Shown: positions 1 through 34,573 of the stretch, one piece after another | How positions within the stretch are numbered: position 1 is the stretch's first letter | How the letters are laid out: every line of letters begins with the position of its first letter | Notes under the pieces: model-generated | What the model saw: only the letters and a program-made list of their open reading frames with translations | Told to the model about the DNA's origin: nothing | Database searches by the model: none | Position numbers and translations under genes: made by a program | DNA from: Minisyncoccia bacterium | GTDB lineage: Bacteria; Patescibacteriota; Minisyncoccia; Phycocordibacterales; Phycocordibacteraceae | DNA: 34,573 bases | Direction of reading: 5' to 3' | Assembly: GCA_038212075.1 (NCBI GenBank) | Contig: JBBQUV010000006.1 | Coordinates: 1-34,573 of the forward strand

Positions 1-31
1 CACAATTACTGGTTTTTTCACCCATTCGCTT

Positions 32-193
32 GGCAGGTGCGCGCCAAAGAGAGACCAGAGTTTAGTCTTTGGCGCGCACCTACCTACGCTCATTCTCTGC
101 GTACCGAAATGTTCCGGTGCAGATGCATTGGATTTTGAGCACTAAACTTTGGTCTCTGATCAAAATCAATGCATCAAGCCGGTTTCGTTTTTT
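32..193. ncRNA. Putative structured RNA/DNA element: two long hairpins with mutually complementary loops
   Basis: Stem 35-50/66-81 is a perfect 16 bp. Stem 122-138/160-175 has one bulge and is extended by CGAAA..CCGG/CCGG.TTTCG. Loop 51-65 is complementary to 142-156 at 14/15. A T-tract follows at 188-193 on +. Confidence 0.55.
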
Positions 194-1346
194 ACCGAAT
201 CAAAGCGTCAAACTGTTTTACGGTCGCTTCTTCAAGGGTTTTGTGGAGGGCGCTCACTTCGTCGTTTGTAAGTGTGCGGTCAATGGAGCGGTAGGTAATG
301 CGGTACGCGTAGCTTACGTTTCCGGCACCAAGTTTCGCTTCGTTTTCATACTTATCGAGAAGTTCCACTTGTTCAGCGAGATCACCAAGCACATCGCGTA
401 CCAAATCAAAGTAATTGTTCGGTACAAAGTCATTTTTTACGACAAACGAAATATCGCGTACCACCGGTGGGTACTTGCTCACTTCTTTAAATACGTTTCC
501 AAGCACGAGCTGTTTTTTAATGCGCTCGTCTTTGCTCCACAGCAAGCGAATGTCAGGGAGTGCCATTGAAATAATGGCGAGGCGTTCAATACCAAACCCG
601 AAGGCCCAGCCGTGATAGCCCTCCACACCCATTTTGGTGAATACTGATTTCTTTGGCATGCCGCTTCCCAGTACTTCAAGCCATTCGCCACGTGCAGGCC
701 CTTCGGCGGCCGTGCCTTTTACGTTCACCTCTACTTCAAATGAGGGGTCGGTATAGGGGAAGGTGTCAGTGTTTACACGGAACTGCATTTGGGGGCCGAA
801 GACGGTATGCACGATTTCACCGAGTACGTTTTTCAAATCTTCCGGTTCAACCGGTTCGGAATCAGGAGCGATATACCACCCACCGAGCTGGTGAAAGATA
901 TTCATGTGGCGGCTGTCTATTTCGTCTTTACGGTAGACCTTGCCAAAGCAGAGCGCGCCCATGCTTTCGCCTTTAGCAATGCGTTCTTTGATAGTTGGAT
1001 GGTTTAAGTAGTAGTACCAAAAGACCGTGTCGTGCGTACGCAGAATATTAGTATCGTCTATGTAGTAGGTATCGCTTTTGGAGCGCGCTGGGTGGTCGGC
1101 AGGGAAGTCAAAGAGATCAAACGAAATGTCTGCCGGCACAATTTCCGGGATTTCAATAATATCGAAATTGGCAAGGCGGGGCACGTTCTTCACTCGTTCG
1201 GTTATTTCATACAAAGGGCTCCCTTGGGTACGGGAAAGGTCGGGCATGGCAAGGTATCGCTTTATGCGCTCGGCTTCAGCGTCGGTGCGGCCGTCAAGGC
1301 TCTGTCGCAGGCGCACTTCTTCGTCTTTTGAAATCTTGATGTCCAT
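192..1346 (-). CDS. pheS: Monomeric organellar-type phenylalanyl-tRNA synthetase (alpha catalytic domain + C-terminal ferredoxin-fold anticodon-binding domain)
   Basis: Motifs HPARSKSDTYY, LRTH, YRKDEIDSRH, FPYTDPS, WLEVLG, GWAFGFGIERLA, DIRLLW, then an FDX-ACB-like tail (KYPPVVRDISF...YRITYRSIDRTLT). Start moved to ATG 1346 because the upstream ORF extension crosses a terminator. Confidence 0.92.
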   Translation of the reverse strand: MDIKISKDEEVRLRQSLDGRTDAEAERIKRYLAMPDLSRTQGSPLYEITERVKNVPRLANFDIIEIPEIVPADISFDLFDFPADHPARSKSDTYYIDDTNILRTHDTVFWYYYLNHPTIKERIAKGESMGALCFGKVYRKDEIDSRHMNIFHQLGGWYIAPDSEPVEPEDLKNVLGEIVHTVFGPQMQFRVNTDTFPYTDPSFEVEVNVKGTAAEGPARGEWLEVLGSGMPKKSVFTKMGVEGYHGWAFGFGIERLAIISMALPDIRLLWSKDERIKKQLVLGNVFKEVSKYPPVVRDISFVVKNDFVPNNYFDLVRDVLGDLAEQVELLDKYENEAKLGAGNVSYAYRITYRSIDRTLTNDEVSALHKTLEEATVKQFDALIR

Positions 1347-1364
1347 TGCGCCTAAATATAGCAG

Positions 1365-1422
1365 AAAATAAAACGAAAGGGCCACCACTGCTGAGGTGGG
1401 GCCCTTTGGCACAATCTGTGCC
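1365..1422 (-). terminator. Intrinsic terminator (two hairpins + U-tract) of the 74-aa orphan
   Basis: GGCACA/TGTGCC (1408-1422) and AAAGGGCC..GGCCCTTT (1376-1407), followed by CGTTTTATTTT on the minus strand. Confidence 0.7.
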
Positions 1423-1431
1423 GATGCGCCG

Positions 1432-1656
1432 TTAGCGCATGTCGAGCGGCTCGATGTACGAGGTGTGAACGGGTGTTGAAATGTCACCGTCGTCGCCTTC
1501 GAACAGCACCTGCTTGTAAGCGACGCCGTCAGCGGTACCTTCGACCATGCCGACAGTGCCGGCCTTGATGGTGCCGCGGCCGTCAGGCAGCTTCACTGGA
1601 ATGTCCTTGGTCGCACGAACAATCGTCTCGGGGTTAAAAGAGCCTCTTCCTGACAT
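1432..1656 (-). CDS. Small hypothetical protein (74 aa), possibly an SH3/KOW-like beta barrel
   Basis: ATG preceded by AAGGGA, upstream TTGACA, own terminator, strongly biased codons (all four Lys = AAG). Pattern VRATKDI..IKAGTVGMV..QVLFE. Confidence 0.65.
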   Translation of the reverse strand: MSGRGSFNPETIVRATKDIPVKLPDGRGTIKAGTVGMVEGTADGVAYKQVLFEGDDGDISTPVHTSYIEPLDMR

Positions 1657-1807
1657 TGGGTAATCCCTTGGTTGTTTCCGTGACTTCACGAGTCACATAT
1701 ACTGTTTTACTCCGAAAGTATAATTTGTCAAATATACTGGATGATAAAACGGAGGTATTTTTGGCAGAAATTGCGATCATTTTGTGATACAATTATGGCA
1801 AGAAACC

Positions 1808-3874
1808 ATGGCGAAAGGCGAGGAAACAAAGGGTAAAAAAGCGTCCTATGACGCCTCTTCCATTACCGTTCTTGAAGGTCTTGAACCGGTGCGAAAGCGT
1901 CCGGGAATGTACATCGGCACCACGGGGCCCGATGGTCTTCACCACCTGATTTGGGAAATTTTTGATAACTCACGCGACGAAGCCATGGGCGGTTTTGCGA
2001 ATGATATTGAAGTGGCGCTTCTTCCGGGCGGGTATGTGCGCGTGGTAGACAACGGCCGTGGTATTCCGGTTGGCATCCACCCAAAGACAAAAATTTCGGC
2101 ACTTGAAATGGTGATGACCACGCTTCACGCCGGTGGTAAATTCGGCGGCGAAGATTCCGGATACAAAGTGTCGGGCGGACTCCACGGCGTGGGTGCATCG
2201 GTGGTGAACGCGCTTTCTACGAACGCCAAAGTGATTGTGCACAAAGACGGTGGGGTGCATATGCAGGAATACAAAATTGGTAAGCCGCTTGGAAAGGTGA
2301 AGCAGATTGGAAAGACAAAACTGAATGGCACCATCACGTACTTCTGTCCGGACACCACCATTTTCACAGCGGGTATTGAATGGAACTGGGACAAGATTGT
2401 GAACCACTTGCGCCAGCAGGCGTACTTGGTGAAGGGAACGCGCATCACGGTGATAGACGCCCGCGAAGAAACAGCCGCAGGCATGGATGACGATTCGTTC
2501 TATTTGCGCGAGCTTAATCTACAGGTGCCGTCGATGGCGTTCTACTTTGAAGGCGGCCTGCGCTCGCTTGTGGCATTTTACAATCAGCACCAAACACCGG
2601 TACACAAAAACATTTTCTACGTTGACCGCGAACAAGATGGCGTTGCGGTGGAGGTGGCGCTTCAGTATGTAGACGACATCACACCGCGTCTGTCTGCATT
2701 TGCAAACAACATCTACAATCCGGAACACGGTACCCACGTGACCGGATTTAAAACAGCACTTACGCGCACACTAAACGCATACGGACGTACCGCGAACATT
2801 TTAAAAGAAAGTGAAGAGAACTTTACCGGTGACGATGCGCTTGAAGGTATCACCGCTGTGGTGTCGGTGAAAATGCCGGAGATTCAGTTTGAAGGACAAA
2901 CAAAAGGAAAGCTTGGAAGTGTGGAAGCTCAGGGTGCTGTGGCAACGGTTTTTGGTACTGCGTTTGCCGCTTTCCTTGAAGAAAATCCAGACGACGCCCG
3001 CGCCATCATAAATAAAGTACTGCTTGCGCTTAAAGCGCGTAAGGCCGCAAAGGCCGCAAAAGACTCTGTGCTCCGTAAGGGCGCTCTAGAGGGCATGACG
3101 CTTCCCGGGAAGCTCGCCGACTGCCAAGTGAAGTCTCCGGAAGAAGCCGAGCTCTTCATTGTGGAGGGAGATTCAGCAGGTGGTTCGGCGAAGACGGGAC
3201 GTGACCGTCGCACGCAAGCTATTCTTCCGCTTCGTGGCAAAATTTTGAACATTGAGCGGGCGCGCCTTGACCGCATGCTTGCGAGCGAGCAGATTCGTAA
3301 TCTTGTGGTTGCGCTTGGCACCGCCATCGGCGACGTGTTCGATCTTTCAAAATTGCGCTATCACAAAATCATCATCGCGACCGACGCCGACGTGGACGGC
3401 GCGCACATCCGTACCCTTTTGCTCACTCTTTTGTATCGCCACTTCCGCGCCATCATTGACGGCGGGTTTATTTACATTGCTCAGCCACCACTCTTTAAGG
3501 TCGCTCAGGGAAAAGATGTGCGCTACGCGTATTCAGACCAAGAGCGCGATGCCGTGCTGAAAGAGATGGGTGTAAAAAGTGGGGAGATTGAAACGGTCGG
3601 AGAAGGTGGCGATGAGGGTGGGGAAGAAGTAGAAGAAGATGTGGCAACAAAATCAAAGAAAGCTCGCGTTCAGCGTTACAAAGGTCTTGGAGAAATGAAT
3701 CCGTCCGAGCTTTGGGAGACAACGATGGATCCGGCTCGTCGCGTGTTGAAACAGGTGACTATTGAAGACGGGCAAGAGGCAGATCGCATCTTTGATATTT
3801 TGATGGGTAGCGATGTTGCAAGCCGTAAGTCATTCATTCAGTCAAACGCGAAACTCGCGAATTTGGATATTTAA
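1808..3874 (+). CDS. gyrB: DNA gyrase subunit B
   Basis: LEGLEPVRKRPGMYIG, LHAGGKFGG, SGGLHGVG, EGDSAGGS, PLRGKILN, TDADVDGAHI, QRYKGLGEMN; extended -10 TGaTACAAT upstream. Confidence 0.97.
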   Translation: MAKGEETKGKKASYDASSITVLEGLEPVRKRPGMYIGTTGPDGLHHLIWEIFDNSRDEAMGGFANDIEVALLPGGYVRVVDNGRGIPVGIHPKTKISALEMVMTTLHAGGKFGGEDSGYKVSGGLHGVGASVVNALSTNAKVIVHKDGGVHMQEYKIGKPLGKVKQIGKTKLNGTITYFCPDTTIFTAGIEWNWDKIVNHLRQQAYLVKGTRITVIDAREETAAGMDDDSFYLRELNLQVPSMAFYFEGGLRSLVAFYNQHQTPVHKNIFYVDREQDGVAVEVALQYVDDITPRLSAFANNIYNPEHGTHVTGFKTALTRTLNAYGRTANILKESEENFTGDDALEGITAVVSVKMPEIQFEGQTKGKLGSVEAQGAVATVFGTAFAAFLEENPDDARAIINKVLLALKARKAAKAAKDSVLRKGALEGMTLPGKLADCQVKSPEEAELFIVEGDSAGGSAKTGRDRRTQAILPLRGKILNIERARLDRMLASEQIRNLVVALGTAIGDVFDLSKLRYHKIIIATDADVDGAHIRTLLLTLLYRHFRAIIDGGFIYIAQPPLFKVAQGKDVRYAYSDQERDAVLKEMGVKSGEIETVGEGGDEGGEEVEEDVATKSKKARVQRYKGLGEMNPSELWETTMDPARRVLKQVTIEDGQEADRIFDILMGSDVASRKSFIQSNAKLANLDI

Positions 3875-3878
3875 AGAG

Positions 3879-3924
3879 ACAAAAAGAAAAGCGCCGCCCG
3901 AAAGGGCGGCGCTTTTCTTTTTGT
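3879..3924. terminator. Bidirectional intrinsic terminator
   Basis: Perfect 21-bp inverted repeat ACAAAAAGAAAAGCGCCGCCC-GAAA-GGGCGGCGCTTTTCTTTTTGT between convergent genes. Confidence 0.92.
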
Positions 3925-3930
3925 AAAAGG

Positions 3931-4680
3931 TTAGTTCGTGACGCTGATGGTTGCGATAGCCTCGTTATCGTTTTCGTTTGATTCAATCACGTCGTGACCG
4001 GAGTCAACGAGAATGTCGATTTCTTGATTGTTTGCAACGCGTACGTCGCGAGCATCAAGGTGAAGGGTGAAGTCAACCCATGCTCCCGGAGGAAGACTTT
4101 CTTGCACGTTTGAGTCAAAGCCATATGTACCGTTTGACTGCGTAGGAAGCGTCATATGGATATTCCATGGACGGGTTACGTTTGTGCCGGCGTTTGTAAC
4201 GCGGTATTGCACCGCGAGCGTTTGTCCGGAGGCAATTGTCCTGCTTTGAACAAACTTACTGTTTGTATCAAGGTAGCCAACAGCGGTTACCGCAACCGTG
4301 AAGTTTGGCAGCCCGTAGAACGTGGTCGTTACAGGCACCTTAATTGGGTATGCGGTGGTGCTTGGAAGACCGGCGCTTGGCGTGGTGTGTACCGGTACGG
4401 TTGCCACTGGTGCTGGTGTGGTGGTCGTGGCTACAGTTGCAGGGGTGGTTGTAGCGGCGGGGAAGGGAAGGTTGGGAACAACCTGAAGGTTGCCATCACC
4501 TTTTCCGTCGGTTGAAAGATACACTGCACCCGCAAGGCGGGAGAGTGCTACGGGTACGTAGCGAGCCGCATAGATAGCGAGCACCATGCCGATAAAGACG
4601 AGTGCGACAAAGCCAACGATGGCTAGGCCGTTCACGGTGGATGTGCGTGGATTGGTGTCGGTAAATGTGGTCTGTTGCAT
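3931..4680 (-). CDS. Membrane-anchored surface protein with Thr/Pro-rich stalk and C-terminal CARDB-like Ig domain
   Basis: N-terminal TM (LAIVGFVALVFIGMVLAIYAA), T/P-rich linker, CARDB-type VTNAG...VDSGHDVIESNENDN. Confidence 0.75.
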   Translation of the reverse strand: MQQTTFTDTNPRTSTVNGLAIVGFVALVFIGMVLAIYAARYVPVALSRLAGAVYLSTDGKGDGNLQVVPNLPFPAATTTPATVATTTTPAPVATVPVHTTPSAGLPSTTAYPIKVPVTTTFYGLPNFTVAVTAVGYLDTNSKFVQSRTIASGQTLAVQYRVTNAGTNVTRPWNIHMTLPTQSNGTYGFDSNVQESLPPGAWVDFTLHLDARDVRVANNQEIDILVDSGHDVIESNENDNEAIATISVTN

Positions 4681-4687
4681 AGACTTA

Positions 4688-4776
4688 TATTTAACATATA
4701 GCTTATTTTTTGTCAACTACCCCCGCTCGCCGCGTTTTTGGGGGGACTTGACAAACTCTTCATAGTAGTGTATTTA
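4688..4776. promoter_or_regulatory. Divergent sigma70-type promoters for the CARDB gene (-) and sortase (+)
   Basis: TTGACA on each strand (4748-4753 on +; 4711-4716 on -), each followed after 17 nt by an AT-rich imperfect -10. Confidence 0.5.
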
Positions 4777-4789
4777 TATAGGGGACTAT

Positions 4790-5491
4790 ATGAATGGTAT
4801 TCACACAGCCGCGCGGCTCATTTGGGCCGTACAAGACGCTTGGAAAAAGCGTTGGTTGTTTCTTATAGCGTTCATATTCGTTTTTTTCATTTCGTTCTGT
4901 GCACTTCTTTCGTTCGACGTTGTGCCGAACACTACGTTCTCGTTTGCGTCTTCGACGCCGGCGCTTGCGGTTGATCGTTCGCCTCTTATTGGGGTGAGCA
5001 CATCCCCACTTTCGCCAAACGTCTTTGACGCGTTTGCGGTTGGTGAAAATCCCGTAAAGGTTGAGATTCCATCACTCAAACTTTCGGCACCGATTGCAAA
5101 CCCAACAACGACGAGTATTCAGGCGTTGAACAACTTGCTTCTTTCGGGAGCCGTTCGCTACCCGACGTCGGCAAAGCTTGGACAAAACGGCAACGTCATT
5201 CTCTTTGGTCACTCAGCAGAGTACTACCCGGTGGTAAACAACATCTGGTACAAAACGTTTGACCACATTGAGAAGCTGAAAGCAGGAGACACTATCATCG
5301 TCTACTCTTCTAGCCGTGCGTATACCTATTCGGTAGACACGGTGGAGAAAAAGGATGCGAGCGCAGACGTCATTCCGCTTTCGGTTGTTGGTGCAAAGCT
5401 TACGCTTTCCACTTGCGATACGTTTGGACAGAAATCGGATCGTTACGTGGTTACGGCGTCACTTGTTGAAAGCCATCTGCTTGGAGCGTAA
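4790..5491 (+). CDS. Sortase
   Basis: N-terminal TM; catalytic triad motifs GNVILFGHS, LTLSTC, downstream R (SDRYVV); typical VEIPSL and LKAGDTIIV segments. Confidence 0.9.
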   Translation: MNGIHTAARLIWAVQDAWKKRWLFLIAFIFVFFISFCALLSFDVVPNTTFSFASSTPALAVDRSPLIGVSTSPLSPNVFDAFAVGENPVKVEIPSLKLSAPIANPTTTSIQALNNLLLSGAVRYPTSAKLGQNGNVILFGHSAEYYPVVNNIWYKTFDHIEKLKAGDTIIVYSSSRAYTYSVDTVEKKDASADVIPLSVVGAKLTLSTCDTFGQKSDRYVVTASLVESHLLGA

Positions 5492-5581
5492 GCTCTCGGT
5501 GTATGGCTCTCTGCAAAGAGGAGGCAAAGTAGTTCGTTAACCAAAGCCGCCCATTGGGCGGCGCAAGAGGAGTGAAACGCG
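5466..5581 (+). promoter_or_regulatory. Promoter and structured 5' leader of the Cys-rich secreted protein gene
   Basis: TTGAAA-17 nt-TAAGCT (5466-5494); hairpins CTCT-GCAA-AGAG and GCCGCCC-ATT-GGGCGGC; SD AGAGGAG before ATG 5582. Confidence 0.5.
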
Positions 5582-6628
5582 ATGAAGAAACTGATCGCAC
5601 TGCTCGCCGCGCTGTCCATCATTTGGACGGCTGGCGTGCCAGCGATTGCTGCACCGCTCGGGAATCCGTTCTATGTGGGGGCAACGTCTCCACAGGAACT
5701 GGGTCGCATTATCAAGTGCGACCTTGATCCCTCGCGCGGCAACAACGTTGATGGAACGAAAATTATCAACGTGAAAGTCTGCGGCAAGGTGGGAGATCGG
5801 GCATTTGCTGCTCCGGTCGACTACCTTGGTATGTTCCAGATCGACGACCCAGATGCACATCTGACGTCGGTTGCCCAAATTCCGGACTATCTCGCGGGAC
5901 TGGCAGAAATGCCGGTACCCACGGGTAAGTACTGGTCGGCGTGCCTCAAACAATCCACTCGGACGGTGTCCGGATGGAAGGCATACCATCAGTGCATTGC
6001 TCGTTCCTTCCACAAGGGCGAGAAGGCCTGGGGAAACAAGGTCACCGGTCGCATCGTCCTTATGGGCGACTGCACCAATCCGGTGAGTGGACCCGAAAAG
6101 CCGGATGACTGCGTGTACATTTACGCGCACATTCCGGCACAGGTCTACAGGCGGAACATTGCCCGAACGGTCACTGGACTGCGTCTTAAGCAGTACGGCC
6201 CCACGGACATTTCGGCAGACGTGTGCACCGGTGTTAAACGCGCTGGTGAACCCGACTACGAGAGCCCGTTTGTGGAAGAGTGTCCGGATCGCGGATGCAA
6301 CTTCTGGGCGATGGACAACTACCTCGGCGAGCATGGCTGGAAGACGGGAAGTTACGAACCTGCCCCCGGCCTGCACATCTTCCGCCTTCCGAGAAAAATG
6401 GCCGACAGGCTACTCGGATACCGGATGGTGTTCTGTCTGGATCTTTCAGACGGGACGCAGACAGAGTACAGCTCCATCGTCACCGCTCGGTTCTATCTTT
6501 CTGCCGGTGGCAGAACGGTAGCAACCATCTATGTTGATGAAACGACTGCAAATGCGGTCGGAACAAAAACGCTGGATGGTACACCAACCGACCTGTGGTG
6601 GCATTGGGCTTCGGAGCCCACGCAGTAA
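5582..6628 (+). CDS. Secreted cysteine-rich hypothetical protein (348 aa)
   Basis: Sec signal peptide MKKLIALLAALSIIWTAGVPAIAA, 10 Cys, SD, own terminator, CTG/ATC/GGC-rich codons. Confidence 0.8.
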   Translation: MKKLIALLAALSIIWTAGVPAIAAPLGNPFYVGATSPQELGRIIKCDLDPSRGNNVDGTKIINVKVCGKVGDRAFAAPVDYLGMFQIDDPDAHLTSVAQIPDYLAGLAEMPVPTGKYWSACLKQSTRTVSGWKAYHQCIARSFHKGEKAWGNKVTGRIVLMGDCTNPVSGPEKPDDCVYIYAHIPAQVYRRNIARTVTGLRLKQYGPTDISADVCTGVKRAGEPDYESPFVEECPDRGCNFWAMDNYLGEHGWKTGSYEPAPGLHIFRLPRKMADRLLGYRMVFCLDLSDGTQTEYSSIVTARFYLSAGGRTVATIYVDETTANAVGTKTLDGTPTDLWWHWASEPTQ

Positions 6629-6633
6629 CTTCA

Positions 6634-6691
6634 GTGCGCGCGGCGGGGATGGTAGTGATACCAACCCCGCCACAGCACCTCCTCTTTTTTT
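6634..6691 (+). terminator. Long hairpin terminator with GUGA loop
   Basis: GTGC..GGCGGGG-a-TGGTA-GTGA-TACCA-a-CCCCGCC..GCAC then CTCCTCTTTTTTT. Confidence 0.7.
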
Positions 6692-6752
6692 GTACGCTGC
6701 GAAAGCGGCAGGGAATTATTTATTGAATCAATTATTACATCAACAAAAAGCT

Positions 6753-9131
6753 ATGGTAACTATGACTGAACATCTTGCATACGCAAAAGCGCGACCGGTA
6801 CTGACCGGGCTGTTTGCCGTACTTGCCGTACTTCTTGTCGGTATCGCCGCCGCCTTTGTGTTTGGTCTTACGACCCCACCGGCTGCACATGCTGATATTG
6901 GTCCTCCCTGTTGTCTTCCACCACCACCTCCTCCGCCCCCACCACCCCCACCACCACCTCCTCCGCCCCCACCACCCCCAGCGTGTACGCTTTCTGCAAC
7001 ACCAAATACGTTTGGTAGCGCAGGCGGCACAACCACGCTTACGTGGACGAGCATAAACTCGCTCACGGGCACTATTGATAACGGTGTTGGTGCGGTCACG
7101 CCAATTGCTGGTGGTTCAGTTTCTGCAGGTGTTTCCCACACCGCCACATACACGCTTACCGTAACTGGTCCGGGCGGTGTCGTGACCTGTCACACAACAG
7201 TGACTATTACGAATCCACCACCGGCATGTACGCTTACGGCAGATCCCCCAATCACTACGAATGGTCAGTCCACACTTTCGTGGACGACACAAAACGCCAC
7301 GTCATTTGTTATTGACCACACCGTTGGTTCAGTAACTCCTGTCGCAAGTGGTTCAAAACTAGTGACTGGCATTGCCGTCACAACCACCTATACCGGTACC
7401 GCAACGGGTCCTGGTGGCACGGTAACCTGTACGACTATTGTTACCGTTCCTCCGCCAGACGCACCATTCTGTACGCTTAGCGCAAATCCAAAGAGCGTAC
7501 TTTCAGGCGGCTCTTCAACACTTACGTGGACGACCGGTCACAGCGTTTCGTTCTCTATCGACCAAAGTATTGGTGCCCTTACGCCTGTACCCGGTGGAAC
7601 ACATGTAGTGAACAACATTACGGCAACAACCACGTACACGGGTACGGCAACTGCGGCCGATGGAAAAATTGCACACTGTACCGCAGTCGTTACGGTGAAG
7701 CCGGTAACGCTTGTTCCTGTGTGTACGCTTTCCGCGAGCCCAGCTTCGTTTGTTGGAAGTGGAGCACCAGTGCTTACATGGACATCTGCAAACATCACTG
7801 CGCTCACGATTGATCACGCGGTCGGTGCTGTAACGCCTGTTGCCTCTGGTTCAGTAACTGCAGGCACTATCGCGACAACCACAACGTATACCGCAACCGG
7901 TACTGGCCCTTATGGACCAACAACGTGTTCGACGCAGGTAGTAGTGACGCCGGTCTCCAACACACTCGCCTGTACGCTCTCTGCAAATCCAGACTCGTTC
8001 GGATCGACAGGTGGTACGACCGTGCTTTCATGGACAACGCAACACGCTGTTTCGTTCTCTATTGATCAAAGCATTGGTGCGGTAACTCCTGTTGGAAGTG
8101 GCTCAACAAGTACGCCAGTGACTTCAACCAAAACATTCAACGGTATCGCAACTGATGCCGCTGGAAACACTGCACAGTGTCACGTTGAAGTAACGGTTTC
8201 AACCAGTCATGGTCACGGTTGTACCTCGGGCTGTGGAGGTGGCGGACACACGCCGGATATTGGACTTGATTCTGCACCAACGCTTCCACTTGCGTTCGTG
8301 TATCTCTCGCAGATTCCGTATACCGGTCTTGACCTTGGTCCTGTCGGCACGGTTATCTACTGGCTTGCGCTTATTCTTTGGAGTCTTGCGCTCGCGTACC
8401 TGCTTCTTTTCAGGATGATTCCGTATGCACGAAATCGTGCAGTAACTTTCGGTTCGAGTGTTCGCAGTGCGATTAATCACGAAGCTGAAGTAATTGCGCA
8501 CGACTTCCATACCTATCCATCACCTGCGGAATCAACGCACGCCTACTACTCGCAGAATGTAGAACCGATAGAAGTGCCAAACACTGAACCAATTGCTCCG
8601 GAACCATCGCACGGTTATTCAACCTATGACGGATTCCGTTCCTTTGGTCGTGACGCGCTTACGATTGAAGACATTGTAAAAGGTTTGACGCGCGAAACAC
8701 CACGTCCTGCCGCACCTGCACCAATGGAACCAATTATGGTTCCTGCGCCGGTGGCGACAGTGCCTGCTCCCGTATTCGTCTCAACACCAACGCCGTCAGA
8801 CTCGCCACGTGATGTTCGCGGCATTATTGACGCGCTCCTTCATGGAGACAAAGACGCCGTATTCGGCACTCTTCGCAACGTTGTCCGTGGAGGTGGCAAC
8901 GTCGGATACTTCCTTACGGAAGTAGTCTGCGCACTTGACGACTCGTATCGCGCTCGTGTTGATGGTACGCCTGCAGACCCTGAAGTCGCACGCATCACTG
9001 CAAACTGTGATACGCCCGTACTTGAAAAGCTTGTGGGCGCACTTGCAACTGCCGTTGACTCAAGCTACTCACTTGACGTCACCGGTGCGAAGCTTGCGCT
9101 TACGCGTGCGTTCGCGGTTCTCGGAAAATAA
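6753..9131 (+). CDS. Large surface protein, probable sortase substrate: signal peptide, poly-Pro, five Cys-paired Ig-like repeats, IPYTG + TM, long cytoplasmic tail
   Basis: AHA-D cleavage site; five repeats starting CTL(S/T)A..L(T/S)WT and ending in a second Cys; IPYTG at 8313-8327, then a hydrophobic helix and RMIPYARNR. Start at 6753 or 6762. Confidence 0.85.
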   Translation: MVTMTEHLAYAKARPVLTGLFAVLAVLLVGIAAAFVFGLTTPPAAHADIGPPCCLPPPPPPPPPPPPPPPPPPPPPACTLSATPNTFGSAGGTTTLTWTSINSLTGTIDNGVGAVTPIAGGSVSAGVSHTATYTLTVTGPGGVVTCHTTVTITNPPPACTLTADPPITTNGQSTLSWTTQNATSFVIDHTVGSVTPVASGSKLVTGIAVTTTYTGTATGPGGTVTCTTIVTVPPPDAPFCTLSANPKSVLSGGSSTLTWTTGHSVSFSIDQSIGALTPVPGGTHVVNNITATTTYTGTATAADGKIAHCTAVVTVKPVTLVPVCTLSASPASFVGSGAPVLTWTSANITALTIDHAVGAVTPVASGSVTAGTIATTTTYTATGTGPYGPTTCSTQVVVTPVSNTLACTLSANPDSFGSTGGTTVLSWTTQHAVSFSIDQSIGAVTPVGSGSTSTPVTSTKTFNGIATDAAGNTAQCHVEVTVSTSHGHGCTSGCGGGGHTPDIGLDSAPTLPLAFVYLSQIPYTGLDLGPVGTVIYWLALILWSLALAYLLLFRMIPYARNRAVTFGSSVRSAINHEAEVIAHDFHTYPSPAESTHAYYSQNVEPIEVPNTEPIAPEPSHGYSTYDGFRSFGRDALTIEDIVKGLTRETPRPAAPAPMEPIMVPAPVATVPAPVFVSTPTPSDSPRDVRGIIDALLHGDKDAVFGTLRNVVRGGGNVGYFLTEVVCALDDSYRARVDGTPADPEVARITANCDTPVLEKLVGALATAVDSSYSLDVTGAKLALTRAFAVLGK
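6918..6980 (+). repeat. Poly-proline coding tract with exact 30-bp tandem duplication
   Basis: CCACCACCTCCTCCGCCCCCACCACCCCCA at 6921-6950 and 6951-6980; 21 consecutive Pro codons. Confidence 0.95.
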
Positions 9132-9135
9132 TACA

Positions 9136-9179
9136 TAAAACAAAAACCCCGCGGCTTTCGCCGCGGGGTTTTTGTTTTA
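9136..9179. terminator. Bidirectional intrinsic terminator
   Basis: Perfect 20-bp inverted repeat TAAAACAAAAACCCCGCGGC-TTTC-GCCGCGGGGTTTTTGTTTTA between convergent genes. Confidence 0.92.
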
Positions 9180-9959
9180 CTCTGCAACGTCTTCACTTAT
9201 GATGTGCATGGGAAGCGCTATCAAGCGATCAACACGTTCGAACCATGCTCCGCTCCACTCCTCTACGCCAAATTTCAGAACGTTAGGTTGATGCTCTAAG
9301 GTTCCCGCCAGTTTGTCCCACCAGGAGAAAAGCGCTGAATAATTAGAGTTCGCCTCGCTGACTTGTACTGAATGATGCACGTGATGCATTTGAGGTACGA
9401 CGACAATGTATCCAAGCCAGCTGAGCCACATGGGTATGGCCAGGTTACTGTGATGAAACGTTTGCATGATTGCCGCCGCACCGGTGTATACGAGTATCGC
9501 GAGTGGTGAAAGACCGAGCAACACAATAATGGGGAGGTTAAGCAGTGCGCCGACGATAAGCTCAGCGGGGTGGTGTCGGATAGCAGTGGAGGCGTCGACA
9601 TCAACATCAGAGTGATGCACGGCATGTATCGCCCAAAGTACCGGTGCCGCGTGGAATATTCGATGCAACACATATGCCATACCATCAAGCACGATAAAAG
9701 AAACGAAAATCACGATGACAAATGGAAGGTGTATTACGTTGAATACGCCCCAACCATCTCGCTGTGCCAGCAGCGCAATCCCAACTCCAGCGACGGAAAG
9801 AGGGATGGTGCTCACGAGAACGTTCAACACAAATATGCCAAGATTGCTCGTCCAACGTAACAACCGGGGAAGAGAACGCTCTCGTATCGGCCAGATGAGC
9901 TCAAGCGTCGTGAATCCAGTAAGTGCAATTCCTACTGAGACCCAAGACATTAGAATCAT
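9177..9959 (-). CDS. Sterol desaturase / fatty acid hydroxylase superfamily membrane di-iron enzyme
   Basis: His boxes HRIFH, HAVHH, FHHSN, HHVHH; NSNYS..WDKL; several TMs. ATG 9959 overlaps the upstream stop (ATGA). Confidence 0.9.
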   Translation of the reverse strand: MILMSWVSVGIALTGFTTLELIWPIRERSLPRLLRWTSNLGIFVLNVLVSTIPLSVAGVGIALLAQRDGWGVFNVIHLPFVIVIFVSFIVLDGMAYVLHRIFHAAPVLWAIHAVHHSDVDVDASTAIRHHPAELIVGALLNLPIIVLLGLSPLAILVYTGAAAIMQTFHHSNLAIPMWLSWLGYIVVVPQMHHVHHSVQVSEANSNYSALFSWWDKLAGTLEHQPNVLKFGVEEWSGAWFERVDRLIALPMHIISEDVAE

Positions 9960-10276
9960 GTAGGCAGCTGTATCGGAGGAGGGAGGGGGGTGTCGGTGAA
10001 AAACTGTGAGTTGAGGAATAAAAATAGTGCCACTATCAAAACAATTCCACATGCGCAATACCAGATCATCCAGCTCGTGCGTTTGCGAGCATTATCTGAT
10101 ACTCCAGGTCTTAGTGCGGTAAGTGCCCTGAAGATGATATAGGCCACAAGAGCCACTAATACCGTTGCTGTTAGTGGAATGTAATCAGGATAGTCTGGCG
10201 ACTGCTGTGGGTAATGGCCTCCAGAATAATTAATGTCCGTAACCGGTACCATCGCTGACATTGCAATATGTTCCAT
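9956..10276 (-). CDS. Small two-TM membrane protein
   Basis: Two hydrophobic helices; TGgTATTTT 6 nt before ATG; ATGA overlap with the desaturase. Confidence 0.6.
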   Translation of the reverse strand: MEHIAMSAMVPVTDINYSGGHYPQQSPDYPDYIPLTATVLVALVAYIIFRALTALRPGVSDNARKRTSWMIWYCACGIVLIVALFLFLNSQFFTDTPLPPPIQLPT

Positions 10277-10342
10277 AGTTTGAAAATACCACGCACGGCA
10301 ACTTACACCAGCGATTATCCACCTGTGCCAGCGTCAACTTTT

Positions 10343-12088
10343 CTAGGAGCGTTCTTGAATTTCTTTTTGTAGACGTGTGATGAAATCGGGTAGAGAGAGC
10401 TCTTCCAGTTTTCCATTGTCGCGACTGTCGGGAGCAATCATTTTTGATTCCGCCTCCTTGTCGCCAACGACAATAAGGTAGGGAATTTTTTCTTGTTTAC
10501 CGCCACGAATCTTTTTGCCGAGTGACTCATTTGCGTTGTCTACCTCTGCACGCACACCTGCAGTTTTAAGTACCGCAAGCACGTCCGCGGCGTAGTCAGT
10601 GTGTTTTTCCGAAACAGGGAGCACGCGCACCTGCACTGGAGAAAGCCATGTCGGGAAAGCTCCTGCATAGTGTTCGGTCAAAATACCCATAAAGCGGTCA
10701 GGAGAGCCAACAAGGGCACGGTGGATCATCGTCGGCGTTTTCTTGGTACCGTCTTCGGCAGTGTATTCAAGTTCAAAACGTGCTGGTTGATTGAAGTCGA
10801 GCTGAATGGTGGAAATCTGCCACTCACGTCCGATAGCGTCTACAGCCATAATATCTATTTTGGGTCCATAGAACGCGGCCTCGCCCTCCACTTCCTTGTG
10901 TTCAATATTTTTATCAACCAAAAGTTTGCGCATAATAGTCTGCGATTTCTCCCAAGTTTCGTCGGTGCCTAAATACTTTTCTGTCTTTGCGGGGTCGCGT
11001 AGCGAAAGGCGCATCCAATAGTTGATGCGGTAGGTGGTGAGTGCTTTTTGAATCGCGCTAAGCACGTTTGCAATTTCGCTCTCAACTTGATCTTCGCGAC
11101 AGAAAATGTGCCCGTCGTCCTGTGCAAATGCGCGCAGTCGGGTGAGTCCCGAAAGTTCACCGGGGCGTTCGTCGCGGTAGAGTACGGCGAAGTCGGAATA
11201 GCGTATGGGAAGGTCGCGGTAGGAACGCGGCACGGCGGCATAAATCTGCGTATGTTGCGGGCAGTTCATTGGTTTCAAAAACATCTCGTCTTCAACATAC
11301 TGCGAACGCACTTGGAGCATGTCTTCTTTGTATTTGTCGTAGTGGCCGGAAATTTTGAACAACTCACCTTTATTTATGTTTGGCGTATGTACTTCACCAA
11401 AGCCAAGTTCGTTATTAAGTTCACGGGAGAAATTCACGATTTCCGAGCGGATGACATTTCCTTTGGGAGTGAACAGTGGCATACCAGAACCAACAAGATC
11501 CGAAAATACCAAAAGCCCTTGCTCGCGAGCAATCTTTCGGTGATCGCGTTTTTTAGCTTCTTCCTGTTGGAGACGATATGCCTCCAGATCTTCTTTTGTT
11601 TCAAACGCTAGTCCGTATATGCGGGTGAGCATCGGGTTTTTTTCGTCCCCGCGCCAGTACGCGCCTGCAATGCGTTCAAGAGTGAAAGCGTCGCCAGCGA
11701 TATCTTTTGCTGGATATTCTGAGTGTCCTCCACGGCACAGGTCGGTAAAACCTGCAGAGCTATACAACGTAATCGGTTCGCCCTTGCCAACAATCTCGCC
11801 GATAAGTTCAAGTTTATACTCGTTGTTTTTAAAACGATCGCGAGCGTCTTTTTCAGAAACTTCAGTGCCATTCATTTCCTCCCATGATTTCAAAATATCC
11901 TTCATCGACGATTCCAGAGCGGCAAGGTCTGCTTCAACAGGGCTTGCGCCGCCCGTGAAGTCAAAGTCGTAATAAAAGCCGTTATCTATGGCAGGGCCGA
12001 TGGTTGCCTTTGCGTGGGGGTAGCGTTCGGCAACGGCCGCGGCAAGCAAGTGGGCGAGAGTGTGGCGTTTTTCAGGAAGGGTAGCCAT
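10343..12088 (-). CDS. thrS: Threonyl-tRNA synthetase (no N-terminal TGS domain)
   Basis: RHTLAHLLA, GFYYDF, DLCRGGH, AGAYWRGDE, RDHRK, LKPMNCP, FAQDDGHIFC, AFYGPKID, HRALVGS. Confidence 0.97.
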   Translation of the reverse strand: MATLPEKRHTLAHLLAAAVAERYPHAKATIGPAIDNGFYYDFDFTGGASPVEADLAALESSMKDILKSWEEMNGTEVSEKDARDRFKNNEYKLELIGEIVGKGEPITLYSSAGFTDLCRGGHSEYPAKDIAGDAFTLERIAGAYWRGDEKNPMLTRIYGLAFETKEDLEAYRLQQEEAKKRDHRKIAREQGLLVFSDLVGSGMPLFTPKGNVIRSEIVNFSRELNNELGFGEVHTPNINKGELFKISGHYDKYKEDMLQVRSQYVEDEMFLKPMNCPQHTQIYAAVPRSYRDLPIRYSDFAVLYRDERPGELSGLTRLRAFAQDDGHIFCREDQVESEIANVLSAIQKALTTYRINYWMRLSLRDPAKTEKYLGTDETWEKSQTIMRKLLVDKNIEHKEVEGEAAFYGPKIDIMAVDAIGREWQISTIQLDFNQPARFELEYTAEDGTKKTPTMIHRALVGSPDRFMGILTEHYAGAFPTWLSPVQVRVLPVSEKHTDYAADVLAVLKTAGVRAEVDNANESLGKKIRGGKQEKIPYLIVVGDKEAESKMIAPDSRDNGKLEELSLPDFITRLQKEIQERS

Positions 12089-12106
12089 TAGGGCGGATTT
12101 TAGCAT

Positions 12107-12140
12107 AAAAACGAACGAGCCACTCTTTTGAAGTGGCTCG
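12107..12140 (-). terminator. Intrinsic terminator of the upstream orphan
   Basis: CGAGCCACT...AGTGGCTCG stem followed by TTCGTTTTT on the minus strand. Confidence 0.75.
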
Positions 12141-12163
12141 CGCGAACAGGCGAGTGGTGCTTT

Positions 12164-12469
12164 TTACGTGTTGTGTCGCATCGGTTCTGCGTAGGCACGT
12201 AGACGGTTGCCAATACGCGGAATCTTGAGATAGTACCCGTTTTCCGCGAGTCGCAGGAGCAGGCGAGGAAGTGATTCCCTCTCCACCATTCCTTCCGCGA
12301 TAAGCGGGAGGAGGTAGTCGGGAAGCGCTTCCAACTTCTGCAGTAAGTCCTCCTTCAGTGGGTTGATGATGACAGAGGATTTGCGCGGCTCGATGATATC
12401 GCCTGCAAGCATTCGCGCGGTGGTGATAACGATACCAATCGCGCTTTTGTCGGCGGGACTAATGTGCAT
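12164..12469 (-). CDS. Hypothetical protein (101 aa)
   Basis: TGgTATAAT promoter, GAGGG SD before ATG 12469, own terminator; no family recognised. Confidence 0.6.
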   Translation of the reverse strand: MHISPADKSAIGIVITTARMLAGDIIEPRKSSVIINPLKEDLLQKLEALPDYLLPLIAEGMVERESLPRLLLRLAENGYYLKIPRIGNRLRAYAEPMRHNT

Positions 12470-12520
12470 GATGTAAGCCCTCAAATGACCGTTATGATTA
12501 TACCACGAAAATATAAAAAA

Positions 12521-15500
12521 CTAAAGCACCTTCAGGTTTTCGAGGGCGAGCGAAATTTCGCCGTTTCTGTCCGATACTGTTCCTTTAATAAGCAGACACG
12601 CACCCGGCTCCACTTTCTCCCCGTGTTCTTTAAAGAGTTTCGGAAAAATAACCGCTTCAATAGAATCAGTTTTGTCTTCAAATTTTACAAACGCCATTTT
12701 TTCACCGTTCTTGGTGAGAATAGTGCGTACTTCGGCTACGAGTACCGGAATAATAATGTGCTGACCTTTTTGGCGTTCGCTTTTTATTTTTTCAATAGAG
12801 AGCGATGCTTTTGCGGTGGTTGCCGTATGTGCATCAAGCGGATGGCCGGAAATATACATACCAAGCAATTCTTTTTCAGCCGCCAGACGTTCTGCAATTG
12901 AAAGGGGTGCGCCGGGAGTAAGCTCAAGCGTTGGTGCGGCAAGTGCGCCAAACAAAGAATCTTGCGACGCTTCCTTTGTTGCCTCGCGATGAAACTCAAG
13001 CATGCGGTCAATGTTTTCCATCAGTGTTCCGCGGTCAGCGAATGATTCAAGTGCGCCAGTTTTAATAAGCGCCTCTAGTGATTTACGGTTCAGGTTTCTG
13101 GAGCCTACACGCGTAAGAAAACGTGAAATGGTTGTAAAGGCGCCGTTTTTCACTCGCTCTGCAAGAATGGCCTCTGAAATACCCTCGCCGAAGTTTTTAA
13201 TAGAAGACAGACCGAACCGAATGGTGTCTTTTTTGTCGCCAACTACCGTAAACACAGCACCACTTTCGTTGATGTCGGGTGGGAGTACGGGAATGTGAAG
13301 TCGTTCAGCTTCAGCAACGAGAATGGCGATGGATTCAGTATCGCCGGCGTCAGCAGTAAGAAGCGCCGCCATGTACTCCACCGGATGATTCGCTTTCATA
13401 TACGCGGTTTGATACGCCACCTTGCCGTAGCTTGCGGCGTGCGCTTTATTAAACCCATACGCCGCAAATGGCTCGATGAGTTTCCAAATTGTCTCCGCTT
13501 TTTCTTTAGTGAGTTTTCCGTATTCCAAAAAGCCGTTTAGCAATTTTTCTTTCTGTTTTTCCATTTCTGCTGGAATCTTTTTTCCCATCGCTTTACGCAA
13601 GGTGTCTGCTTGAAGCCATGAATAGCCACCAAGCGTGATGGCCGTCAAAAGCACGTCATCTTGGTATACCAAAAGTCCGTAGGATGCATCGAGGTAATCC
13701 TTCATGCGGGGATCGAGATACTTCACTAACTGAGGATTATGTTTTCGTTCAACATACTGTGGAATCGTTTCCATCGGACCCGGACGATAGAGTGCCACCA
13801 TCGCGTTAATGTCGTGAATGGTAGTAGGTTTCAATTCCTTTAAATAACGGGTCATACCCGAACCGTTCAACTGGAACGTACCTTCGGTTTCACCCCGCGC
13901 AAGCATGGCAAATGTTTTTGGATCATCAAGCGGAATATTTTCAATATCAACTAAGATGTTTTTTGTTTCCTTCACGCGCGCAATCGCATCGGCAAGAATG
14001 GAAAGGTTTTTAATGCCAAGAAAGTCGTATTTAAGAAGACCAGCATCTTCCACTGCGTGCATGTCATATTGGGTAATAAGTTTGCCGGTCTTGGTATCGG
14101 TCTGAAGAGGGGTCCATTCGGTGAGTGGTGTGGGAGAAATAACCACGCCCGCCGCATGCACGCCGGTGTGTCGGACACAGCCCTCAATACGGCGCGCAAG
14201 GTCAATAATTTCTTTCACGTCGTCGTCTTCTTTATAGAGTGTTTTTAAATCTGCTTCCAACTCCATGGCTCGGTCAATAGTCATTGGAAATCCTTGGGAG
14301 CCAATGGGAATGAGTTTGGCAATGCGATCGCCCGTACCATAGGAGTGACCAAGTGCACGCGCCACGTCGCGTACGGCGGCGCGTGCCATCATCGTGCCGA
14401 AGGTGCCAATTTGCGCCACATGATCGTCGCCATAGCGTTGTTTTGCATAGGCAATTACTTCATCGCGTCGTGTGTCGGCGTAGTCCATATCAATGTCTGG
14501 TGCCTTCGGACGTTCTGGATTTAAGAATCGTTCAAAGGGAAGCTTGTATTCAAGCGGGTCGACATTCGTGATACCGGTTACATAGGATACGAGCGAGCCT
14601 GCGGCGGAACCGCGTGTGGTGGTGAGAATACCGGCATTTTTTGCAAAGGTGAGCAGGTCGGACACCACCAAAAAGTATGGAGCAAATCCTTTATCAATAA
14701 TGACGCCGAGTTCATATTCAAGTCGTGTTTTTACTTCTTCCGTGTCTGAGAGTCCACGCGAAATCACACCCGCGTACGCTTTTTCGCGAAGCATGTCCGC
14801 GTGTGTTTTTCCGGGGTCAGTGGGAAACTGCGGAAACACCCAGTTTCCAAGCTCGAGCGTTACCGTACAGCGTTCGGCGATTTCTCCAGAACGATCAACC
14901 GCATCGGGAATGTCTTTAAAAAACTTCCGCATTTCTTTTTCGGTAACGAACGAAAAATCTTCTTGTGCGTTGTATGCGCCTTGACTATGCTCGCCTTGAA
15001 TACGCTTCATCACTTCACGCGCTTCGCGGTCTTCTGGATGCAAATAATAGACATCGTGTTGCGCAACAAGTGGCACGCCGCTTTTTTTTGAGAGCTCGCG
15101 CAGTTTTGTCATTTTTGCGGTGTGCCCCTCTACCAGAGGGTGGTGGGTAATTTCCAAAAAGAGGTTATCTTTTCCGAAAATACTTTCCCATTCTGCAAGC
15201 GCGGCACCTGCGGCTTCTGTTTGTCCGGCGCCAAGCAGTTCCGGTACGTCTCCAGTAAATGACGGGATAAGGGCAATGAGTCCTGCGTGTCGCTCACGCA
15301 ACAATTCTTTGTCCATCAAGGGTTTATCAAAAAAACCTTCAGTAAATGATTTTGTAACGAGGTAGAGGAGATTTTTGTATCCCTCGTTATTTTCCGCGAG
15401 CAACACCATACGGTGTCGTTTTTGGTTTGGCTCACGGTCAAATCGCGATTTTGGTGCGATGTATGCATCGACGCCAATCACTGGGTGTATGCCTGCTTCT

Positions 15501-15670
15501 TCGCATTCTTTGTAAAACTCAATTGCACCGTGCAAATTTCCTGCATCAGTGAGCGCAATCGCCGGCATATCCGCATCTTTGGCGGCTTCCACAAGCTCGT
15601 CTACTTTTGCGAGCGCCTGTAAAAAGGAGTAGTGGCTGTGGGTGTGGAGGTGTACGAAGCGGGACGCCAT
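12521..15670 (-). CDS. dnaE: DNA polymerase III alpha subunit
   Basis: FVHLHTHSHYS (PHP domain), RGSAAGSLV, FERFLNPER, PDIDMD, HAAGVVI, GLLKYDFLG, YGFNKAHA, C-terminal OB fold. Confidence 0.97.
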   Translation of the reverse strand: MASRFVHLHTHSHYSFLQALAKVDELVEAAKDADMPAIALTDAGNLHGAIEFYKECEEAGIHPVIGVDAYIAPKSRFDREPNQKRHRMVLLAENNEGYKNLLYLVTKSFTEGFFDKPLMDKELLRERHAGLIALIPSFTGDVPELLGAGQTEAAGAALAEWESIFGKDNLFLEITHHPLVEGHTAKMTKLRELSKKSGVPLVAQHDVYYLHPEDREAREVMKRIQGEHSQGAYNAQEDFSFVTEKEMRKFFKDIPDAVDRSGEIAERCTVTLELGNWVFPQFPTDPGKTHADMLREKAYAGVISRGLSDTEEVKTRLEYELGVIIDKGFAPYFLVVSDLLTFAKNAGILTTTRGSAAGSLVSYVTGITNVDPLEYKLPFERFLNPERPKAPDIDMDYADTRRDEVIAYAKQRYGDDHVAQIGTFGTMMARAAVRDVARALGHSYGTGDRIAKLIPIGSQGFPMTIDRAMELEADLKTLYKEDDDVKEIIDLARRIEGCVRHTGVHAAGVVISPTPLTEWTPLQTDTKTGKLITQYDMHAVEDAGLLKYDFLGIKNLSILADAIARVKETKNILVDIENIPLDDPKTFAMLARGETEGTFQLNGSGMTRYLKELKPTTIHDINAMVALYRPGPMETIPQYVERKHNPQLVKYLDPRMKDYLDASYGLLVYQDDVLLTAITLGGYSWLQADTLRKAMGKKIPAEMEKQKEKLLNGFLEYGKLTKEKAETIWKLIEPFAAYGFNKAHAASYGKVAYQTAYMKANHPVEYMAALLTADAGDTESIAILVAEAERLHIPVLPPDINESGAVFTVVGDKKDTIRFGLSSIKNFGEGISEAILAERVKNGAFTTISRFLTRVGSRNLNRKSLEALIKTGALESFADRGTLMENIDRMLEFHREATKEASQDSLFGALAAPTLELTPGAPLSIAERLAAEKELLGMYISGHPLDAHTATTAKASLSIEKIKSERQKGQHIIIPVLVAEVRTILTKNGEKMAFVKFEDKTDSIEAVIFPKLFKEHGEKVEPGACLLIKGTVSDRNGEISLALENLKVL

Positions 15671-15690
15671 AAAGCTAGTATACTTTCCCC
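15671..15690. promoter_or_regulatory. Symmetric bidirectional -10 element shared by dnaE and rnhB
   Basis: Palindrome AGTATACT (15677-15684) gives TATACT on both strands, each exactly 6 nt from an ATG. Confidence 0.7.
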
Positions 15691-16272
15691 ATGAAATTCT
15701 TGCTCGGGGTGGATGAAGCGGGGCGGGGGCCTTTGGCGGGGCCTGTATCGGTAGGAGTGGTGATGGTTCCGGATGGGTTTGATGTGGCTGTGGAGTTTTT
15801 TGGTGTTGCTGATTCTAAAAAACTTTCAGAAAAACGGCGCGAACAGCTTTTTGAACAACTCGTCGCGCGTGAACGCGCGGGGGACGTATCGTTTTGTGTT
15901 GAGTTTGGAGAGCACACTGCGATAGACGTGGAAGGTATTGCACCTACGGTGCGCCACGCAGTATATGCGGGTGTGCAGAAACTTGCCCCGAACGCCGAAG
16001 GCGTTCGGGTGTATTTAGACGGCTCACTCCACGCGCCAAAAGAATATAAACAAGAAACTATTATTGGCGGCGACGCATCTGTCCCTCTTATTTCACTTGC
16101 GTCTATTGCGGCAAAGGTTACTCGCGACCGGCTGATGCTGAAATATCACGATGATTTTCCGGTGTACGATTTTGCAAAACATAAAGGGTACGGAACGAAG
16201 TTTCATTACGAAATGCTCGCCGAACACGGCCCTTGTCCAATCCACCGCCTCTCGTTCTTGCACGCTACCTAA
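15691..16272 (+). CDS. rnhB: Ribonuclease HII
   Basis: GVDEAGRGPLAGPV, DSKKLS, LDG, ASIAAKVTRD, HKGYGT, IHRLSF. Confidence 0.96.
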   Translation: MKFLLGVDEAGRGPLAGPVSVGVVMVPDGFDVAVEFFGVADSKKLSEKRREQLFEQLVARERAGDVSFCVEFGEHTAIDVEGIAPTVRHAVYAGVQKLAPNAEGVRVYLDGSLHAPKEYKQETIIGGDASVPLISLASIAAKVTRDRLMLKYHDDFPVYDFAKHKGYGTKFHYEMLAEHGPCPIHRLSFLHAT

Positions 16273-16342
16273 ATTTGGTATCTGTGGCACAATACGAGCT
16301 TACGTCTAGCTATGGGGCAAGACGTGTTTTGGGAGTATAACC

Positions 16343-16663
16343 ATGGGCCTTACTGAGCCATGGAACGAAGAAAGAGGAAACGCGGTAAGAAAGTCTGTGT
16401 TTGGAGGGTCAAGTGACTCACTTTCCGGTTTGCGTACAGCGGCATCTGCGCTGGTCGTCATAACCGGACTCCGAACCATCGAGGACGCTACTCTCTGTGT
16501 TTGTTGTATCCACGAAGGCAGAGGAACCTGCCCATACGGAAAAGACAAGCAAAGGGGAGAGTGCCCTGGCTATTTGCTCGATGACGCCAATCCTGGGGCA
16601 ACAGAAGATAGGATGCATTCCTATCGTTTAAGCCTTATGGCGGCGTTGCGGTCAAAACCGTAA
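16343..16663 (+). CDS. Hypothetical protein with Cys cluster (possible metal binding)
   Basis: CVCCIH-x5-CP-x9-CP; GGGAG SD, leader hairpin ACGTCT/AGACGT, own terminator. Confidence 0.6.
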   Translation: MGLTEPWNEERGNAVRKSVFGGSSDSLSGLRTAASALVVITGLRTIEDATLCVCCIHEGRGTCPYGKDKQRGECPGYLLDDANPGATEDRMHSYRLSLMAALRSKP

Positions 16664-16675
16664 TCTCAAAGTGTC

Positions 16676-16710
16676 GGGGGCGTCGCATTCGTGCGGCGCC
16701 TTCACTTTTT
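16676..16710 (+). terminator. Intrinsic terminator with UUCG loop
   Basis: GGGGGCGTCGCA-TTCG-TGCGGCGCCTTC then ACTTTTT. Confidence 0.8.
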
Positions 16711-16735
16711 ATACCCCTCGTGATAGGGTAGCGGG

Positions 16736-17086
16736 ATGTCAATCCGAATGCGCCATACGCGCGGCCACACTAATAACCGACGTTCCCACCACGCCCTCAA
16801 GAATATGAAGGTAGTGAAGGATAAGGAGTCGGGTAATCTCCGTTTGCCCCATCGTGTCGATGAAGCAACGGGCATGTATCGTGGTAAACAGATTTTTACG
16901 CCAAAAGTAAAAGCAAACAAAGGCAACAAAGTTGTCGGCGTTGAATCGGTACTTCCAAACGAAGATCGTCACGCAGACCACGAACACGCGGAACAGAAAA
17001 CGAATTCGAAAGTTAAGAATGTGGTGAAGCGCTTTACGGGTGGTGGTCGCCCAAAGGCACGTAGTGGAATGGGCGGTGGTGCGTAA
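16736..17086 (+). CDS. rpmF: 50S ribosomal protein L32 (Cys-less form) with long C-terminal extension
   Basis: RHTRGHTNNRRSHHAL...LPHRV...GMYRG; position before nusB/rnc. Confidence 0.85.
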   Translation: MSIRMRHTRGHTNNRRSHHALKNMKVVKDKESGNLRLPHRVDEATGMYRGKQIFTPKVKANKGNKVVGVESVLPNEDRHADHEHAEQKTNSKVKNVVKRFTGGGRPKARSGMGGGA

Positions 17087-17109
17087 GCATCATTTCTAAT
17101 ACACAGTTT

Positions 17110-17144
17110 GAACACCGCCGCGCCTTGCGCGGCGGTGTTCGTTT
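17110..17144 (+). terminator. GC-rich hairpin after rpmF
   Basis: Perfect 14-bp stem GAACACCGCCGCGC-CTT-GCGCGGCGGTGTTC, with only a weak T-tract. Confidence 0.65.
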
Positions 17145-17166
17145 GGTACTGTTACGTCAGAGCTTC

Positions 17167-18084
17167 ATGGCAAATCGGCATCTCGCACGTTCGGTTGTAT
17201 TACAAACACTCTTTGAGTGGGATACAACGCATGCGACCACCGAAGGTGCCACCGAAATCCTCGTGCGCAACGTAGAAGAGTTTGGCGGCGACTCCACCGA
17301 CCGACCGTTTATGGAAAATCTCCTCACTGGTGTTCTTGCTAAAAAAGCGGACATCGATTTAATTATAGAAAAAGCCGCACCCGATTGGCCTTTGGATAAA
17401 ATTGCACCCGTTGATCGCAATATTTTGCGTATCGGACTTTTTGAACTTTTGTTTGCCGACCGCGCGCAGGTGCCGGCAAAAGTAGCTATCAACGAAGCCA
17501 TTGAACTGGCAAAAACATTTGGCGGCGAATCATCCGGCCGCTTCATCAACGGTGTGCTTGGTGCCGTGTACAAAGAAATCGGCGAACCCGGCAAAGAAGA
17601 AACGGGAAAGAAAAAAGCGGTGCGTCGCGAAGATTTACCTATTGAACAGCTTGTTGGTGCTGTCGTATATGCCTTTCACGAAGGACAGTACTACCTTGCG
17701 CTTGTGCACGACGTGTTTGGGCACTGGACGCTCTCCAAGGGAGGCATGGATGCCACTGATAACAGTATTCAAGAAGCAACGGTACGTGAAATAAAAGAAG
17801 AAACCGGATTGGATATTGTCGTGCACGAAAAAATCGGCGAGAACGAATATGTGGCGAGCCATCCTGAAAAAGGAAAGTACCGAAAACATGTTACGTACTT
17901 CATTGCAGAATCGCCATACGTGGATATTCACTTGAAACAAACCGGCGGTCTTGATGACGCGCGCTGGTTTAAGCTTCCCGACATTCTTGAACTCAATTTT
18001 TACGACGATATGTTGCCGATTGTCACAGCGGCTGTGCAAACACTTCTTGAACGTGCGCCCGCAAGAACGGGGGGCGCTAGCTAG
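17167..18084 (+). CDS. nusB: NusB antitermination factor fused to a C-terminal NUDIX hydrolase
   Basis: NusB: RHLARSVVLQTLF, VDRNILR, VAINEAIELAKTFG, FINGVLG. NUDIX: HWTLSKG...EATVREIKEETGL. Confidence 0.92.
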   Translation: MANRHLARSVVLQTLFEWDTTHATTEGATEILVRNVEEFGGDSTDRPFMENLLTGVLAKKADIDLIIEKAAPDWPLDKIAPVDRNILRIGLFELLFADRAQVPAKVAINEAIELAKTFGGESSGRFINGVLGAVYKEIGEPGKEETGKKKAVRREDLPIEQLVGAVVYAFHEGQYYLALVHDVFGHWTLSKGGMDATDNSIQEATVREIKEETGLDIVVHEKIGENEYVASHPEKGKYRKHVTYFIAESPYVDIHLKQTGGLDDARWFKLPDILELNFYDDMLPIVTAAVQTLLERAPARTGGAS

Positions 18085-18115
18085 TATTTTTTGGATTTTC
18101 CGCTAATCTGCGGGT

Positions 18116-18802
18116 ATGGACTTCAAGGCATCCGCGGAGAAATTAGGGCTTATATTCAAGAACCTCGACCTATTTGTGGAGGCGGTAACACACCGTTCCT
18201 ATTTGAACGAAAACCGCACACATGCAGGGAACCACAACGAGCGCCTTGAGTTTTTGGGTGACGCGGTGCTTGAACTTGCGACAACGCGCTTTTTGTACGA
18301 CAAGTTTCCCACAAAACCTGAGGGCGACCTTACCGCATATCGCGCGGCTTTGGTGAATACGTATTCGCTTGCCGATGTTGCCCAAACACTGGGAATTAAC
18401 GACCTACTCCTTCTCTCTAAGGGTGAGGCGCGTGACACCGGCCGCGCGCGCCAAATTATTTTGGCAAACGCGTTTGAGGCAATCACTGGTGCGGTGTATC
18501 TCGACCAAGGATACGAAGCGGCGGAAGCGTTTCTTGCAAAGAATCTGTTTCCAAAAATTGACGATGTTATTAAAAACCGCGCATGGCAGGACGCCAAGAG
18601 TCGTTTCCAAGAAATGGCGCAAGAGAAAAAGGGAATCACGCCGTCATACAAAACCGTGTCTGAAACTGGACCCGACCATGCTCGAACGTTTGTGGTTGCC
18701 GTGTGCGTTGGAAACGATGAAATTGCACAGGGAGAAGGAAAGTCAAAACAAGACGCAGAACAAGCCGCCGCACAAGCAGGTCTTGAAAAAACGGGCTGGT
18801 AG
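18116..18802 (+). CDS. rnc: Ribonuclease III
   Basis: NERLEFLGDAVL, AFEAITGAVYLD, C-terminal dsRBD (GPDH..GEGKSKQDAEQAAA). Confidence 0.97.
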   Translation: MDFKASAEKLGLIFKNLDLFVEAVTHRSYLNENRTHAGNHNERLEFLGDAVLELATTRFLYDKFPTKPEGDLTAYRAALVNTYSLADVAQTLGINDLLLLSKGEARDTGRARQIILANAFEAITGAVYLDQGYEAAEAFLAKNLFPKIDDVIKNRAWQDAKSRFQEMAQEKKGITPSYKTVSETGPDHARTFVVAVCVGNDEIAQGEGKSKQDAEQAAAQAGLEKTGW

Positions 18803-18829
18803 ACGGGCGTAGGGTATAATTTAGAGGTA

Positions 18830-21025
18830 ATGTTGAAACGGCTTGAAATCGCCGGGTTTAAATCGTTCGCCAAGAAGACTATCTTGGATTTTTCGAATGC
18901 CACCACGGCAATCGTGGGGCCAAACGGTTCCGGAAAAAGTAACGTTGCTGAAGCGTTCCGTTTTGCGCTTGGTGAACAGTCAATGAAGTCAATGCGCGGC
19001 AAGCGTAGCGAAGACCTTATTTTCTCTGGTTCCCATTCTGCGGGACGCTCCAACCGCGCATCGGTAGCTATTGTGTTTGATAACTCCAAAAAACAATTCA
19101 AGATTGATTTTGAAGAAATAATCATTGAACGCGCCGTGTTTCGCGATGGCTCAAGCGAATATTCCGTAAACGGTTCAAAAGCACGCTTGCGTGATATTCA
19201 AGAAATTTTAGCGAGTGCCAACATTGGAGAAACGGGGCACCATATTATTTCACAAGGCGAAGCCGACCGTATTCTTCTTGCAAATCCGCGTGAACGCCGC
19301 GAGATGCTTGAAAATGCACTTGGACTTTCGGTGTATGAATTTAAGAAAGAAGAAAGCAATCGCAAATTGGAAAAGACCGAAGAGAATATAAAACAAGTGG
19401 AAGCGCTCCGTCGGGAACTTGCGCCCCATCTGCGTTTTTTGGAAAAACAGGTTGAGCGTCTAGAACGTGCCGATGAATTGCGTCGTGAACTTGAAAAAGA
19501 GTGGAGCGTATATGTGGTGAATGAGGGTGCCTATATTGAAAAAGAGAAACAAGCAGTAGCGGTAGCGAAAAAAACCGCAGAAGAACGCCTTGCTCAACTT
19601 GGTGCGGAACTGACCAAACTTGATGAAAACGCTGGCGACCGTGAAGGCTCAAAACGTTCTGAAGCAGTGCGTCAAGCAGAACGCAATCTCGACAGGCTCG
19701 CAAACGAGCGTGCTGTTTTGTCACGTGAAATTGGAAAAATAGAAGGCGCGCTTGAGGCGGCAAAAAACAGAAGTACCGAAGCCGCAAGAGATCCTTATGC
19801 CAAAGTGCCGCGGGCAGATATGACCGCACTGCGTGATGAAATAGAAAAACAAGTAGAAGGTGTGGGTGATACACCCGAAGCGCTACGTGCAGTGCTTTCA
19901 TCGGTGCGTACTGTTATTCGTGCTTTTTTTGAACGCTTCGCACTTCCGACCGATGCCTATTTGCAGGATGAAGAACAAAACGTATTTGCACTCCAGAATG
20001 AACAGAAAAAACTGCTTGAAAAAGATACCAACATTGGCGAATCGCTTGAGGCGTCTCGTAGTGATTTGCAGAGAGCACGCGACGCGGCTCATGCATACGA
20101 AGAAGCAAGCCGTGAAGGTAGGCATCACTTGATTGAACTTGCCGACGAGCGTGCAAAACAAGAAGCAGAAGTTGTGCGCCAACAGGGGAGAATAACGGAA
20201 CTAGGACTTTTGTCTCAAGAGATTGAAACACAGCGCGGAGAAATCGCCGTGCTGATTGGAAGCCGAGCACTCACCGAAGCTGAGCGTGCTGATGAACATG
20301 AAGATCGTAGTGTGCAGGAAGCGCGCAAAAAAGCGATTGAACGCTTGAAGATTCGTCTTGAAGAAGCAGGTGGCACTGGTGAAGATGTGCGTACGGAATT
20401 TAAAGATGCCACACATCGTGAAGCTTTTCTCGGAAAAGAACTTGAAGATCTTGCTGGCTCTGCTGAAGGACTTCGCCAGCTTATTACAGATCTTGATAGT
20501 GAACTTGCGAAAAATTTCTCTGAAGGACTTAAAAAGGTAAATGAGTCATTTACCGAATTCTTTGCCCTTATGTTTGGCGGTGGCGGGGCAAAACTCGTAC
20601 TTGAAGAACCGGAAGAAGTTGATGAAGACGAAGAAGACGCTACGCATGACGTGCATAAAAAAGACGATCGTTCGGGCATTGAAATTTCCGTGAATCTTCC
20701 GAAAAAGCGGGTGCAGTCACTGATGCAACTTTCAGGCGGCGAACGCGCACTTACCTCCATCGCGCTTATTTTTGCGATGAGTCAAGTGAATCCTCCGCCA
20801 TTTTTGATACTGGACGAAACTGATGCGGCGCTCGACGAAGCAAACAGCCGTCGCTATGGTGACATGATTGAATCGCTTGCAAAGAAATCACAGTTAATCG
20901 TGATTACGCACAACCGCGAAACCATGAGTCGTGCAGGCATTTTGTACGGCGTTACGATGGGTGGTGACGGTGTTTCAAAACTTCTTTCCGTGAAATTTGA
21001 CGAAGCGGTTTCGGTGGCGAAATAA
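18830..21025 (+). CDS. smc: Short SMC-family ATPase (731 aa)
   Basis: GFKSF, GPNGSGKSN, ISQG, LSGGE, LDETDAALD, ITH; coiled coils; follows rnc. Confidence 0.88.
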   Translation: MLKRLEIAGFKSFAKKTILDFSNATTAIVGPNGSGKSNVAEAFRFALGEQSMKSMRGKRSEDLIFSGSHSAGRSNRASVAIVFDNSKKQFKIDFEEIIIERAVFRDGSSEYSVNGSKARLRDIQEILASANIGETGHHIISQGEADRILLANPRERREMLENALGLSVYEFKKEESNRKLEKTEENIKQVEALRRELAPHLRFLEKQVERLERADELRRELEKEWSVYVVNEGAYIEKEKQAVAVAKKTAEERLAQLGAELTKLDENAGDREGSKRSEAVRQAERNLDRLANERAVLSREIGKIEGALEAAKNRSTEAARDPYAKVPRADMTALRDEIEKQVEGVGDTPEALRAVLSSVRTVIRAFFERFALPTDAYLQDEEQNVFALQNEQKKLLEKDTNIGESLEASRSDLQRARDAAHAYEEASREGRHHLIELADERAKQEAEVVRQQGRITELGLLSQEIETQRGEIAVLIGSRALTEAERADEHEDRSVQEARKKAIERLKIRLEEAGGTGEDVRTEFKDATHREAFLGKELEDLAGSAEGLRQLITDLDSELAKNFSEGLKKVNESFTEFFALMFGGGGAKLVLEEPEEVDEDEEDATHDVHKKDDRSGIEISVNLPKKRVQSLMQLSGGERALTSIALIFAMSQVNPPPFLILDETDAALDEANSRRYGDMIESLAKKSQLIVITHNRETMSRAGILYGVTMGGDGVSKLLSVKFDEAVSVAK

Positions 21026-21089
21026 CGCACATTGCATCAGGTGAATTTCGGGTGTAGGTTCTGCTAGTGCTAACGCTGGGAGGCTAGCT

Positions 21090-21854
21090 ATGAAAGTGCT
21101 ACTTCATGTGAAGGGCGATGATGGCATCGCTCAGATCCTTCAACAAGCAATTCAAAACGACGATCGCGCGGTTACGGTGTCACCGTATATGAGTATGAGT
21201 TCGGGAAACTTCAGTGCGTTTGCGGATATGGTTTCCAACCACGATGTACTCGTGACGCAGGCGGGACGTGCGGCGGGGCAAACATACGATTCTTTGCGCT
21301 CGAATCTGCGCAAACTCCGCGACGCGGGCGTCACTACTAAAATCGTTGTTTTTACCGACGACGATCCGCTTGAGGAAGCCATGCTTCTTGTGGGTGGCGC
21401 CGACTACTGTGTTGGTGAACCCACCATGCAGGCAGAAGAACGTATCTTCCTTATCCGCGCGGCAGTAGACCGTGTTGTCATGCGTCACGGCACGGCATAC
21501 GAAACAGAGGAAAACGAGATACGGATCGGAGGACTGCATCTCAACACCAACACGTGCCTACTTACTGCTGTTTCTCGTGACGCGTTGGTGCGACTCACGG
21601 TAACTGAGACAAAAATCTTAGAAACACTCATGCGCCGACCGTCTGCCGCGTATAGTCGCGATCAACTTTTGAGTGCGGCGTATCCTGATGATGTGTATGT
21701 TGATGACCGCACCATCGACTCGCACATCAAACGCATTCGTCTGAATAAGTTAAGAAAACTTAACGATGGCGCAGATAAATGCATCATGACACTGTACGGT
21801 GTTGGGTATCGCTTCAGTGAAGATGTGGCACGTAAACTGTTTCCTATCGCGTAA
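21090..21854 (+). CDS. Orphan OmpR-family regulator: degenerate receiver + ChvI/BvrR-like winged helix
   Basis: LTVTE, SRDQLLSAAY, VYVDDRTIDSHIKR, TLYGVGYRF; promoter TTGCAT-17-TAGGTT; SD GGGAGG. Confidence 0.88.
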   Translation: MKVLLHVKGDDGIAQILQQAIQNDDRAVTVSPYMSMSSGNFSAFADMVSNHDVLVTQAGRAAGQTYDSLRSNLRKLRDAGVTTKIVVFTDDDPLEEAMLLVGGADYCVGEPTMQAEERIFLIRAAVDRVVMRHGTAYETEENEIRIGGLHLNTNTCLLTAVSRDALVRLTVTETKILETLMRRPSAAYSRDQLLSAAYPDDVYVDDRTIDSHIKRIRLNKLRKLNDGADKCIMTLYGVGYRFSEDVARKLFPIA

Positions 21855-21862
21855 GGCGGTAC

Positions 21863-21912
21863 ATCCGCCCAAAAGGAATCCGCTCGGCTTTCTTTTTGGG
21901 CGGATTCTTTTT
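21863..21912 (+). terminator. Intrinsic terminator
   Basis: ATCCGCCCAAAAGGAA...TTCTTTTTGGGCGGAT followed by TCTTTTT. Confidence 0.75.
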
Positions 21913-21957
21913 ATATGGGTGTGGATTACTCACTTATTGCCTGTGATACGCTTTAAA

Positions 21958-22247
21958 GGTCGACGGGGAAAGGGCTTCCCGTACGATTTCGGCAGAAGCC
22001 GAATGCATCAGCCCCAATCAGCAGGTGGAGGTTTTCCATGTTGAAAACGATTACGTTTGCGCCATGTCTCGCTCGTGAAGGGCCAGCGCGTCGCAATGCG
22101 ACTCCCATGTTTCAACCTCTCTGTCTGAAAGGACGGTGATCATCATCTGGCGTGATAAGCGGATTACAAATCCGATTTCCTAACAGGTAAGCGCCGGCCA
22201 GGTTTGGCCTAACTTCGGGGGTGCCGCTTTGCGGGCCCCCTCTTTTT
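21958..22247 (+). ncRNA. Putative ~290-nt structured RNA (may contain a 33-codon sORF at 22038-22139)
   Basis: Extended -10 TGaTACGCT (21944-21952), at least seven short hairpins, terminal GGGGG..CCCCC hairpin + TCTTTTT. Confidence 0.55.
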
Positions 22248-22319
22248 ATCCACACGGCGCGGGCGTATCCTTTTAAAGACTTCACGCGTAGTATTCTTTA
22301 CACCCTAACCACCCCGTAT

Positions 22320-23546
22320 ATGGCCGCATTTGAATACTTCAAACAAAATGTAGACAAAGCAGTAACATTGCTCGGACTTTCGGAATCTGAGCGGCAGGCG
22401 CTTGAACGGCCGGATAGAATTCTGCGAGCAGAATTAACCATTCCTCTTTCCGCAGGAGGTACGGCAACCTTTCCCGCATATCGTGTGCAATTTAATAACG
22501 CGCGTGGACCATACAAGGGCGGTATTCGTTTTCACCCAAACGCGGATGAGGATGAAGTTTCTGCACTTGCCGCAATGATGGCGATAAAATGCGCGGTGGT
22601 GGGCATTCCTATGGGTGGGGGAAAGGGCGGCGTGGCAGTGGATCCTAAAAAACTTTCAAAAGATGATTTGCATGCTTTGAGTCGCGAATACGTAAAAGCA
22701 TTTGCAGAACATTTGGGGCCAGACAAAGACGTGCCGGCGCCGGATGTGTACACCAACCCAGAGATTATGGGTGTCATGCTCGATGAATACGAAAAAATAA
22801 CAGGACACGCGGCGCCGGCAATGATAACAGGAAAAGCAATTGAGAAAGGTGGCATTCTTGGGCGCGATACGGCGACCGCCGACGGTGCGATTATTGTGCT
22901 TGAAGCACTGCTTGCCGACCAGCATCGCGATGTTTCAAAACTGCGCGCCGCAGTTCAGGGCGCCGGCAACGCCGGCGCCCGAGCGGCAGAATTATTAAGC
23001 ACCAAGGGTGCAAAAGTTGTAGCACTCGCTGATTCAAGTGGCACACTTACCAATCCGAGCGGTATTGATATAAAACGAGTGCTTGAAATAAAAGCAGAAA
23101 AAGGGGAACTAAAAGACGCGGGCGAAGTAACGGCTTCGGACGCAGTGATTACCACCGATGCAGATATTTTGCTTCCTGCGGCTCTTGAAGAACAGGTGCG
23201 AAAAGACAATGCCGGAGCAGTACGGGCAGACGTCATTGTAGAAATCGCTAATGGTCCCGTTACGCCGGAGGCTGACGCCATCCTTGCCCAAATGCGCGTT
23301 GCGGTTGTTCCAGACGTGCTCGCAAATGCTGGCGGTGTTACTGTCTCCTATTTTGAATGGCTTCAAAATCGTTCAACTGAAATCTGGACGCACCAGCGCG
23401 TAGAAGAACGACTTACGGAAACAATGCAGGATGCCTATCGCGATGTTGCGGATTTTGCTATCACTCGCAGTGTCACCCTTCGCGAAGCCGCGTACGCTCT
23501 CGCGCTCTCGCGCATTATTGATGCGATGAAGAATCGCGATTCTTAA
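22320..23546 (+). CDS. gdhA: Glu/Leu/Phe/Val dehydrogenase (glutamate dehydrogenase)
   Basis: RGPYKGGIRFHP, GGGKGG, DVPAPDV, ITGK, QGAGNAG, EIANGP, PDVLANAGGVTVSYFEW. Confidence 0.93.
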   Translation: MAAFEYFKQNVDKAVTLLGLSESERQALERPDRILRAELTIPLSAGGTATFPAYRVQFNNARGPYKGGIRFHPNADEDEVSALAAMMAIKCAVVGIPMGGGKGGVAVDPKKLSKDDLHALSREYVKAFAEHLGPDKDVPAPDVYTNPEIMGVMLDEYEKITGHAAPAMITGKAIEKGGILGRDTATADGAIIVLEALLADQHRDVSKLRAAVQGAGNAGARAAELLSTKGAKVVALADSSGTLTNPSGIDIKRVLEIKAEKGELKDAGEVTASDAVITTDADILLPAALEEQVRKDNAGAVRADVIVEIANGPVTPEADAILAQMRVAVVPDVLANAGGVTVSYFEWLQNRSTEIWTHQRVEERLTETMQDAYRDVADFAITRSVTLREAAYALALSRIIDAMKNRDS

Positions 23547-23766
23547 ATTTTTGAATGGCGAGCACGAGCCATTGCATCCCAACAATGCTTTGGGTAATGG
23601 CGGTAAGCCATAAGTGAAGGGTGAACAACATCGATGCGGAAACAAGAAGTAGAATGCCTGTGGGAATGCTTGAAGAAAGTGGTGGTTTTTCTTTCGCACG
23701 AAGCATGGGGATGAGCGTGAGACAGAAGACGATCTGTCCAAACGTGAGTACGTAGTCCTGCCACAT
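23515..23766 (-). CDS. Small three-TM membrane protein (SemiSWEET/PQ-loop-like)
   Basis: 83 aa with three hydrophobic helices and LIPML after TM1; starts 1 nt after the rnr stop; 3' end overlaps gdhA by 32 bp. Confidence 0.6.
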   Translation of the reverse strand: MWQDYVLTFGQIVFCLTLIPMLRAKEKPPLSSSIPTGILLLVSASMLFTLHLWLTAITQSIVGMQWLVLAIQKFKNRDSSSHQ

Positions 23767-23767
23767 G

Positions 23768-25741
23768 CTACTTCGTTTCTACAAGTCCGAAATCAAGTTC
23801 TTTTTCAAATGTTCGGGCGGCCATAAGTTTGACACGAATGGGGTCGCCAAGGGCGTATTCTTTTTTTGTACGTTCACCCACAATGCGGTAGCGTTTTTCG
23901 TCGTGAACAAAATAGTCGTCACCAAGGTCGCGGATACGAATCATCCCTTCAGCATGGGTTTCTTTCAGCTCTACATAAATCCCACGGTCGGATACGCCGG
24001 AAATGACCGCATCGTATTCGCTTCCAATTTTGTCCGCCATAAATTCTACAATCTTTAGCTTCACCGAGTCGCGTTCGGCTTCTGTTGCCGCTACTTCGCG
24101 CTCGCTTGAATGAAGGGCGAGGGATTCAAGTTCTTCCAATTCTTTCTTTGGAACGGTTTGCTGGTGCTCCCAATGCTTCACCATGCGGTGTACGAGCAAG
24201 TCAGGATAACGGCGGATAGGAGAGGTAAAGTGTGTGTAGTACTCAAATGCCAAGCCAAAGTGACCGACGTTTTTGGTGGAATACACCGCCTTTGCCATAG
24301 AACGGAGTGTTGCTGTTTTAATCAAATATTCTTCGGGCGTTCCTTTTGTTTGTTCAAGTAGTTTGTTCAAGTCGGTACCTTTTACTTTTCCGCCGCTCGT
24401 TTTAAGGTCGTAGCCCATGACGCGCAAAAACTGCGAAAGGTTTTCAATACGTTCTGCATCAGGCACGTCGTGCACGCGATAGATAGCGCCGTAGGTAAAT
24501 TTGTGGGCTTTGGCGAGTTTGGAAAGGTGTTCTGCCACTGCTTCGTTTGCGAGCAACATAAAGTCTTCAATCAGAAGGTTGGTTTCTTTGCGTTCTTTCA
24601 GATGTATCGCGACCGGTTTACCGGTCGCGTCAATTTCCACCTTCACTTCCGGTGTATCAAATTCAATAGCACCCTTGGCAACGCGTCGCGCACGGATTTT
24701 CTTTGCAAGCGTGGCGATGGTGGAAAGCTCGTCGAACAATATGCCGCTTTTATTGTCGAGCACACCCTGTGCTTCTTCATACGTAAATCGTTTTGCAGAG
24801 TGAATGACTGTTTCGCCAAACCACTTCTCTTGCACGTTTGCGTCCGCGTCAAGCACGAATACCGCCGACACCGACAAGCGATCAACGTCTTGATTCAGCG
24901 AACACAAGTCGTTGGAAAGCACGTGCGGAAGCATGGGAATCGTTCGATCAACAAGATACACCGATGTGGCGCGGTTTCTGCCTTCCGTATCAATAGCTGA
25001 ACCGGTTTTTACAAAGTACGAAACGTCGGCAATGTGCACGCCCACTTCAATGTTTCCATCCGGAAGTTTCCGCACCGAAAGTGCATCGTCGAAGTCTTTT
25101 GCGTCTGCTGGGTCTATGGTGAATGTGGGAGTGGTTCGAAAGTCACGGCGGCCGGCGGTACCGGCTTCAATAAGTCCCTTTCCGGTTTCTTCAAGCTTCT
25201 TTGCTTCGGCTACTACGCCGGGAGGGAAGTCGGGGTGAAAACCCTGCGCAAGTACCAAAGCGCGCATTTCAACGTCGTGTACACCTGCTTCACCGATGTC
25301 TTCGGTTACTGTGGCGCGCGGAATTTCTTCGCCTTCTTTCCATCCCGTAAATTTCACCACCACTTTGTGACCCATCGGAAATTCAAAATCGTCGGCGCTG
25401 TCTTTCTCACAAATCATAAACGGCACATACATACGTTTGCTGTCCGGAAGAAGAATGATGTTACCTCGCTCGGTCTTACTGAGGGTGCCCACGAATGTTT
25501 CGGTGGCACGCGAGATTATTTCCACTACCTTGCCTGCCTTGCGACGGTCTACCATTCCAGCGGGCTGTACTTTTACGACATCGCGCGGAAGGGCAGTGCC
25601 AAGCCATTCGCGAGGAATCAAAAGGTCGTTTTCTTTATCAGGGCGTGCTTTAGGGTTGTTCTTTGGGTCAGGGATAGAGAAAAACCCCTTACCGGTGCGG
25701 GTTATGGTTATTGGTCCTTCGTACACTTGGGGGTTAGACAC
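23768..25741 (-). CDS. rnr: Ribonuclease R / RNB-family exoribonuclease
   Basis: TIDPADAKDFDDALS, VHIADVS, TSVYLVDR, HFGLA..YTHFTSPIRRYPDL, C-terminal S1 domain; GTG start. Confidence 0.95.
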   Translation of the reverse strand: MSNPQVYEGPITITRTGKGFFSIPDPKNNPKARPDKENDLLIPREWLGTALPRDVVKVQPAGMVDRRKAGKVVEIISRATETFVGTLSKTERGNIILLPDSKRMYVPFMICEKDSADDFEFPMGHKVVVKFTGWKEGEEIPRATVTEDIGEAGVHDVEMRALVLAQGFHPDFPPGVVAEAKKLEETGKGLIEAGTAGRRDFRTTPTFTIDPADAKDFDDALSVRKLPDGNIEVGVHIADVSYFVKTGSAIDTEGRNRATSVYLVDRTIPMLPHVLSNDLCSLNQDVDRLSVSAVFVLDADANVQEKWFGETVIHSAKRFTYEEAQGVLDNKSGILFDELSTIATLAKKIRARRVAKGAIEFDTPEVKVEIDATGKPVAIHLKERKETNLLIEDFMLLANEAVAEHLSKLAKAHKFTYGAIYRVHDVPDAERIENLSQFLRVMGYDLKTSGGKVKGTDLNKLLEQTKGTPEEYLIKTATLRSMAKAVYSTKNVGHFGLAFEYYTHFTSPIRRYPDLLVHRMVKHWEHQQTVPKKELEELESLALHSSEREVAATEAERDSVKLKIVEFMADKIGSEYDAVISGVSDRGIYVELKETHAEGMIRIRDLGDDYFVHDEKRYRIVGERTKKEYALGDPIRVKLMAARTFEKELDFGLVETK

Positions 25742-25768
25742 GTTGTAAGCATTTTACCGCATACTTCC

Positions 25769-25797
25769 TTGACCCGCTACCCTCCGTCTGGTATTCT
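25769..25797 (+). promoter_or_regulatory. Sigma70 promoter of rpsP
   Basis: TTGACC-17 nt-TATTCT with extended TG, 9 nt before ATG. Confidence 0.7.
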
Positions 25798-25806
25798 CCC
25801 TCCACT

Positions 25807-26265
25807 ATGTTGATGATCCGATTCCAGCGCATTGGCCGTAAAAACGACCCGGCGTTTCGTATTCTTGTGCTTGAAAAGACCGCCAGCCCAAAGGCGGGAA
25901 CCTATACCGACCTCCTTGGTACGTACAACCCAAAGACCAAGGCGCTCACTGTCGCCGCCGACCGTCTTAAAGTGTGGATGGAAAAGGGTGCACAGCTTTC
26001 TCCATCTCTTATGAACCTTCTTATCGCGAAGAAGATTATTGAAGGAACAAAGACACAGGTTATTTCAACGAAGAATCTCGAAAAGAATAAGGCAAAGAAA
26101 GAAGAAGAGGCAGCCGCCGCCGCAGTGGCCGCCGCTGAACCAGCACCCGTTGTTGAAGCAGAAGCTCCGGCTGAAGAGGTTGTTCCTGCAGAAGCAGAAG
26201 TTCCCGCACCACCAGCTGAAGAAACGCCTGTTGTTGAGGAAGCTCCGGCTGAAGTCGTGGCGTAA
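25807..26265 (+). CDS. rpsP: 30S ribosomal protein S16 with acidic Ala/Glu/Pro tail
   Basis: MIRFQRIGRKNDPAFRI, LGTYNP, WMEKGAQLS. Confidence 0.95.
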   Translation: MLMIRFQRIGRKNDPAFRILVLEKTASPKAGTYTDLLGTYNPKTKALTVAADRLKVWMEKGAQLSPSLMNLLIAKKIIEGTKTQVISTKNLEKNKAKKEEEAAAAAVAAAEPAPVVEAEAPAEEVVPAEAEVPAPPAEETPVVEEAPAEVVA

Positions 26266-26313
26266 GCCGAACCGCGCGCTTTCGCGCGCCATCCTAAATT
26301 TATATATCCCTCT

Positions 26314-26619
26314 ATGGAACAAGACCACGCATTTCTCGATTTTGTCGTAAAGGCACTCGTTGATAATCCTGATGCTGTTGTCGTTACCCGCACCGTCGAC
26401 GAGATGGGCGTTTTGCTTACCCTTACGGTGCACGCAGACGATATGGGCAAGATAATTGGCAAAGACGGCAATACCGCAAAATCACTCCGTACACTTTTAC
26501 GCGTCGTTGGCATGAAGCACAACGCTCGCGTGAATCTTAAGATCAACGAACCGATTGGCGGTAAGCGCGATATGGTGCGTGAAGACAAAACCGTTGATCA
26601 AGTTGTAGAAGAACTTTAA
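26314..26619 (+). CDS. khpA: KH-domain RNA-binding protein KhpA (YlqC)
   Basis: VKALVDNPD, DMGKIIGKDGNTAKSLR; canonical position after rpsP. Confidence 0.9.
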   Translation: MEQDHAFLDFVVKALVDNPDAVVVTRTVDEMGVLLTLTVHADDMGKIIGKDGNTAKSLRTLLRVVGMKHNARVNLKINEPIGGKRDMVREDKTVDQVVEEL

Positions 26620-26621
26620 AA

Positions 26622-27206
26622 ATGAAGCGCAACCTTCCACTCATTCTCGTTCTTATCATCATTTTCGGCACTGCGGCGGTATACCACTACCACACAAAGA
26701 ATATTCAGGAGGTGGTTGTTTCAAAACCGGTACCCGGAGTGTACGCTGACTCTATATTTGGTTTTTCTTTTACGTACGACCCAGCGCTTCCTCTTACCGA
26801 AACGACCCTTTCGGACTCACGCGAATTTCCGGGCGCAACTGCAGTAAAAATGATTCAAATAGGTAAAGCTGGTGACGTGCTTGTGTATGAAGTGTCTTCG
26901 CCAGGAATGACAGTGACTGATGAGCCCGACGGTCATGCGAGTCCGATCGCACAAACAAAGTATTTTTGGGACACCAATGCAAAGACATGGATGATTGCGT
27001 ACCCAGAAGGGAACGACACAGGCGCCACGGCAACATCCACGGCAGTGAAGGCGGGCACCACTGTTGGTGGGCTTCCCATATTTAATTCTGGTCGCCGCTT
27101 CGATACGCGAATCATTCCGCTTTCACCAACTGCATTTGTGGTTGTGACTACTGGCGGCGGCGCATCATCGGATGCGATTACTGCATCGGTTACGTCAACT
27201 AGATAA
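26622..27206 (+). CDS. Membrane-anchored/exported hypothetical protein
   Basis: N-terminal hydrophobic anchor, Y..SIFGFSFTY motif; TAATG overlap with trmD. Confidence 0.75.
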   Translation: MKRNLPLILVLIIIFGTAAVYHYHTKNIQEVVVSKPVPGVYADSIFGFSFTYDPALPLTETTLSDSREFPGATAVKMIQIGKAGDVLVYEVSSPGMTVTDEPDGHASPIAQTKYFWDTNAKTWMIAYPEGNDTGATATSTAVKAGTTVGGLPIFNSGRRFDTRIIPLSPTAFVVVTTGGGASSDAITASVTSTR

Positions 27207-27877
27207 TGATTCGTTTTCACCTTGTTACTCTTTTTCGTGAAGCCTGTGAACCGTATTTGAATGCGTCGATTTTGGGACGTGCGCAGAAGGGAAAAGTAAT
27301 CTCGGTTTCCTATCAAAATCCGCGCGATTTCGTTGAAGTACCGAAAGCGGCGGGAAAGTTCGCGTATCGCAAGGTAGACGAGCGTCCGTATGGTGGTGGT
27401 CCGGGTATGGTGATGCAGGCACTGCCGGTGGTGAAGGCAACCGAGAAAGCGCTCGGAAAGAAAAAAGGAAAGAAACTTATTGTCTGGTTTTCACCAAGCG
27501 GTAAGCAATTTACAAACAAAGACGCAGACGCGCTCGCGAAATACGATGACATCGCCTTTGTGTGTGGGCGTTATGAAGGCATAGACGAACGCGCTAAAAA
27601 GATTTTGAAAACAACAGCGACCCTGAAAACCTTTGCGGTGGGGGAAGCAGTGTACACGGGTGGAGAAGTGCCAGCGCTTGCGATGGTTGACGCCATAAGT
27701 CGTCGTATTAAGGGCGTGCTCGGTAAAGATGAGTCTGTAGAAGAACGCCGCATCGCGGCAAGCGAGGTATACACGCGCCCAGAAACGATTTTGTATAAAA
27801 AGAAAAAATACGCAGTACCTCCTGTGCTTACAACCGGTAATCACGCTGATATTGACGCGTGGAAATCTAAAAAATAA
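27206..27877 (+). CDS. trmD: tRNA (guanine37-N1)-methyltransferase
   Basis: VTLF, SILGRA, VDERPYGGGPGMVM, SPSG, CGRYEGIDER, TGGE, YTRP, GNHA. Confidence 0.96.
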   Translation: MIRFHLVTLFREACEPYLNASILGRAQKGKVISVSYQNPRDFVEVPKAAGKFAYRKVDERPYGGGPGMVMQALPVVKATEKALGKKKGKKLIVWFSPSGKQFTNKDADALAKYDDIAFVCGRYEGIDERAKKILKTTATLKTFAVGEAVYTGGEVPALAMVDAISRRIKGVLGKDESVEERRIAASEVYTRPETILYKKKKYAVPPVLTTGNHADIDAWKSKK

Positions 27878-27909
27878 AAGAAAAACAGGCGGCCTTGGGG
27901 AAGGCCGCC
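27878..27909 (-). terminator. Intrinsic terminator of the ParB-like gene
   Basis: GGCGGCCTT-GGGG-AAGGCCGCC with TGTTTTTCTTTT on the minus strand. Confidence 0.8.
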
Positions 27910-27926
27910 CATCTTCGTAGTTCCTG

Positions 27927-29342
27927 CTACTTGTTGTTCATCACGAAGGTTGCTACTTCTTCGCGTGTTGGCAAGAAATCAGGTTTCGGTTTCTTGTTCT
28001 GTTGAAACGCAAGAAGCCCGTGCGCCCAAAGATGTATATATTTGTCGAGAGACACTGGGCTCGTCACGACACGGGAACCATTGTCGTGACTTACGGTGAT
28101 CTCTCGCGTCACCATCCACCGAGGTGCATCGTCCGGCAATTTTCTTTTTACCGGTGGCTCGGGTCGCTTCACTGTGACCGAATCTGGAAGTGGCACGTGC
28201 TGTCGTACCGGAGCAGGCCTGAGGAACTCCGGTTTAGACGCAGGCGCAACTGCAGACAATTTCGGTTGTTGAGTCTTCTCCCGATCGCGGGCGAATCGCT
28301 CAGCAAAGCTTAGTCCGGATGGCGGGGGAGGTTTTTGAACAGGCGGGGCAGGCGCAGTCGTAATCACCTTAGCCGTTGCTGAGGCGTCACCACGAATGAT
28401 GGCTTCACATTCAACGACCATTGCACGAGTCTGACCAAGCACTGTCAAAGCACTCGCGATCACCTTTGCATGGAGGCGTAGATTGGCCGCCATGCTTGGC
28501 TCACGCAGTAGACTTCGCAAGTCAGTGGCTGTGTGGACTAACATTTGAGAAAGTCTGTCCACACGCTTCGCTTTACGCGCTGGTTCATCGCCAACGCGCT
28601 CACGAATATAGGTGCCAGTCTGCTTTGCAAGCTCAACAGCTTCTCTGCGAAGACCGTTGAGTGTCACCTTCTTTTCGCGGAAACGTTGTACCAGACGTCC
28701 CTGCAACGTCGGCTCCAACTTGGATACTTGGATAGCGGCGGTGACTGGTAGGCGTTGATCTTTCTTCGTGATACGGGGATCAATCAAGGGTTTAAATTGC
28801 GCGTCCAGCTTTTGCAAGCTATGCAATTCATACGCCCAGTGAACCGTGATGTTGTAGAGCTTTGCTATCACCGGCATAGGCATGCTTAGCTGGTTATGCA
28901 GACGTTCAATCGCATTTGAAATTTCCATATGCGTGTGGCCGGCGCGATTGAAATTCGCAATAGATGCGATTACAAACGGTGCCGCCTCATCGTCGATTTC
29001 CACTTCAAGTGCGCGGTATGTCGGCACTGCCTTCAACACCACTGAACGCCACCGACGTTCACCATCAAGGAGTTCGCGATCGCGATGGTCCTGTTCGGGA
29101 ACAGATCGGATAATACCGGGCATAATTTGCCCAACCTTAACGATTGAGTCGGCAAGCTCTTCGAGATCTGCTTGGTCAAAGTATTCGCGGGGCTGGCCAA
29201 CCACTGGTCGGATACGTGCAGGATTTATGTCCACGAGTTTGGCGCTTGCCATCGCCCGCTTTACCCGATCAAGAATGATTTCCCAGCGCGGCGCCTCAGT
29301 GCTGAGTTTCGCCACGTTATTTGCTGTTGTCGCACTAGTCAT
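27927..29342 (-). CDS. Orphan ParB-like protein with long C-terminal extension
   Basis: QPREYFD..LEELADSI..GQIMP, LLDGERRWR, HTH-like region; SD AGAGGTG 6 nt before ATG 29342; TGaTACAGT promoter. Confidence 0.85.
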   Translation of the reverse strand: MTSATTANNVAKLSTEAPRWEIILDRVKRAMASAKLVDINPARIRPVVGQPREYFDQADLEELADSIVKVGQIMPGIIRSVPEQDHRDRELLDGERRWRSVVLKAVPTYRALEVEIDDEAAPFVIASIANFNRAGHTHMEISNAIERLHNQLSMPMPVIAKLYNITVHWAYELHSLQKLDAQFKPLIDPRITKKDQRLPVTAAIQVSKLEPTLQGRLVQRFREKKVTLNGLRREAVELAKQTGTYIRERVGDEPARKAKRVDRLSQMLVHTATDLRSLLREPSMAANLRLHAKVIASALTVLGQTRAMVVECEAIIRGDASATAKVITTAPAPPVQKPPPPSGLSFAERFARDREKTQQPKLSAVAPASKPEFLRPAPVRQHVPLPDSVTVKRPEPPVKRKLPDDAPRWMVTREITVSHDNGSRVVTSPVSLDKYIHLWAHGLLAFQQNKKPKPDFLPTREEVATFVMNNK

Positions 29343-29435
29343 TTCTGACACCTCTGGTTCTAGAAGGATCAGGCCACGCGCACTGTATCACATTTTATAT
29401 TAACTTTAACCACTTTTGCTTTCCCCAGCAGGGCA

Positions 29436-29617
29436 TTGCATCCCGGTAGGTAGTTTGGTATCTTATGAATAACCAGAAAGATTGAGTCGTGGGGGGACTC
29501 TGGCGGGCGAACAGGATAGATACAGGGCTTATTTATCAATACGGAGCGGAAAACGCGGTTGCGCGCCTTTTGCGTGCATATGCGTGCGTTTGTTTTCCGA
29601 CCTTTCATACCAACCAC
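29436..29617 (+). promoter_or_regulatory. rpoB promoter and ~150-nt structured leader
   Basis: TTGCAT-17-TATCTT (29436-29464); stems GAGTC/GACTC and CGGAAAAC/GTTTTCCG enclosing TGCGCGC/GCGTGCA. Confidence 0.6.
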
Positions 29618-32600
29618 ATGCATAAAAAAGCATTGCCGGTGAAGACGTTCGAGGCGTTCCGTGCACCCCTCGTTGATTTTCCAGACCTCGTCGCCCACCA
29701 GCGCGGGTCGTTTGATTGGCTTTTGAAAGAAGGCCTTGCTGAGCTTTTCAAGGAGTTTTCGCCGATTCCTGACTATTCGGGAAAGAAGTTTGAGCTCAAG
29801 ATTGAAGATTTTGAAGTAGGTGAACCAAAGTACGACGAAGAGTTTGCGCGTGAAAATATGCGCACTTACGAAGCGCCTATTAAGGTGTCGGTAAAACTCA
29901 TCAACAAAACGATGGGTACGGAAAAGACGCAAGACATTTTTCTTGCGGACATGCCGATTATGACCCCGCACGGTTCCTTTATTGTGTCCGGTGTTGAGCG
30001 TGCGATTGTCCCCCAACTCGCTCGTTCCTTCGGCGCATTCTTTATTTCTGAGATTCTCCGCGGTAAACAATTCTTCGGTGCAAAAATCATTCCTGCGCGC
30101 GGCGTGTGGATTGAAATTGATTCTGAAGCAGACGGTGCTATCTATGTAAAGATTGACCGCAAGCGTAAGTTTCCGGTTACCAACCTTCTCACGGTCTTTG
30201 GTGCAGGTGTTGGTGAAGAACTTCTTAAGAAGTTCATTGGAAACAAGGATGCGATTGCCGCAATCCAGACCACCCTTAGCCACGACACCGCAAAGTCTAT
30301 GGATGATGCGTATGTTGAAATTCACCGCCGTATGCGCGACGGCGATTTGGCGACCCCGGACAACGCTCGCGAATACGTGAAGTCACTTTTTGCCGTTGAC
30401 CGCTACGACCTTTCAAAGGTTGGACGTTACCGTTTGAATCAGCGCTTCGGTGATCCCCTTACCCCAAAGGCACTTGAAGCTCGTTCGCTTTCCGTTGTCG
30501 ACCTTGTTCGCATTGTCGGAGAAATCGCACGTTTGAACCAAGACCCGAACGCAAAGGCAGATGATATCGACCACCTTGGTTTCCGTCGTGTTCGTTTCGT
30601 TGGCGAACTTCTTCAGGCACGTATGCGTGTCGGTATGAGTCGCATGAAGCGCAACATTCAAGATCGCATGTCGACGATTGAATCGGAGACTTCGCTTCCG
30701 ATGGCGTTTGTGAACCCCCGCCCATTCCAAGCTTCGGTCCGTGAATTCTTCACCGCCAACCAGCTTTCGCAGTTTATGGACCAGCAGAACATTCTTGCTG
30801 AGCTTGAAAACATGCGTACGCTTTCAGCGCTTGGCCCGGGAGGACTTACGCGTGAGCGCGCAAGTTTTGAAGTGCGCGACGTGCACCCTTCGCACTACGG
30901 TCGCCTCTGCCCCATTCACACACCAGAAGGTCAGAACATTGGTCTTATCCTTCGCCTTGCCCTCCACGCACGCACGAACGAATTTGGAGTGATTGAAACT
31001 CCCTATGCTCGCGTGAAAAAGGGAATGGTAACGGACGAAATCGTGTACTTGAACGCGCTTGAAGAAGAACAGCACGTGATTGCACACGCGGCGACAAAAG
31101 TGGACGCAAAGGGACACATTGTTCCAGACAGTATTGAAGCGCGTAAGGCCGCCGAACCGGCAATTGTGACGCGCGAAGAAATTGACTACATTGATACTTC
31201 AACGTACCAAATGTTCTCAGCCGCAACTGCAATGATTCCGTTTGTGGACCACGACGACGCAAACCGCGCACTCATGGGTTCAAACATGCAGAAACAGGCA
31301 ACGCCGGTACTTATTCCAGAAGCACCGCTTGTTGCAACGGGCATTGAAGGACATGCGGCGCGCAACACCGGTCGCCTTATCCTTTCTGAAGACACTGGTG
31401 ATGTTACTTATGCTGATGCAAAACGCATCACGGTCACTTCCAAAGACGGAAAGAAAAAGGATTACAAGCTCCAAGGGCTTACTCAGACCAACCAAAACTC
31501 TGCATTTAGTCAGCGCCCAATCGTTCGTATGGGCGATAAGGTGAAGAAAGGAGACGTGCTCGCAGACGCATCATCTTCCGACAACGGACAGCTTTCACTC
31601 GGACAAAACGTTCGTGTCGCCTTCATGTCATGGAGCGGTGCAAACTACGAAGACGCCATCATTGTTTCCGAGCGTCTTGTGGAGCAGGCGAAGTTCACCA
31701 CCATTCACATTGAAGATTTTGATTGTGCCGTTCGCGACACAAAGCTTGGTGCAGAAGTAACCACACACGATATTCCAAACGTTGGTGAAATGCGTCTTAA
31801 AAACTTGGACGAAGAAGGGGTTGTTCGCATCGGCGCGGAAGTACGCCCCGGCGACATTCTCGTTGGTAAGGTAACGCCAAAGGGCGAGACCCAGCTTACG
31901 CCTGAAGAGCGCCTCTTGCGTTCCATCTTCGGTGACAAAGCAAAGGATGTGAAAGACACCTCGCTTCGTATGGAAGGTGGGAAGCGCGGCCGTGTTATTG
32001 GCGTGCGCGTGTTCTCACGTGAGAAGGGCGACCAGCTTGAAACCGGCATCATCAAGAAAATTGTGGTGACCGTTGCTCAGGTTCGTAACGTTTCGGTTGG
32101 TGACAAGCTTGCTGGTCGTCACGGAAACAAAGGTGTTATCTCACGCGTTCTTCCGGTTGAAGATATGCCGTACGACAAGGATGGAAATCCCGTTGACGTC
32201 ATTCTCACACCGCTTGGCGTTCCGTCCCGTATGAACTTGGGACAGATTCTTGAAATGCACCTTGGTCTTGCCGCACACACGCTTGGCTACCAAGCAATTG
32301 TTCCGCCATTTGCTGGTGCAAGTGCTCACGAAATCGCCGATGAACTTGAAAAAGCAGGTTTCCAGCGAAACGGAAAGCAAAAACTCTACGACGGACGCAC
32401 GGGCGAAACATTCGCACAGGATATTGCTGTCGGCTATATGTACGTCTTGAAACTGCACCACATGGTGGAAGACAAGATTCACATGCGTTCCATCGGTCCG
32501 TACAGCCTTATCACTCAGCAACCTCTTGGCGGAAAGGCGCAGAACGGAGGTCAGCGCTTTGGAGAAATGGAAGTCTGGGCACTTCTTGGCTACGGTTCGG

Positions 32601-32797
32601 CATACACGCTTCGTGAAATGCTCACCATTAAATCAGACGATATCCAAGGACGCTCCGCCGCCTTCGACGCCATCGTTAAATCGGAACCGATTAGCCACGC
32701 AGGAACGCCGGCATCGTTCTCCGTACTTACCAACCAGATTCGTGGTCTCGCGCTCGACGTTGACGTTGTTGACGCGCCTGTAGACCCGGAAGCATAA
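29618..32797 (+). CDS. rpoB: RNA polymerase beta subunit
   Basis: RDVHPSHYGRLCP, TPEGQNIG, DANRALMGSNMQ, GDKLAGRHGNKG, GGQRFGEMEVWAL; start set at ATG 29618. Confidence 0.98.
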   Translation: MHKKALPVKTFEAFRAPLVDFPDLVAHQRGSFDWLLKEGLAELFKEFSPIPDYSGKKFELKIEDFEVGEPKYDEEFARENMRTYEAPIKVSVKLINKTMGTEKTQDIFLADMPIMTPHGSFIVSGVERAIVPQLARSFGAFFISEILRGKQFFGAKIIPARGVWIEIDSEADGAIYVKIDRKRKFPVTNLLTVFGAGVGEELLKKFIGNKDAIAAIQTTLSHDTAKSMDDAYVEIHRRMRDGDLATPDNAREYVKSLFAVDRYDLSKVGRYRLNQRFGDPLTPKALEARSLSVVDLVRIVGEIARLNQDPNAKADDIDHLGFRRVRFVGELLQARMRVGMSRMKRNIQDRMSTIESETSLPMAFVNPRPFQASVREFFTANQLSQFMDQQNILAELENMRTLSALGPGGLTRERASFEVRDVHPSHYGRLCPIHTPEGQNIGLILRLALHARTNEFGVIETPYARVKKGMVTDEIVYLNALEEEQHVIAHAATKVDAKGHIVPDSIEARKAAEPAIVTREEIDYIDTSTYQMFSAATAMIPFVDHDDANRALMGSNMQKQATPVLIPEAPLVATGIEGHAARNTGRLILSEDTGDVTYADAKRITVTSKDGKKKDYKLQGLTQTNQNSAFSQRPIVRMGDKVKKGDVLADASSSDNGQLSLGQNVRVAFMSWSGANYEDAIIVSERLVEQAKFTTIHIEDFDCAVRDTKLGAEVTTHDIPNVGEMRLKNLDEEGVVRIGAEVRPGDILVGKVTPKGETQLTPEERLLRSIFGDKAKDVKDTSLRMEGGKRGRVIGVRVFSREKGDQLETGIIKKIVVTVAQVRNVSVGDKLAGRHGNKGVISRVLPVEDMPYDKDGNPVDVILTPLGVPSRMNLGQILEMHLGLAAHTLGYQAIVPPFAGASAHEIADELEKAGFQRNGKQKLYDGRTGETFAQDIAVGYMYVLKLHHMVEDKIHMRSIGPYSLITQQPLGGKAQNGGQRFGEMEVWALLGYGSAYTLREMLTIKSDDIQGRSAAFDAIVKSEPISHAGTPASFSVLTNQIRGLALDVDVVDAPVDPEA

Positions 32798-32815
32798 CCA
32801 ATCAAAAAAAATCGT

Positions 32816-34573
32816 ATGCAAAACAAACACCAGACGCGAAAAGAAGATTGGGATGCTATCCGACTCTCGGTTGCTTCACCAGAGCGTATTCTTCAGTGGA
32901 GTCACGGCGAAATCACGAAACCGGAAACCATCAACTACCGAACCCAGCGTTCGGAAAAGCATGGTCTGTTTGATGAAAAAATATTTGGACCTGAAAAAGA
33001 TTACGAATGTTACTGCGGTAAGTACAAAGGTATTCGTTACAAGGGAATTGTCTGTGACAAGTGTGGCGTGGAAATTACCCGCTCCATTGTTCGTCGTGAA
33101 CGCATGGGTCACATTGAGCTTGTTACTCCTGTAGCGCACATTTGGTTCCTCCGTTCAGTACCAAGTCGTATGGCGCTCGTGCTCGGCCTTTCAGCAAGCG
33201 ATCTTGAAAAGGTGATTTACTTCGCCGGCTACATCGTTACGAAGGTGCAAGACGACACCAAGAAGAAACTGCTTGCGGAACTCGAAAGCGAATACAAAGC
33301 GAAATACAAGTCGACACAGAAAGACGCGGATAAAGAAGCGCTTAAAGAGAAGATGACGCTTGCAAAAACGGAAATCGAAAGCGTGTTTGTTGGTCGTGTG
33401 TTCGACGAAATGGAATACCACCACTTCTCGGTGAAGTACGGCACACTCTTTGAAGCAAAAATCGGCGCAGAAGCAATTTACGATATCTTCCGCAACGTAA
33501 ATTTGAAAGAACTCAAGGAAACGCTTGAAACGAGGTATGGAAAGGCGGGTGCCGCTGAACGCGAAAAGCTCGCAAAGCGTATCTCACTTATTGCAGGAAT
33601 GATTGCCTCAGGCACTCGACCTGAGTGGATGTTCCTCACCAAGATTCCCGTTATCCCACCAGCACTTCGCCCAATGGTGGCACTTGAAGGTGGTCGTCAT
33701 GCAACGTCAGACGTAAACGACCTCTATCGTCGCGTTATCAACCGCAACAACCGTTTGAAGAAACTTCTCGACATTCATGCTCCGGAAGTTATCTTGCGTA
33801 ACGAAAAGCGTATTTTGCAGGAAGCTGTAGACGCACTTCTTGATAACTCTATCCGCAAGGGTGGAGCATCTGGTGGCGCACTCACGCCTTCACAACGCCG
33901 TCCGCTTAAATCACTCGCAGACTACTTGAAGGGAAAGCAGGGTTACTTCCGCCAGAACCTTCTTGGAAAGCGCGTGGACTACTCCGGCCGTTCCGTGATC
34001 GTTGTCGGTCCTGATTTGGAACTTGATCAATGCGGTCTTCCAAAACATATGGCACTCGAACTCTTCCGTCCGTTTGTTATCGGTGGACTTCTCGCTCGTG
34101 AGCTCGCGTTCAACATTCGTGGCGCAGGTCGCTTGATTGAAGACGGCGTTCCGGAAGTGTGGGAAATTCTTGAAGAAGTGATTCGCGGAAAGTACGTGCT
34201 TTTGAACCGCGCACCAACCTTGCACCGTCAGGGTATTCAGGCATTCCGCCCACGTCTTATCGAAGGCGACGCTATTCAGTTGCACCCACTCGTTTGTCAC
34301 GCGTTCAACGCAGACTTCGACGGAGACCAAATGGCGGTACACGTGCCTCTTTCAGAAGAAGCGCAATGGGAAGCACGCGAAGTAATGAGTGCAAACAAAA
34401 ACATTCTTAAGCCGGGTAACGGAGAAATGACCGTGCTTGCCGCAAAGCCCCAAGACATCATTCTCGGTGTGTACTGGCTCACGAAATTGAATCCAAAGGC
34501 TAAGGGTGAAGGTACCTACTTCCAGTCGCCCAATGCCGCGATTCTTGCGCATGAATATGACGCGATTGATTTG
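32816..34573 (+). CDS. rpoC: RNA polymerase beta' subunit (3' partial; absent from the ORF track because it runs off the window)
   Basis: Manual translation: [70 protein letters not shown]. Confidence 0.97.

Follow-up and report, generated by a model that had tools for sequence, protein, structure and literature searches.

The two hairpins at the beginning of the window, a 34.6-kb stretch of DNA corresponding to contig C6 in a Patescibacteria genome of 691 kb (G000; 10 contigs, 100% complete), are two separate inverted members of an uncatalogued intergenic hairpin ('rod') repeat family of one Patescibacteria genus. The best reading of these two copies, A and B, is probably that of a non-autonomous structured mobile repeat of the REP/ERIC/MITE-like type. 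Of the readings offered by a first-pass annotation of the same DNA, that of a single-stranded DNA mobility substrate comes closest to this conclusion, although the unit is each hairpin element and not the pair, as had been proposed.

Hairpin A has arms at 32-50/66-84 (19 nt, 95% complementary with one mismatch, 15 nt in between), within which 35-50/66-81 form a perfect 16-bp core with the loop GAGACCAGAGTTTAG. Hairpin B is built from arms at 122-135/162-175 (14 nt, 86%) and 131-141/157-167 (11 nt, 91%), with outer pairs at about 105-117/178-190 in the MFE fold, and a small hairpin at 85-89/99-103 is present in the MFE folds of both strands. The 17-mers at 50-66 and 141-157 are reverse complements at 16/17 positions (94%). 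With up to two mismatches, the window contains this 17-mer two times where 0.03 occurrences are expected, and none of 100 shuffles reaches two; folding of the 200-nt segment gives z-scores of -6.8 (+ strand) and -7.7 (- strand), and not one of 200 shuffles is equally stable. Chance is excluded as the origin of the complementarity, and the hairpins and complementary 17-mers that the annotation had described are all present. In Rfam 15, at E <= 10, window positions 1-3000 give only a sub-threshold chance hit to snoZ17, which scores 24 bits where the gathering score is 44 (E 0.28).

Members of the family are scattered over the genome. With up to three mismatches, the 17-mer occurs five times in G000, each time as a hairpin loop and each time on a different stem, and its exact pattern is found in none of 40 related genomes. 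A census of hairpins in G000 yielded a sixth copy, the loop of which has a one-base deletion, and a covariance model (R1) built from these six copies gives eight full-length matches of 43.6-89.6 bits in the genome, located on contigs C3 (two), C4, C5 (two), C6 (two), and C10. A probable ninth copy at C3:19467-19548 has the same flanking words with another loop and scores 22.6 bits. Beyond the twin, G000 holds six to seven copies, and these are solitary. The annotation had named against its own proposal the case in which the 17-mer is a common dispersed repeat lacking covariation; a dispersed repeat it is, but one that always lies in a hairpin loop and whose stems covary.

Copy A occupies 17-100 on the + strand in the orientation of the model, with the loop AGAGACCAGAGTTTAGT (R1 88.6 bits, E 6.8e-29; 76.7 bits with R2, a broader model described below). 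Its main helix and apical loop lie at 32-84, with a C.A mismatch at 34/82 and the loop at 51-65, and its conserved 17-mer (50-66, + strand) comprises the loop plus the closing A-T pair. The 3' flank of copy A, which carries the TACGCTC motif, and the A-B spacer together take up 85-106 and contain the small hairpin. Copy B occupies 107-190 on the - strand in model orientation, with the loop AGAGACCAAAGTTTAGT (R1 65.3 bits, E 2.5e-20; R2 60.7 bits); its main helix and apical loop lie at 122-175, and its 17-mer (141-157, - strand) has one substitution relative to that of copy A. Of the six copies whose 17-mer loop is best preserved, copy B is the most diverged, with one bulge and one mismatch. 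The annotation was correct at the level of sequence in calling the two stems unrelated. However, both copies match one covariance model despite their unlike stems, and they are therefore diverged homologues. They are arranged tail to tail in opposite orientation, with their stems 37 nt apart, and it is because they are oppositely oriented copies of one repeat that their loops are complementary.

In model orientation, the consensus reads ..CGCTY-GGCAYG..(19-bp stem)..AAAG-(AGAGACC N2-3 AGTTTAGT)-CTTT..CRTGCC-TNCGCTC.., which corresponds to a short outer helix, a small internal loop formed by the words GCTY and TNCGC, and a main helix of 19 bp. The apical loop of the element is 13-31 nt long and contains two conserved words, AGRGNCC ... 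YWAGT, which take the form AGAGACC-NN-AGTTTAGT in G000. A role of the word GAGACC (GGTCTC on the other strand) as a restriction site was considered and rejected, since its 164 occurrences in the genome, against 155.5 expected, show neither avoidance nor enrichment. A guide or protospacer role of the variable stems was likewise discarded, as 12-mers of window positions 1-120 match elsewhere at chance level (eight non-family matches).

The stems are held together by covariation, one of the checks that the annotation had recommended. Among the eight G000 copies, both sides change in 16 of the 19 stem pairs, and 93.3% of the cells remain paired against 65.3% in shuffles (0/500 reach the observed value) and at most 50% with slid partners; the fitting of the alignment to the model biases these figures towards the structure. 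The loop has a mean pairwise identity of 0.87, as against 0.48 and 0.49 for the two arms and about 0.6 for the nearest flanks. Because the arms drift while the pairs and the loop stay, it is the pairing and the loop sequence that are kept, and the sequence of the stem is free. The loop of the copies in another genome of the genus, G063, contains an inserted mini-hairpin that has a compensating change of its own.

The two strands of the element are not equivalent. The non-Watson-Crick pairs in the main stems of 17 members comprise nine A.C, one G.T, and five other mismatches, and an A.C pair in model orientation is a G.U pair on the complementary strand. When 15-nt flanks are included, 15 of the 17 members fold more stably on the complementary strand and one folds less stably there; without flanks, the figures are nine and three. 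These counts include related copies and are not independent. For copy A, the values are -37.9 kcal/mol on the + strand versus -42.1 on the - strand, and the extra copies from G054, G016, and G060 have the same strand preference, though they are close kin. In addition, the internal loops around a GC/GC step place GA opposite GA on the folding strand and UC opposite UC on the other; tandem G.A pairs stabilise helices. From the better fold on the complement, the tolerance of G.U, and the GA/GA loops, it follows that the functional form is single-stranded and strand-specific.

The folding strand is the - strand for hairpin A, which is the sense strand of pheS and of a GT2 glycosyltransferase gene, and the + strand for hairpin B. 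Relative to the upstream gene, the folding strand in G000 is the same in four cases, opposite in four, and convergent in one. There is also no replication-strand bias of the G000 copies as judged by GC skew, which is weak (4 against 5). As the folding strand follows neither the genes nor GC skew in any fixed way, an intermediate autonomous to the element fits better than a 3' UTR signal of the host.

All eight clear copies of G000 and the probable ninth are intergenic and lie 7-85 nt past a stop codon, next to unrelated genes that encode PheRS, an MscS-like channel, a methylase, PrsW, a class I aaRS, an MFS protein, UbiA, and rplL. In the window, the neighbouring gene outside the element is pheS (192-1370, - strand), which by Pfam encodes a monomeric-type phenylalanyl-tRNA synthetase (tRNA-synt_2d + FDX-ACB); 17 nt separate its stop codon from the copy B stem. 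Its longest open reading frame extends to 1487, and relatives align from about residue 37-47. A class II core and FDX-ACB in a single chain is what we take to be the architecture of mitochondrial PheRS. Near-full or long matches to this PheRS (E 3e-108 or better) are found in only 8 of 40 congeners sampled, and G003 and G054 match it only over the core, at about 36-37%; two types of PheRS appear to alternate within one genus.

Comparison with relatives points to insertion. In G000, at least 191 nt separate PheRS from GT2, compared with about 29-42 nt in 7 of 8 congeners; of 30 metagenome loci, 22 have a spacer of 20-49 nt and 8 one of 80-852 nt. Between the aaRS and PrsW genes there are 132 nt in G000 versus roughly 10-70 nt in 11/11 congener loci. 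The distance from a gene for a 189-aa protein to the MscS-like gene is 225 nt in G000 and 76-145 nt in 9 of 11 congener loci, the remaining two having 216 and 392 nt. These spacers were compared by length, the nearest relatives being only about 65-82% identical. No family member was detected in the PheRS loci of nine congeners or in 80 metagenome PheRS loci. These sequence comparisons show that the copies were inserted into spacers, directly behind the stop codons of unrelated housekeeping genes.

The PheRS-GT2 spacer holds other structures in relatives. In G016 (L146:257-334), a hairpin of another kind is present there, with a perfect 24-bp stem and a loop of 6 nt; its base, GGCACG, resembles the base of the family stem, and it scores 14.7 bits with R1. 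In three metagenome loci of relatives (L147:1867-2049, L156:3652-3845, and L161:3655-3968), the spacer carries a conserved, strongly folding leader of ~130 nt, directly 5' of the GT2 start codon, that begins GGGAAAAG...GGCAAGGC. Rfam gives nothing for it at E <= 0.01, and it may be a riboswitch-like leader that is not yet catalogued.

In relatives, the GT2 gene follows pheS on the same strand. In G000, it lies at the very end of contig C8 with about its first five codons missing, and the gap between C6 and C8 is therefore probably short. Comparison of 12-mers gave no contig-end overlap. Contig C6 begins 31 nt before hairpin A, and a unitig of a DNA run (Logan) starts at position 45, inside hairpin A. 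The repeat, or its palindrome, probably caused the assembly break between the two contigs.

Two pairs of copies lie within 1 kb of each other, A-B and C3:19467/C3:20248, that is, 2 of the 36 possible pairs in G000, and simple arithmetic for nine random positions in 691 kb gives about 0.1 such pairs. Both share the tail-to-tail arrangement. Close pairing of copies in one spacer most likely comes from local hopping or from a favoured landing place; it does not point to a two-hairpin machine. The pair on C3 encloses, in inverted orientation, the gene for the 189-aa protein (C3:19638-20204, L012:891-1460). A composite transposon was rejected here, because the gene is a single-copy core gene (52/60 congeners) with rplL-X-MscS synteny in 11/11 loci examined. 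The protein itself has no Pfam or NCBIfam match, and visual inspection suggests a possible winged helix at its N-terminus.

Within the genus, the family was traced with R2, which was built from 16 sequences of three genomes in an alignment with three rows offset by one column. It is found in 6 of 150 genomes, with 8 copies in G000, 22 in G002, 11 in G054, 2 in G063, 2 in G060, and 1 in G016, figures that are a lower bound since scans of more than 40 genomes used stricter filters. The loops vary between genomes and have AGRGNCC...YWAGT in common. A loop pattern with 15 specified bases has 84 single matches in public genome contigs, and none of 80 loci examined exceeds 26.5 bits with R1, against 43.6-89.6 for the true copies; a 21-nt pattern with 20 specified bases has no match in public metagenome contigs. 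In G054, at least seven near-identical copies lie at unrelated loci, with a unit of about 125 nt that ends in CTAGAGC/GCTCTAG. The copy on contig C4 of G000 keeps similar outer arms, and most G000 copies lack them. The family is thus patchy between genomes, with young, near-identical copies in some. Young copies in one genome, old copies in another, and absence from most are the marks of a multiplying element.

Much of this evidence would also be compatible with elements that act as RNA at the level of the host, an explanation that we hold to be unlikely but that deserves serious weight. The copies would then be either hairpins at the 3' end of the upstream mRNA, serving to stabilise or terminate it, or a multi-copy family of small RNAs of ~80 nt, with the conserved loop as a protein- or RNA-binding site and with duplication being secondary. 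The strong covariation around a conserved single-stranded loop, the fold on one strand with its tolerance of G.U and its GA/GA internal loops, the position of the copies shortly after stop codons, and the retention of the loop in old copies all agree with such a role, as does a T5-6 run on the folding strand 3' of several copies (C4, C6B, G002_a, G002_b). However, the folding strand is the sense of the upstream gene in only four of the eight oriented G000 copies, so that a 3' UTR role would present the wrong strand half the time. Moreover, no conserved promoter at a fixed distance was seen by eye and none emerged from the window scan, the spacers at the same sites are short in relatives, and the family is missing in 144 of the 150 searched genomes of the genus, which makes it dispensable.

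The twin itself does not resemble an intrinsic terminator, as a scan found no terminator-like site in 1-200 and the loops are 15 nt long. The T6 run that the annotation had pointed to is present on the + strand at 188-193, but it overlaps the stop codon of pheS (192-194, - strand). The canonical terminators of G000 are perfect bidirectional hairpins at most gene ends, with stems of 13-21 bp and loops of 2-8 nt, flanked by an A run at one end and by a T run at the opposite end, for example at window positions 3879-3924 and 9136-9179. These long terminator hairpins are a class distinct from the repeat studied here.

Returning to the mobile repeat as the preferred reading, the elements may spread by copy-and-paste through a single-stranded intermediate, DNA or RNA, that folds on one strand. 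A putative trans-acting protein, for which no gene is recognisable in G000, would bind to the conserved apical loop and to the internal loops, which are rich in purines. The loop complementarity of the twin is a geometric by-product of opposite orientation. In G000, there is no match to Y1_Tnp (PF01797, E <= 0.01; control genomes match), TnpB, IS110 DEDD, Nop (PF01798), or RVT_1. Among the five other element-bearing congeners, Y1_Tnp is found in three, versus 72 of 149 genomes in a sample of the genus; being no commoner in genomes with the element, it shows no significant association with it. The best Y1 gene of G054 has its nearest element about 1 kb off, with other open reading frames between, and RT was found in only one of five genomes tested. 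The Y1_Tnp matches of the genus often consist of several open reading frames of ~220-250 aa that cover only the C-terminal two thirds of the profile, and these may be a divergent multi-copy HUH family.

By eye, no target-site duplication was seen in ten copies (eight of G054, two of G060), and the flanking CGCTY words belong to the repeated unit. The rod yields inverted ends, CTAGAGC/GCTCTAG in G054, and among the Y1, TnpB, and IS110 families no parent IS was seen. Against the mobile-repeat reading stands the age of the G000 copies, whose arms are 48% identical and which have nevertheless kept the loop. Selection at each locus, that is, a host-level function, explains this more easily than does selfish spread alone. 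A further proposal, rather doubtful and put forward as conjecture, is that these are structured mobile 'rods' of Patescibacteria that copy themselves via a strand-specific single-stranded hairpin, whose apical loop and G.A-rich internal loops would be bound by an enzyme that lies outside known transposase families or is supplied externally, for instance by a phage or by the host of the episymbiont. If this were true, copies in both orientations would give rise to transcripts with mutually complementary 15-17-nt loops, and the twin would be the first site at which to test a coupling of neighbouring mRNAs.

The annotation had favoured, among other ideas, an ncRNA of ~180 nt over positions 32-193, held together by a kissing-loop pseudoknot of 15-17 bp or switching between two folds. 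This is very improbable. The complementarity of the loops, the stability of an isolated duplex of the 17-mers (-25.1 kcal/mol on the + strand and -21.3 on the - strand), and a region that folds far better than shuffles might suggest such an RNA. However, the same loop recurs in the six to seven solitary copies elsewhere, orientation alone explains the complementarity, and a nested fold that pairs the 17-mers is 15-22 kcal/mol worse than the two hairpins. For topological reasons, a full 15-17-bp loop-loop helix between two closed loops is hindered unless the stems open. The pair is also absent from this spacer in relatives, and no twin occurs in the other five family-bearing genomes among the matches listed. 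The transcript that the annotation had imagined, on the + strand and convergent with pheS, finds no driver: a consensus scan gave no promoter-like site in 1-1600, the CACAAT put forward as a -10 is no more than the start of the contig (positions 1-6), and the GT2 gene lies on the same strand as pheS, leaving no neighbouring gene to drive transcription of the + strand.

An invertible DNA switch, in which a site-specific recombinase would use the inverted 17-bp sites to flip the 74-bp segment lying between pheS and GT2, is scarcely credible. The repeats do lie 74 bp apart, and the genome has one tyrosine recombinase gene. However, this sole recombinase, presumably the housekeeping Xer enzyme, is encoded on a separate contig (C2), the proposed sites are simply the loops of a dispersed repeat that elsewhere occurs as single copies, and the segment contains no promoter-like site.

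Mobile repeats of comparable design exist elsewhere in bacteria. ERIC/IRU, the Correia/NEMIS elements of Neisseria, and the pneumococcal BOX and RUP are rod-forming intergenic repeats or MITEs. The present family resembles ERIC-type rods and MITEs in that these are imperfect palindromes of ~80-130 nt with a rod fold, situated in intergenic, often transcribed DNA at gene ends and present or absent in relatives. There are also significant differences: the family has no sequence relationship to them, it folds on one strand with G.A-type internal loops, and neither a duplication nor a parent IS was seen. A GTAG-type head is the REP motif, and none was noticed in the hairpin copies. REP, BIME, and REPIN sequences of Pseudomonas and enterobacteria are mobilised by RAYT (Y1 HUH) transposases (PMC3116915, PMC3337134). 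They are similar to our family in being short non-coding palindromic repeats between genes, non-autonomous, with lineage-specific copy numbers and at times in inverted pairs, and in having a single-strand hairpin as the presumed substrate. Unlike here, where the stem drifts and the apical loop is kept, the sequence of the REP palindrome is conserved. Copy numbers are 1-22 here versus hundreds for REP. In contrast to a REPIN, A and B have no arm-to-arm pairing; only their 17-mers are complementary, and forcing them into a helix has the cost given above. As regards RAYT, whose gene REPs typically flank in the same genome, G000 has no Y1 gene and the Y1 genes of the genus do not track the family.

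TIGR-Tas systems of phages and parasitic bacteria are also similar in having hairpins with variable palindromic stems and short conserved loop words (PMC12045711). TIGR hairpins, however, are arrayed in tandem next to a gene for Tas, a protein with a Nop domain, and variable spacers occupy the loops. A TIGR-Tas array was rejected for the present family, since its copies are dispersed singles with a loop identity of 0.87 and PF01798 has no match in G000. The family may be placed with the REP/ERIC/MITE-like kind and seems not to be in print, a limited search by title and abstract having returned no work that describes palindromic repeats or MITEs of this sort in Patescibacteria or the candidate phyla radiation.

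Overall, the twin is explained by two inverted repeat copies and ought not to enter catalogues as a new kissing-loop RNA. As a practical point, these elements break assemblies. Finally, selfish DNA is generally held to be purged from genomes smaller than 1 Mb. In contrast, this genus, in which a known transposase is not seen travelling along with the family, holds 1-22 copies per bearing genome of a structured element with a drifting stem, a kept loop, and a one-strand fold.

Follow-up and report, generated by a model that had tools for sequence, protein, structure and literature searches.

How does a very small bacterial genome mark the beginnings of its genes, and why do two kinds of start stand side by side on one contig? 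The window (the whole stretch of DNA analysed, 34,573 nucleotides) is the entire contig JBBQUV010000006.1 of a 0.69-Mb Paceibacteria genome (Kaiserbacteria-like, CPR), labelled G000 in comparisons. An initial annotation described core genes with a -10-like hexamer immediately before the start and, between them, orphan genes with a Shine-Dalgarno (SD) sequence, and proposed a dispersed second expression class. This division holds: leaderless-type and SD-led starts split by gene class across the genome, in a relative and at the family level. The mismatch of interest in this ultra-small bacterium is that housekeeping genes have leaderless-type starts, and yet some variable genes, a minority, retain an SD whose match its own rRNA has lost.

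Gene calls and start positions were taken from our own caller, in which the choice of start was blind to the SD. Whether a gene was shared was decided by a tblastn match in a single relative. Coding scores were obtained from a self-trained coding model and are given per 100 codons. Replication was performed in the relative G305, a single contig of 742,728 bp rated 100% complete. G000 and G305 each contain a single 16S match.

Two classes of gene start

The core genes of the window with a nearby -10 element are as follows.
192..1346, minus strand: pheS (Pfam tRNA-synt_2d, FDX-ACB); TGcTATATT 8 nt ahead of the ATG at 1346; leaderless-type
10343..12088, minus strand: thrS (Pfam); TGcTAAAAT 8 nt ahead of the ATG (start 12088); leaderless-type
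12521..16272: dnaE (minus) and rnhB (plus), a divergent leaderless-type pair (Pfam)
16736..21025, plus strand: rpmF, nusB-NUDIX, rnc and smc, core genes (Pfam); -10 boxes 6-9 nt ahead of rpmF, rnc and smc
23768..26265: rnr (minus) and rpsP (plus), divergent and leaderless-type (Pfam); TAAAAT and TGgTATTCT, each 9 nt ahead of the start

A TANNNT hexamer was present at the spacing originally given in all nine core genes named (pheS 8, thrS 8, dnaE 6, rnhB 6, rnc 6, smc 9, rnr 9, rpsP 9 and rpmF 6 nt, the last for start 16736), and most of the nine have the extended -10 TGn as well. A single palindromic -10 (AGTATACT, 15677-15684) within a 20-bp spacer is common to dnaE and rnhB, whose divergent arrangement is kept in 4 relatives with spacers of 21-23 bp. 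Counts against control ATGs place the pattern above chance genome-wide. An extended -10 (TGnTAnnnT) begins 12-15 nt upstream of 226 of 795 called genes versus 18 of 2622 control ATGs (0.7%), and TANNNT starts 12 nt upstream of 15% of 569 longest-ORF starts versus 1% of 2704 internal ATGs. The motif learned upstream of starts was TGnTAtAcT, in which the position two bases ahead of the hexamer is G at 0.78. Leaderless-called starts make up 170 of 448 shared genes (38%) versus 56 of 347 non-shared genes (16%; p 6e-12). Such promoters would place the mRNA 5' end at or within ~3 nt of the ATG, and the resulting leaderless mRNAs would presumably use 70S-type initiation. Other core genes may be served by coupling, trailing the preceding gene within 10 nt.

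Taken over all genes together, SD 4-mers showed no excess over background; they precede 6% of leaderless genes and 7% of those inside operons, versus 16% of control ATGs. A peak of canonical SD motifs at 9-14 nt upstream is seen only for genes that are non-shared and richer in GC (GC 0.53-0.57 versus 0.491 for the core); these number 36 of 795 called genes (4.5%), 5 of them in the window. SD use is not equally common among core genes (equal use would, according to the initial annotation, have spoken against its reading); it is concentrated in non-shared genes, both for SD 5-mers (37/347 non-shared versus 9/448 shared genes, p 3e-7) and for GGAG/GAGG at 9-14 nt (41 matches among 345 versus 6 among 447). 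The split is stronger in G305 (100/472 non-shared versus 9/410 shared genes, p 4e-20; peak at 10-12 nt), where about 12% of genes are SD-led. The G305 SD consensus, AAAGGAGG, has a spacer of 6-8 nt in 79 of 91 leaders and is the exact complement of the canonical 16S tail, flanks included. SD-led genes of G305 have lower coding potential (14.3 versus 19.3), and 77% of them are compositionally "typical".

The SD-led set contains ordinary enzymes, membrane and secreted proteins and lipoprotein-like N-termini, with no enrichment of secretion signals. It includes additional copies of TrpRS, DHFR and an S49 peptidase alongside native leaderless versions, and some members are grouped in multi-gene islands. 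The suggestion that these are end-protected monocistronic mRNAs finds no support as a class property, given that SD leaders are not more folded genome-wide (mean z -0.24 versus -0.36). Local hairpins do exist in the window, but none of six orphan leaders is more stably folded than its shuffled versions (z -0.3 to -1.8).

SD-led orphans and a resident surface-locus gene

The remaining features of the window under discussion are listed below.
1432..1656, minus strand: orphan 1, 74 aa; SD-like AAGGGA; weak -10 only, 74 nt upstream
3931..5491: conserved surface locus (Pfam), with a CARDB protein (minus, 3931-4680) and a sortase (plus, 4790-5491)
5582..6628, plus strand: orphan 2, secreted Cys-rich protein of 348 aa; SD AGAGGAG 9 nt ahead of the ATG
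6753..9131, plus strand: repeat-rich surface protein that closes the locus; translation with repeated modules and a poly-Pro tract; syntenic in relatives; no Pfam match
9177..10058, minus strand: fatty-acid hydroxylase family gene (Pfam FA_hydroxylase); coding score 0.2; compositional outlier in a variable slot
12115..12505, minus strand: orphan 3 cassette; 101-aa ORF at 12164-12469; leader of ~20 nt with GAGGG; terminator 12115-12141
16343..16703, plus strand: orphan 4, 106-aa ORF of doubtful coding status; GGGAG 7 nt ahead of the ATG; terminator 16676-16703
21090..21854, plus strand: orphan 5, OmpR-type winged-helix protein (Pfam Trans_reg_C only); GGGAGG 6 nt ahead of the ATG
22027..22139, plus strand: sORF of 33 codons; GGAGG 6 nt upstream; coordinates hand-counted
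27881..29385, minus strand: orphan 7 cassette; 471-aa ParB_N-domain protein at 27927-29342; SD AGAGGTG; terminator 27881-27916

All seven SD-like strings reported for the orphans were found in place, and neither an integrase nor a transposase domain was detected in the 29 window ORFs scanned, as had been noted. The claim that every orphan brings its own promoter and terminator stands in part. Good extended -10 elements precede 12164-12469 (TGgTATAAT at 12497-12505, 27 nt ahead of the ATG) and 27927-29342 (TGaTACAGT, 39 nt ahead of the ATG), and weak ones precede 1432-1656 and 16343-16663, but none scoring >3.5 occurs within 150 nt upstream of 5582-6628 or 21090-21854. Terminators are clear for orphans 3, 4 and 7. 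Odd composition was likewise borne out by low coding scores in five orphans (1432-1689, 5.1; 5582-6628, 8.7; 12164-12484, 2.7; 16343-16663, -11; 27927-29351, 7.8; core genes, 18-26), but not in 21090-21854, which is normal at 15.6.

Single insertion, also part of the original description, fits five orphans (1, 3, 4, 5 and 7), none of which occupies the syntenic slot in those relatives that cover it. Orphans 1 and 3 had no match in 120 genus genomes, and each returned only itself from a search of 5.8 billion proteins. An exhaustive search with orphan 3 gave a single match, a highly repetitive protein of 4488 aa that we judged uninformative. Orphan 4 had no match in the relatives' syntenic regions; nor did the gene at 9177..10058, whose slot in relatives measures only 24-391 nt. 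Orphan 5 has no recognisable receiver domain by Pfam, and its best genus matches are ordinary response regulators at 29-35% identity. Around the sORF, the 120 genus genomes show no DNA conservation across 21900-22320, and no Rfam family matched. Orphan 7 has close homologs in 3 of 120 genus genomes, its homologs in relatives are mostly SD-led, and its plasmid and phage matches reach at most ~30% identity over ≤59% of the query. Independent recent acquisition would agree with this patchy distribution and odd composition, but no close donor was found, and the idea is wrong for 5582-6628.

We rejected 5582-6628 as an insert on the basis of its neighbourhood: gene order in the sortase locus is the same in 29 of 29 relatives' loci, with the sortase directly upstream in 27. 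The gene has a 7-bp GC hairpin upstream (5546-5562) and a signal peptide visible in its translation. Among the genus genomes, 40 of 120 have a homolog, compared with only 1 of 200 in the remainder of the order, and the 5.8-billion-protein search returned 7 other proteins. It is a resident, fast-evolving gene of a conserved locus. Its homologs have diverged to 24-42% identity and retain the SD in 22-25 of 29 cases versus 8% of control ATGs. As the family keeps both its locus and its SD, the SD is under selection in a genus whose 16S lacks the anti-SD. This best case of selection concerns a signal-peptide protein of a sortase and surface-protein locus, which suggests that it serves the bacterium itself.

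Beyond this family, an SD is present in 4 of 4 homologs of a 621-aa family at 30-77% identity; the flanks are also conserved, a pattern compatible with either inheritance or repeated import of one island. Gap ORFs in relatives are SD-led in 35 of 121 cases versus 11%. Only 4 of the 36 SD-led G000 genes have a G305 homolog, none of them SD-led there, and all nine SD-led G305 genes with a G000 homolog face a non-SD start in G000. Since SD-led homologs across the two genomes are so few, the strong evidence for SD conservation comes from one large and one small family.

A missing anti-SD and the possible readers of the SD

The 16S tail of G000 reads GGATCATATCCGAA. The initial annotation had asked whether this tail retains the anti-SD, and the answer is sharper than expected: CCUCC is absent from the only 16S gene of G000 and from those of 23 other relatives. 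CCTCC is missing from the 16S tail of all 22 genomes read from the genus and order, and likewise in G290 and G305. No gene class shows any pairing to the genome's own 16S tail. A search of the genome for uL1 found none; an S1 homologue with 4 domains is present. Anti-SD loss in this group is already published (Tsurumaki 2022, PMC9297842). Without an anti-SD, canonical pairing cannot serve the SD class in this cell.

We hold with middling confidence that this clade of anti-SD-less Parcubacteria has a lineage-wide split of gene-start architecture by gene class. In addition to the leaderless-type and coupled core, a minority of genes, presumably leadered, carry a canonical AAAGGAGG-type SD 6-8 nt ahead of the start. 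Most are genes that evolve fast or are specific to a strain and that sit in variable slots between operons; several islands of more than one gene and a single resident gene of the surface locus belong here too. The class would be fed in part by gene import, as suggested by its unusual GC content and codon use, its patchy distribution and the extra TrpRS, DHFR and S49 copies, and at least one resident family keeps its SD by purifying selection. The leadered mRNAs would be translated in the bacterium itself, bound by 30S subunits (the S1 homologue being present), and the SD would contribute by a route other than canonical pairing to the 16S tail.

That the SD consensus mirrors the canonical tail exactly is predicted by import from, or reading by, ribosomes that bear an anti-SD, and not by a new reader. 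Import could be the whole story, the SDs being functionless leftovers of recent arrivals that decay before or with gene loss while translation is SD-blind. Variable slots, islands, duplicated enzymes, atypical GC and codon use and the low coding potential seen again in G305 suit such an account, which we consider possible but somewhat unlikely. It is at odds with the syntenic, diverged and still SD-led orphan 2 family, which was not found outside the lineage, with the lack of a close donor for orphans 1, 3 and 7, and with the compositionally "typical" majority of SD-led genes in G305. A concealed canonical anti-SD (an unassembled second rRNA gene, a separate 3' fragment or adaptor RNA, or a 16S end altered after transcription) would select, from the usual place on the 30S, just the sequence and 6-8-nt spacing observed. 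We think it improbable, because G305 is complete in one contig with one 16S match and G000 also has one, no CCTCC was found within 1.5 kb downstream of 16S in either, scans for intergenic RNAs bearing CCTCC or able to pair with the 16S tail gave none common to the two, and an anti-SD-like string near 22135 is not conserved.

Two further readings are more remote. The boldest suggestion of the initial annotation, that ribosomes of the epibiont's host cell read the SD-led mRNAs or genes, would account for a canonical, conserved SD beside a ribosome that lacks the anti-SD and for GC-richer codon use unlike the core. It is very improbable, since it would need a transfer route and the set consists of ordinary enzymes and membrane or secreted proteins unenriched for secretion signals, the cell's own sortase-locus protein among them. 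Chance or artefact, whether through starts picked to fit motifs, GC-rich DNA yielding GGAG or a mixed bin, is hardly credible. The starts first chosen did favour 1656 over 1689, 12469 over 12484 and 29342 over 29351, the SD-like 4-mer background reaches 16% at control ATGs, and the bin of one relative, G259, is contaminated. However, SD-blind start choice still gave a sharp positional peak in one gene class only, shifted-window and control-ATG SD rates were just 4-11%, and SD-led genes lie in among core genes on one contig, also in the single-contig genome. Class-specific peaks, SD retention in the orphan 2 family and replication in G305 have largely refuted it.

Comparison with known systems

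Phage morons and small genomic islets sit between conserved genes as self-contained units of promoter, gene and terminator, and they turn over fast. Orphans 3 and 7 resemble them as units of this kind, although the window has no phage context or mobility gene and orphan 7 has no phage or plasmid relative above ~30% identity.

In Bacteroidia, the anti-SD is sequestered by proteins. Accounts of Flavobacterium johnsoniae describe SD-blind initiation in which most genes lack an SD and other mRNA features decide (PMC7797042, PMC6847099); Bacteroidia ribosomes keep the anti-SD, and the abstract of PMC7797042 mentions its sequestration. Here, the anti-SD sequence itself is lost, and leaderless promoters are not known to be the main alternative in Bacteroidia.

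Organisms of GeneMarkS-2 group C retain the anti-SD. As outlined by Lomsadze et al. (2018, PMC6028130), this group (Actinobacteria, Deinococcus-Thermus) mixes leaderless and SD starts, with leaderless first genes whose start lies 6-8 nt from a Pribnow box, 25-50% of transcripts predicted to be leaderless, and an RBS expected for operon-internal and leadered first genes (~60% of M. tuberculosis operons). In terms of that outline, G000 likewise has a Pribnow box close to leaderless-type starts and a second, SD-type start model in the same genome. It differs in that its 16S lacks the anti-SD, its operon-internal genes lack SDs (7%, with a background of 16%), and only accessory or fast-evolving genes have the SD.

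Prokaryotes without an anti-SD have a 13-base tail lacking CCUCCU and mostly SD-less genes, and the general finding of Amin et al. (2018, PMC6107228; citing Lim et al. 2012) is that SD motifs are absent where the anti-SD is absent. In contrast to that pattern, a canonical SD with canonical spacing is found in 4.5% of genes in G000 and about 12% in G305. A further related system is the Parcubacteria subgroup whose 16S 3' end lacks CCTCCT and whose uL1 is missing; formation of SD helices is considered unlikely there, according to Tsurumaki et al. (2022, RNA 28:1041, PMC9297842). The word "leaderless" does not occur in that paper, and its passages considered here do not mention SD-bearing genes. 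The present genome shares the loss of CCTCCT and of uL1 and departs from that description in having leaderless-type starts together with a minority of SD-bearing genes.

Gene order and predicted leaderless starts of core genes

The window is contig C6 in its entirety, from genome G000 (691,241 bp in 10 contigs, 49% GC), and its GyrB has its nearest named relatives in Paceibacterota, Kaiserbacteria and Parcubacteria MAGs. Pfam assigned names to nearly all of the large ORFs: pheS, gyrB, a CARDB protein, a sortase, a fatty-acid hydroxylase, thrS, dnaE, rnhB, rpmF, a nusB-NUDIX gene, rnc, smc, gdh, rnr, rpsP, a KH protein, trmD, rpoB and rpoC. An Rfam scan of the window returned no family at gathering score. 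The order of these genes is kept in ten relatives of the same genus. GC content spreads from 49% (G000) through 55% (relative G305) to ~60% (relative G042) within this one "genus", and DnaE identity to G000 is ~80% in G042 and 66-81% in the other genus members searched, in a search without G305. Three features of the conserved part of the window are described here:

6753-9131 (+): surface protein without a Pfam match, with a run of ~24 prolines, several Thr/Gly-rich repeat modules of ~90 aa, each with an initial Cys, and a membrane segment at the C-terminus
15671-15690: 20-bp spacer over which dnaE and rnhB diverge
17125-18084 (+): NusB and a NUDIX hydrolase domain fused in a single ORF, kept in relatives at 70-82% identity

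The initial annotation had placed a -10-like hexamer 6-9 nt before the start of nine named core genes, and TANNNT was present at that distance in all nine, mostly preceded by TGn. For the genome as a whole, genes came from an in-house caller based on ORFs and a Markov model, which yielded 574 compositionally typical genes plus 224 gap ORFs; no Shine-Dalgarno (SD) term was used in start choice, and gene calls and starts are our own. Of 569 longest-ORF starts, 15% have a TANNNT that begins 12 nt upstream and another 17% one that begins at 13-15 nt, as compared to about 1% at the same positions before 2704 internal ATGs. The motif learned from G000 starts is an extended -10, TGnTAtAcT. When a leaderless-type start was taken as an extended -10 (TGnTAnnnT) beginning 12-15 nt before the start codon, 226 of 795 genes were predicted to be leaderless vs 18 of 2622 control ATGs (0.7%), and the same call was made for 155 of the 332 typical genes with an upstream gap of at least 26 nt.

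Among same-strand neighbours (n = 439), 72 pairs overlap, 36 with a 4-nt overlap, and a further 108 are spaced by 0-10 nt. Since neighbours overlap or adjoin within 10 nt, initiation inside operons is likely to occur by coupling. SD-like 4-mers are rarer than background before operon-internal genes (7% vs 16%) and stand at background level at longest-ORF starts in G000 overall. Core genes would accordingly fall into two groups in the scheme that we propose, leaderless or coupled. The spacer between dnaE and rnhB is a compact example, in which one palindromic AGTATACT (core 15677-15684) gives a TATACT -10 six nt before both ATGs, so that the spacer is predicted to form a single two-way leaderless promoter. 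This arrangement, at 21-23 bp, is also found in the relatives G056, G048, G017 and G042.

SD-led genes in two genomes

The SD-led genes and related features of the window are as follows:

1432-1656: orphan 1
5582-6628: ORPH2, an SD-led gene for a Cys-rich signal-peptide protein, beside the sortase
9177-10058 (-): fatty-acid hydroxylase family gene
12164-12469: orphan 3
16343-16663: orphan 4
21090-21854: orphan 5, a lone, divergent OmpR-type protein
22027-22139: sORF, a 33-codon frame
27927-29342: orphan 7, a ParB_N protein
29340-29385 (-): predicted leader of orphan 7, in which a hairpin of -11.3 kcal/mol joins the SD, AGAGGUG, to a CCUUCU further upstream, with a stability that shuffled sequence matches

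The proposed division between core genes and SD-led orphan cassettes was borne out by classifying genes genome-wide, which found SD motifs to be rare in core or shared genes, with a positional peak only in non-shared genes. The shared and non-shared sets of G000 were defined by comparison with one relative, G042, whose genome was rebuilt from sequence stretches. Leaderless starts were called for 170 of 448 shared and 56 of 347 non-shared genes, while SD 5-mers at 4-12 nt preceded 9 of 448 shared vs 37 of 347 non-shared genes. Among genes of at least 100 aa that are neither leaderless nor operon-internal, an SD was found in 20% of 111 non-shared vs 4% of 123 shared genes (shifted-window controls, 4-5%). 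The peak of GGAG/GAGG 9-14 nt upstream occurs in non-shared genes only (41 vs 6 matches).

G000 has 36 SD-led genes, five of which are in the window, and their GC content (0.53-0.57) is higher than that of the core (0.491 +/- 0.027). Pfam matches were obtained for 8 of 20 SD-led genes, with 12 unmatched; they comprise a class II aaRS, a methyltransferase, an SPFH protein, a CsgG-like lipoprotein, an AdoMet decarboxylase, a CarS-like protein and one weak S-AdoMet lyase. N-terminal hydrophobic segments are not enriched in the class (34% vs 27%, p 0.42).

The individual traits attributed to the orphans fared unevenly. All seven SD-like strings were located where they had been described. A departure from core composition held with one exception, coding scores per 100 codons being 18-26 for core genes and -11 to 8.7 for the orphans, with orphan 5 at 15.6. 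A promoter of its own had been ascribed to each orphan, and a good extended -10 at leader distance was found for orphans 3 and 7 and not for the others; a clear terminator follows orphans 3, 4 and 7 only. Hairpinned leaders were not supported as a class trait, as orphan leaders fold no better than shuffled sequence.

The pattern was replicated in G305, a single contig of 742,728 bp (54.7% GC) with one 16S gene whose tail lacks the anti-SD as in G000; its genes were called with a model trained on G305 itself. GGAG/GAGG was found 9-14 nt upstream of 100 of the 472 G305 genes not shared with G000 (shifted control, 21) and of 9 of the 410 shared genes (control, 16; p = 4e-20), with a sharp peak at 10-12 nt in the non-shared set. 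Shared and non-shared genes alike show the -10 peak at 12-15 nt. The SD consensus of G305 leaders is AAAGGAGG, with a spacer of 6-8 nt in 79 of 91; the SD-led class thus carries a purine-rich motif of GGAGG type at the distance from the start, 5-10 nt, that is usual in canonical initiation. G042 was also considered as a replicate genome and rejected: its -10 peak was seen, but its SD profile was too noisy, the genes being poorly called by the G000-trained model because its GC content is ~0.60.

Of the SD-led G305 genes with at least 100 aa (n = 78), 77% are compositionally "typical" and 12% are shared with G000; coding potential is lower in SD-led genes (14.3 vs 19.3). Among them are an additional TrpRS paralog, DHFR, NAD synthase, a protein resembling glutathionylspermidine synthase, and an S49 peptidase. 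Of 18 distant relatives of this peptidase in other genus members, 9 have leaderless-type starts and 2 are SD-led. Class I W/Y synthetase genes number three in G305 vs two in G000, and the extra TrpRS-like copy (G305 C1:633454-636851, stretch L317) is SD-led and lies within a run of SD-led genes. The SD-led TrpRS fails as proof of translation by the cell's own ribosomes because G305 has three PF00579 genes and the SD-led one is the extra copy. Homologs in G305 exist for 4 of the 36 SD-led genes of G000, and none of the four is SD-led there.

Variable slots and conserved SD-led families

The orphans had been described as inserted singly between core genes. Orphans 1, 3, 4, 5 and 7 and the sORF indeed have no counterpart among the syntenic regions of ten relatives, not every one of which spans the full window. 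In relatives, these inter-operon slots measure anything between 18 and 3896 nt, and the ORFs within them are unrelated and frequently have SDs; over all gaps, an SD precedes 35 of the 121 ORFs that are 80 aa or longer, vs 11.1% of control ATGs. For orphans 1 and 3, 120 genus genomes yielded no homolog, and a search of 5.8 billion proteins recovered only the query proteins themselves. The one match of orphan 3 in an exhaustive search, a 4488-aa protein full of repeats and bearing a ferlin-like domain, was judged uninformative. Orphan 7 has three closer relatives in the 120 genus genomes, and its plasmid and phage matches do not exceed ~30% identity and cover 59% of the query or less. Its homologs are SD-led in 5-8 of 10 cases vs 10% of controls, a set that includes one homolog from the contaminated bin G259. 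This 1.5-Mb bin (stretches L279, L282 and L283) holds three 16S genes with canonical anti-SD tails and a fourth 16S copy; it is therefore a mixed bin, and its ParB-like locus is not to be counted as evidence.

The fatty-acid hydroxylase gene, which was absent from the list of orphans in the initial annotation, scores near zero for coding potential on the G000 model and has no counterpart in the ten relatives, where its slot measures only 24-391 nt. It is likely to be an import. Both marks of recent transfer, atypical composition and patchy distribution among close relatives, were found. No close donor was seen for orphans 1, 3 and 7, and the relatives of ORPH2 are internal to the lineage; the sparse taxonomy of the collections may hide a donor. 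No Pfam domain of a mobility gene lies near the orphans in the window, and no tRNA genes were found in it either.

ORPH2 had been counted among the single inserts, and here that description does not stand. The locus order CARDB - sortase - ORPH2 - surface protein is conserved in 29 of 29 relatives' loci, with the sortase directly upstream in 27, and this synteny indicates that the gene was inherited, not inserted. Homologs occur in 40 of 120 genus genomes and in 1 of 200 genomes from the rest of the order; a large protein database holds only 7 other proteins, one labelled Minisyncoccia, and a protein atlas search gave no usable match. The homologs have diverged to 24-42% identity. An SD 4-mer is located 8-16 nt upstream in 22 of 29 by a nearest-ATG rule and in 25 of 29 by a first-ATG rule, as compared to 8% of control ATGs in the same loci (p 1e-18 to 1e-23), and only 4 of 28 neighbouring sortase starts are of SD type. 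An SD-led ORPH2 copy and an anti-SD-less 16S occur together in G000 and in the relatives G020 and G290. A 621-aa family of G305 behaves similarly, being SD-led in all four homologs at 30-77% identity with leaders that have otherwise diverged; its flanks are collinear in the four genomes, which fits inheritance or repeated import alike. The motif is thus kept among diverged orthologs in both families.

16S tails, candidate SD readers and known systems

E. coli-type 16S tails read GGATCACCTCCTTA. The single 16S gene of G000 ends GGATCATATCCGAA, which settles in the negative whether the anti-SD is retained in this genome. CCTCC is absent from the 16S tail in 22 genomes covering the genus and nine other families of the order, and also in G290 and G305 (G000 and 23 relatives in all). 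A displaced anti-SD downstream of 16S was rejected on the absence of CCTCC within ~1.5 kb in G000 and five relatives and within 1600 nt in G305; scattered CCTCC matches downstream in other relatives have no common context.

Other candidate readers of the SD were also considered. The hairpin that follows 16S in the ITS was rejected: it has a pyrimidine-rich 5' arm in G000, but the stem is variable, and G020 and the relative G006 show no such pyrimidine bias in it. A co-evolved variant SD was discarded, as no gene class pairs better than controls with the 16S tail of the genome itself, and the CsrA family, considered as an SD-region binder, was not found in G000. Scans for a possible adaptor or second anti-SD RNA returned only reverse complements of SDs and unrelated matches. 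Two local features were recorded:

~22135-22150 (-): match at 14 of 15 positions with the canonical 16S 3' tail (one extra G), on the strand opposite the end of the sORF
L001 2950-2995 (G000 16S 3' end and spacer): mini-hairpin of 3-4 bp after helix 45, in the same place in relatives

The former match is probably due to chance, because its region shows no DNA conservation in 120 genus genomes. The arms of the mini-hairpin seem by eye to covary across the order (UCC..GGA, UCA..UGA, UUC..GAA), the MAFFT alignment of the tails being not structure-aware and placing these arms out of register; a GNRA-looped hairpin of variable stem comes next. If the mini-hairpin is real, the residual UCC of the old anti-SD would be paired. 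Ribosomal protein uL1 (PF00687) was not found in G000, which is rated 100% complete, and 14 of 14 control genomes were positive. G000 has a four-domain S1 protein and a marginal bS21.

Two readings of these data can be weighed. In the scheme that we prefer, the accessory pool would be partly imported, as suggested by its composition, by the islands and by extra SD-led copies beside native leaderless versions. If true, the SD marks genes that arrive from ordinary bacteria faster than the SD decays, and it would offer an easily read sequence tag for genes imported into CPR genomes. That the consensus matches the canonical tail exactly speaks for anti-SD-bearing ribosomes as the force that may have shaped it, namely those of donors or, far less likely, of a host cell. 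Set against this, the syntenic and lineage-restricted ORPH2 argues for selection within the anti-SD-less lineage, and at least one resident family would, in the same preferred scheme, owe its SD to selection. That the AAAGGAGG SD, 6-8 nt from the start, is under purifying selection in a lineage whose only 16S lacks the anti-SD is a tentative claim that we consider rather doubtful. In that case the SD would have a reader distinct from the canonical 16S tail; candidates would be an unrecognised RNA or protein element of reduced ribosomes and, far less probably, the ribosomes of a host cell. Such selection, if real, would imply an undescribed form of SD-mRNA recognition, with bearing on start-site choice and on the role of the SD beyond base-pairing, and it would give CPR bacteria a translation route for accessory genes with its own control. 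On the practical side, start sites in such genomes will be misplaced by gene-finding software that takes an SD for granted.

Genomes that mix leaderless and SD-led starts are already known, as is anti-SD loss in some Parcubacteria. Both marks of the Parcubacteria subgroup of Tsurumaki 2022, a 16S tail without CCUCC and the absence of uL1, are found here. The loss of the anti-SD in this uL1-less subgroup is already in print (PMC9297842), and the word "leaderless" does not occur in that article. Our literature search returned no paper tying leaderless or SD-led accessory genes to Parcubacteria; two papers combine "leaderless" with a CPR term, one in its reference list only (PMC6851277) and one only in connection with YchF (PMC12641178). 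As in group C of GeneMarkS-2 (PMC6028130), in the excerpted description of that group, a Pribnow box lies 6-10 nt before many first-gene starts. Unlike that group as so described, operon-internal genes here are without an SD, SDs are confined to non-shared genes, and the anti-SD is also missing. Canonical SD initiation relies on pairing with an anti-SD in the 16S 3' tail of the cell itself, and these genomes have no such sequence. In the accepted picture the SD is gone where the anti-SD is gone, whereas here a canonical SD and an anti-SD-less rRNA coexist. The general finding, as given in excerpts of PMC6107228, is that anti-SD-less organisms are without SDs; the canonical, correctly spaced SD minority of the anti-SD-less G000 and G305 contradicts it, and a minority class of this kind could have escaped a method that seeks the dominant motif.

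Follow-up and report, generated by a model that had tools for sequence, protein, structure and literature searches.

Gene content and architecture of the locus

The window, by which we mean the whole stretch of 34,573 nucleotides that was analysed, belongs to a 691-kb genome (100% complete) with one sortase match and one gene of the tail family described below. The sortase gene precedes that of its putative substrate by 1.3 kb and has the same orientation. A search of sequencing runs returned one DNA run (a sediment metagenome) and no RNA run. The features of the locus are as follows, with the basis of each in brackets.

3931..4716, minus strand: CARDB-domain membrane or secreted protein (Pfam CARDB, E 9.5e-7)
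4790..5491, plus strand: sole sortase of the genome (PF04203, E 8.9e-23, above cut-off)
5582..6628, plus strand: Cys-rich, lipoprotein-like secreted protein between sortase and substrate (signal-like N-terminus)
6753..9131, plus strand: surface-protein precursor gene (open reading frame, 792 aa plus stop)
6753..6893, plus strand: candidate signal or anchor at the N-terminus, basic and hydrophobic, with AHA as its last residues (translation by eye)
6915..6983, plus strand: run of 23 prolines between flanking Cys residues (translation; CCN-codon tandem repeat at 6918-6980)
6984..8222, plus strand: five repeats of ~80-85 aa each, presumed extracellular stalk (Cys positions and repeat starts)
8289..8438, plus strand: extended sorting signal, (F)VYLSQ-IPYTG-LDLGPVGT-membrane helix-RMIPYARNR (motif in 80/80 loci; column conservation)
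8313-8327, plus strand: IPYTG pentapeptide (translation)
8352-8411, plus strand: membrane helix of 20 hydrophobic residues
8412-8438, plus strand: basic patch RMIPYARNR
8463..8594, plus strand: poorly conserved cytoplasmic segment (mean share of the commonest residue 0.25; pLDDT 46-58)
8595..8696, plus strand: conserved motif YS.Y.GF.SF...L.I(E/D)DIVKGL.RE (at least 90% conservation in 12/34 columns)
8697..8804, plus strand: variable Pro-rich linker (at least 90% conservation in 0/36 columns; low pLDDT)
8805..9128, plus strand: six-helix domain of clamp-loader collar fold, DnaX domain III-like (pLDDT mostly >90; VIA; hhalign; Atlas)
9135..9180, no strand: long GC-rich hairpin between convergent genes, with A and T runs on its flanks (20-pair stem, consensus scan)

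ATG 6753 is the most likely start of the precursor gene, because the first 20 residues read from this codon can be aligned with the N-terminal ends of full-length relatives; a start at 6531 was set aside on the same alignment. The stop codon occupies 9129-9131, and the hairpin just beyond it is, judged by its pattern, likely a bidirectional terminator that closes the cassette. A candidate signal sequence, the proline tract, five Cys-bracketed repeats, the sorting signal with its helix and basic residues, and a tail of ~230 residues follow one another in a single frame. This confirms a sortase signal in mid-chain with a long conserved tail behind it, and bears out the sequence-only reading, which had described IPYTG, a transmembrane segment and RMIPYARNR followed by a Pro-rich linker and a helical domain. 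The stalk repeats each open with C-T-L-[ST]-A and close with a second Cys, starting at residues 78, 159, 240, 324, and 407. Because these outer repeats have no match in Pfam, NCBIfam or PDB sequences, a role of the protein in host attachment is only putative.

The sortase, a constant neighbour of the tail gene

The sortase matches PF04203 with 80.8 bits (cut-off 26.6), and its catalytic His, the Cys of TLSTC and the Arg align with those of Bacillus anthracis SrtA (2kw8), so the triad is intact. Among the NCBIfam models for classes A-F, all scored far below their cut-offs, the best being class E (47 bits vs 160). The genome also encodes MraY and three PBP-type transpeptidases, which would serve synthesis of a peptidoglycan acceptor. 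The protein encoded between sortase and substrate starts with a segment that resembles a lipoprotein signal (NF038029, E 4.6e-4, below cut-off) and matches no Pfam family; relatives of it occur in 28/80 related loci (phmmer E < 1e-5), and relatives of the CARDB-domain protein in 56/80.

The pairing of sortase and tail gene was followed across related genomes. Wherever a related locus extends at least 3 kb upstream of the tail gene (59 of 80), it has a sortase upstream on the same strand; the remaining 21 end <2.6 kb upstream of the tail gene. In a 301-genome sample of the order, a sortase was found in 60 of the 61 genomes with a tail-family match and in 78 of the 240 without one. These and the other counts across genomes come from kin and are not independent. 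The lone tail-family genome without a sortase (G695) is 93% complete and has its gene near a contig start. The neighbouring enzyme that the sequence-only reading had invoked is thus catalytically intact and a constant neighbour.

An embedded sorting signal

The stretch at 8289-8438 contains the elements of a cell-wall sorting signal, namely an LPXTG-like pentapeptide, a hydrophobic segment and basic residues, except that it does not lie at the extreme C-terminus: ~230 residues follow the basic patch. The motif [IVTLM]P[YQ]TG is present in 80/80 related loci, and in all of them 248-322 aa separate it from the stop codon. The putative cut region within the signal reads YLSQIPYTGLDLGP. In twelve distant genomes this signal is followed by shorter tails and is likewise encoded beside a sortase. 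The earlier description of a sortase substrate with a long cytoplasmic tail therefore holds, in that a sortase-type signal is followed by a conserved tail of ~230 residues.

We consider it somewhat better than an even chance (roughly 0.55) that the genome's only sortase has this protein, built as a two-part precursor, as its dedicated substrate. As a rule, however, the sorting signal ends the protein that bears it, and its remnant after cleavage is discarded or serves as a minor cue at best. We know of no precedent among sortase substrates for a folded tail of 230 residues behind the signal, and the motif could therefore serve another purpose. The protein might be an uncleaved bitopic transmembrane adhesin or receptor, in which PYTG forms a conserved element next to the membrane (possibly one where the sortase docks without turnover) and the C-terminal module clusters or signals with the stalk still attached. 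This would agree with the lack of any known substrate with such a tail, and with a tail that is more conserved than the stalk, as would be needed if the two had to stay connected. It would also fit the LDLGPxGT spacer, whose conservation nearly equals that of the motif (mean share of the commonest residue 0.89 for LDLGPVGT vs 0.95); a conserved spacer behind the motif exceeds what an LPXTG signal usually needs. Nevertheless, this explanation appears unlikely to us for the following reasons: (i) it would leave the sortase without a substrate, since a genome-wide scan for the motif plus a hydrophobic segment returned the precursor frame as the sole convincing candidate; (ii) sortase adjacency in 59/59 loci, a T-G pair in 80/80 and a classical signal geometry all go with cleavage; and (iii) the signal accompanies sortases also where it is followed by a short or a different tail.

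A conserved tail with a clamp-loader collar-like domain

An exhaustive HMMER search with the tail retrieved 471 cluster representatives at E <= 1e-3, of which 124 reached E <= 1e-30, and among the 150 matches listed the tail always stood at the C-terminal end of its protein. Its recurrence is, from these sequence matches, far from chance. Per residue, the tail reaches 0.78 bits vs 0.23 for the outer part, whose length ranges from 85 to 956 aa across relatives; judged by these alignments, the tail is the constrained part of the protein. Loss of the tail in homologues had been named beforehand as a result that would count against the sequence-only reading; the tail is kept.

The AF2 model of the C-terminal domain has a pLDDT mostly >90 over the last 108 residues and places the start of the helical domain at about 8805; the domain proposed earlier at 8811-9131 was thus found, with a slightly misplaced boundary. 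In the VIA comparison, all of the chains ranked 1-11 of 48,161 were clamp-loader or MgsA C-terminal domains and covered the whole domain. E. coli gamma gave Z 14.4 (rmsd 2.4 Å over 108 residues), B. subtilis delta 12.8, RFC 10.4, delta' 10.4, and the first unrelated chain 6.8, with the caveat that helical bundles may attain Z ~13 through arrangement alone. With Foldseek, E. coli clamp-loader chains filled every row shown for ranks 1-32, the best at E 8.9e-3 and no row reaching 1e-3.

Comparison of profiles pointed in the same direction. With hhalign, the tail aligned to DnaX domain III from 23 genomes of the phylum with a probability of 84% (E 7.2e-6), and a second tail alignment matched full DnaX in the same register (E 9.3e-5, probability 59%), while reversed controls gave E 0.29-0.31. 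Relatives with longer tails, which are homologous to the tail in the window (E 3e-40), aligned colinearly with the DnaX lid plus collar over 149 columns (probability 94.3%, E 1e-7). All three comparisons share one register. The model of these long-tailed relatives shows an AAA+ lid (Z 8-9) and then a collar (Z 12.9), and among language-model features (Atlas), 25/30 matches fall in PF12169 clusters.

The likeness lies below the level of pairwise sequence comparison: queried with the collar, BLASTP found nothing in the genome's own DnaX at E <= 100, and phmmer nothing among PDB sequences at E <= 10. The PF12169 model (DNA_pol3_gamma3) did not match the protein in the window at its gathering score, gave weak matches in 4/46 relatives (best E 0.12) and, in a search of the genome itself, matched DnaX only. 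DUF7259 was considered for the tail family and dropped, having reached E 0.008-0.018 (15-16.5 bits vs a cut-off of 27) in 1/46 members. Taken together, the last 108 residues appear to be a diverged homologue of DnaX domain III, collar-like in their predicted fold. The resemblance to this domain that had been noticed by eye is thereby backed by fold, by profile-profile comparison and by language-model features, with the Pfam model blind to it; the structural and profile checks proposed alongside it likewise came out in its favour, Foldseek ranking clamp-loader chains at the top and hhalign reaching E 7.2e-6.

Alternatively, the likeness could be a chance resemblance between helical bundles and the tail an unrelated new domain. 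Such a view could draw on the absence of any match over the Pfam threshold, the modest best Foldseek E, and the high Z that helical models may reach without kinship. It is, however, the least probable of the explanations considered here, and very improbable in our judgement, given that the top 11 among 48,161 chains come from one superfamily with the whole domain covered, that three profile comparisons agree in register while their reversed controls stay at E 0.3, that relatives carry lid and collar in the order of DnaX, and that the Atlas matches concentrate in PF12169 clusters.

The precursor contains no P-loop ATPase domain, and its lid is only a motif; a full lid-like domain was found in the long-tailed relatives. 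The motif at 8595-8696 aligns with part of that domain, although the register differs between MAFFT and hhalign, and is probably what is left of the AAA+ lid-like module. Identity between the tail and DnaX is 14-15%, and the near-invariant polar residues of the tail family (tail positions 209-213, 238, 249-253, 260 and 265) differ from those of DnaX, so that the interface may differ as well.

Possible functions of the two parts

If the protein is indeed a two-part precursor, the neighbouring sortase would cut the T-G bond of IPYTG, and the stalk N-terminal to the cut would be linked to peptidoglycan. Cleavage would leave a membrane-anchored stub bearing the DnaX-derived collar-like domain. DnaX domain III self-associates, and by analogy self-association of the collar module is suggested; this would cluster precursors or stubs under the membrane, where the assembled stubs could act as a scaffold, a processing checkpoint or a signal.

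The descent of the module also raises the question of a link to replication, as a membrane-tethered DnaX-like module might bind the clamp-loader subunits DnaX and delta' and so tie surface-protein processing or attachment to replication, a coupling already put forward in the sequence-only reading. The homology of the tail to the DnaX lid plus collar is in keeping with this, and in many relatives the cassette sits amid replication genes (GyrB in 53/80 loci, DnaE in 69/80, RNase HII in 49/80). The synteny also includes ThrRS (77/80), however, and may simply have been inherited. In this genome the DnaX frame has a short length of 353 aa, but so it does in a tail-less genome of the same class (G026, 372 aa), and we rejected the idea that a short DnaX goes with the tail. 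No clear HolA match was found in the genome with PF06144, PF21694 or TIGR01128, which would suit such a link, although these models may miss a HolA that is present and a miss with them does not prove absence. A delta'-like protein is encoded in the genome. With the low identity to DnaX and the different invariant residues weighing against it as well, binding of clamp-loader subunits seems improbable. Doubtful to a similar degree is the proposal that the stub, as an ATPase-free DnaX lid/collar module, is a membrane-tethered clamp-loader decoy or docking site, whose binding of DnaX or delta' depends on sortase processing, such that in an episymbiotic cell the state of the attachment organelle would control whether the chromosome is replicated.

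We therefore keep the dedicated, two-part sortase substrate as the preferred reading. On this reading, a host-dependent, genome-reduced lineage keeps one sortase for one substrate in 691 kb, and the part that would be left behind is more strongly conserved than the displayed part and derives from replication machinery. It would be a second career, outside replication, for the lid and collar domains of the clamp loader. If cleavage were confirmed, the precursor would represent a new route to two stoichiometry-linked proteins across the membrane and would offer a testable handle on the connection between surface and cytoplasm in these uncultured cells.

In the openly accessible articles searched, we found no description of a sorting signal combined with a clamp-loader-like tail, and the term 'IPYTG' returned only unrelated papers. 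The passages on sortase that were examined in the Parcubacteria literature mention only sortase prevalence and 'sortase motifs', and papers on Patescibacteria, sortase and LPXTG appear unrelated by title and abstract.

Comparison with known systems

A function for the membrane remnant that sortase cleavage leaves behind has a counterpart in the C-pep circuit of Streptococcus gordonii (Hall et al. 2019, as discussed in PMC7763024). C-pep is described there as the ordinary short remnant of a signal, sensed by an intramembrane two-component system, whereas the stub proposed here has no known sensor and would carry a conserved module of 230 residues.

With DnaX domains II-III and the collars of delta, delta', RFC, T4 gp44, and MgsA, the C-terminal module shares fold and profile similarity, and its long-tailed relatives share the lid-collar order of DnaX. 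Unlike DnaX, it lacks a P-loop ATPase, has a lid reduced to a motif, and shows an identity of 14-15% with Pfam scores below threshold; it is also attached to a membrane helix that follows a sorting signal.

Dedicated sortases beside their own substrates are known, the SrtB-IsdC pair of Staphylococcus aureus being an example. The system described here shares with LPXTG-type signals of this kind a pentapeptide ending in TG, a spacer, a hydrophobic helix and basic residues, together with a catalytically intact sortase in the same cluster, one enzyme per substrate. In contrast to them, its sortase fits no NCBIfam class model, its xPYTG is embedded in a longer conserved block, and its signal lies 267 residues before the C-terminus, with a folded cytoplasmic domain after it.

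Gene cassette and order of parts in the surface protein

The genome containing the window is of the Patescibacteria/CPR type (691 kb in 10 contigs, 100% complete), and its peptidoglycan machinery comprises MraY and three PBP-type transpeptidases. Three genes on the + strand lie head to tail as a cassette of sortase, Cys-rich protein, and surface protein, in the following setting:

3931-4716, divergent, upstream of the cassette: CARDB protein
4790-5491, +: sortase (PF04203, E 8.9e-23)
5582-6628, +: Cys-rich, lipoprotein-like protein without an assigned family in Pfam/NCBIfam
6753-9131, +: surface protein
9135-9180: perfect GC-rich hairpin of 20 pairs with A-runs and T-runs on its flanks, 4 nt beyond the stop codon
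9177-10058, -: membrane protein of the FA_hydroxylase family (PF04116, E 1.3e-28), with the cassette on one side and ThrRS on the other

The surface-protein and fatty-acid-hydroxylase genes converge on the hairpin, which is probably a bidirectional terminator. Because a relative of the FA_hydroxylase-family protein was found in 0 of 80 related loci (the best 80 of 127 confirmed tail relatives, from species-representative genomes; Paceibacterota, Kaiserbacteria, and Parcubacteria metagenome bins), its gene looks like a lineage-specific insertion.

The surface-protein gene was taken to start at ATG 6753 and so to encode 792 aa, since the first 20 residues of its product line up with the N-termini of full-length relatives. 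The translated architecture is, in order:

N-terminus: basic and hydrophobic, ending in AHA
6915-6983: Pro tract of 23 proline codons, preceded by a CC pair and followed by the first repeat
Five repeats, each with C-T-L-[ST]-A at its opening and a second Cys at its close
Gly/His/Cys-rich junction between repeats and sorting signal
Sorting signal: (F)VYLSQ-IPYTG-LDLGPVGT, a 20-residue hydrophobic helix, and RMIPYARNR
Cytoplasmic part: ~230 residues beyond RMIPYARNR

The sequence-only reading had described an IPYTG motif, transmembrane helix, basic patch, and long tail, and translation of the window ORF showed both this description and its coordinates to be correct. Within the proline-codon run, a perfect 30-nt unit occurs in 2.1 copies, and the run may be prone to length change.

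Pairing of the sorting signal with a sortase

The window's genome holds one sortase and one tail gene. Aligned with B. anthracis SrtA, the sortase keeps the His, the TLSTC cysteine, and the Arg; it fits none of the NCBIfam class models. When every frame of 80 aa or more was scanned for a pentapeptide of sortase type with a hydrophobic stretch behind it, this genome gave 31 matches, among which the surface-protein ORF alone resembles a sorting signal. The sole LPLTG match was rejected as a substrate, being the C-terminal end of a polytopic protein that resembles FtsW/RodA.

In 59/80 loci the tail gene has a homologue of this sortase upstream, encoded on the same strand, and these are exactly the loci with at least 3 kb upstream; the remaining 21 end less than 2.6 kb upstream. 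Of 301 sampled genomes from the order, 138 carried a sortase and 61 had a match to the tail profile (E <= 1e-5); as judged by eye, 41 of these matches fall in the collar, the other 20 being confined to the signal and helix. Tail and sortase occurred together in 60 of the 61, compared with a sortase in 78 of the 240 others; these counts are not independent because the genomes are kin, and they include one unpublished genome (G772, sortase-positive and tail-negative). The sole tail-positive genome without a sortase is 93% complete, and its gene is close to a contig start. In all 17 collar-positive genomes compared by eye, the tail and sortase matches were 1-5 kb apart on the same contig and strand. 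Twelve of the 20 signal-only genomes were fetched, and 12/12 have a YLSQ-type xP[YA]TG motif, helix, and basic residues beside the sortase, with tails of 63-163 aa; by eye, 7/12 of these tails hold only a module resembling the lid, the AAA+ domain II that precedes the collar (domain III) in clamp-loader subunits. Because these genomes keep the signal beside the sortase with other tails, it is the sortase and signal that stay together, whereas the cytoplasmic tail varies and is added on from lid and collar modules. We regard it as unlikely that the surface protein is an uncleaved transmembrane adhesin.

Spread and conservation of the tail

An exhaustive HMMER search with the tail (272 residues, IPYTG to the end) matched 471 cluster representatives at E <= 1e-3 (196 at <= 1e-10 and 124 at <= 1e-30), and the tail is thus conserved in homologues, which the sequence-only reading had left to a survey. 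Among the 150 matches listed, the match was always C-terminal, in proteins of 94-1378 aa, and by regex 109 contained xP[YQH][TS]G with a hydrophobic run after it; many of the 41 without the motif are fragments beginning inside the tail. All 80 loci have the motif at the aligned position (IPYTG 60, VPYTG 8, TPYTG 5, IPQTG 3, LPYTG 2, MPYTG 2), 248-322 aa from the stop.

Conservation of the tail is modular in the aligned sequences (the window and 79 loci, one locus being left out for X residues). On average, the commonest residue had a share of 0.95 in the motif, 0.89 in the spacer, 0.74 in the membrane helix, 0.25 in the first cytoplasmic stretch, 0.32 in the Pro-rich linker, 0.70 in a middle motif (8595-8696), and 0.69 in the last 108 residues, where 30 columns reach at least 90%. 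Among the 61/80 loci with a complete frame, the outer part was 85-956 aa long and scored 0.23 bits per residue against the outer part of the window's protein, versus 0.78 for the tail.

Outside the order, the tail family was rare in our samples (2/151 class genomes and 3/401 phylum genomes, both including the window's genome). Its divergence is uneven across close lineages, since a sortase-adjacent copy in the only other sampled genus of the same taxonomic family (G060:C1:209275-212157) has a tail only 27% identical, and matches in species of the genus to which the window belongs reach E ~1e-98 to 1e-110.

A predicted clamp-loader collar at the end of the tail

The window's surface protein scored above threshold for no Pfam or NCBIfam family, and when the collar domain was searched pairwise against PDB sequences and against DnaX of the same genome, there was no match. 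Weak PF12169 matches were seen in 4/46 relatives (best E 0.12) and a Rep_fac_C match in one of the 46 (E 0.0082). AlphaFold2 (46-row alignment) predicted a six-helix domain at tail residues 168-272, with pLDDT mostly > 90. Structural alignment of the modelled tail with 48,161 PDB representatives, one by one, put C-terminal domains from AAA+ proteins of the clamp-loader type in all of the top 11 places, led by E. coli gamma (Z 14.4, rmsd 2.4 A over 108 residues, model 164-271 on chain 245-361). B. subtilis delta (Z 12.8), yeast RFC (10.4), E. coli delta' (10.4), P. furiosus RFC small subunit (10.3), E. coli delta (8.6), T4 gp44 (8.3), and three MgsA-type domains (7.3-7.8) were also matched, and the first unrelated chain scored Z 6.8. 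Foldseek ranks 1-32, among the rows listed, were all E. coli clamp-loader chains; its best E was 8.9e-3 and no row reached 1e-3, partly because the query included the disordered tail too.

Profile-profile comparison of the tail with DnaX domain III, aligned from 23 genomes of the same phylum, gave Prob 84.3% and E 7.2e-6 over 83 columns. A second, independent tail alignment (window and 79 loci) matched full DnaX in the same register (Prob 58.9%, E 9.3e-5), versus E 0.29-0.31 and Prob 0.2% when either alignment was reversed. Language-model features also placed the collar domain near PF12169 clusters (top score 0.93, 183/256 features shared), with 25/30 feature hits (Atlas) in PF12169-carrying clusters. 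On these profiles and models, the C-terminal end of the tail is a predicted clamp-loader collar, and a likeness of fold arising by chance is hardly credible. The resemblance to DnaX domain III that the sequence-only reading saw by eye therefore held in fold and profile; of the comparison with DNA_pol3_gamma3 that it proposed, the fold and profile-profile part was positive and the Pfam threshold was missed. Stand-alone proteins of ~110-126 aa with PF12169 only occur in Atlas clusters labelled viral (Uroviricota), Minisyncoccota, and Omnitrophota, so the collar module also circulates as a free small protein.

Origin of the tail

A distant subgroup with tails of 330-380 aa is homologous to the window's tail (E 3.1e-40, 274 columns). 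The model of one member (10-row alignment) had a mean pLDDT of 67, with two domains near 90. The first is helix-strand-helix-helix-strand-helix, matching AAA+ lids (Hda Z 8.7, DnaA IIIb 8.6, RuvB 8.2, E. coli gamma 176-243 8.1, RFC 7.6, Lon ~7); the collar follows it (B. subtilis delta Z 12.9, rmsd 2.3 A), and E. coli gamma covers both in the same order. Because the long-tailed profile (Prob 94.3%, E 1e-7, 149 columns) and model align colinearly with the DnaX lid and domain III, the most likely ancestor of the tail family is a clamp-loader subunit of which domains II-III were kept and the ATPase domain was lost. The lid has most likely been reduced, in the window's subgroup, to the middle motif, which MAFFT and hhalign place on different lid halves. 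The tail classes form a series: lid only, lid and collar, lid remnant and collar, and short. A D(P/D)FI(M/L)(S/Q)QI-type motif ends the short tails (90-92 aa; loci L120, L121) of some sortase-adjacent PYTG proteins, as well as the post-collar extensions of two distant relatives (P0134, P0145), and may be a separate small module.

Contact of the tail with the clamp loader would fit the replication genes around the cassette (GyrB in 53/80, DnaE in 69/80, and RNase HII in 49/80 loci) and two traits of the window's genome, G000: a short DnaX frame (353 aa, domains I-III without the tau-type C-terminal part; C1:62233-63294 region, L002:838-1896) and no clear HolA match with PF06144, PF21694, or TIGR01128. 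The genome also has a second delta'-like gene (C4:22878-23111). However, ThrRS is equally syntenic (77/80 loci), and a tail-less genome of the same class (G026) has a short DnaX frame too (372 aa), the frame being 506-587 aa in the other 21 of 23 phylum genomes. We consider such contact very improbable.

Proposed working and comparison with known systems

The sequences establish the architecture, the homology of the tail, and an obligatory pairing with a sortase; the working that follows is proposed. The sortase would cut between T and G of IPYTG and attach the stalk to the wall, and G-LDLGPVGT-helix-tail would be left in the membrane. The collar-like domain may then self-associate, as DnaX domain III reportedly does. 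In the openly accessible literature on the motif or on Patescibacteria sortases, we found no description of a sorting signal with such a tail. New here are the profile-level homology of the tail to the DnaX lid and collar, with reversed controls, the locus (59/59) and genome (60/61) counts for the sortase pairing, and the series of tail classes. One precedent for a functional sorting-signal remnant is the C-pep circuit reported for Streptococcus gordonii (Hall et al. 2019, as discussed in PMC7763024); the two systems would be alike in that a remnant of the sorting signal has a function, which for the surface protein is a proposal.

Follow-up and report, generated by a model that had tools for sequence, protein, structure and literature searches.

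A gene in the window, by which we mean the whole stretch of 34,573 nucleotides that was analysed, raises the question of what a regulator with a ChvI-like DNA-binding domain does in a CPR genome when its receiver domain has lost the residues needed for phosphorylation. A preliminary description had taken the protein for a mimic that could bind the ChvI boxes of an alphaproteobacterial host. We consider it probable, though well short of certain, that the product of the gene is an orphan OmpR/PhoB regulator independent of phosphorylation ('atypical'), that it carries a ChvI-type DNA-binding domain, and that it was acquired anciently and acts on the genes of its own cell. The open reading frame was found exactly at the position described, intact and 254 amino acids long, and the motifs quoted from it (LTVTETKILETL, SRDQLLSAAYPDDVYVDDRTIDSHIKRIR, TLYGVGYRF, DVLVTQ and CVGEP) are all present. 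The product, termed the query regulator here, is a two-domain OmpR/PhoB-type protein. The gene, its domains and its signals are located as follows.

21078..21083, + strand: Shine-Dalgarno-like GGGAGG with the ATG 6 nt downstream (direct sequence reading).
21090..21854, + strand: coding sequence of the query regulator, a pseudo-receiver/winged-helix protein of 254 aa (ATG start; stop codon included).
21090..21491, + strand: pseudo-receiver domain, residues 1-134 (predicted by AF2 secondary structure and pLDDT; alignments).
21258-21260, + strand: codon of Gln57, at the phospho-Asp site.
21417-21419, + strand: codon of Glu110, which stands for Lys.
21492..21515, + strand: flexible part of the inter-domain linker, residues 135-142 (pLDDT <50 at residues 134-139).
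21516..21818, + strand: ChvI-like OmpR/PhoB-type winged helix-turn-helix, residues 143-243 (PF00486, identities, tree and structure matches).
21708..21761, + strand: recognition helix α3, residues 207-224, RTIDSHIKRIRLNKLRKL (AF2 helix; row comparison).
21819..21851, + strand: C-terminal tail, residues 244-254, family-specific (alignments; predicted AF2 helix at 244-250).
21871..21912, + strand: terminator-like hairpin with a 17-bp stem, an A-run on one flank and a T-run on the other (inverted repeats; RNA fold).

The hairpin lies just past the stop codon of the regulator gene, between this gene and gdh. RNA folding gave it -30.9 kcal/mol (z -4.75), and none of 200 shuffled sequences was equally stable.

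The receiver half was analysed by domain models, structure prediction and alignment. Pfam recognized only Trans_reg_C (PF00486; residues 167-242, 68.7 bits, cut-off 26.2) in the query regulator, and Response_reg (PF00072) was not matched in it even at E ≤ 1. NCBIfam returned sub-threshold scores only (PhoB, sortase-system regulator, BaeR and CreB). The best NCBIfam scores of four bona fide ChvI proteins were likewise below the cut-offs (sortase-system regulator, CreB and BaeR models), and the collection appears to have no ChvI model. An AF2 model from a 39-sequence alignment, which included canonical regulators and was thereby biased toward the receiver fold, reached a pLDDT of 91.4 and a pTM of 0.54. 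It shows a complete (βα)5 receiver at residues 2-134, followed by a brief disordered segment (134-139) and the winged helix, and the predicted order of strands (E) and helices (H) in the receiver is E2-6, H11-21, E26-30, H41-49, E53-57, H66-78, E84-89, H93-102, E106-109 and H115-134. Because β3 spans residues 53-57 in the model, Gln57 falls at the phospho-Asp position. For the five active-site residues (Asp-Asp, Asp, Thr/Ser and Lys), the query regulator thus has Lys8/Gly9, Gln57, Thr89 and Glu110: Lys8 and Gly9 line up with the acidic pair in the sequence alignment, the model places Glu110-Pro111 after β5 in place of Lys-Pro, and Thr89, at the predicted end of β4, is the sole active-site residue retained.

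Foldseek alignments of the model with full-length KdpE, PmrA, PrrA and MtrA span 243-248 columns, and the atypical regulators HP1043 (2hqr), RitR (5u8m), GlnR (8hih) and CosR (8uvx) were matched too, while the winged helix matched the effector-domain structures of PhoB and BaeR. A profile of the first 130 residues of the protein family introduced below matched the receivers of CPR regulators within a 74-protein panel (E 2.6e-8), so that the kinship of the N-terminal half with receivers has support beyond the model. Judged by its aligned residues and predicted fold, the receiver is non-phosphorylatable, as the preliminary description had proposed, and the modelled protein fits the definition of a pseudo-receiver given in the available part of PMC12632262. 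The same part of that paper reports that 2.0% of PF00072 domains have no Asp, that pseudo-receivers are common and that many atypical OmpR/PhoB regulators (ChxR, HP1043 and GlnR) need no phosphorylation in order to dimerise and bind DNA.

Close relatives of the query regulator are few. When 1.84 billion representatives were searched exhaustively, P0121, P0122 and P0123 were the only further proteins at E ≤ 1e-30, and a collection of 90% clusters contributed P0002, a protein with 51% identity that is named 'Minisyncoccia bacterium', the only taxonomic name available for any of the four other clusters. In the protein collections searched, the family comprises five clusters with six sequences. 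The best 80 of 595 metagenome contigs contained no further member, all 80 being ChvI-type; phage and plasmid collections yielded generic regulators only, or ChvI on alphaproteobacterial secondary replicons, and the protein atlas contained generic Trans_reg_C clusters only. The five members, which have diverged to 35-51% identity, share length class and layout. PF00486 is matched in all five and PF00072 in none at E ≤ 0.01. Of the 42 positions with invariant residues, 18 belong to the receiver, and the mean pairwise identity (10 pairs) is 35% for the receiver and 45% for the winged helix, although the phospho-Asp position itself reads Q, C, T, D or A. A receiver conserved to this degree across the family was rebuilt and then kept, rather than simply decaying as had been assumed. 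Selection had also been credited with preserving the DNA specificity of ChvI; the recognition helix is altered in two of the four other members (P0121, DQRRVDSQIKRIR; P0122, DDRNVDSNIKRLR), so this specificity has not been retained family-wide. In the C-terminal tail, Phe251 and Pro252 are invariant, and ChvI has no such tail.

The conserved receiver positions might also indicate a function in sensing. According to this explanation, the remodelled pocket or Cys107 responds to a small molecule or to redox conditions and thereby controls dimerisation or DNA binding, as in RitR, HP1021 or JadR1-like proteins. By topology, the invariant residues Thr56, Tyr66, Thr89, Tyr106, Cys107 and Gly109 cluster around the old active site, with Cys107 standing where the aromatic switch residue would be, and a second cysteine, Cys231, occurs in four of the five members. 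The family furthermore carries insertions of its own in the β2-α2 and β3-α3 regions; as far as the accessible text of PMC12632262 goes, these regions differ in pseudo-receivers and often serve ligand binding, and Cys-based redox control operates in RitR and HP1021. However, the argument is drawn purely from conservation, and Cys107 lies within the predicted strand β5, where its role may be just structural. We regard a sensory pseudo-receiver as possible but not likely.

Control by a kinase is quite unlikely. As the preliminary description had stated for the surroundings of the gene, there is no histidine kinase near it in the window. The kinase ChvG/ExoS/BvrS is normally encoded beside chvI, whereas the query locus has no such neighbour. 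All three histidine kinases of the genome are located on contigs other than that of the regulator gene, and two of the three lie beside canonical regulators. The first is found at the start of contig C4; the ends of C4 and C10 share TAACAGT, and C4 appears to abut C10, the start of which carries a canonical OmpR-type regulator. The second adjoins a single-domain receiver, and the third (contig C1, 10719-11720) is an orphan with no adjacent regulator. The genome had been proposed as a place to look for ChvG; tblastn with four ChvG/BvrS queries matched only the generic kinase core in it, with 56-90 bits compared with 217-326 bits among the four ChvG proteins themselves.

The orphan kinase could nevertheless control the query regulator through another residue or by binding, and allosteric activation by a kinase without phosphotransfer is known from the available part of PMC4251995. 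Like the regulator gene, the kinase lacks a clear orthologue among 40 congeners (best match 36% identity, 169 bits). However, the two genes are on separate contigs, the acceptor Asp, the acidic pair and the catalytic Lys are all absent from the receiver, and Asp52, the only other conserved Asp, is Gln in P0123. The kinase is not ChvG-like either: it reached at most 86 bits against four alphaproteobacterial genomes, and its match to the ChvG locus of Sphingomonas scored 67 bits.

The DNA-binding half of the query regulator is, by sequence similarity, clearly ChvI-like. We compared it within the panel of 74 proteins, which consisted of the five family members, 24 ChvI proteins, five representatives, 25 other OmpR-family paralogues, BaeR, CreB and PhoB, and 12 CPR regulators. 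Twenty of the ChvI proteins were chosen from 80 loci for taxonomic spread and four came from a survey of paralogues in four alphaproteobacterial genomes, in which 43 PF00486 matches were reduced to 30 loci and 29 open reading frames, four of them ChvI. The winged helix of the query regulator is 46-56% identical to that of the 24 alphaproteobacterial ChvI/BvrR proteins, compared with 37% for BaeR, 36% for CreB and 38% for PhoB of E. coli, at most 34% for the other paralogues and 26-34% for the CPR regulators. Its recognition helix α3 reads DDRTIDSHIKRIR as against DDRTIDSHIKRLR in ChvI, and when the preceding loop is included (AAYPDDVYVDDRTIDSHIKRIR as against AAYQDDVYVDDRTIDSHIKRLR) a single Ile/Leu exchange separates the two. 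The linker between the domains has 19 residues (16-19 in the family), which falls within the range of 18-32 found in ChvI; it is shorter in BaeR and CreB (14), PhoB (13) and the CPR regulators (12).

After members of its own family, the best matches of the query regulator in every collection searched were alphaproteobacterial ChvI proteins, among the matches listed. Beyond the query regulator and P0002, all 118 matches listed in the 90%-cluster collection carry both PF00486 and PF00072. In word-indexed searches, each match listed beyond the family was a full-length regulator containing both domains, and the sources were, wherever named, ChvI or response regulators of Sphingomonadales and other alphaproteobacteria. 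Of 600 pattern matches in GTDB species genomes, 599 could be confirmed among the matches listed, and the best 80 loci belonged to alphaproteobacteria (76) or were assigned only to Pseudomonadota/Proteobacteria (4), none being from CPR. A literature search found no publication linking Patescibacteria, response regulators and ChvI.

Separate phylogenies had been suggested for the two domains. In a maximum likelihood tree of the winged helix (102 columns), the family formed a clade (98/84) within a larger clade of 37 rows (98/91) that also contained ChvI, the five representatives, BaeR, CreB and one CreB-like paralogue. The tree thus places the family in the ChvI+BaeR+CreB group, but neither a sister position to ChvI nor one inside it was recovered: the family adjoined BaeR+ChvI at weak support (83/61) and was nested in no alphaproteobacterial order. 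AU tests rejected neither a clade of the family with ChvI (p 0.31) nor one with the Sphingomonadales ChvI (p 0.35). By its winged-helix sequence, the query regulator is a member of the ChvI/BaeR/CreB group, with ChvI nearest by distance.

The receiver gave a different picture, since at the sequence level it is without ChvI signal. It is 17-26% identical to ChvI receivers, no more than to those of other paralogues, and the family profile scored CPR receivers best (26 bits), with ChvI reaching at most 16.6 bits. In a quick tree the family receivers stood beside one CPR regulator (support 77) on a stem of 3.3 substitutions per site, and long-branch effects are likely in this tree; an origin from a ChvI/CreB-type receiver was not rejected by the AU test (p 0.27). 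Given the likely long-branch effects, the missing ChvI signal and the best scores for CPR receivers, the query regulator may, on the evidence of its sequence, be of mosaic origin or derive from another donor.

The genome (691 kb in 10 contigs, rated 100% complete) had been called CPR-like. This label is correct, because RNase R, encoded nearby, has its closest named homologues in Minisyncoccia, Patescibacteria, Paceibacterota, Kaiserbacteria and Parcubacteria. Matches to the regulator above 45 bits were absent from 36 sampled genomes of the same genus and 24 of the same order, none of 400 sampled genomes of the same class gave a match above 83 bits, compared with 409 bits for the query gene itself, and neither sample contained a member of the family; the best same-class matches were ordinary CPR regulators with winged helices 25-34% identical. 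The gene lies between smc and gdh in a slot whose content varies, whereas the flanks (smc ... RNase R, S16) are syntenic in the genus. In several congeners gdh follows smc directly, with no gene between them; in one (G026) the slot after smc holds a hypothetical gene of 124 aa and in another (G020) a gene whose product has two DnaA-C HTH domains. The sparse occurrence and the variable slot indicate that the regulator gene is a lineage-specific insertion. Its GC content of 0.50-0.52 equals that of its neighbours, so the insertion is not recent, and the native composition together with the divergence of the family to 35-51% identity means that any transfer must be old. An inter-phylum acquisition is the likely source of a ChvI-type DNA-binding domain in a CPR genome.

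A very sparse distribution and a very long receiver stem in the quick tree would also be expected of a functionless, decaying relic of a transferred ChvI gene. Yet the reading frame is intact, preceded by a ribosome-binding site and followed by a terminator of its own, five diverged clusters keep length, domain layout and the invariant positions, and the AF2 model is confident, which makes a relic quite improbable.

We consider it highly unlikely that the query regulator is directed at a host, that is, that the specificity of ChvI was kept in order to bind the ChvI boxes of an alphaproteobacterial host, whose identity the gene would then reveal. The near-identity of the recognition helix and the preceding loop to ChvI, nearest intact relatives that are alphaproteobacterial among the matches listed, an accessory, lineage-specific gene and the small size of the genome could all be cited in favour of this explanation. 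CPR bacteria with small genomes are often epibionts. However, the protein shows neither a signal peptide nor any other export feature, its residues 2-6 forming strand β1 of the receiver in the model, and no pathway is known to us that would let a CPR cell deliver a transcription factor into a host. Moreover, the family is old, compositionally native, nested in no alphaproteobacterial order and changed in the helix residues of P0121 and P0122. As it stands, the query regulator gives no indication of host identity or host manipulation. Just as unlikely is a related reading, in which a few Parcubacteria-type CPR captured the DNA-reading module of ChvI, the envelope-stress regulator of alphaproteobacteria, and released it from control by a kinase, and the protein could recognize host ChvI boxes if their hosts are alphaproteobacteria. 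If this were true, such boxes might be met on host DNA taken up by the epibiont or after transfer of the protein into the host, and the gene would be a record of past or present association with alphaproteobacteria.

The published ChvI motifs do not support action on a host either. In the available parts of PMC9731502 and PMC10538546 they are weak and inconsistent, and those described in the former disagree between species (TTGC-N3-GCAA versus GCC-N8-GCC). A scan of the query genome for the putative, Caulobacter-type motif TTGC-N3-GCAA found 24 sites as against 26 ± 4 in 20 first-order Markov simulations, hence no enrichment, and no site was located on the contig of the regulator gene; this outcome is uninformative. 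The S. meliloti motif GCC-N8-GCC is too degenerate for a genome scan.

The orphan, phosphorylation-independent regulator that we favour can be compared with known systems. With ChvI/BvrR (partners of ExoS/ChvG/BvrS) the query regulator has in common the DDRTIDSHIKR(I/L)R helix, the loop AAY.DDVYV, the wing TLYGVGYRF, the long acidic linker and the winged-helix clade. It differs from them in its receiver, which is without Asp, Lys and acidic pair and no closer to ChvI receivers than to those of paralogues, in its extra C-terminal tail and in its genome, which is that of a CPR bacterium without ChvG. BaeR and CreB of E. coli fall into the same winged-helix clade (98/91), and BaeR also has DRTIDSHIK, but with Asn where the query regulator and ChvI have Arg215; the winged helices of the two are only 36-37% identical to that of the query regulator, their linkers are short (14 residues), and both are canonical, kinase-paired regulators, unlike the query regulator. 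Parallels in organization are HP1043/HsrA, ChxR, GlnR, CosR and RitR, which likewise combine two domains, a non-phosphorylatable receiver fold and an orphan gene. The query regulator has no specific sequence kinship to any of these, and its substitutions (Gln, Glu and Lys/Gly) and insertions are family-specific. Two metagenomic proteins outside the family, P0137 and P0143, have a ChvI-type winged helix on a branch next to ChvI and Gly and Ala, respectively, at the phospho-Asp position, although their receivers still match PF00072 (30.7 and 69.5 bits).

OmpR-type regulators without the Asp are a known class according to the available part of PMC12632262, and the family adds a small, previously unnamed group to the phosphorylation-independent OmpR/PhoB regulators. 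It provides a clear example of a CPR genome with a regulator whose nearest intact relatives sit in another phylum, and a test case both for how receivers are rebuilt after the loss of phosphorylation and for the survival of ChvI-type DNA specificity outside the alphaproteobacteria.

The history of the regulator can be outlined tentatively. A regulator of the ChvI type, if not whole then at least with its linker and DNA-binding domain, would have been acquired long ago from outside the CPR; most likely a bacterium that possessed a ChvI-like regulator passed it on horizontally to a Parcubacteria-type CPR lineage. Either then or later, the receiver evidently lost its phospho-acceptor chemistry and was remodelled to a conserved pseudo-receiver. 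The most economical history would be this acquisition and then a rapid change of the receiver, followed by purifying selection on the whole protein. Most likely, a dimer of the regulator binds repeat sites in promoters of its own genome without any kinase, and its activity may depend on how much of it is present or on a signal sensed in the remodelled pocket.

Among the genes that might be controlled, gdh is a positional guess only. A repeat search around the regulator gene and upstream of gdh detected hairpins only and no OmpR-style direct repeats. Scans for consensus promoters and terminators at the locus were without matches, the loop limit of the terminator scan leaving out the hairpin at 21871-21912, and nothing was matched by Rfam and tRNA scans that covered 20900-22450 and 20000-24000. 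The heptamer GCGGATT recurs at the locus at the level of the genome-wide background (110 sites versus 84 expected). When the gdh upstream regions of five congeners were aligned, conservation was confined to one short stretch near gdh.

The slot between smc and gdh (window 21026-22320) is hypervariable across the genus, as seen by comparison with loci L150 (congener genome G026), L153 (G020) and L137-L149. Several species carry no gene at all at this position. Two of the occupants are DNA-binding proteins, each located immediately 5′ of gdh.

Content of the smc-gdh slot
Minisyncoccia bacterium genome studied: pseudo-receiver regulator (21090..21854, forward strand), with a ChvI-like winged helix and an Asp-less receiver
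G020: protein with two Bac_DnaA_C helix-turn-helix domains (PF08299, 114.6 bits)
G026: hypothetical gene, 124 aa
G012: membrane-like protein, 231 aa
G017: hypothetical gene, 240 aa

Directly upstream of gdh lie approximately 400 nt of non-coding DNA (window 21915-22320), which is unusually long for a genome of 691 kb. Non-coding DNA of comparable length precedes gdh in G026, G025 and G028, and conservation is limited to a short gdh-proximal block, TTATCC(C)CAC ... GGCGTATC. A search of the stretch against Rfam gave no match.

Two metagenome protein representatives outside the family of the pseudo-receiver regulator, P0137 and P0143, belong to the ChvI clade; their receivers still match PF00072, with the phospho-Asp replaced by Gly in P0137 and by Ala in P0143. 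Asp-less ChvI derivatives thus have more than one origin.

Outside the window, on contig C1 of the same genome (C1:10719-11720), a histidine kinase of 333 aa is encoded as an orphan without a neighbouring regulator. No clear orthologue of this kinase was found among 40 sampled congeners (top match 36% identity). As with the pseudo-receiver regulator, this is an accessory signalling gene specific to the species.

The SMC-like protein encoded in the window (18830-21025) comprises only 731 aa, far fewer than a typical bacterial SMC, with an SMC_N match over residues 1-716; its last 307 residues show 65-78% identity across the genus. A 319-aa ORF (17125-18084) represents a fusion of NusB (PF01029, 119.8 bits) and NUDIX hydrolase (PF00293, 52.5 bits) domains, and ribosomal protein S16 (25807-26265) carries a C-terminal extension of approximately 60 residues rich in Ala, Pro, Glu and Val.
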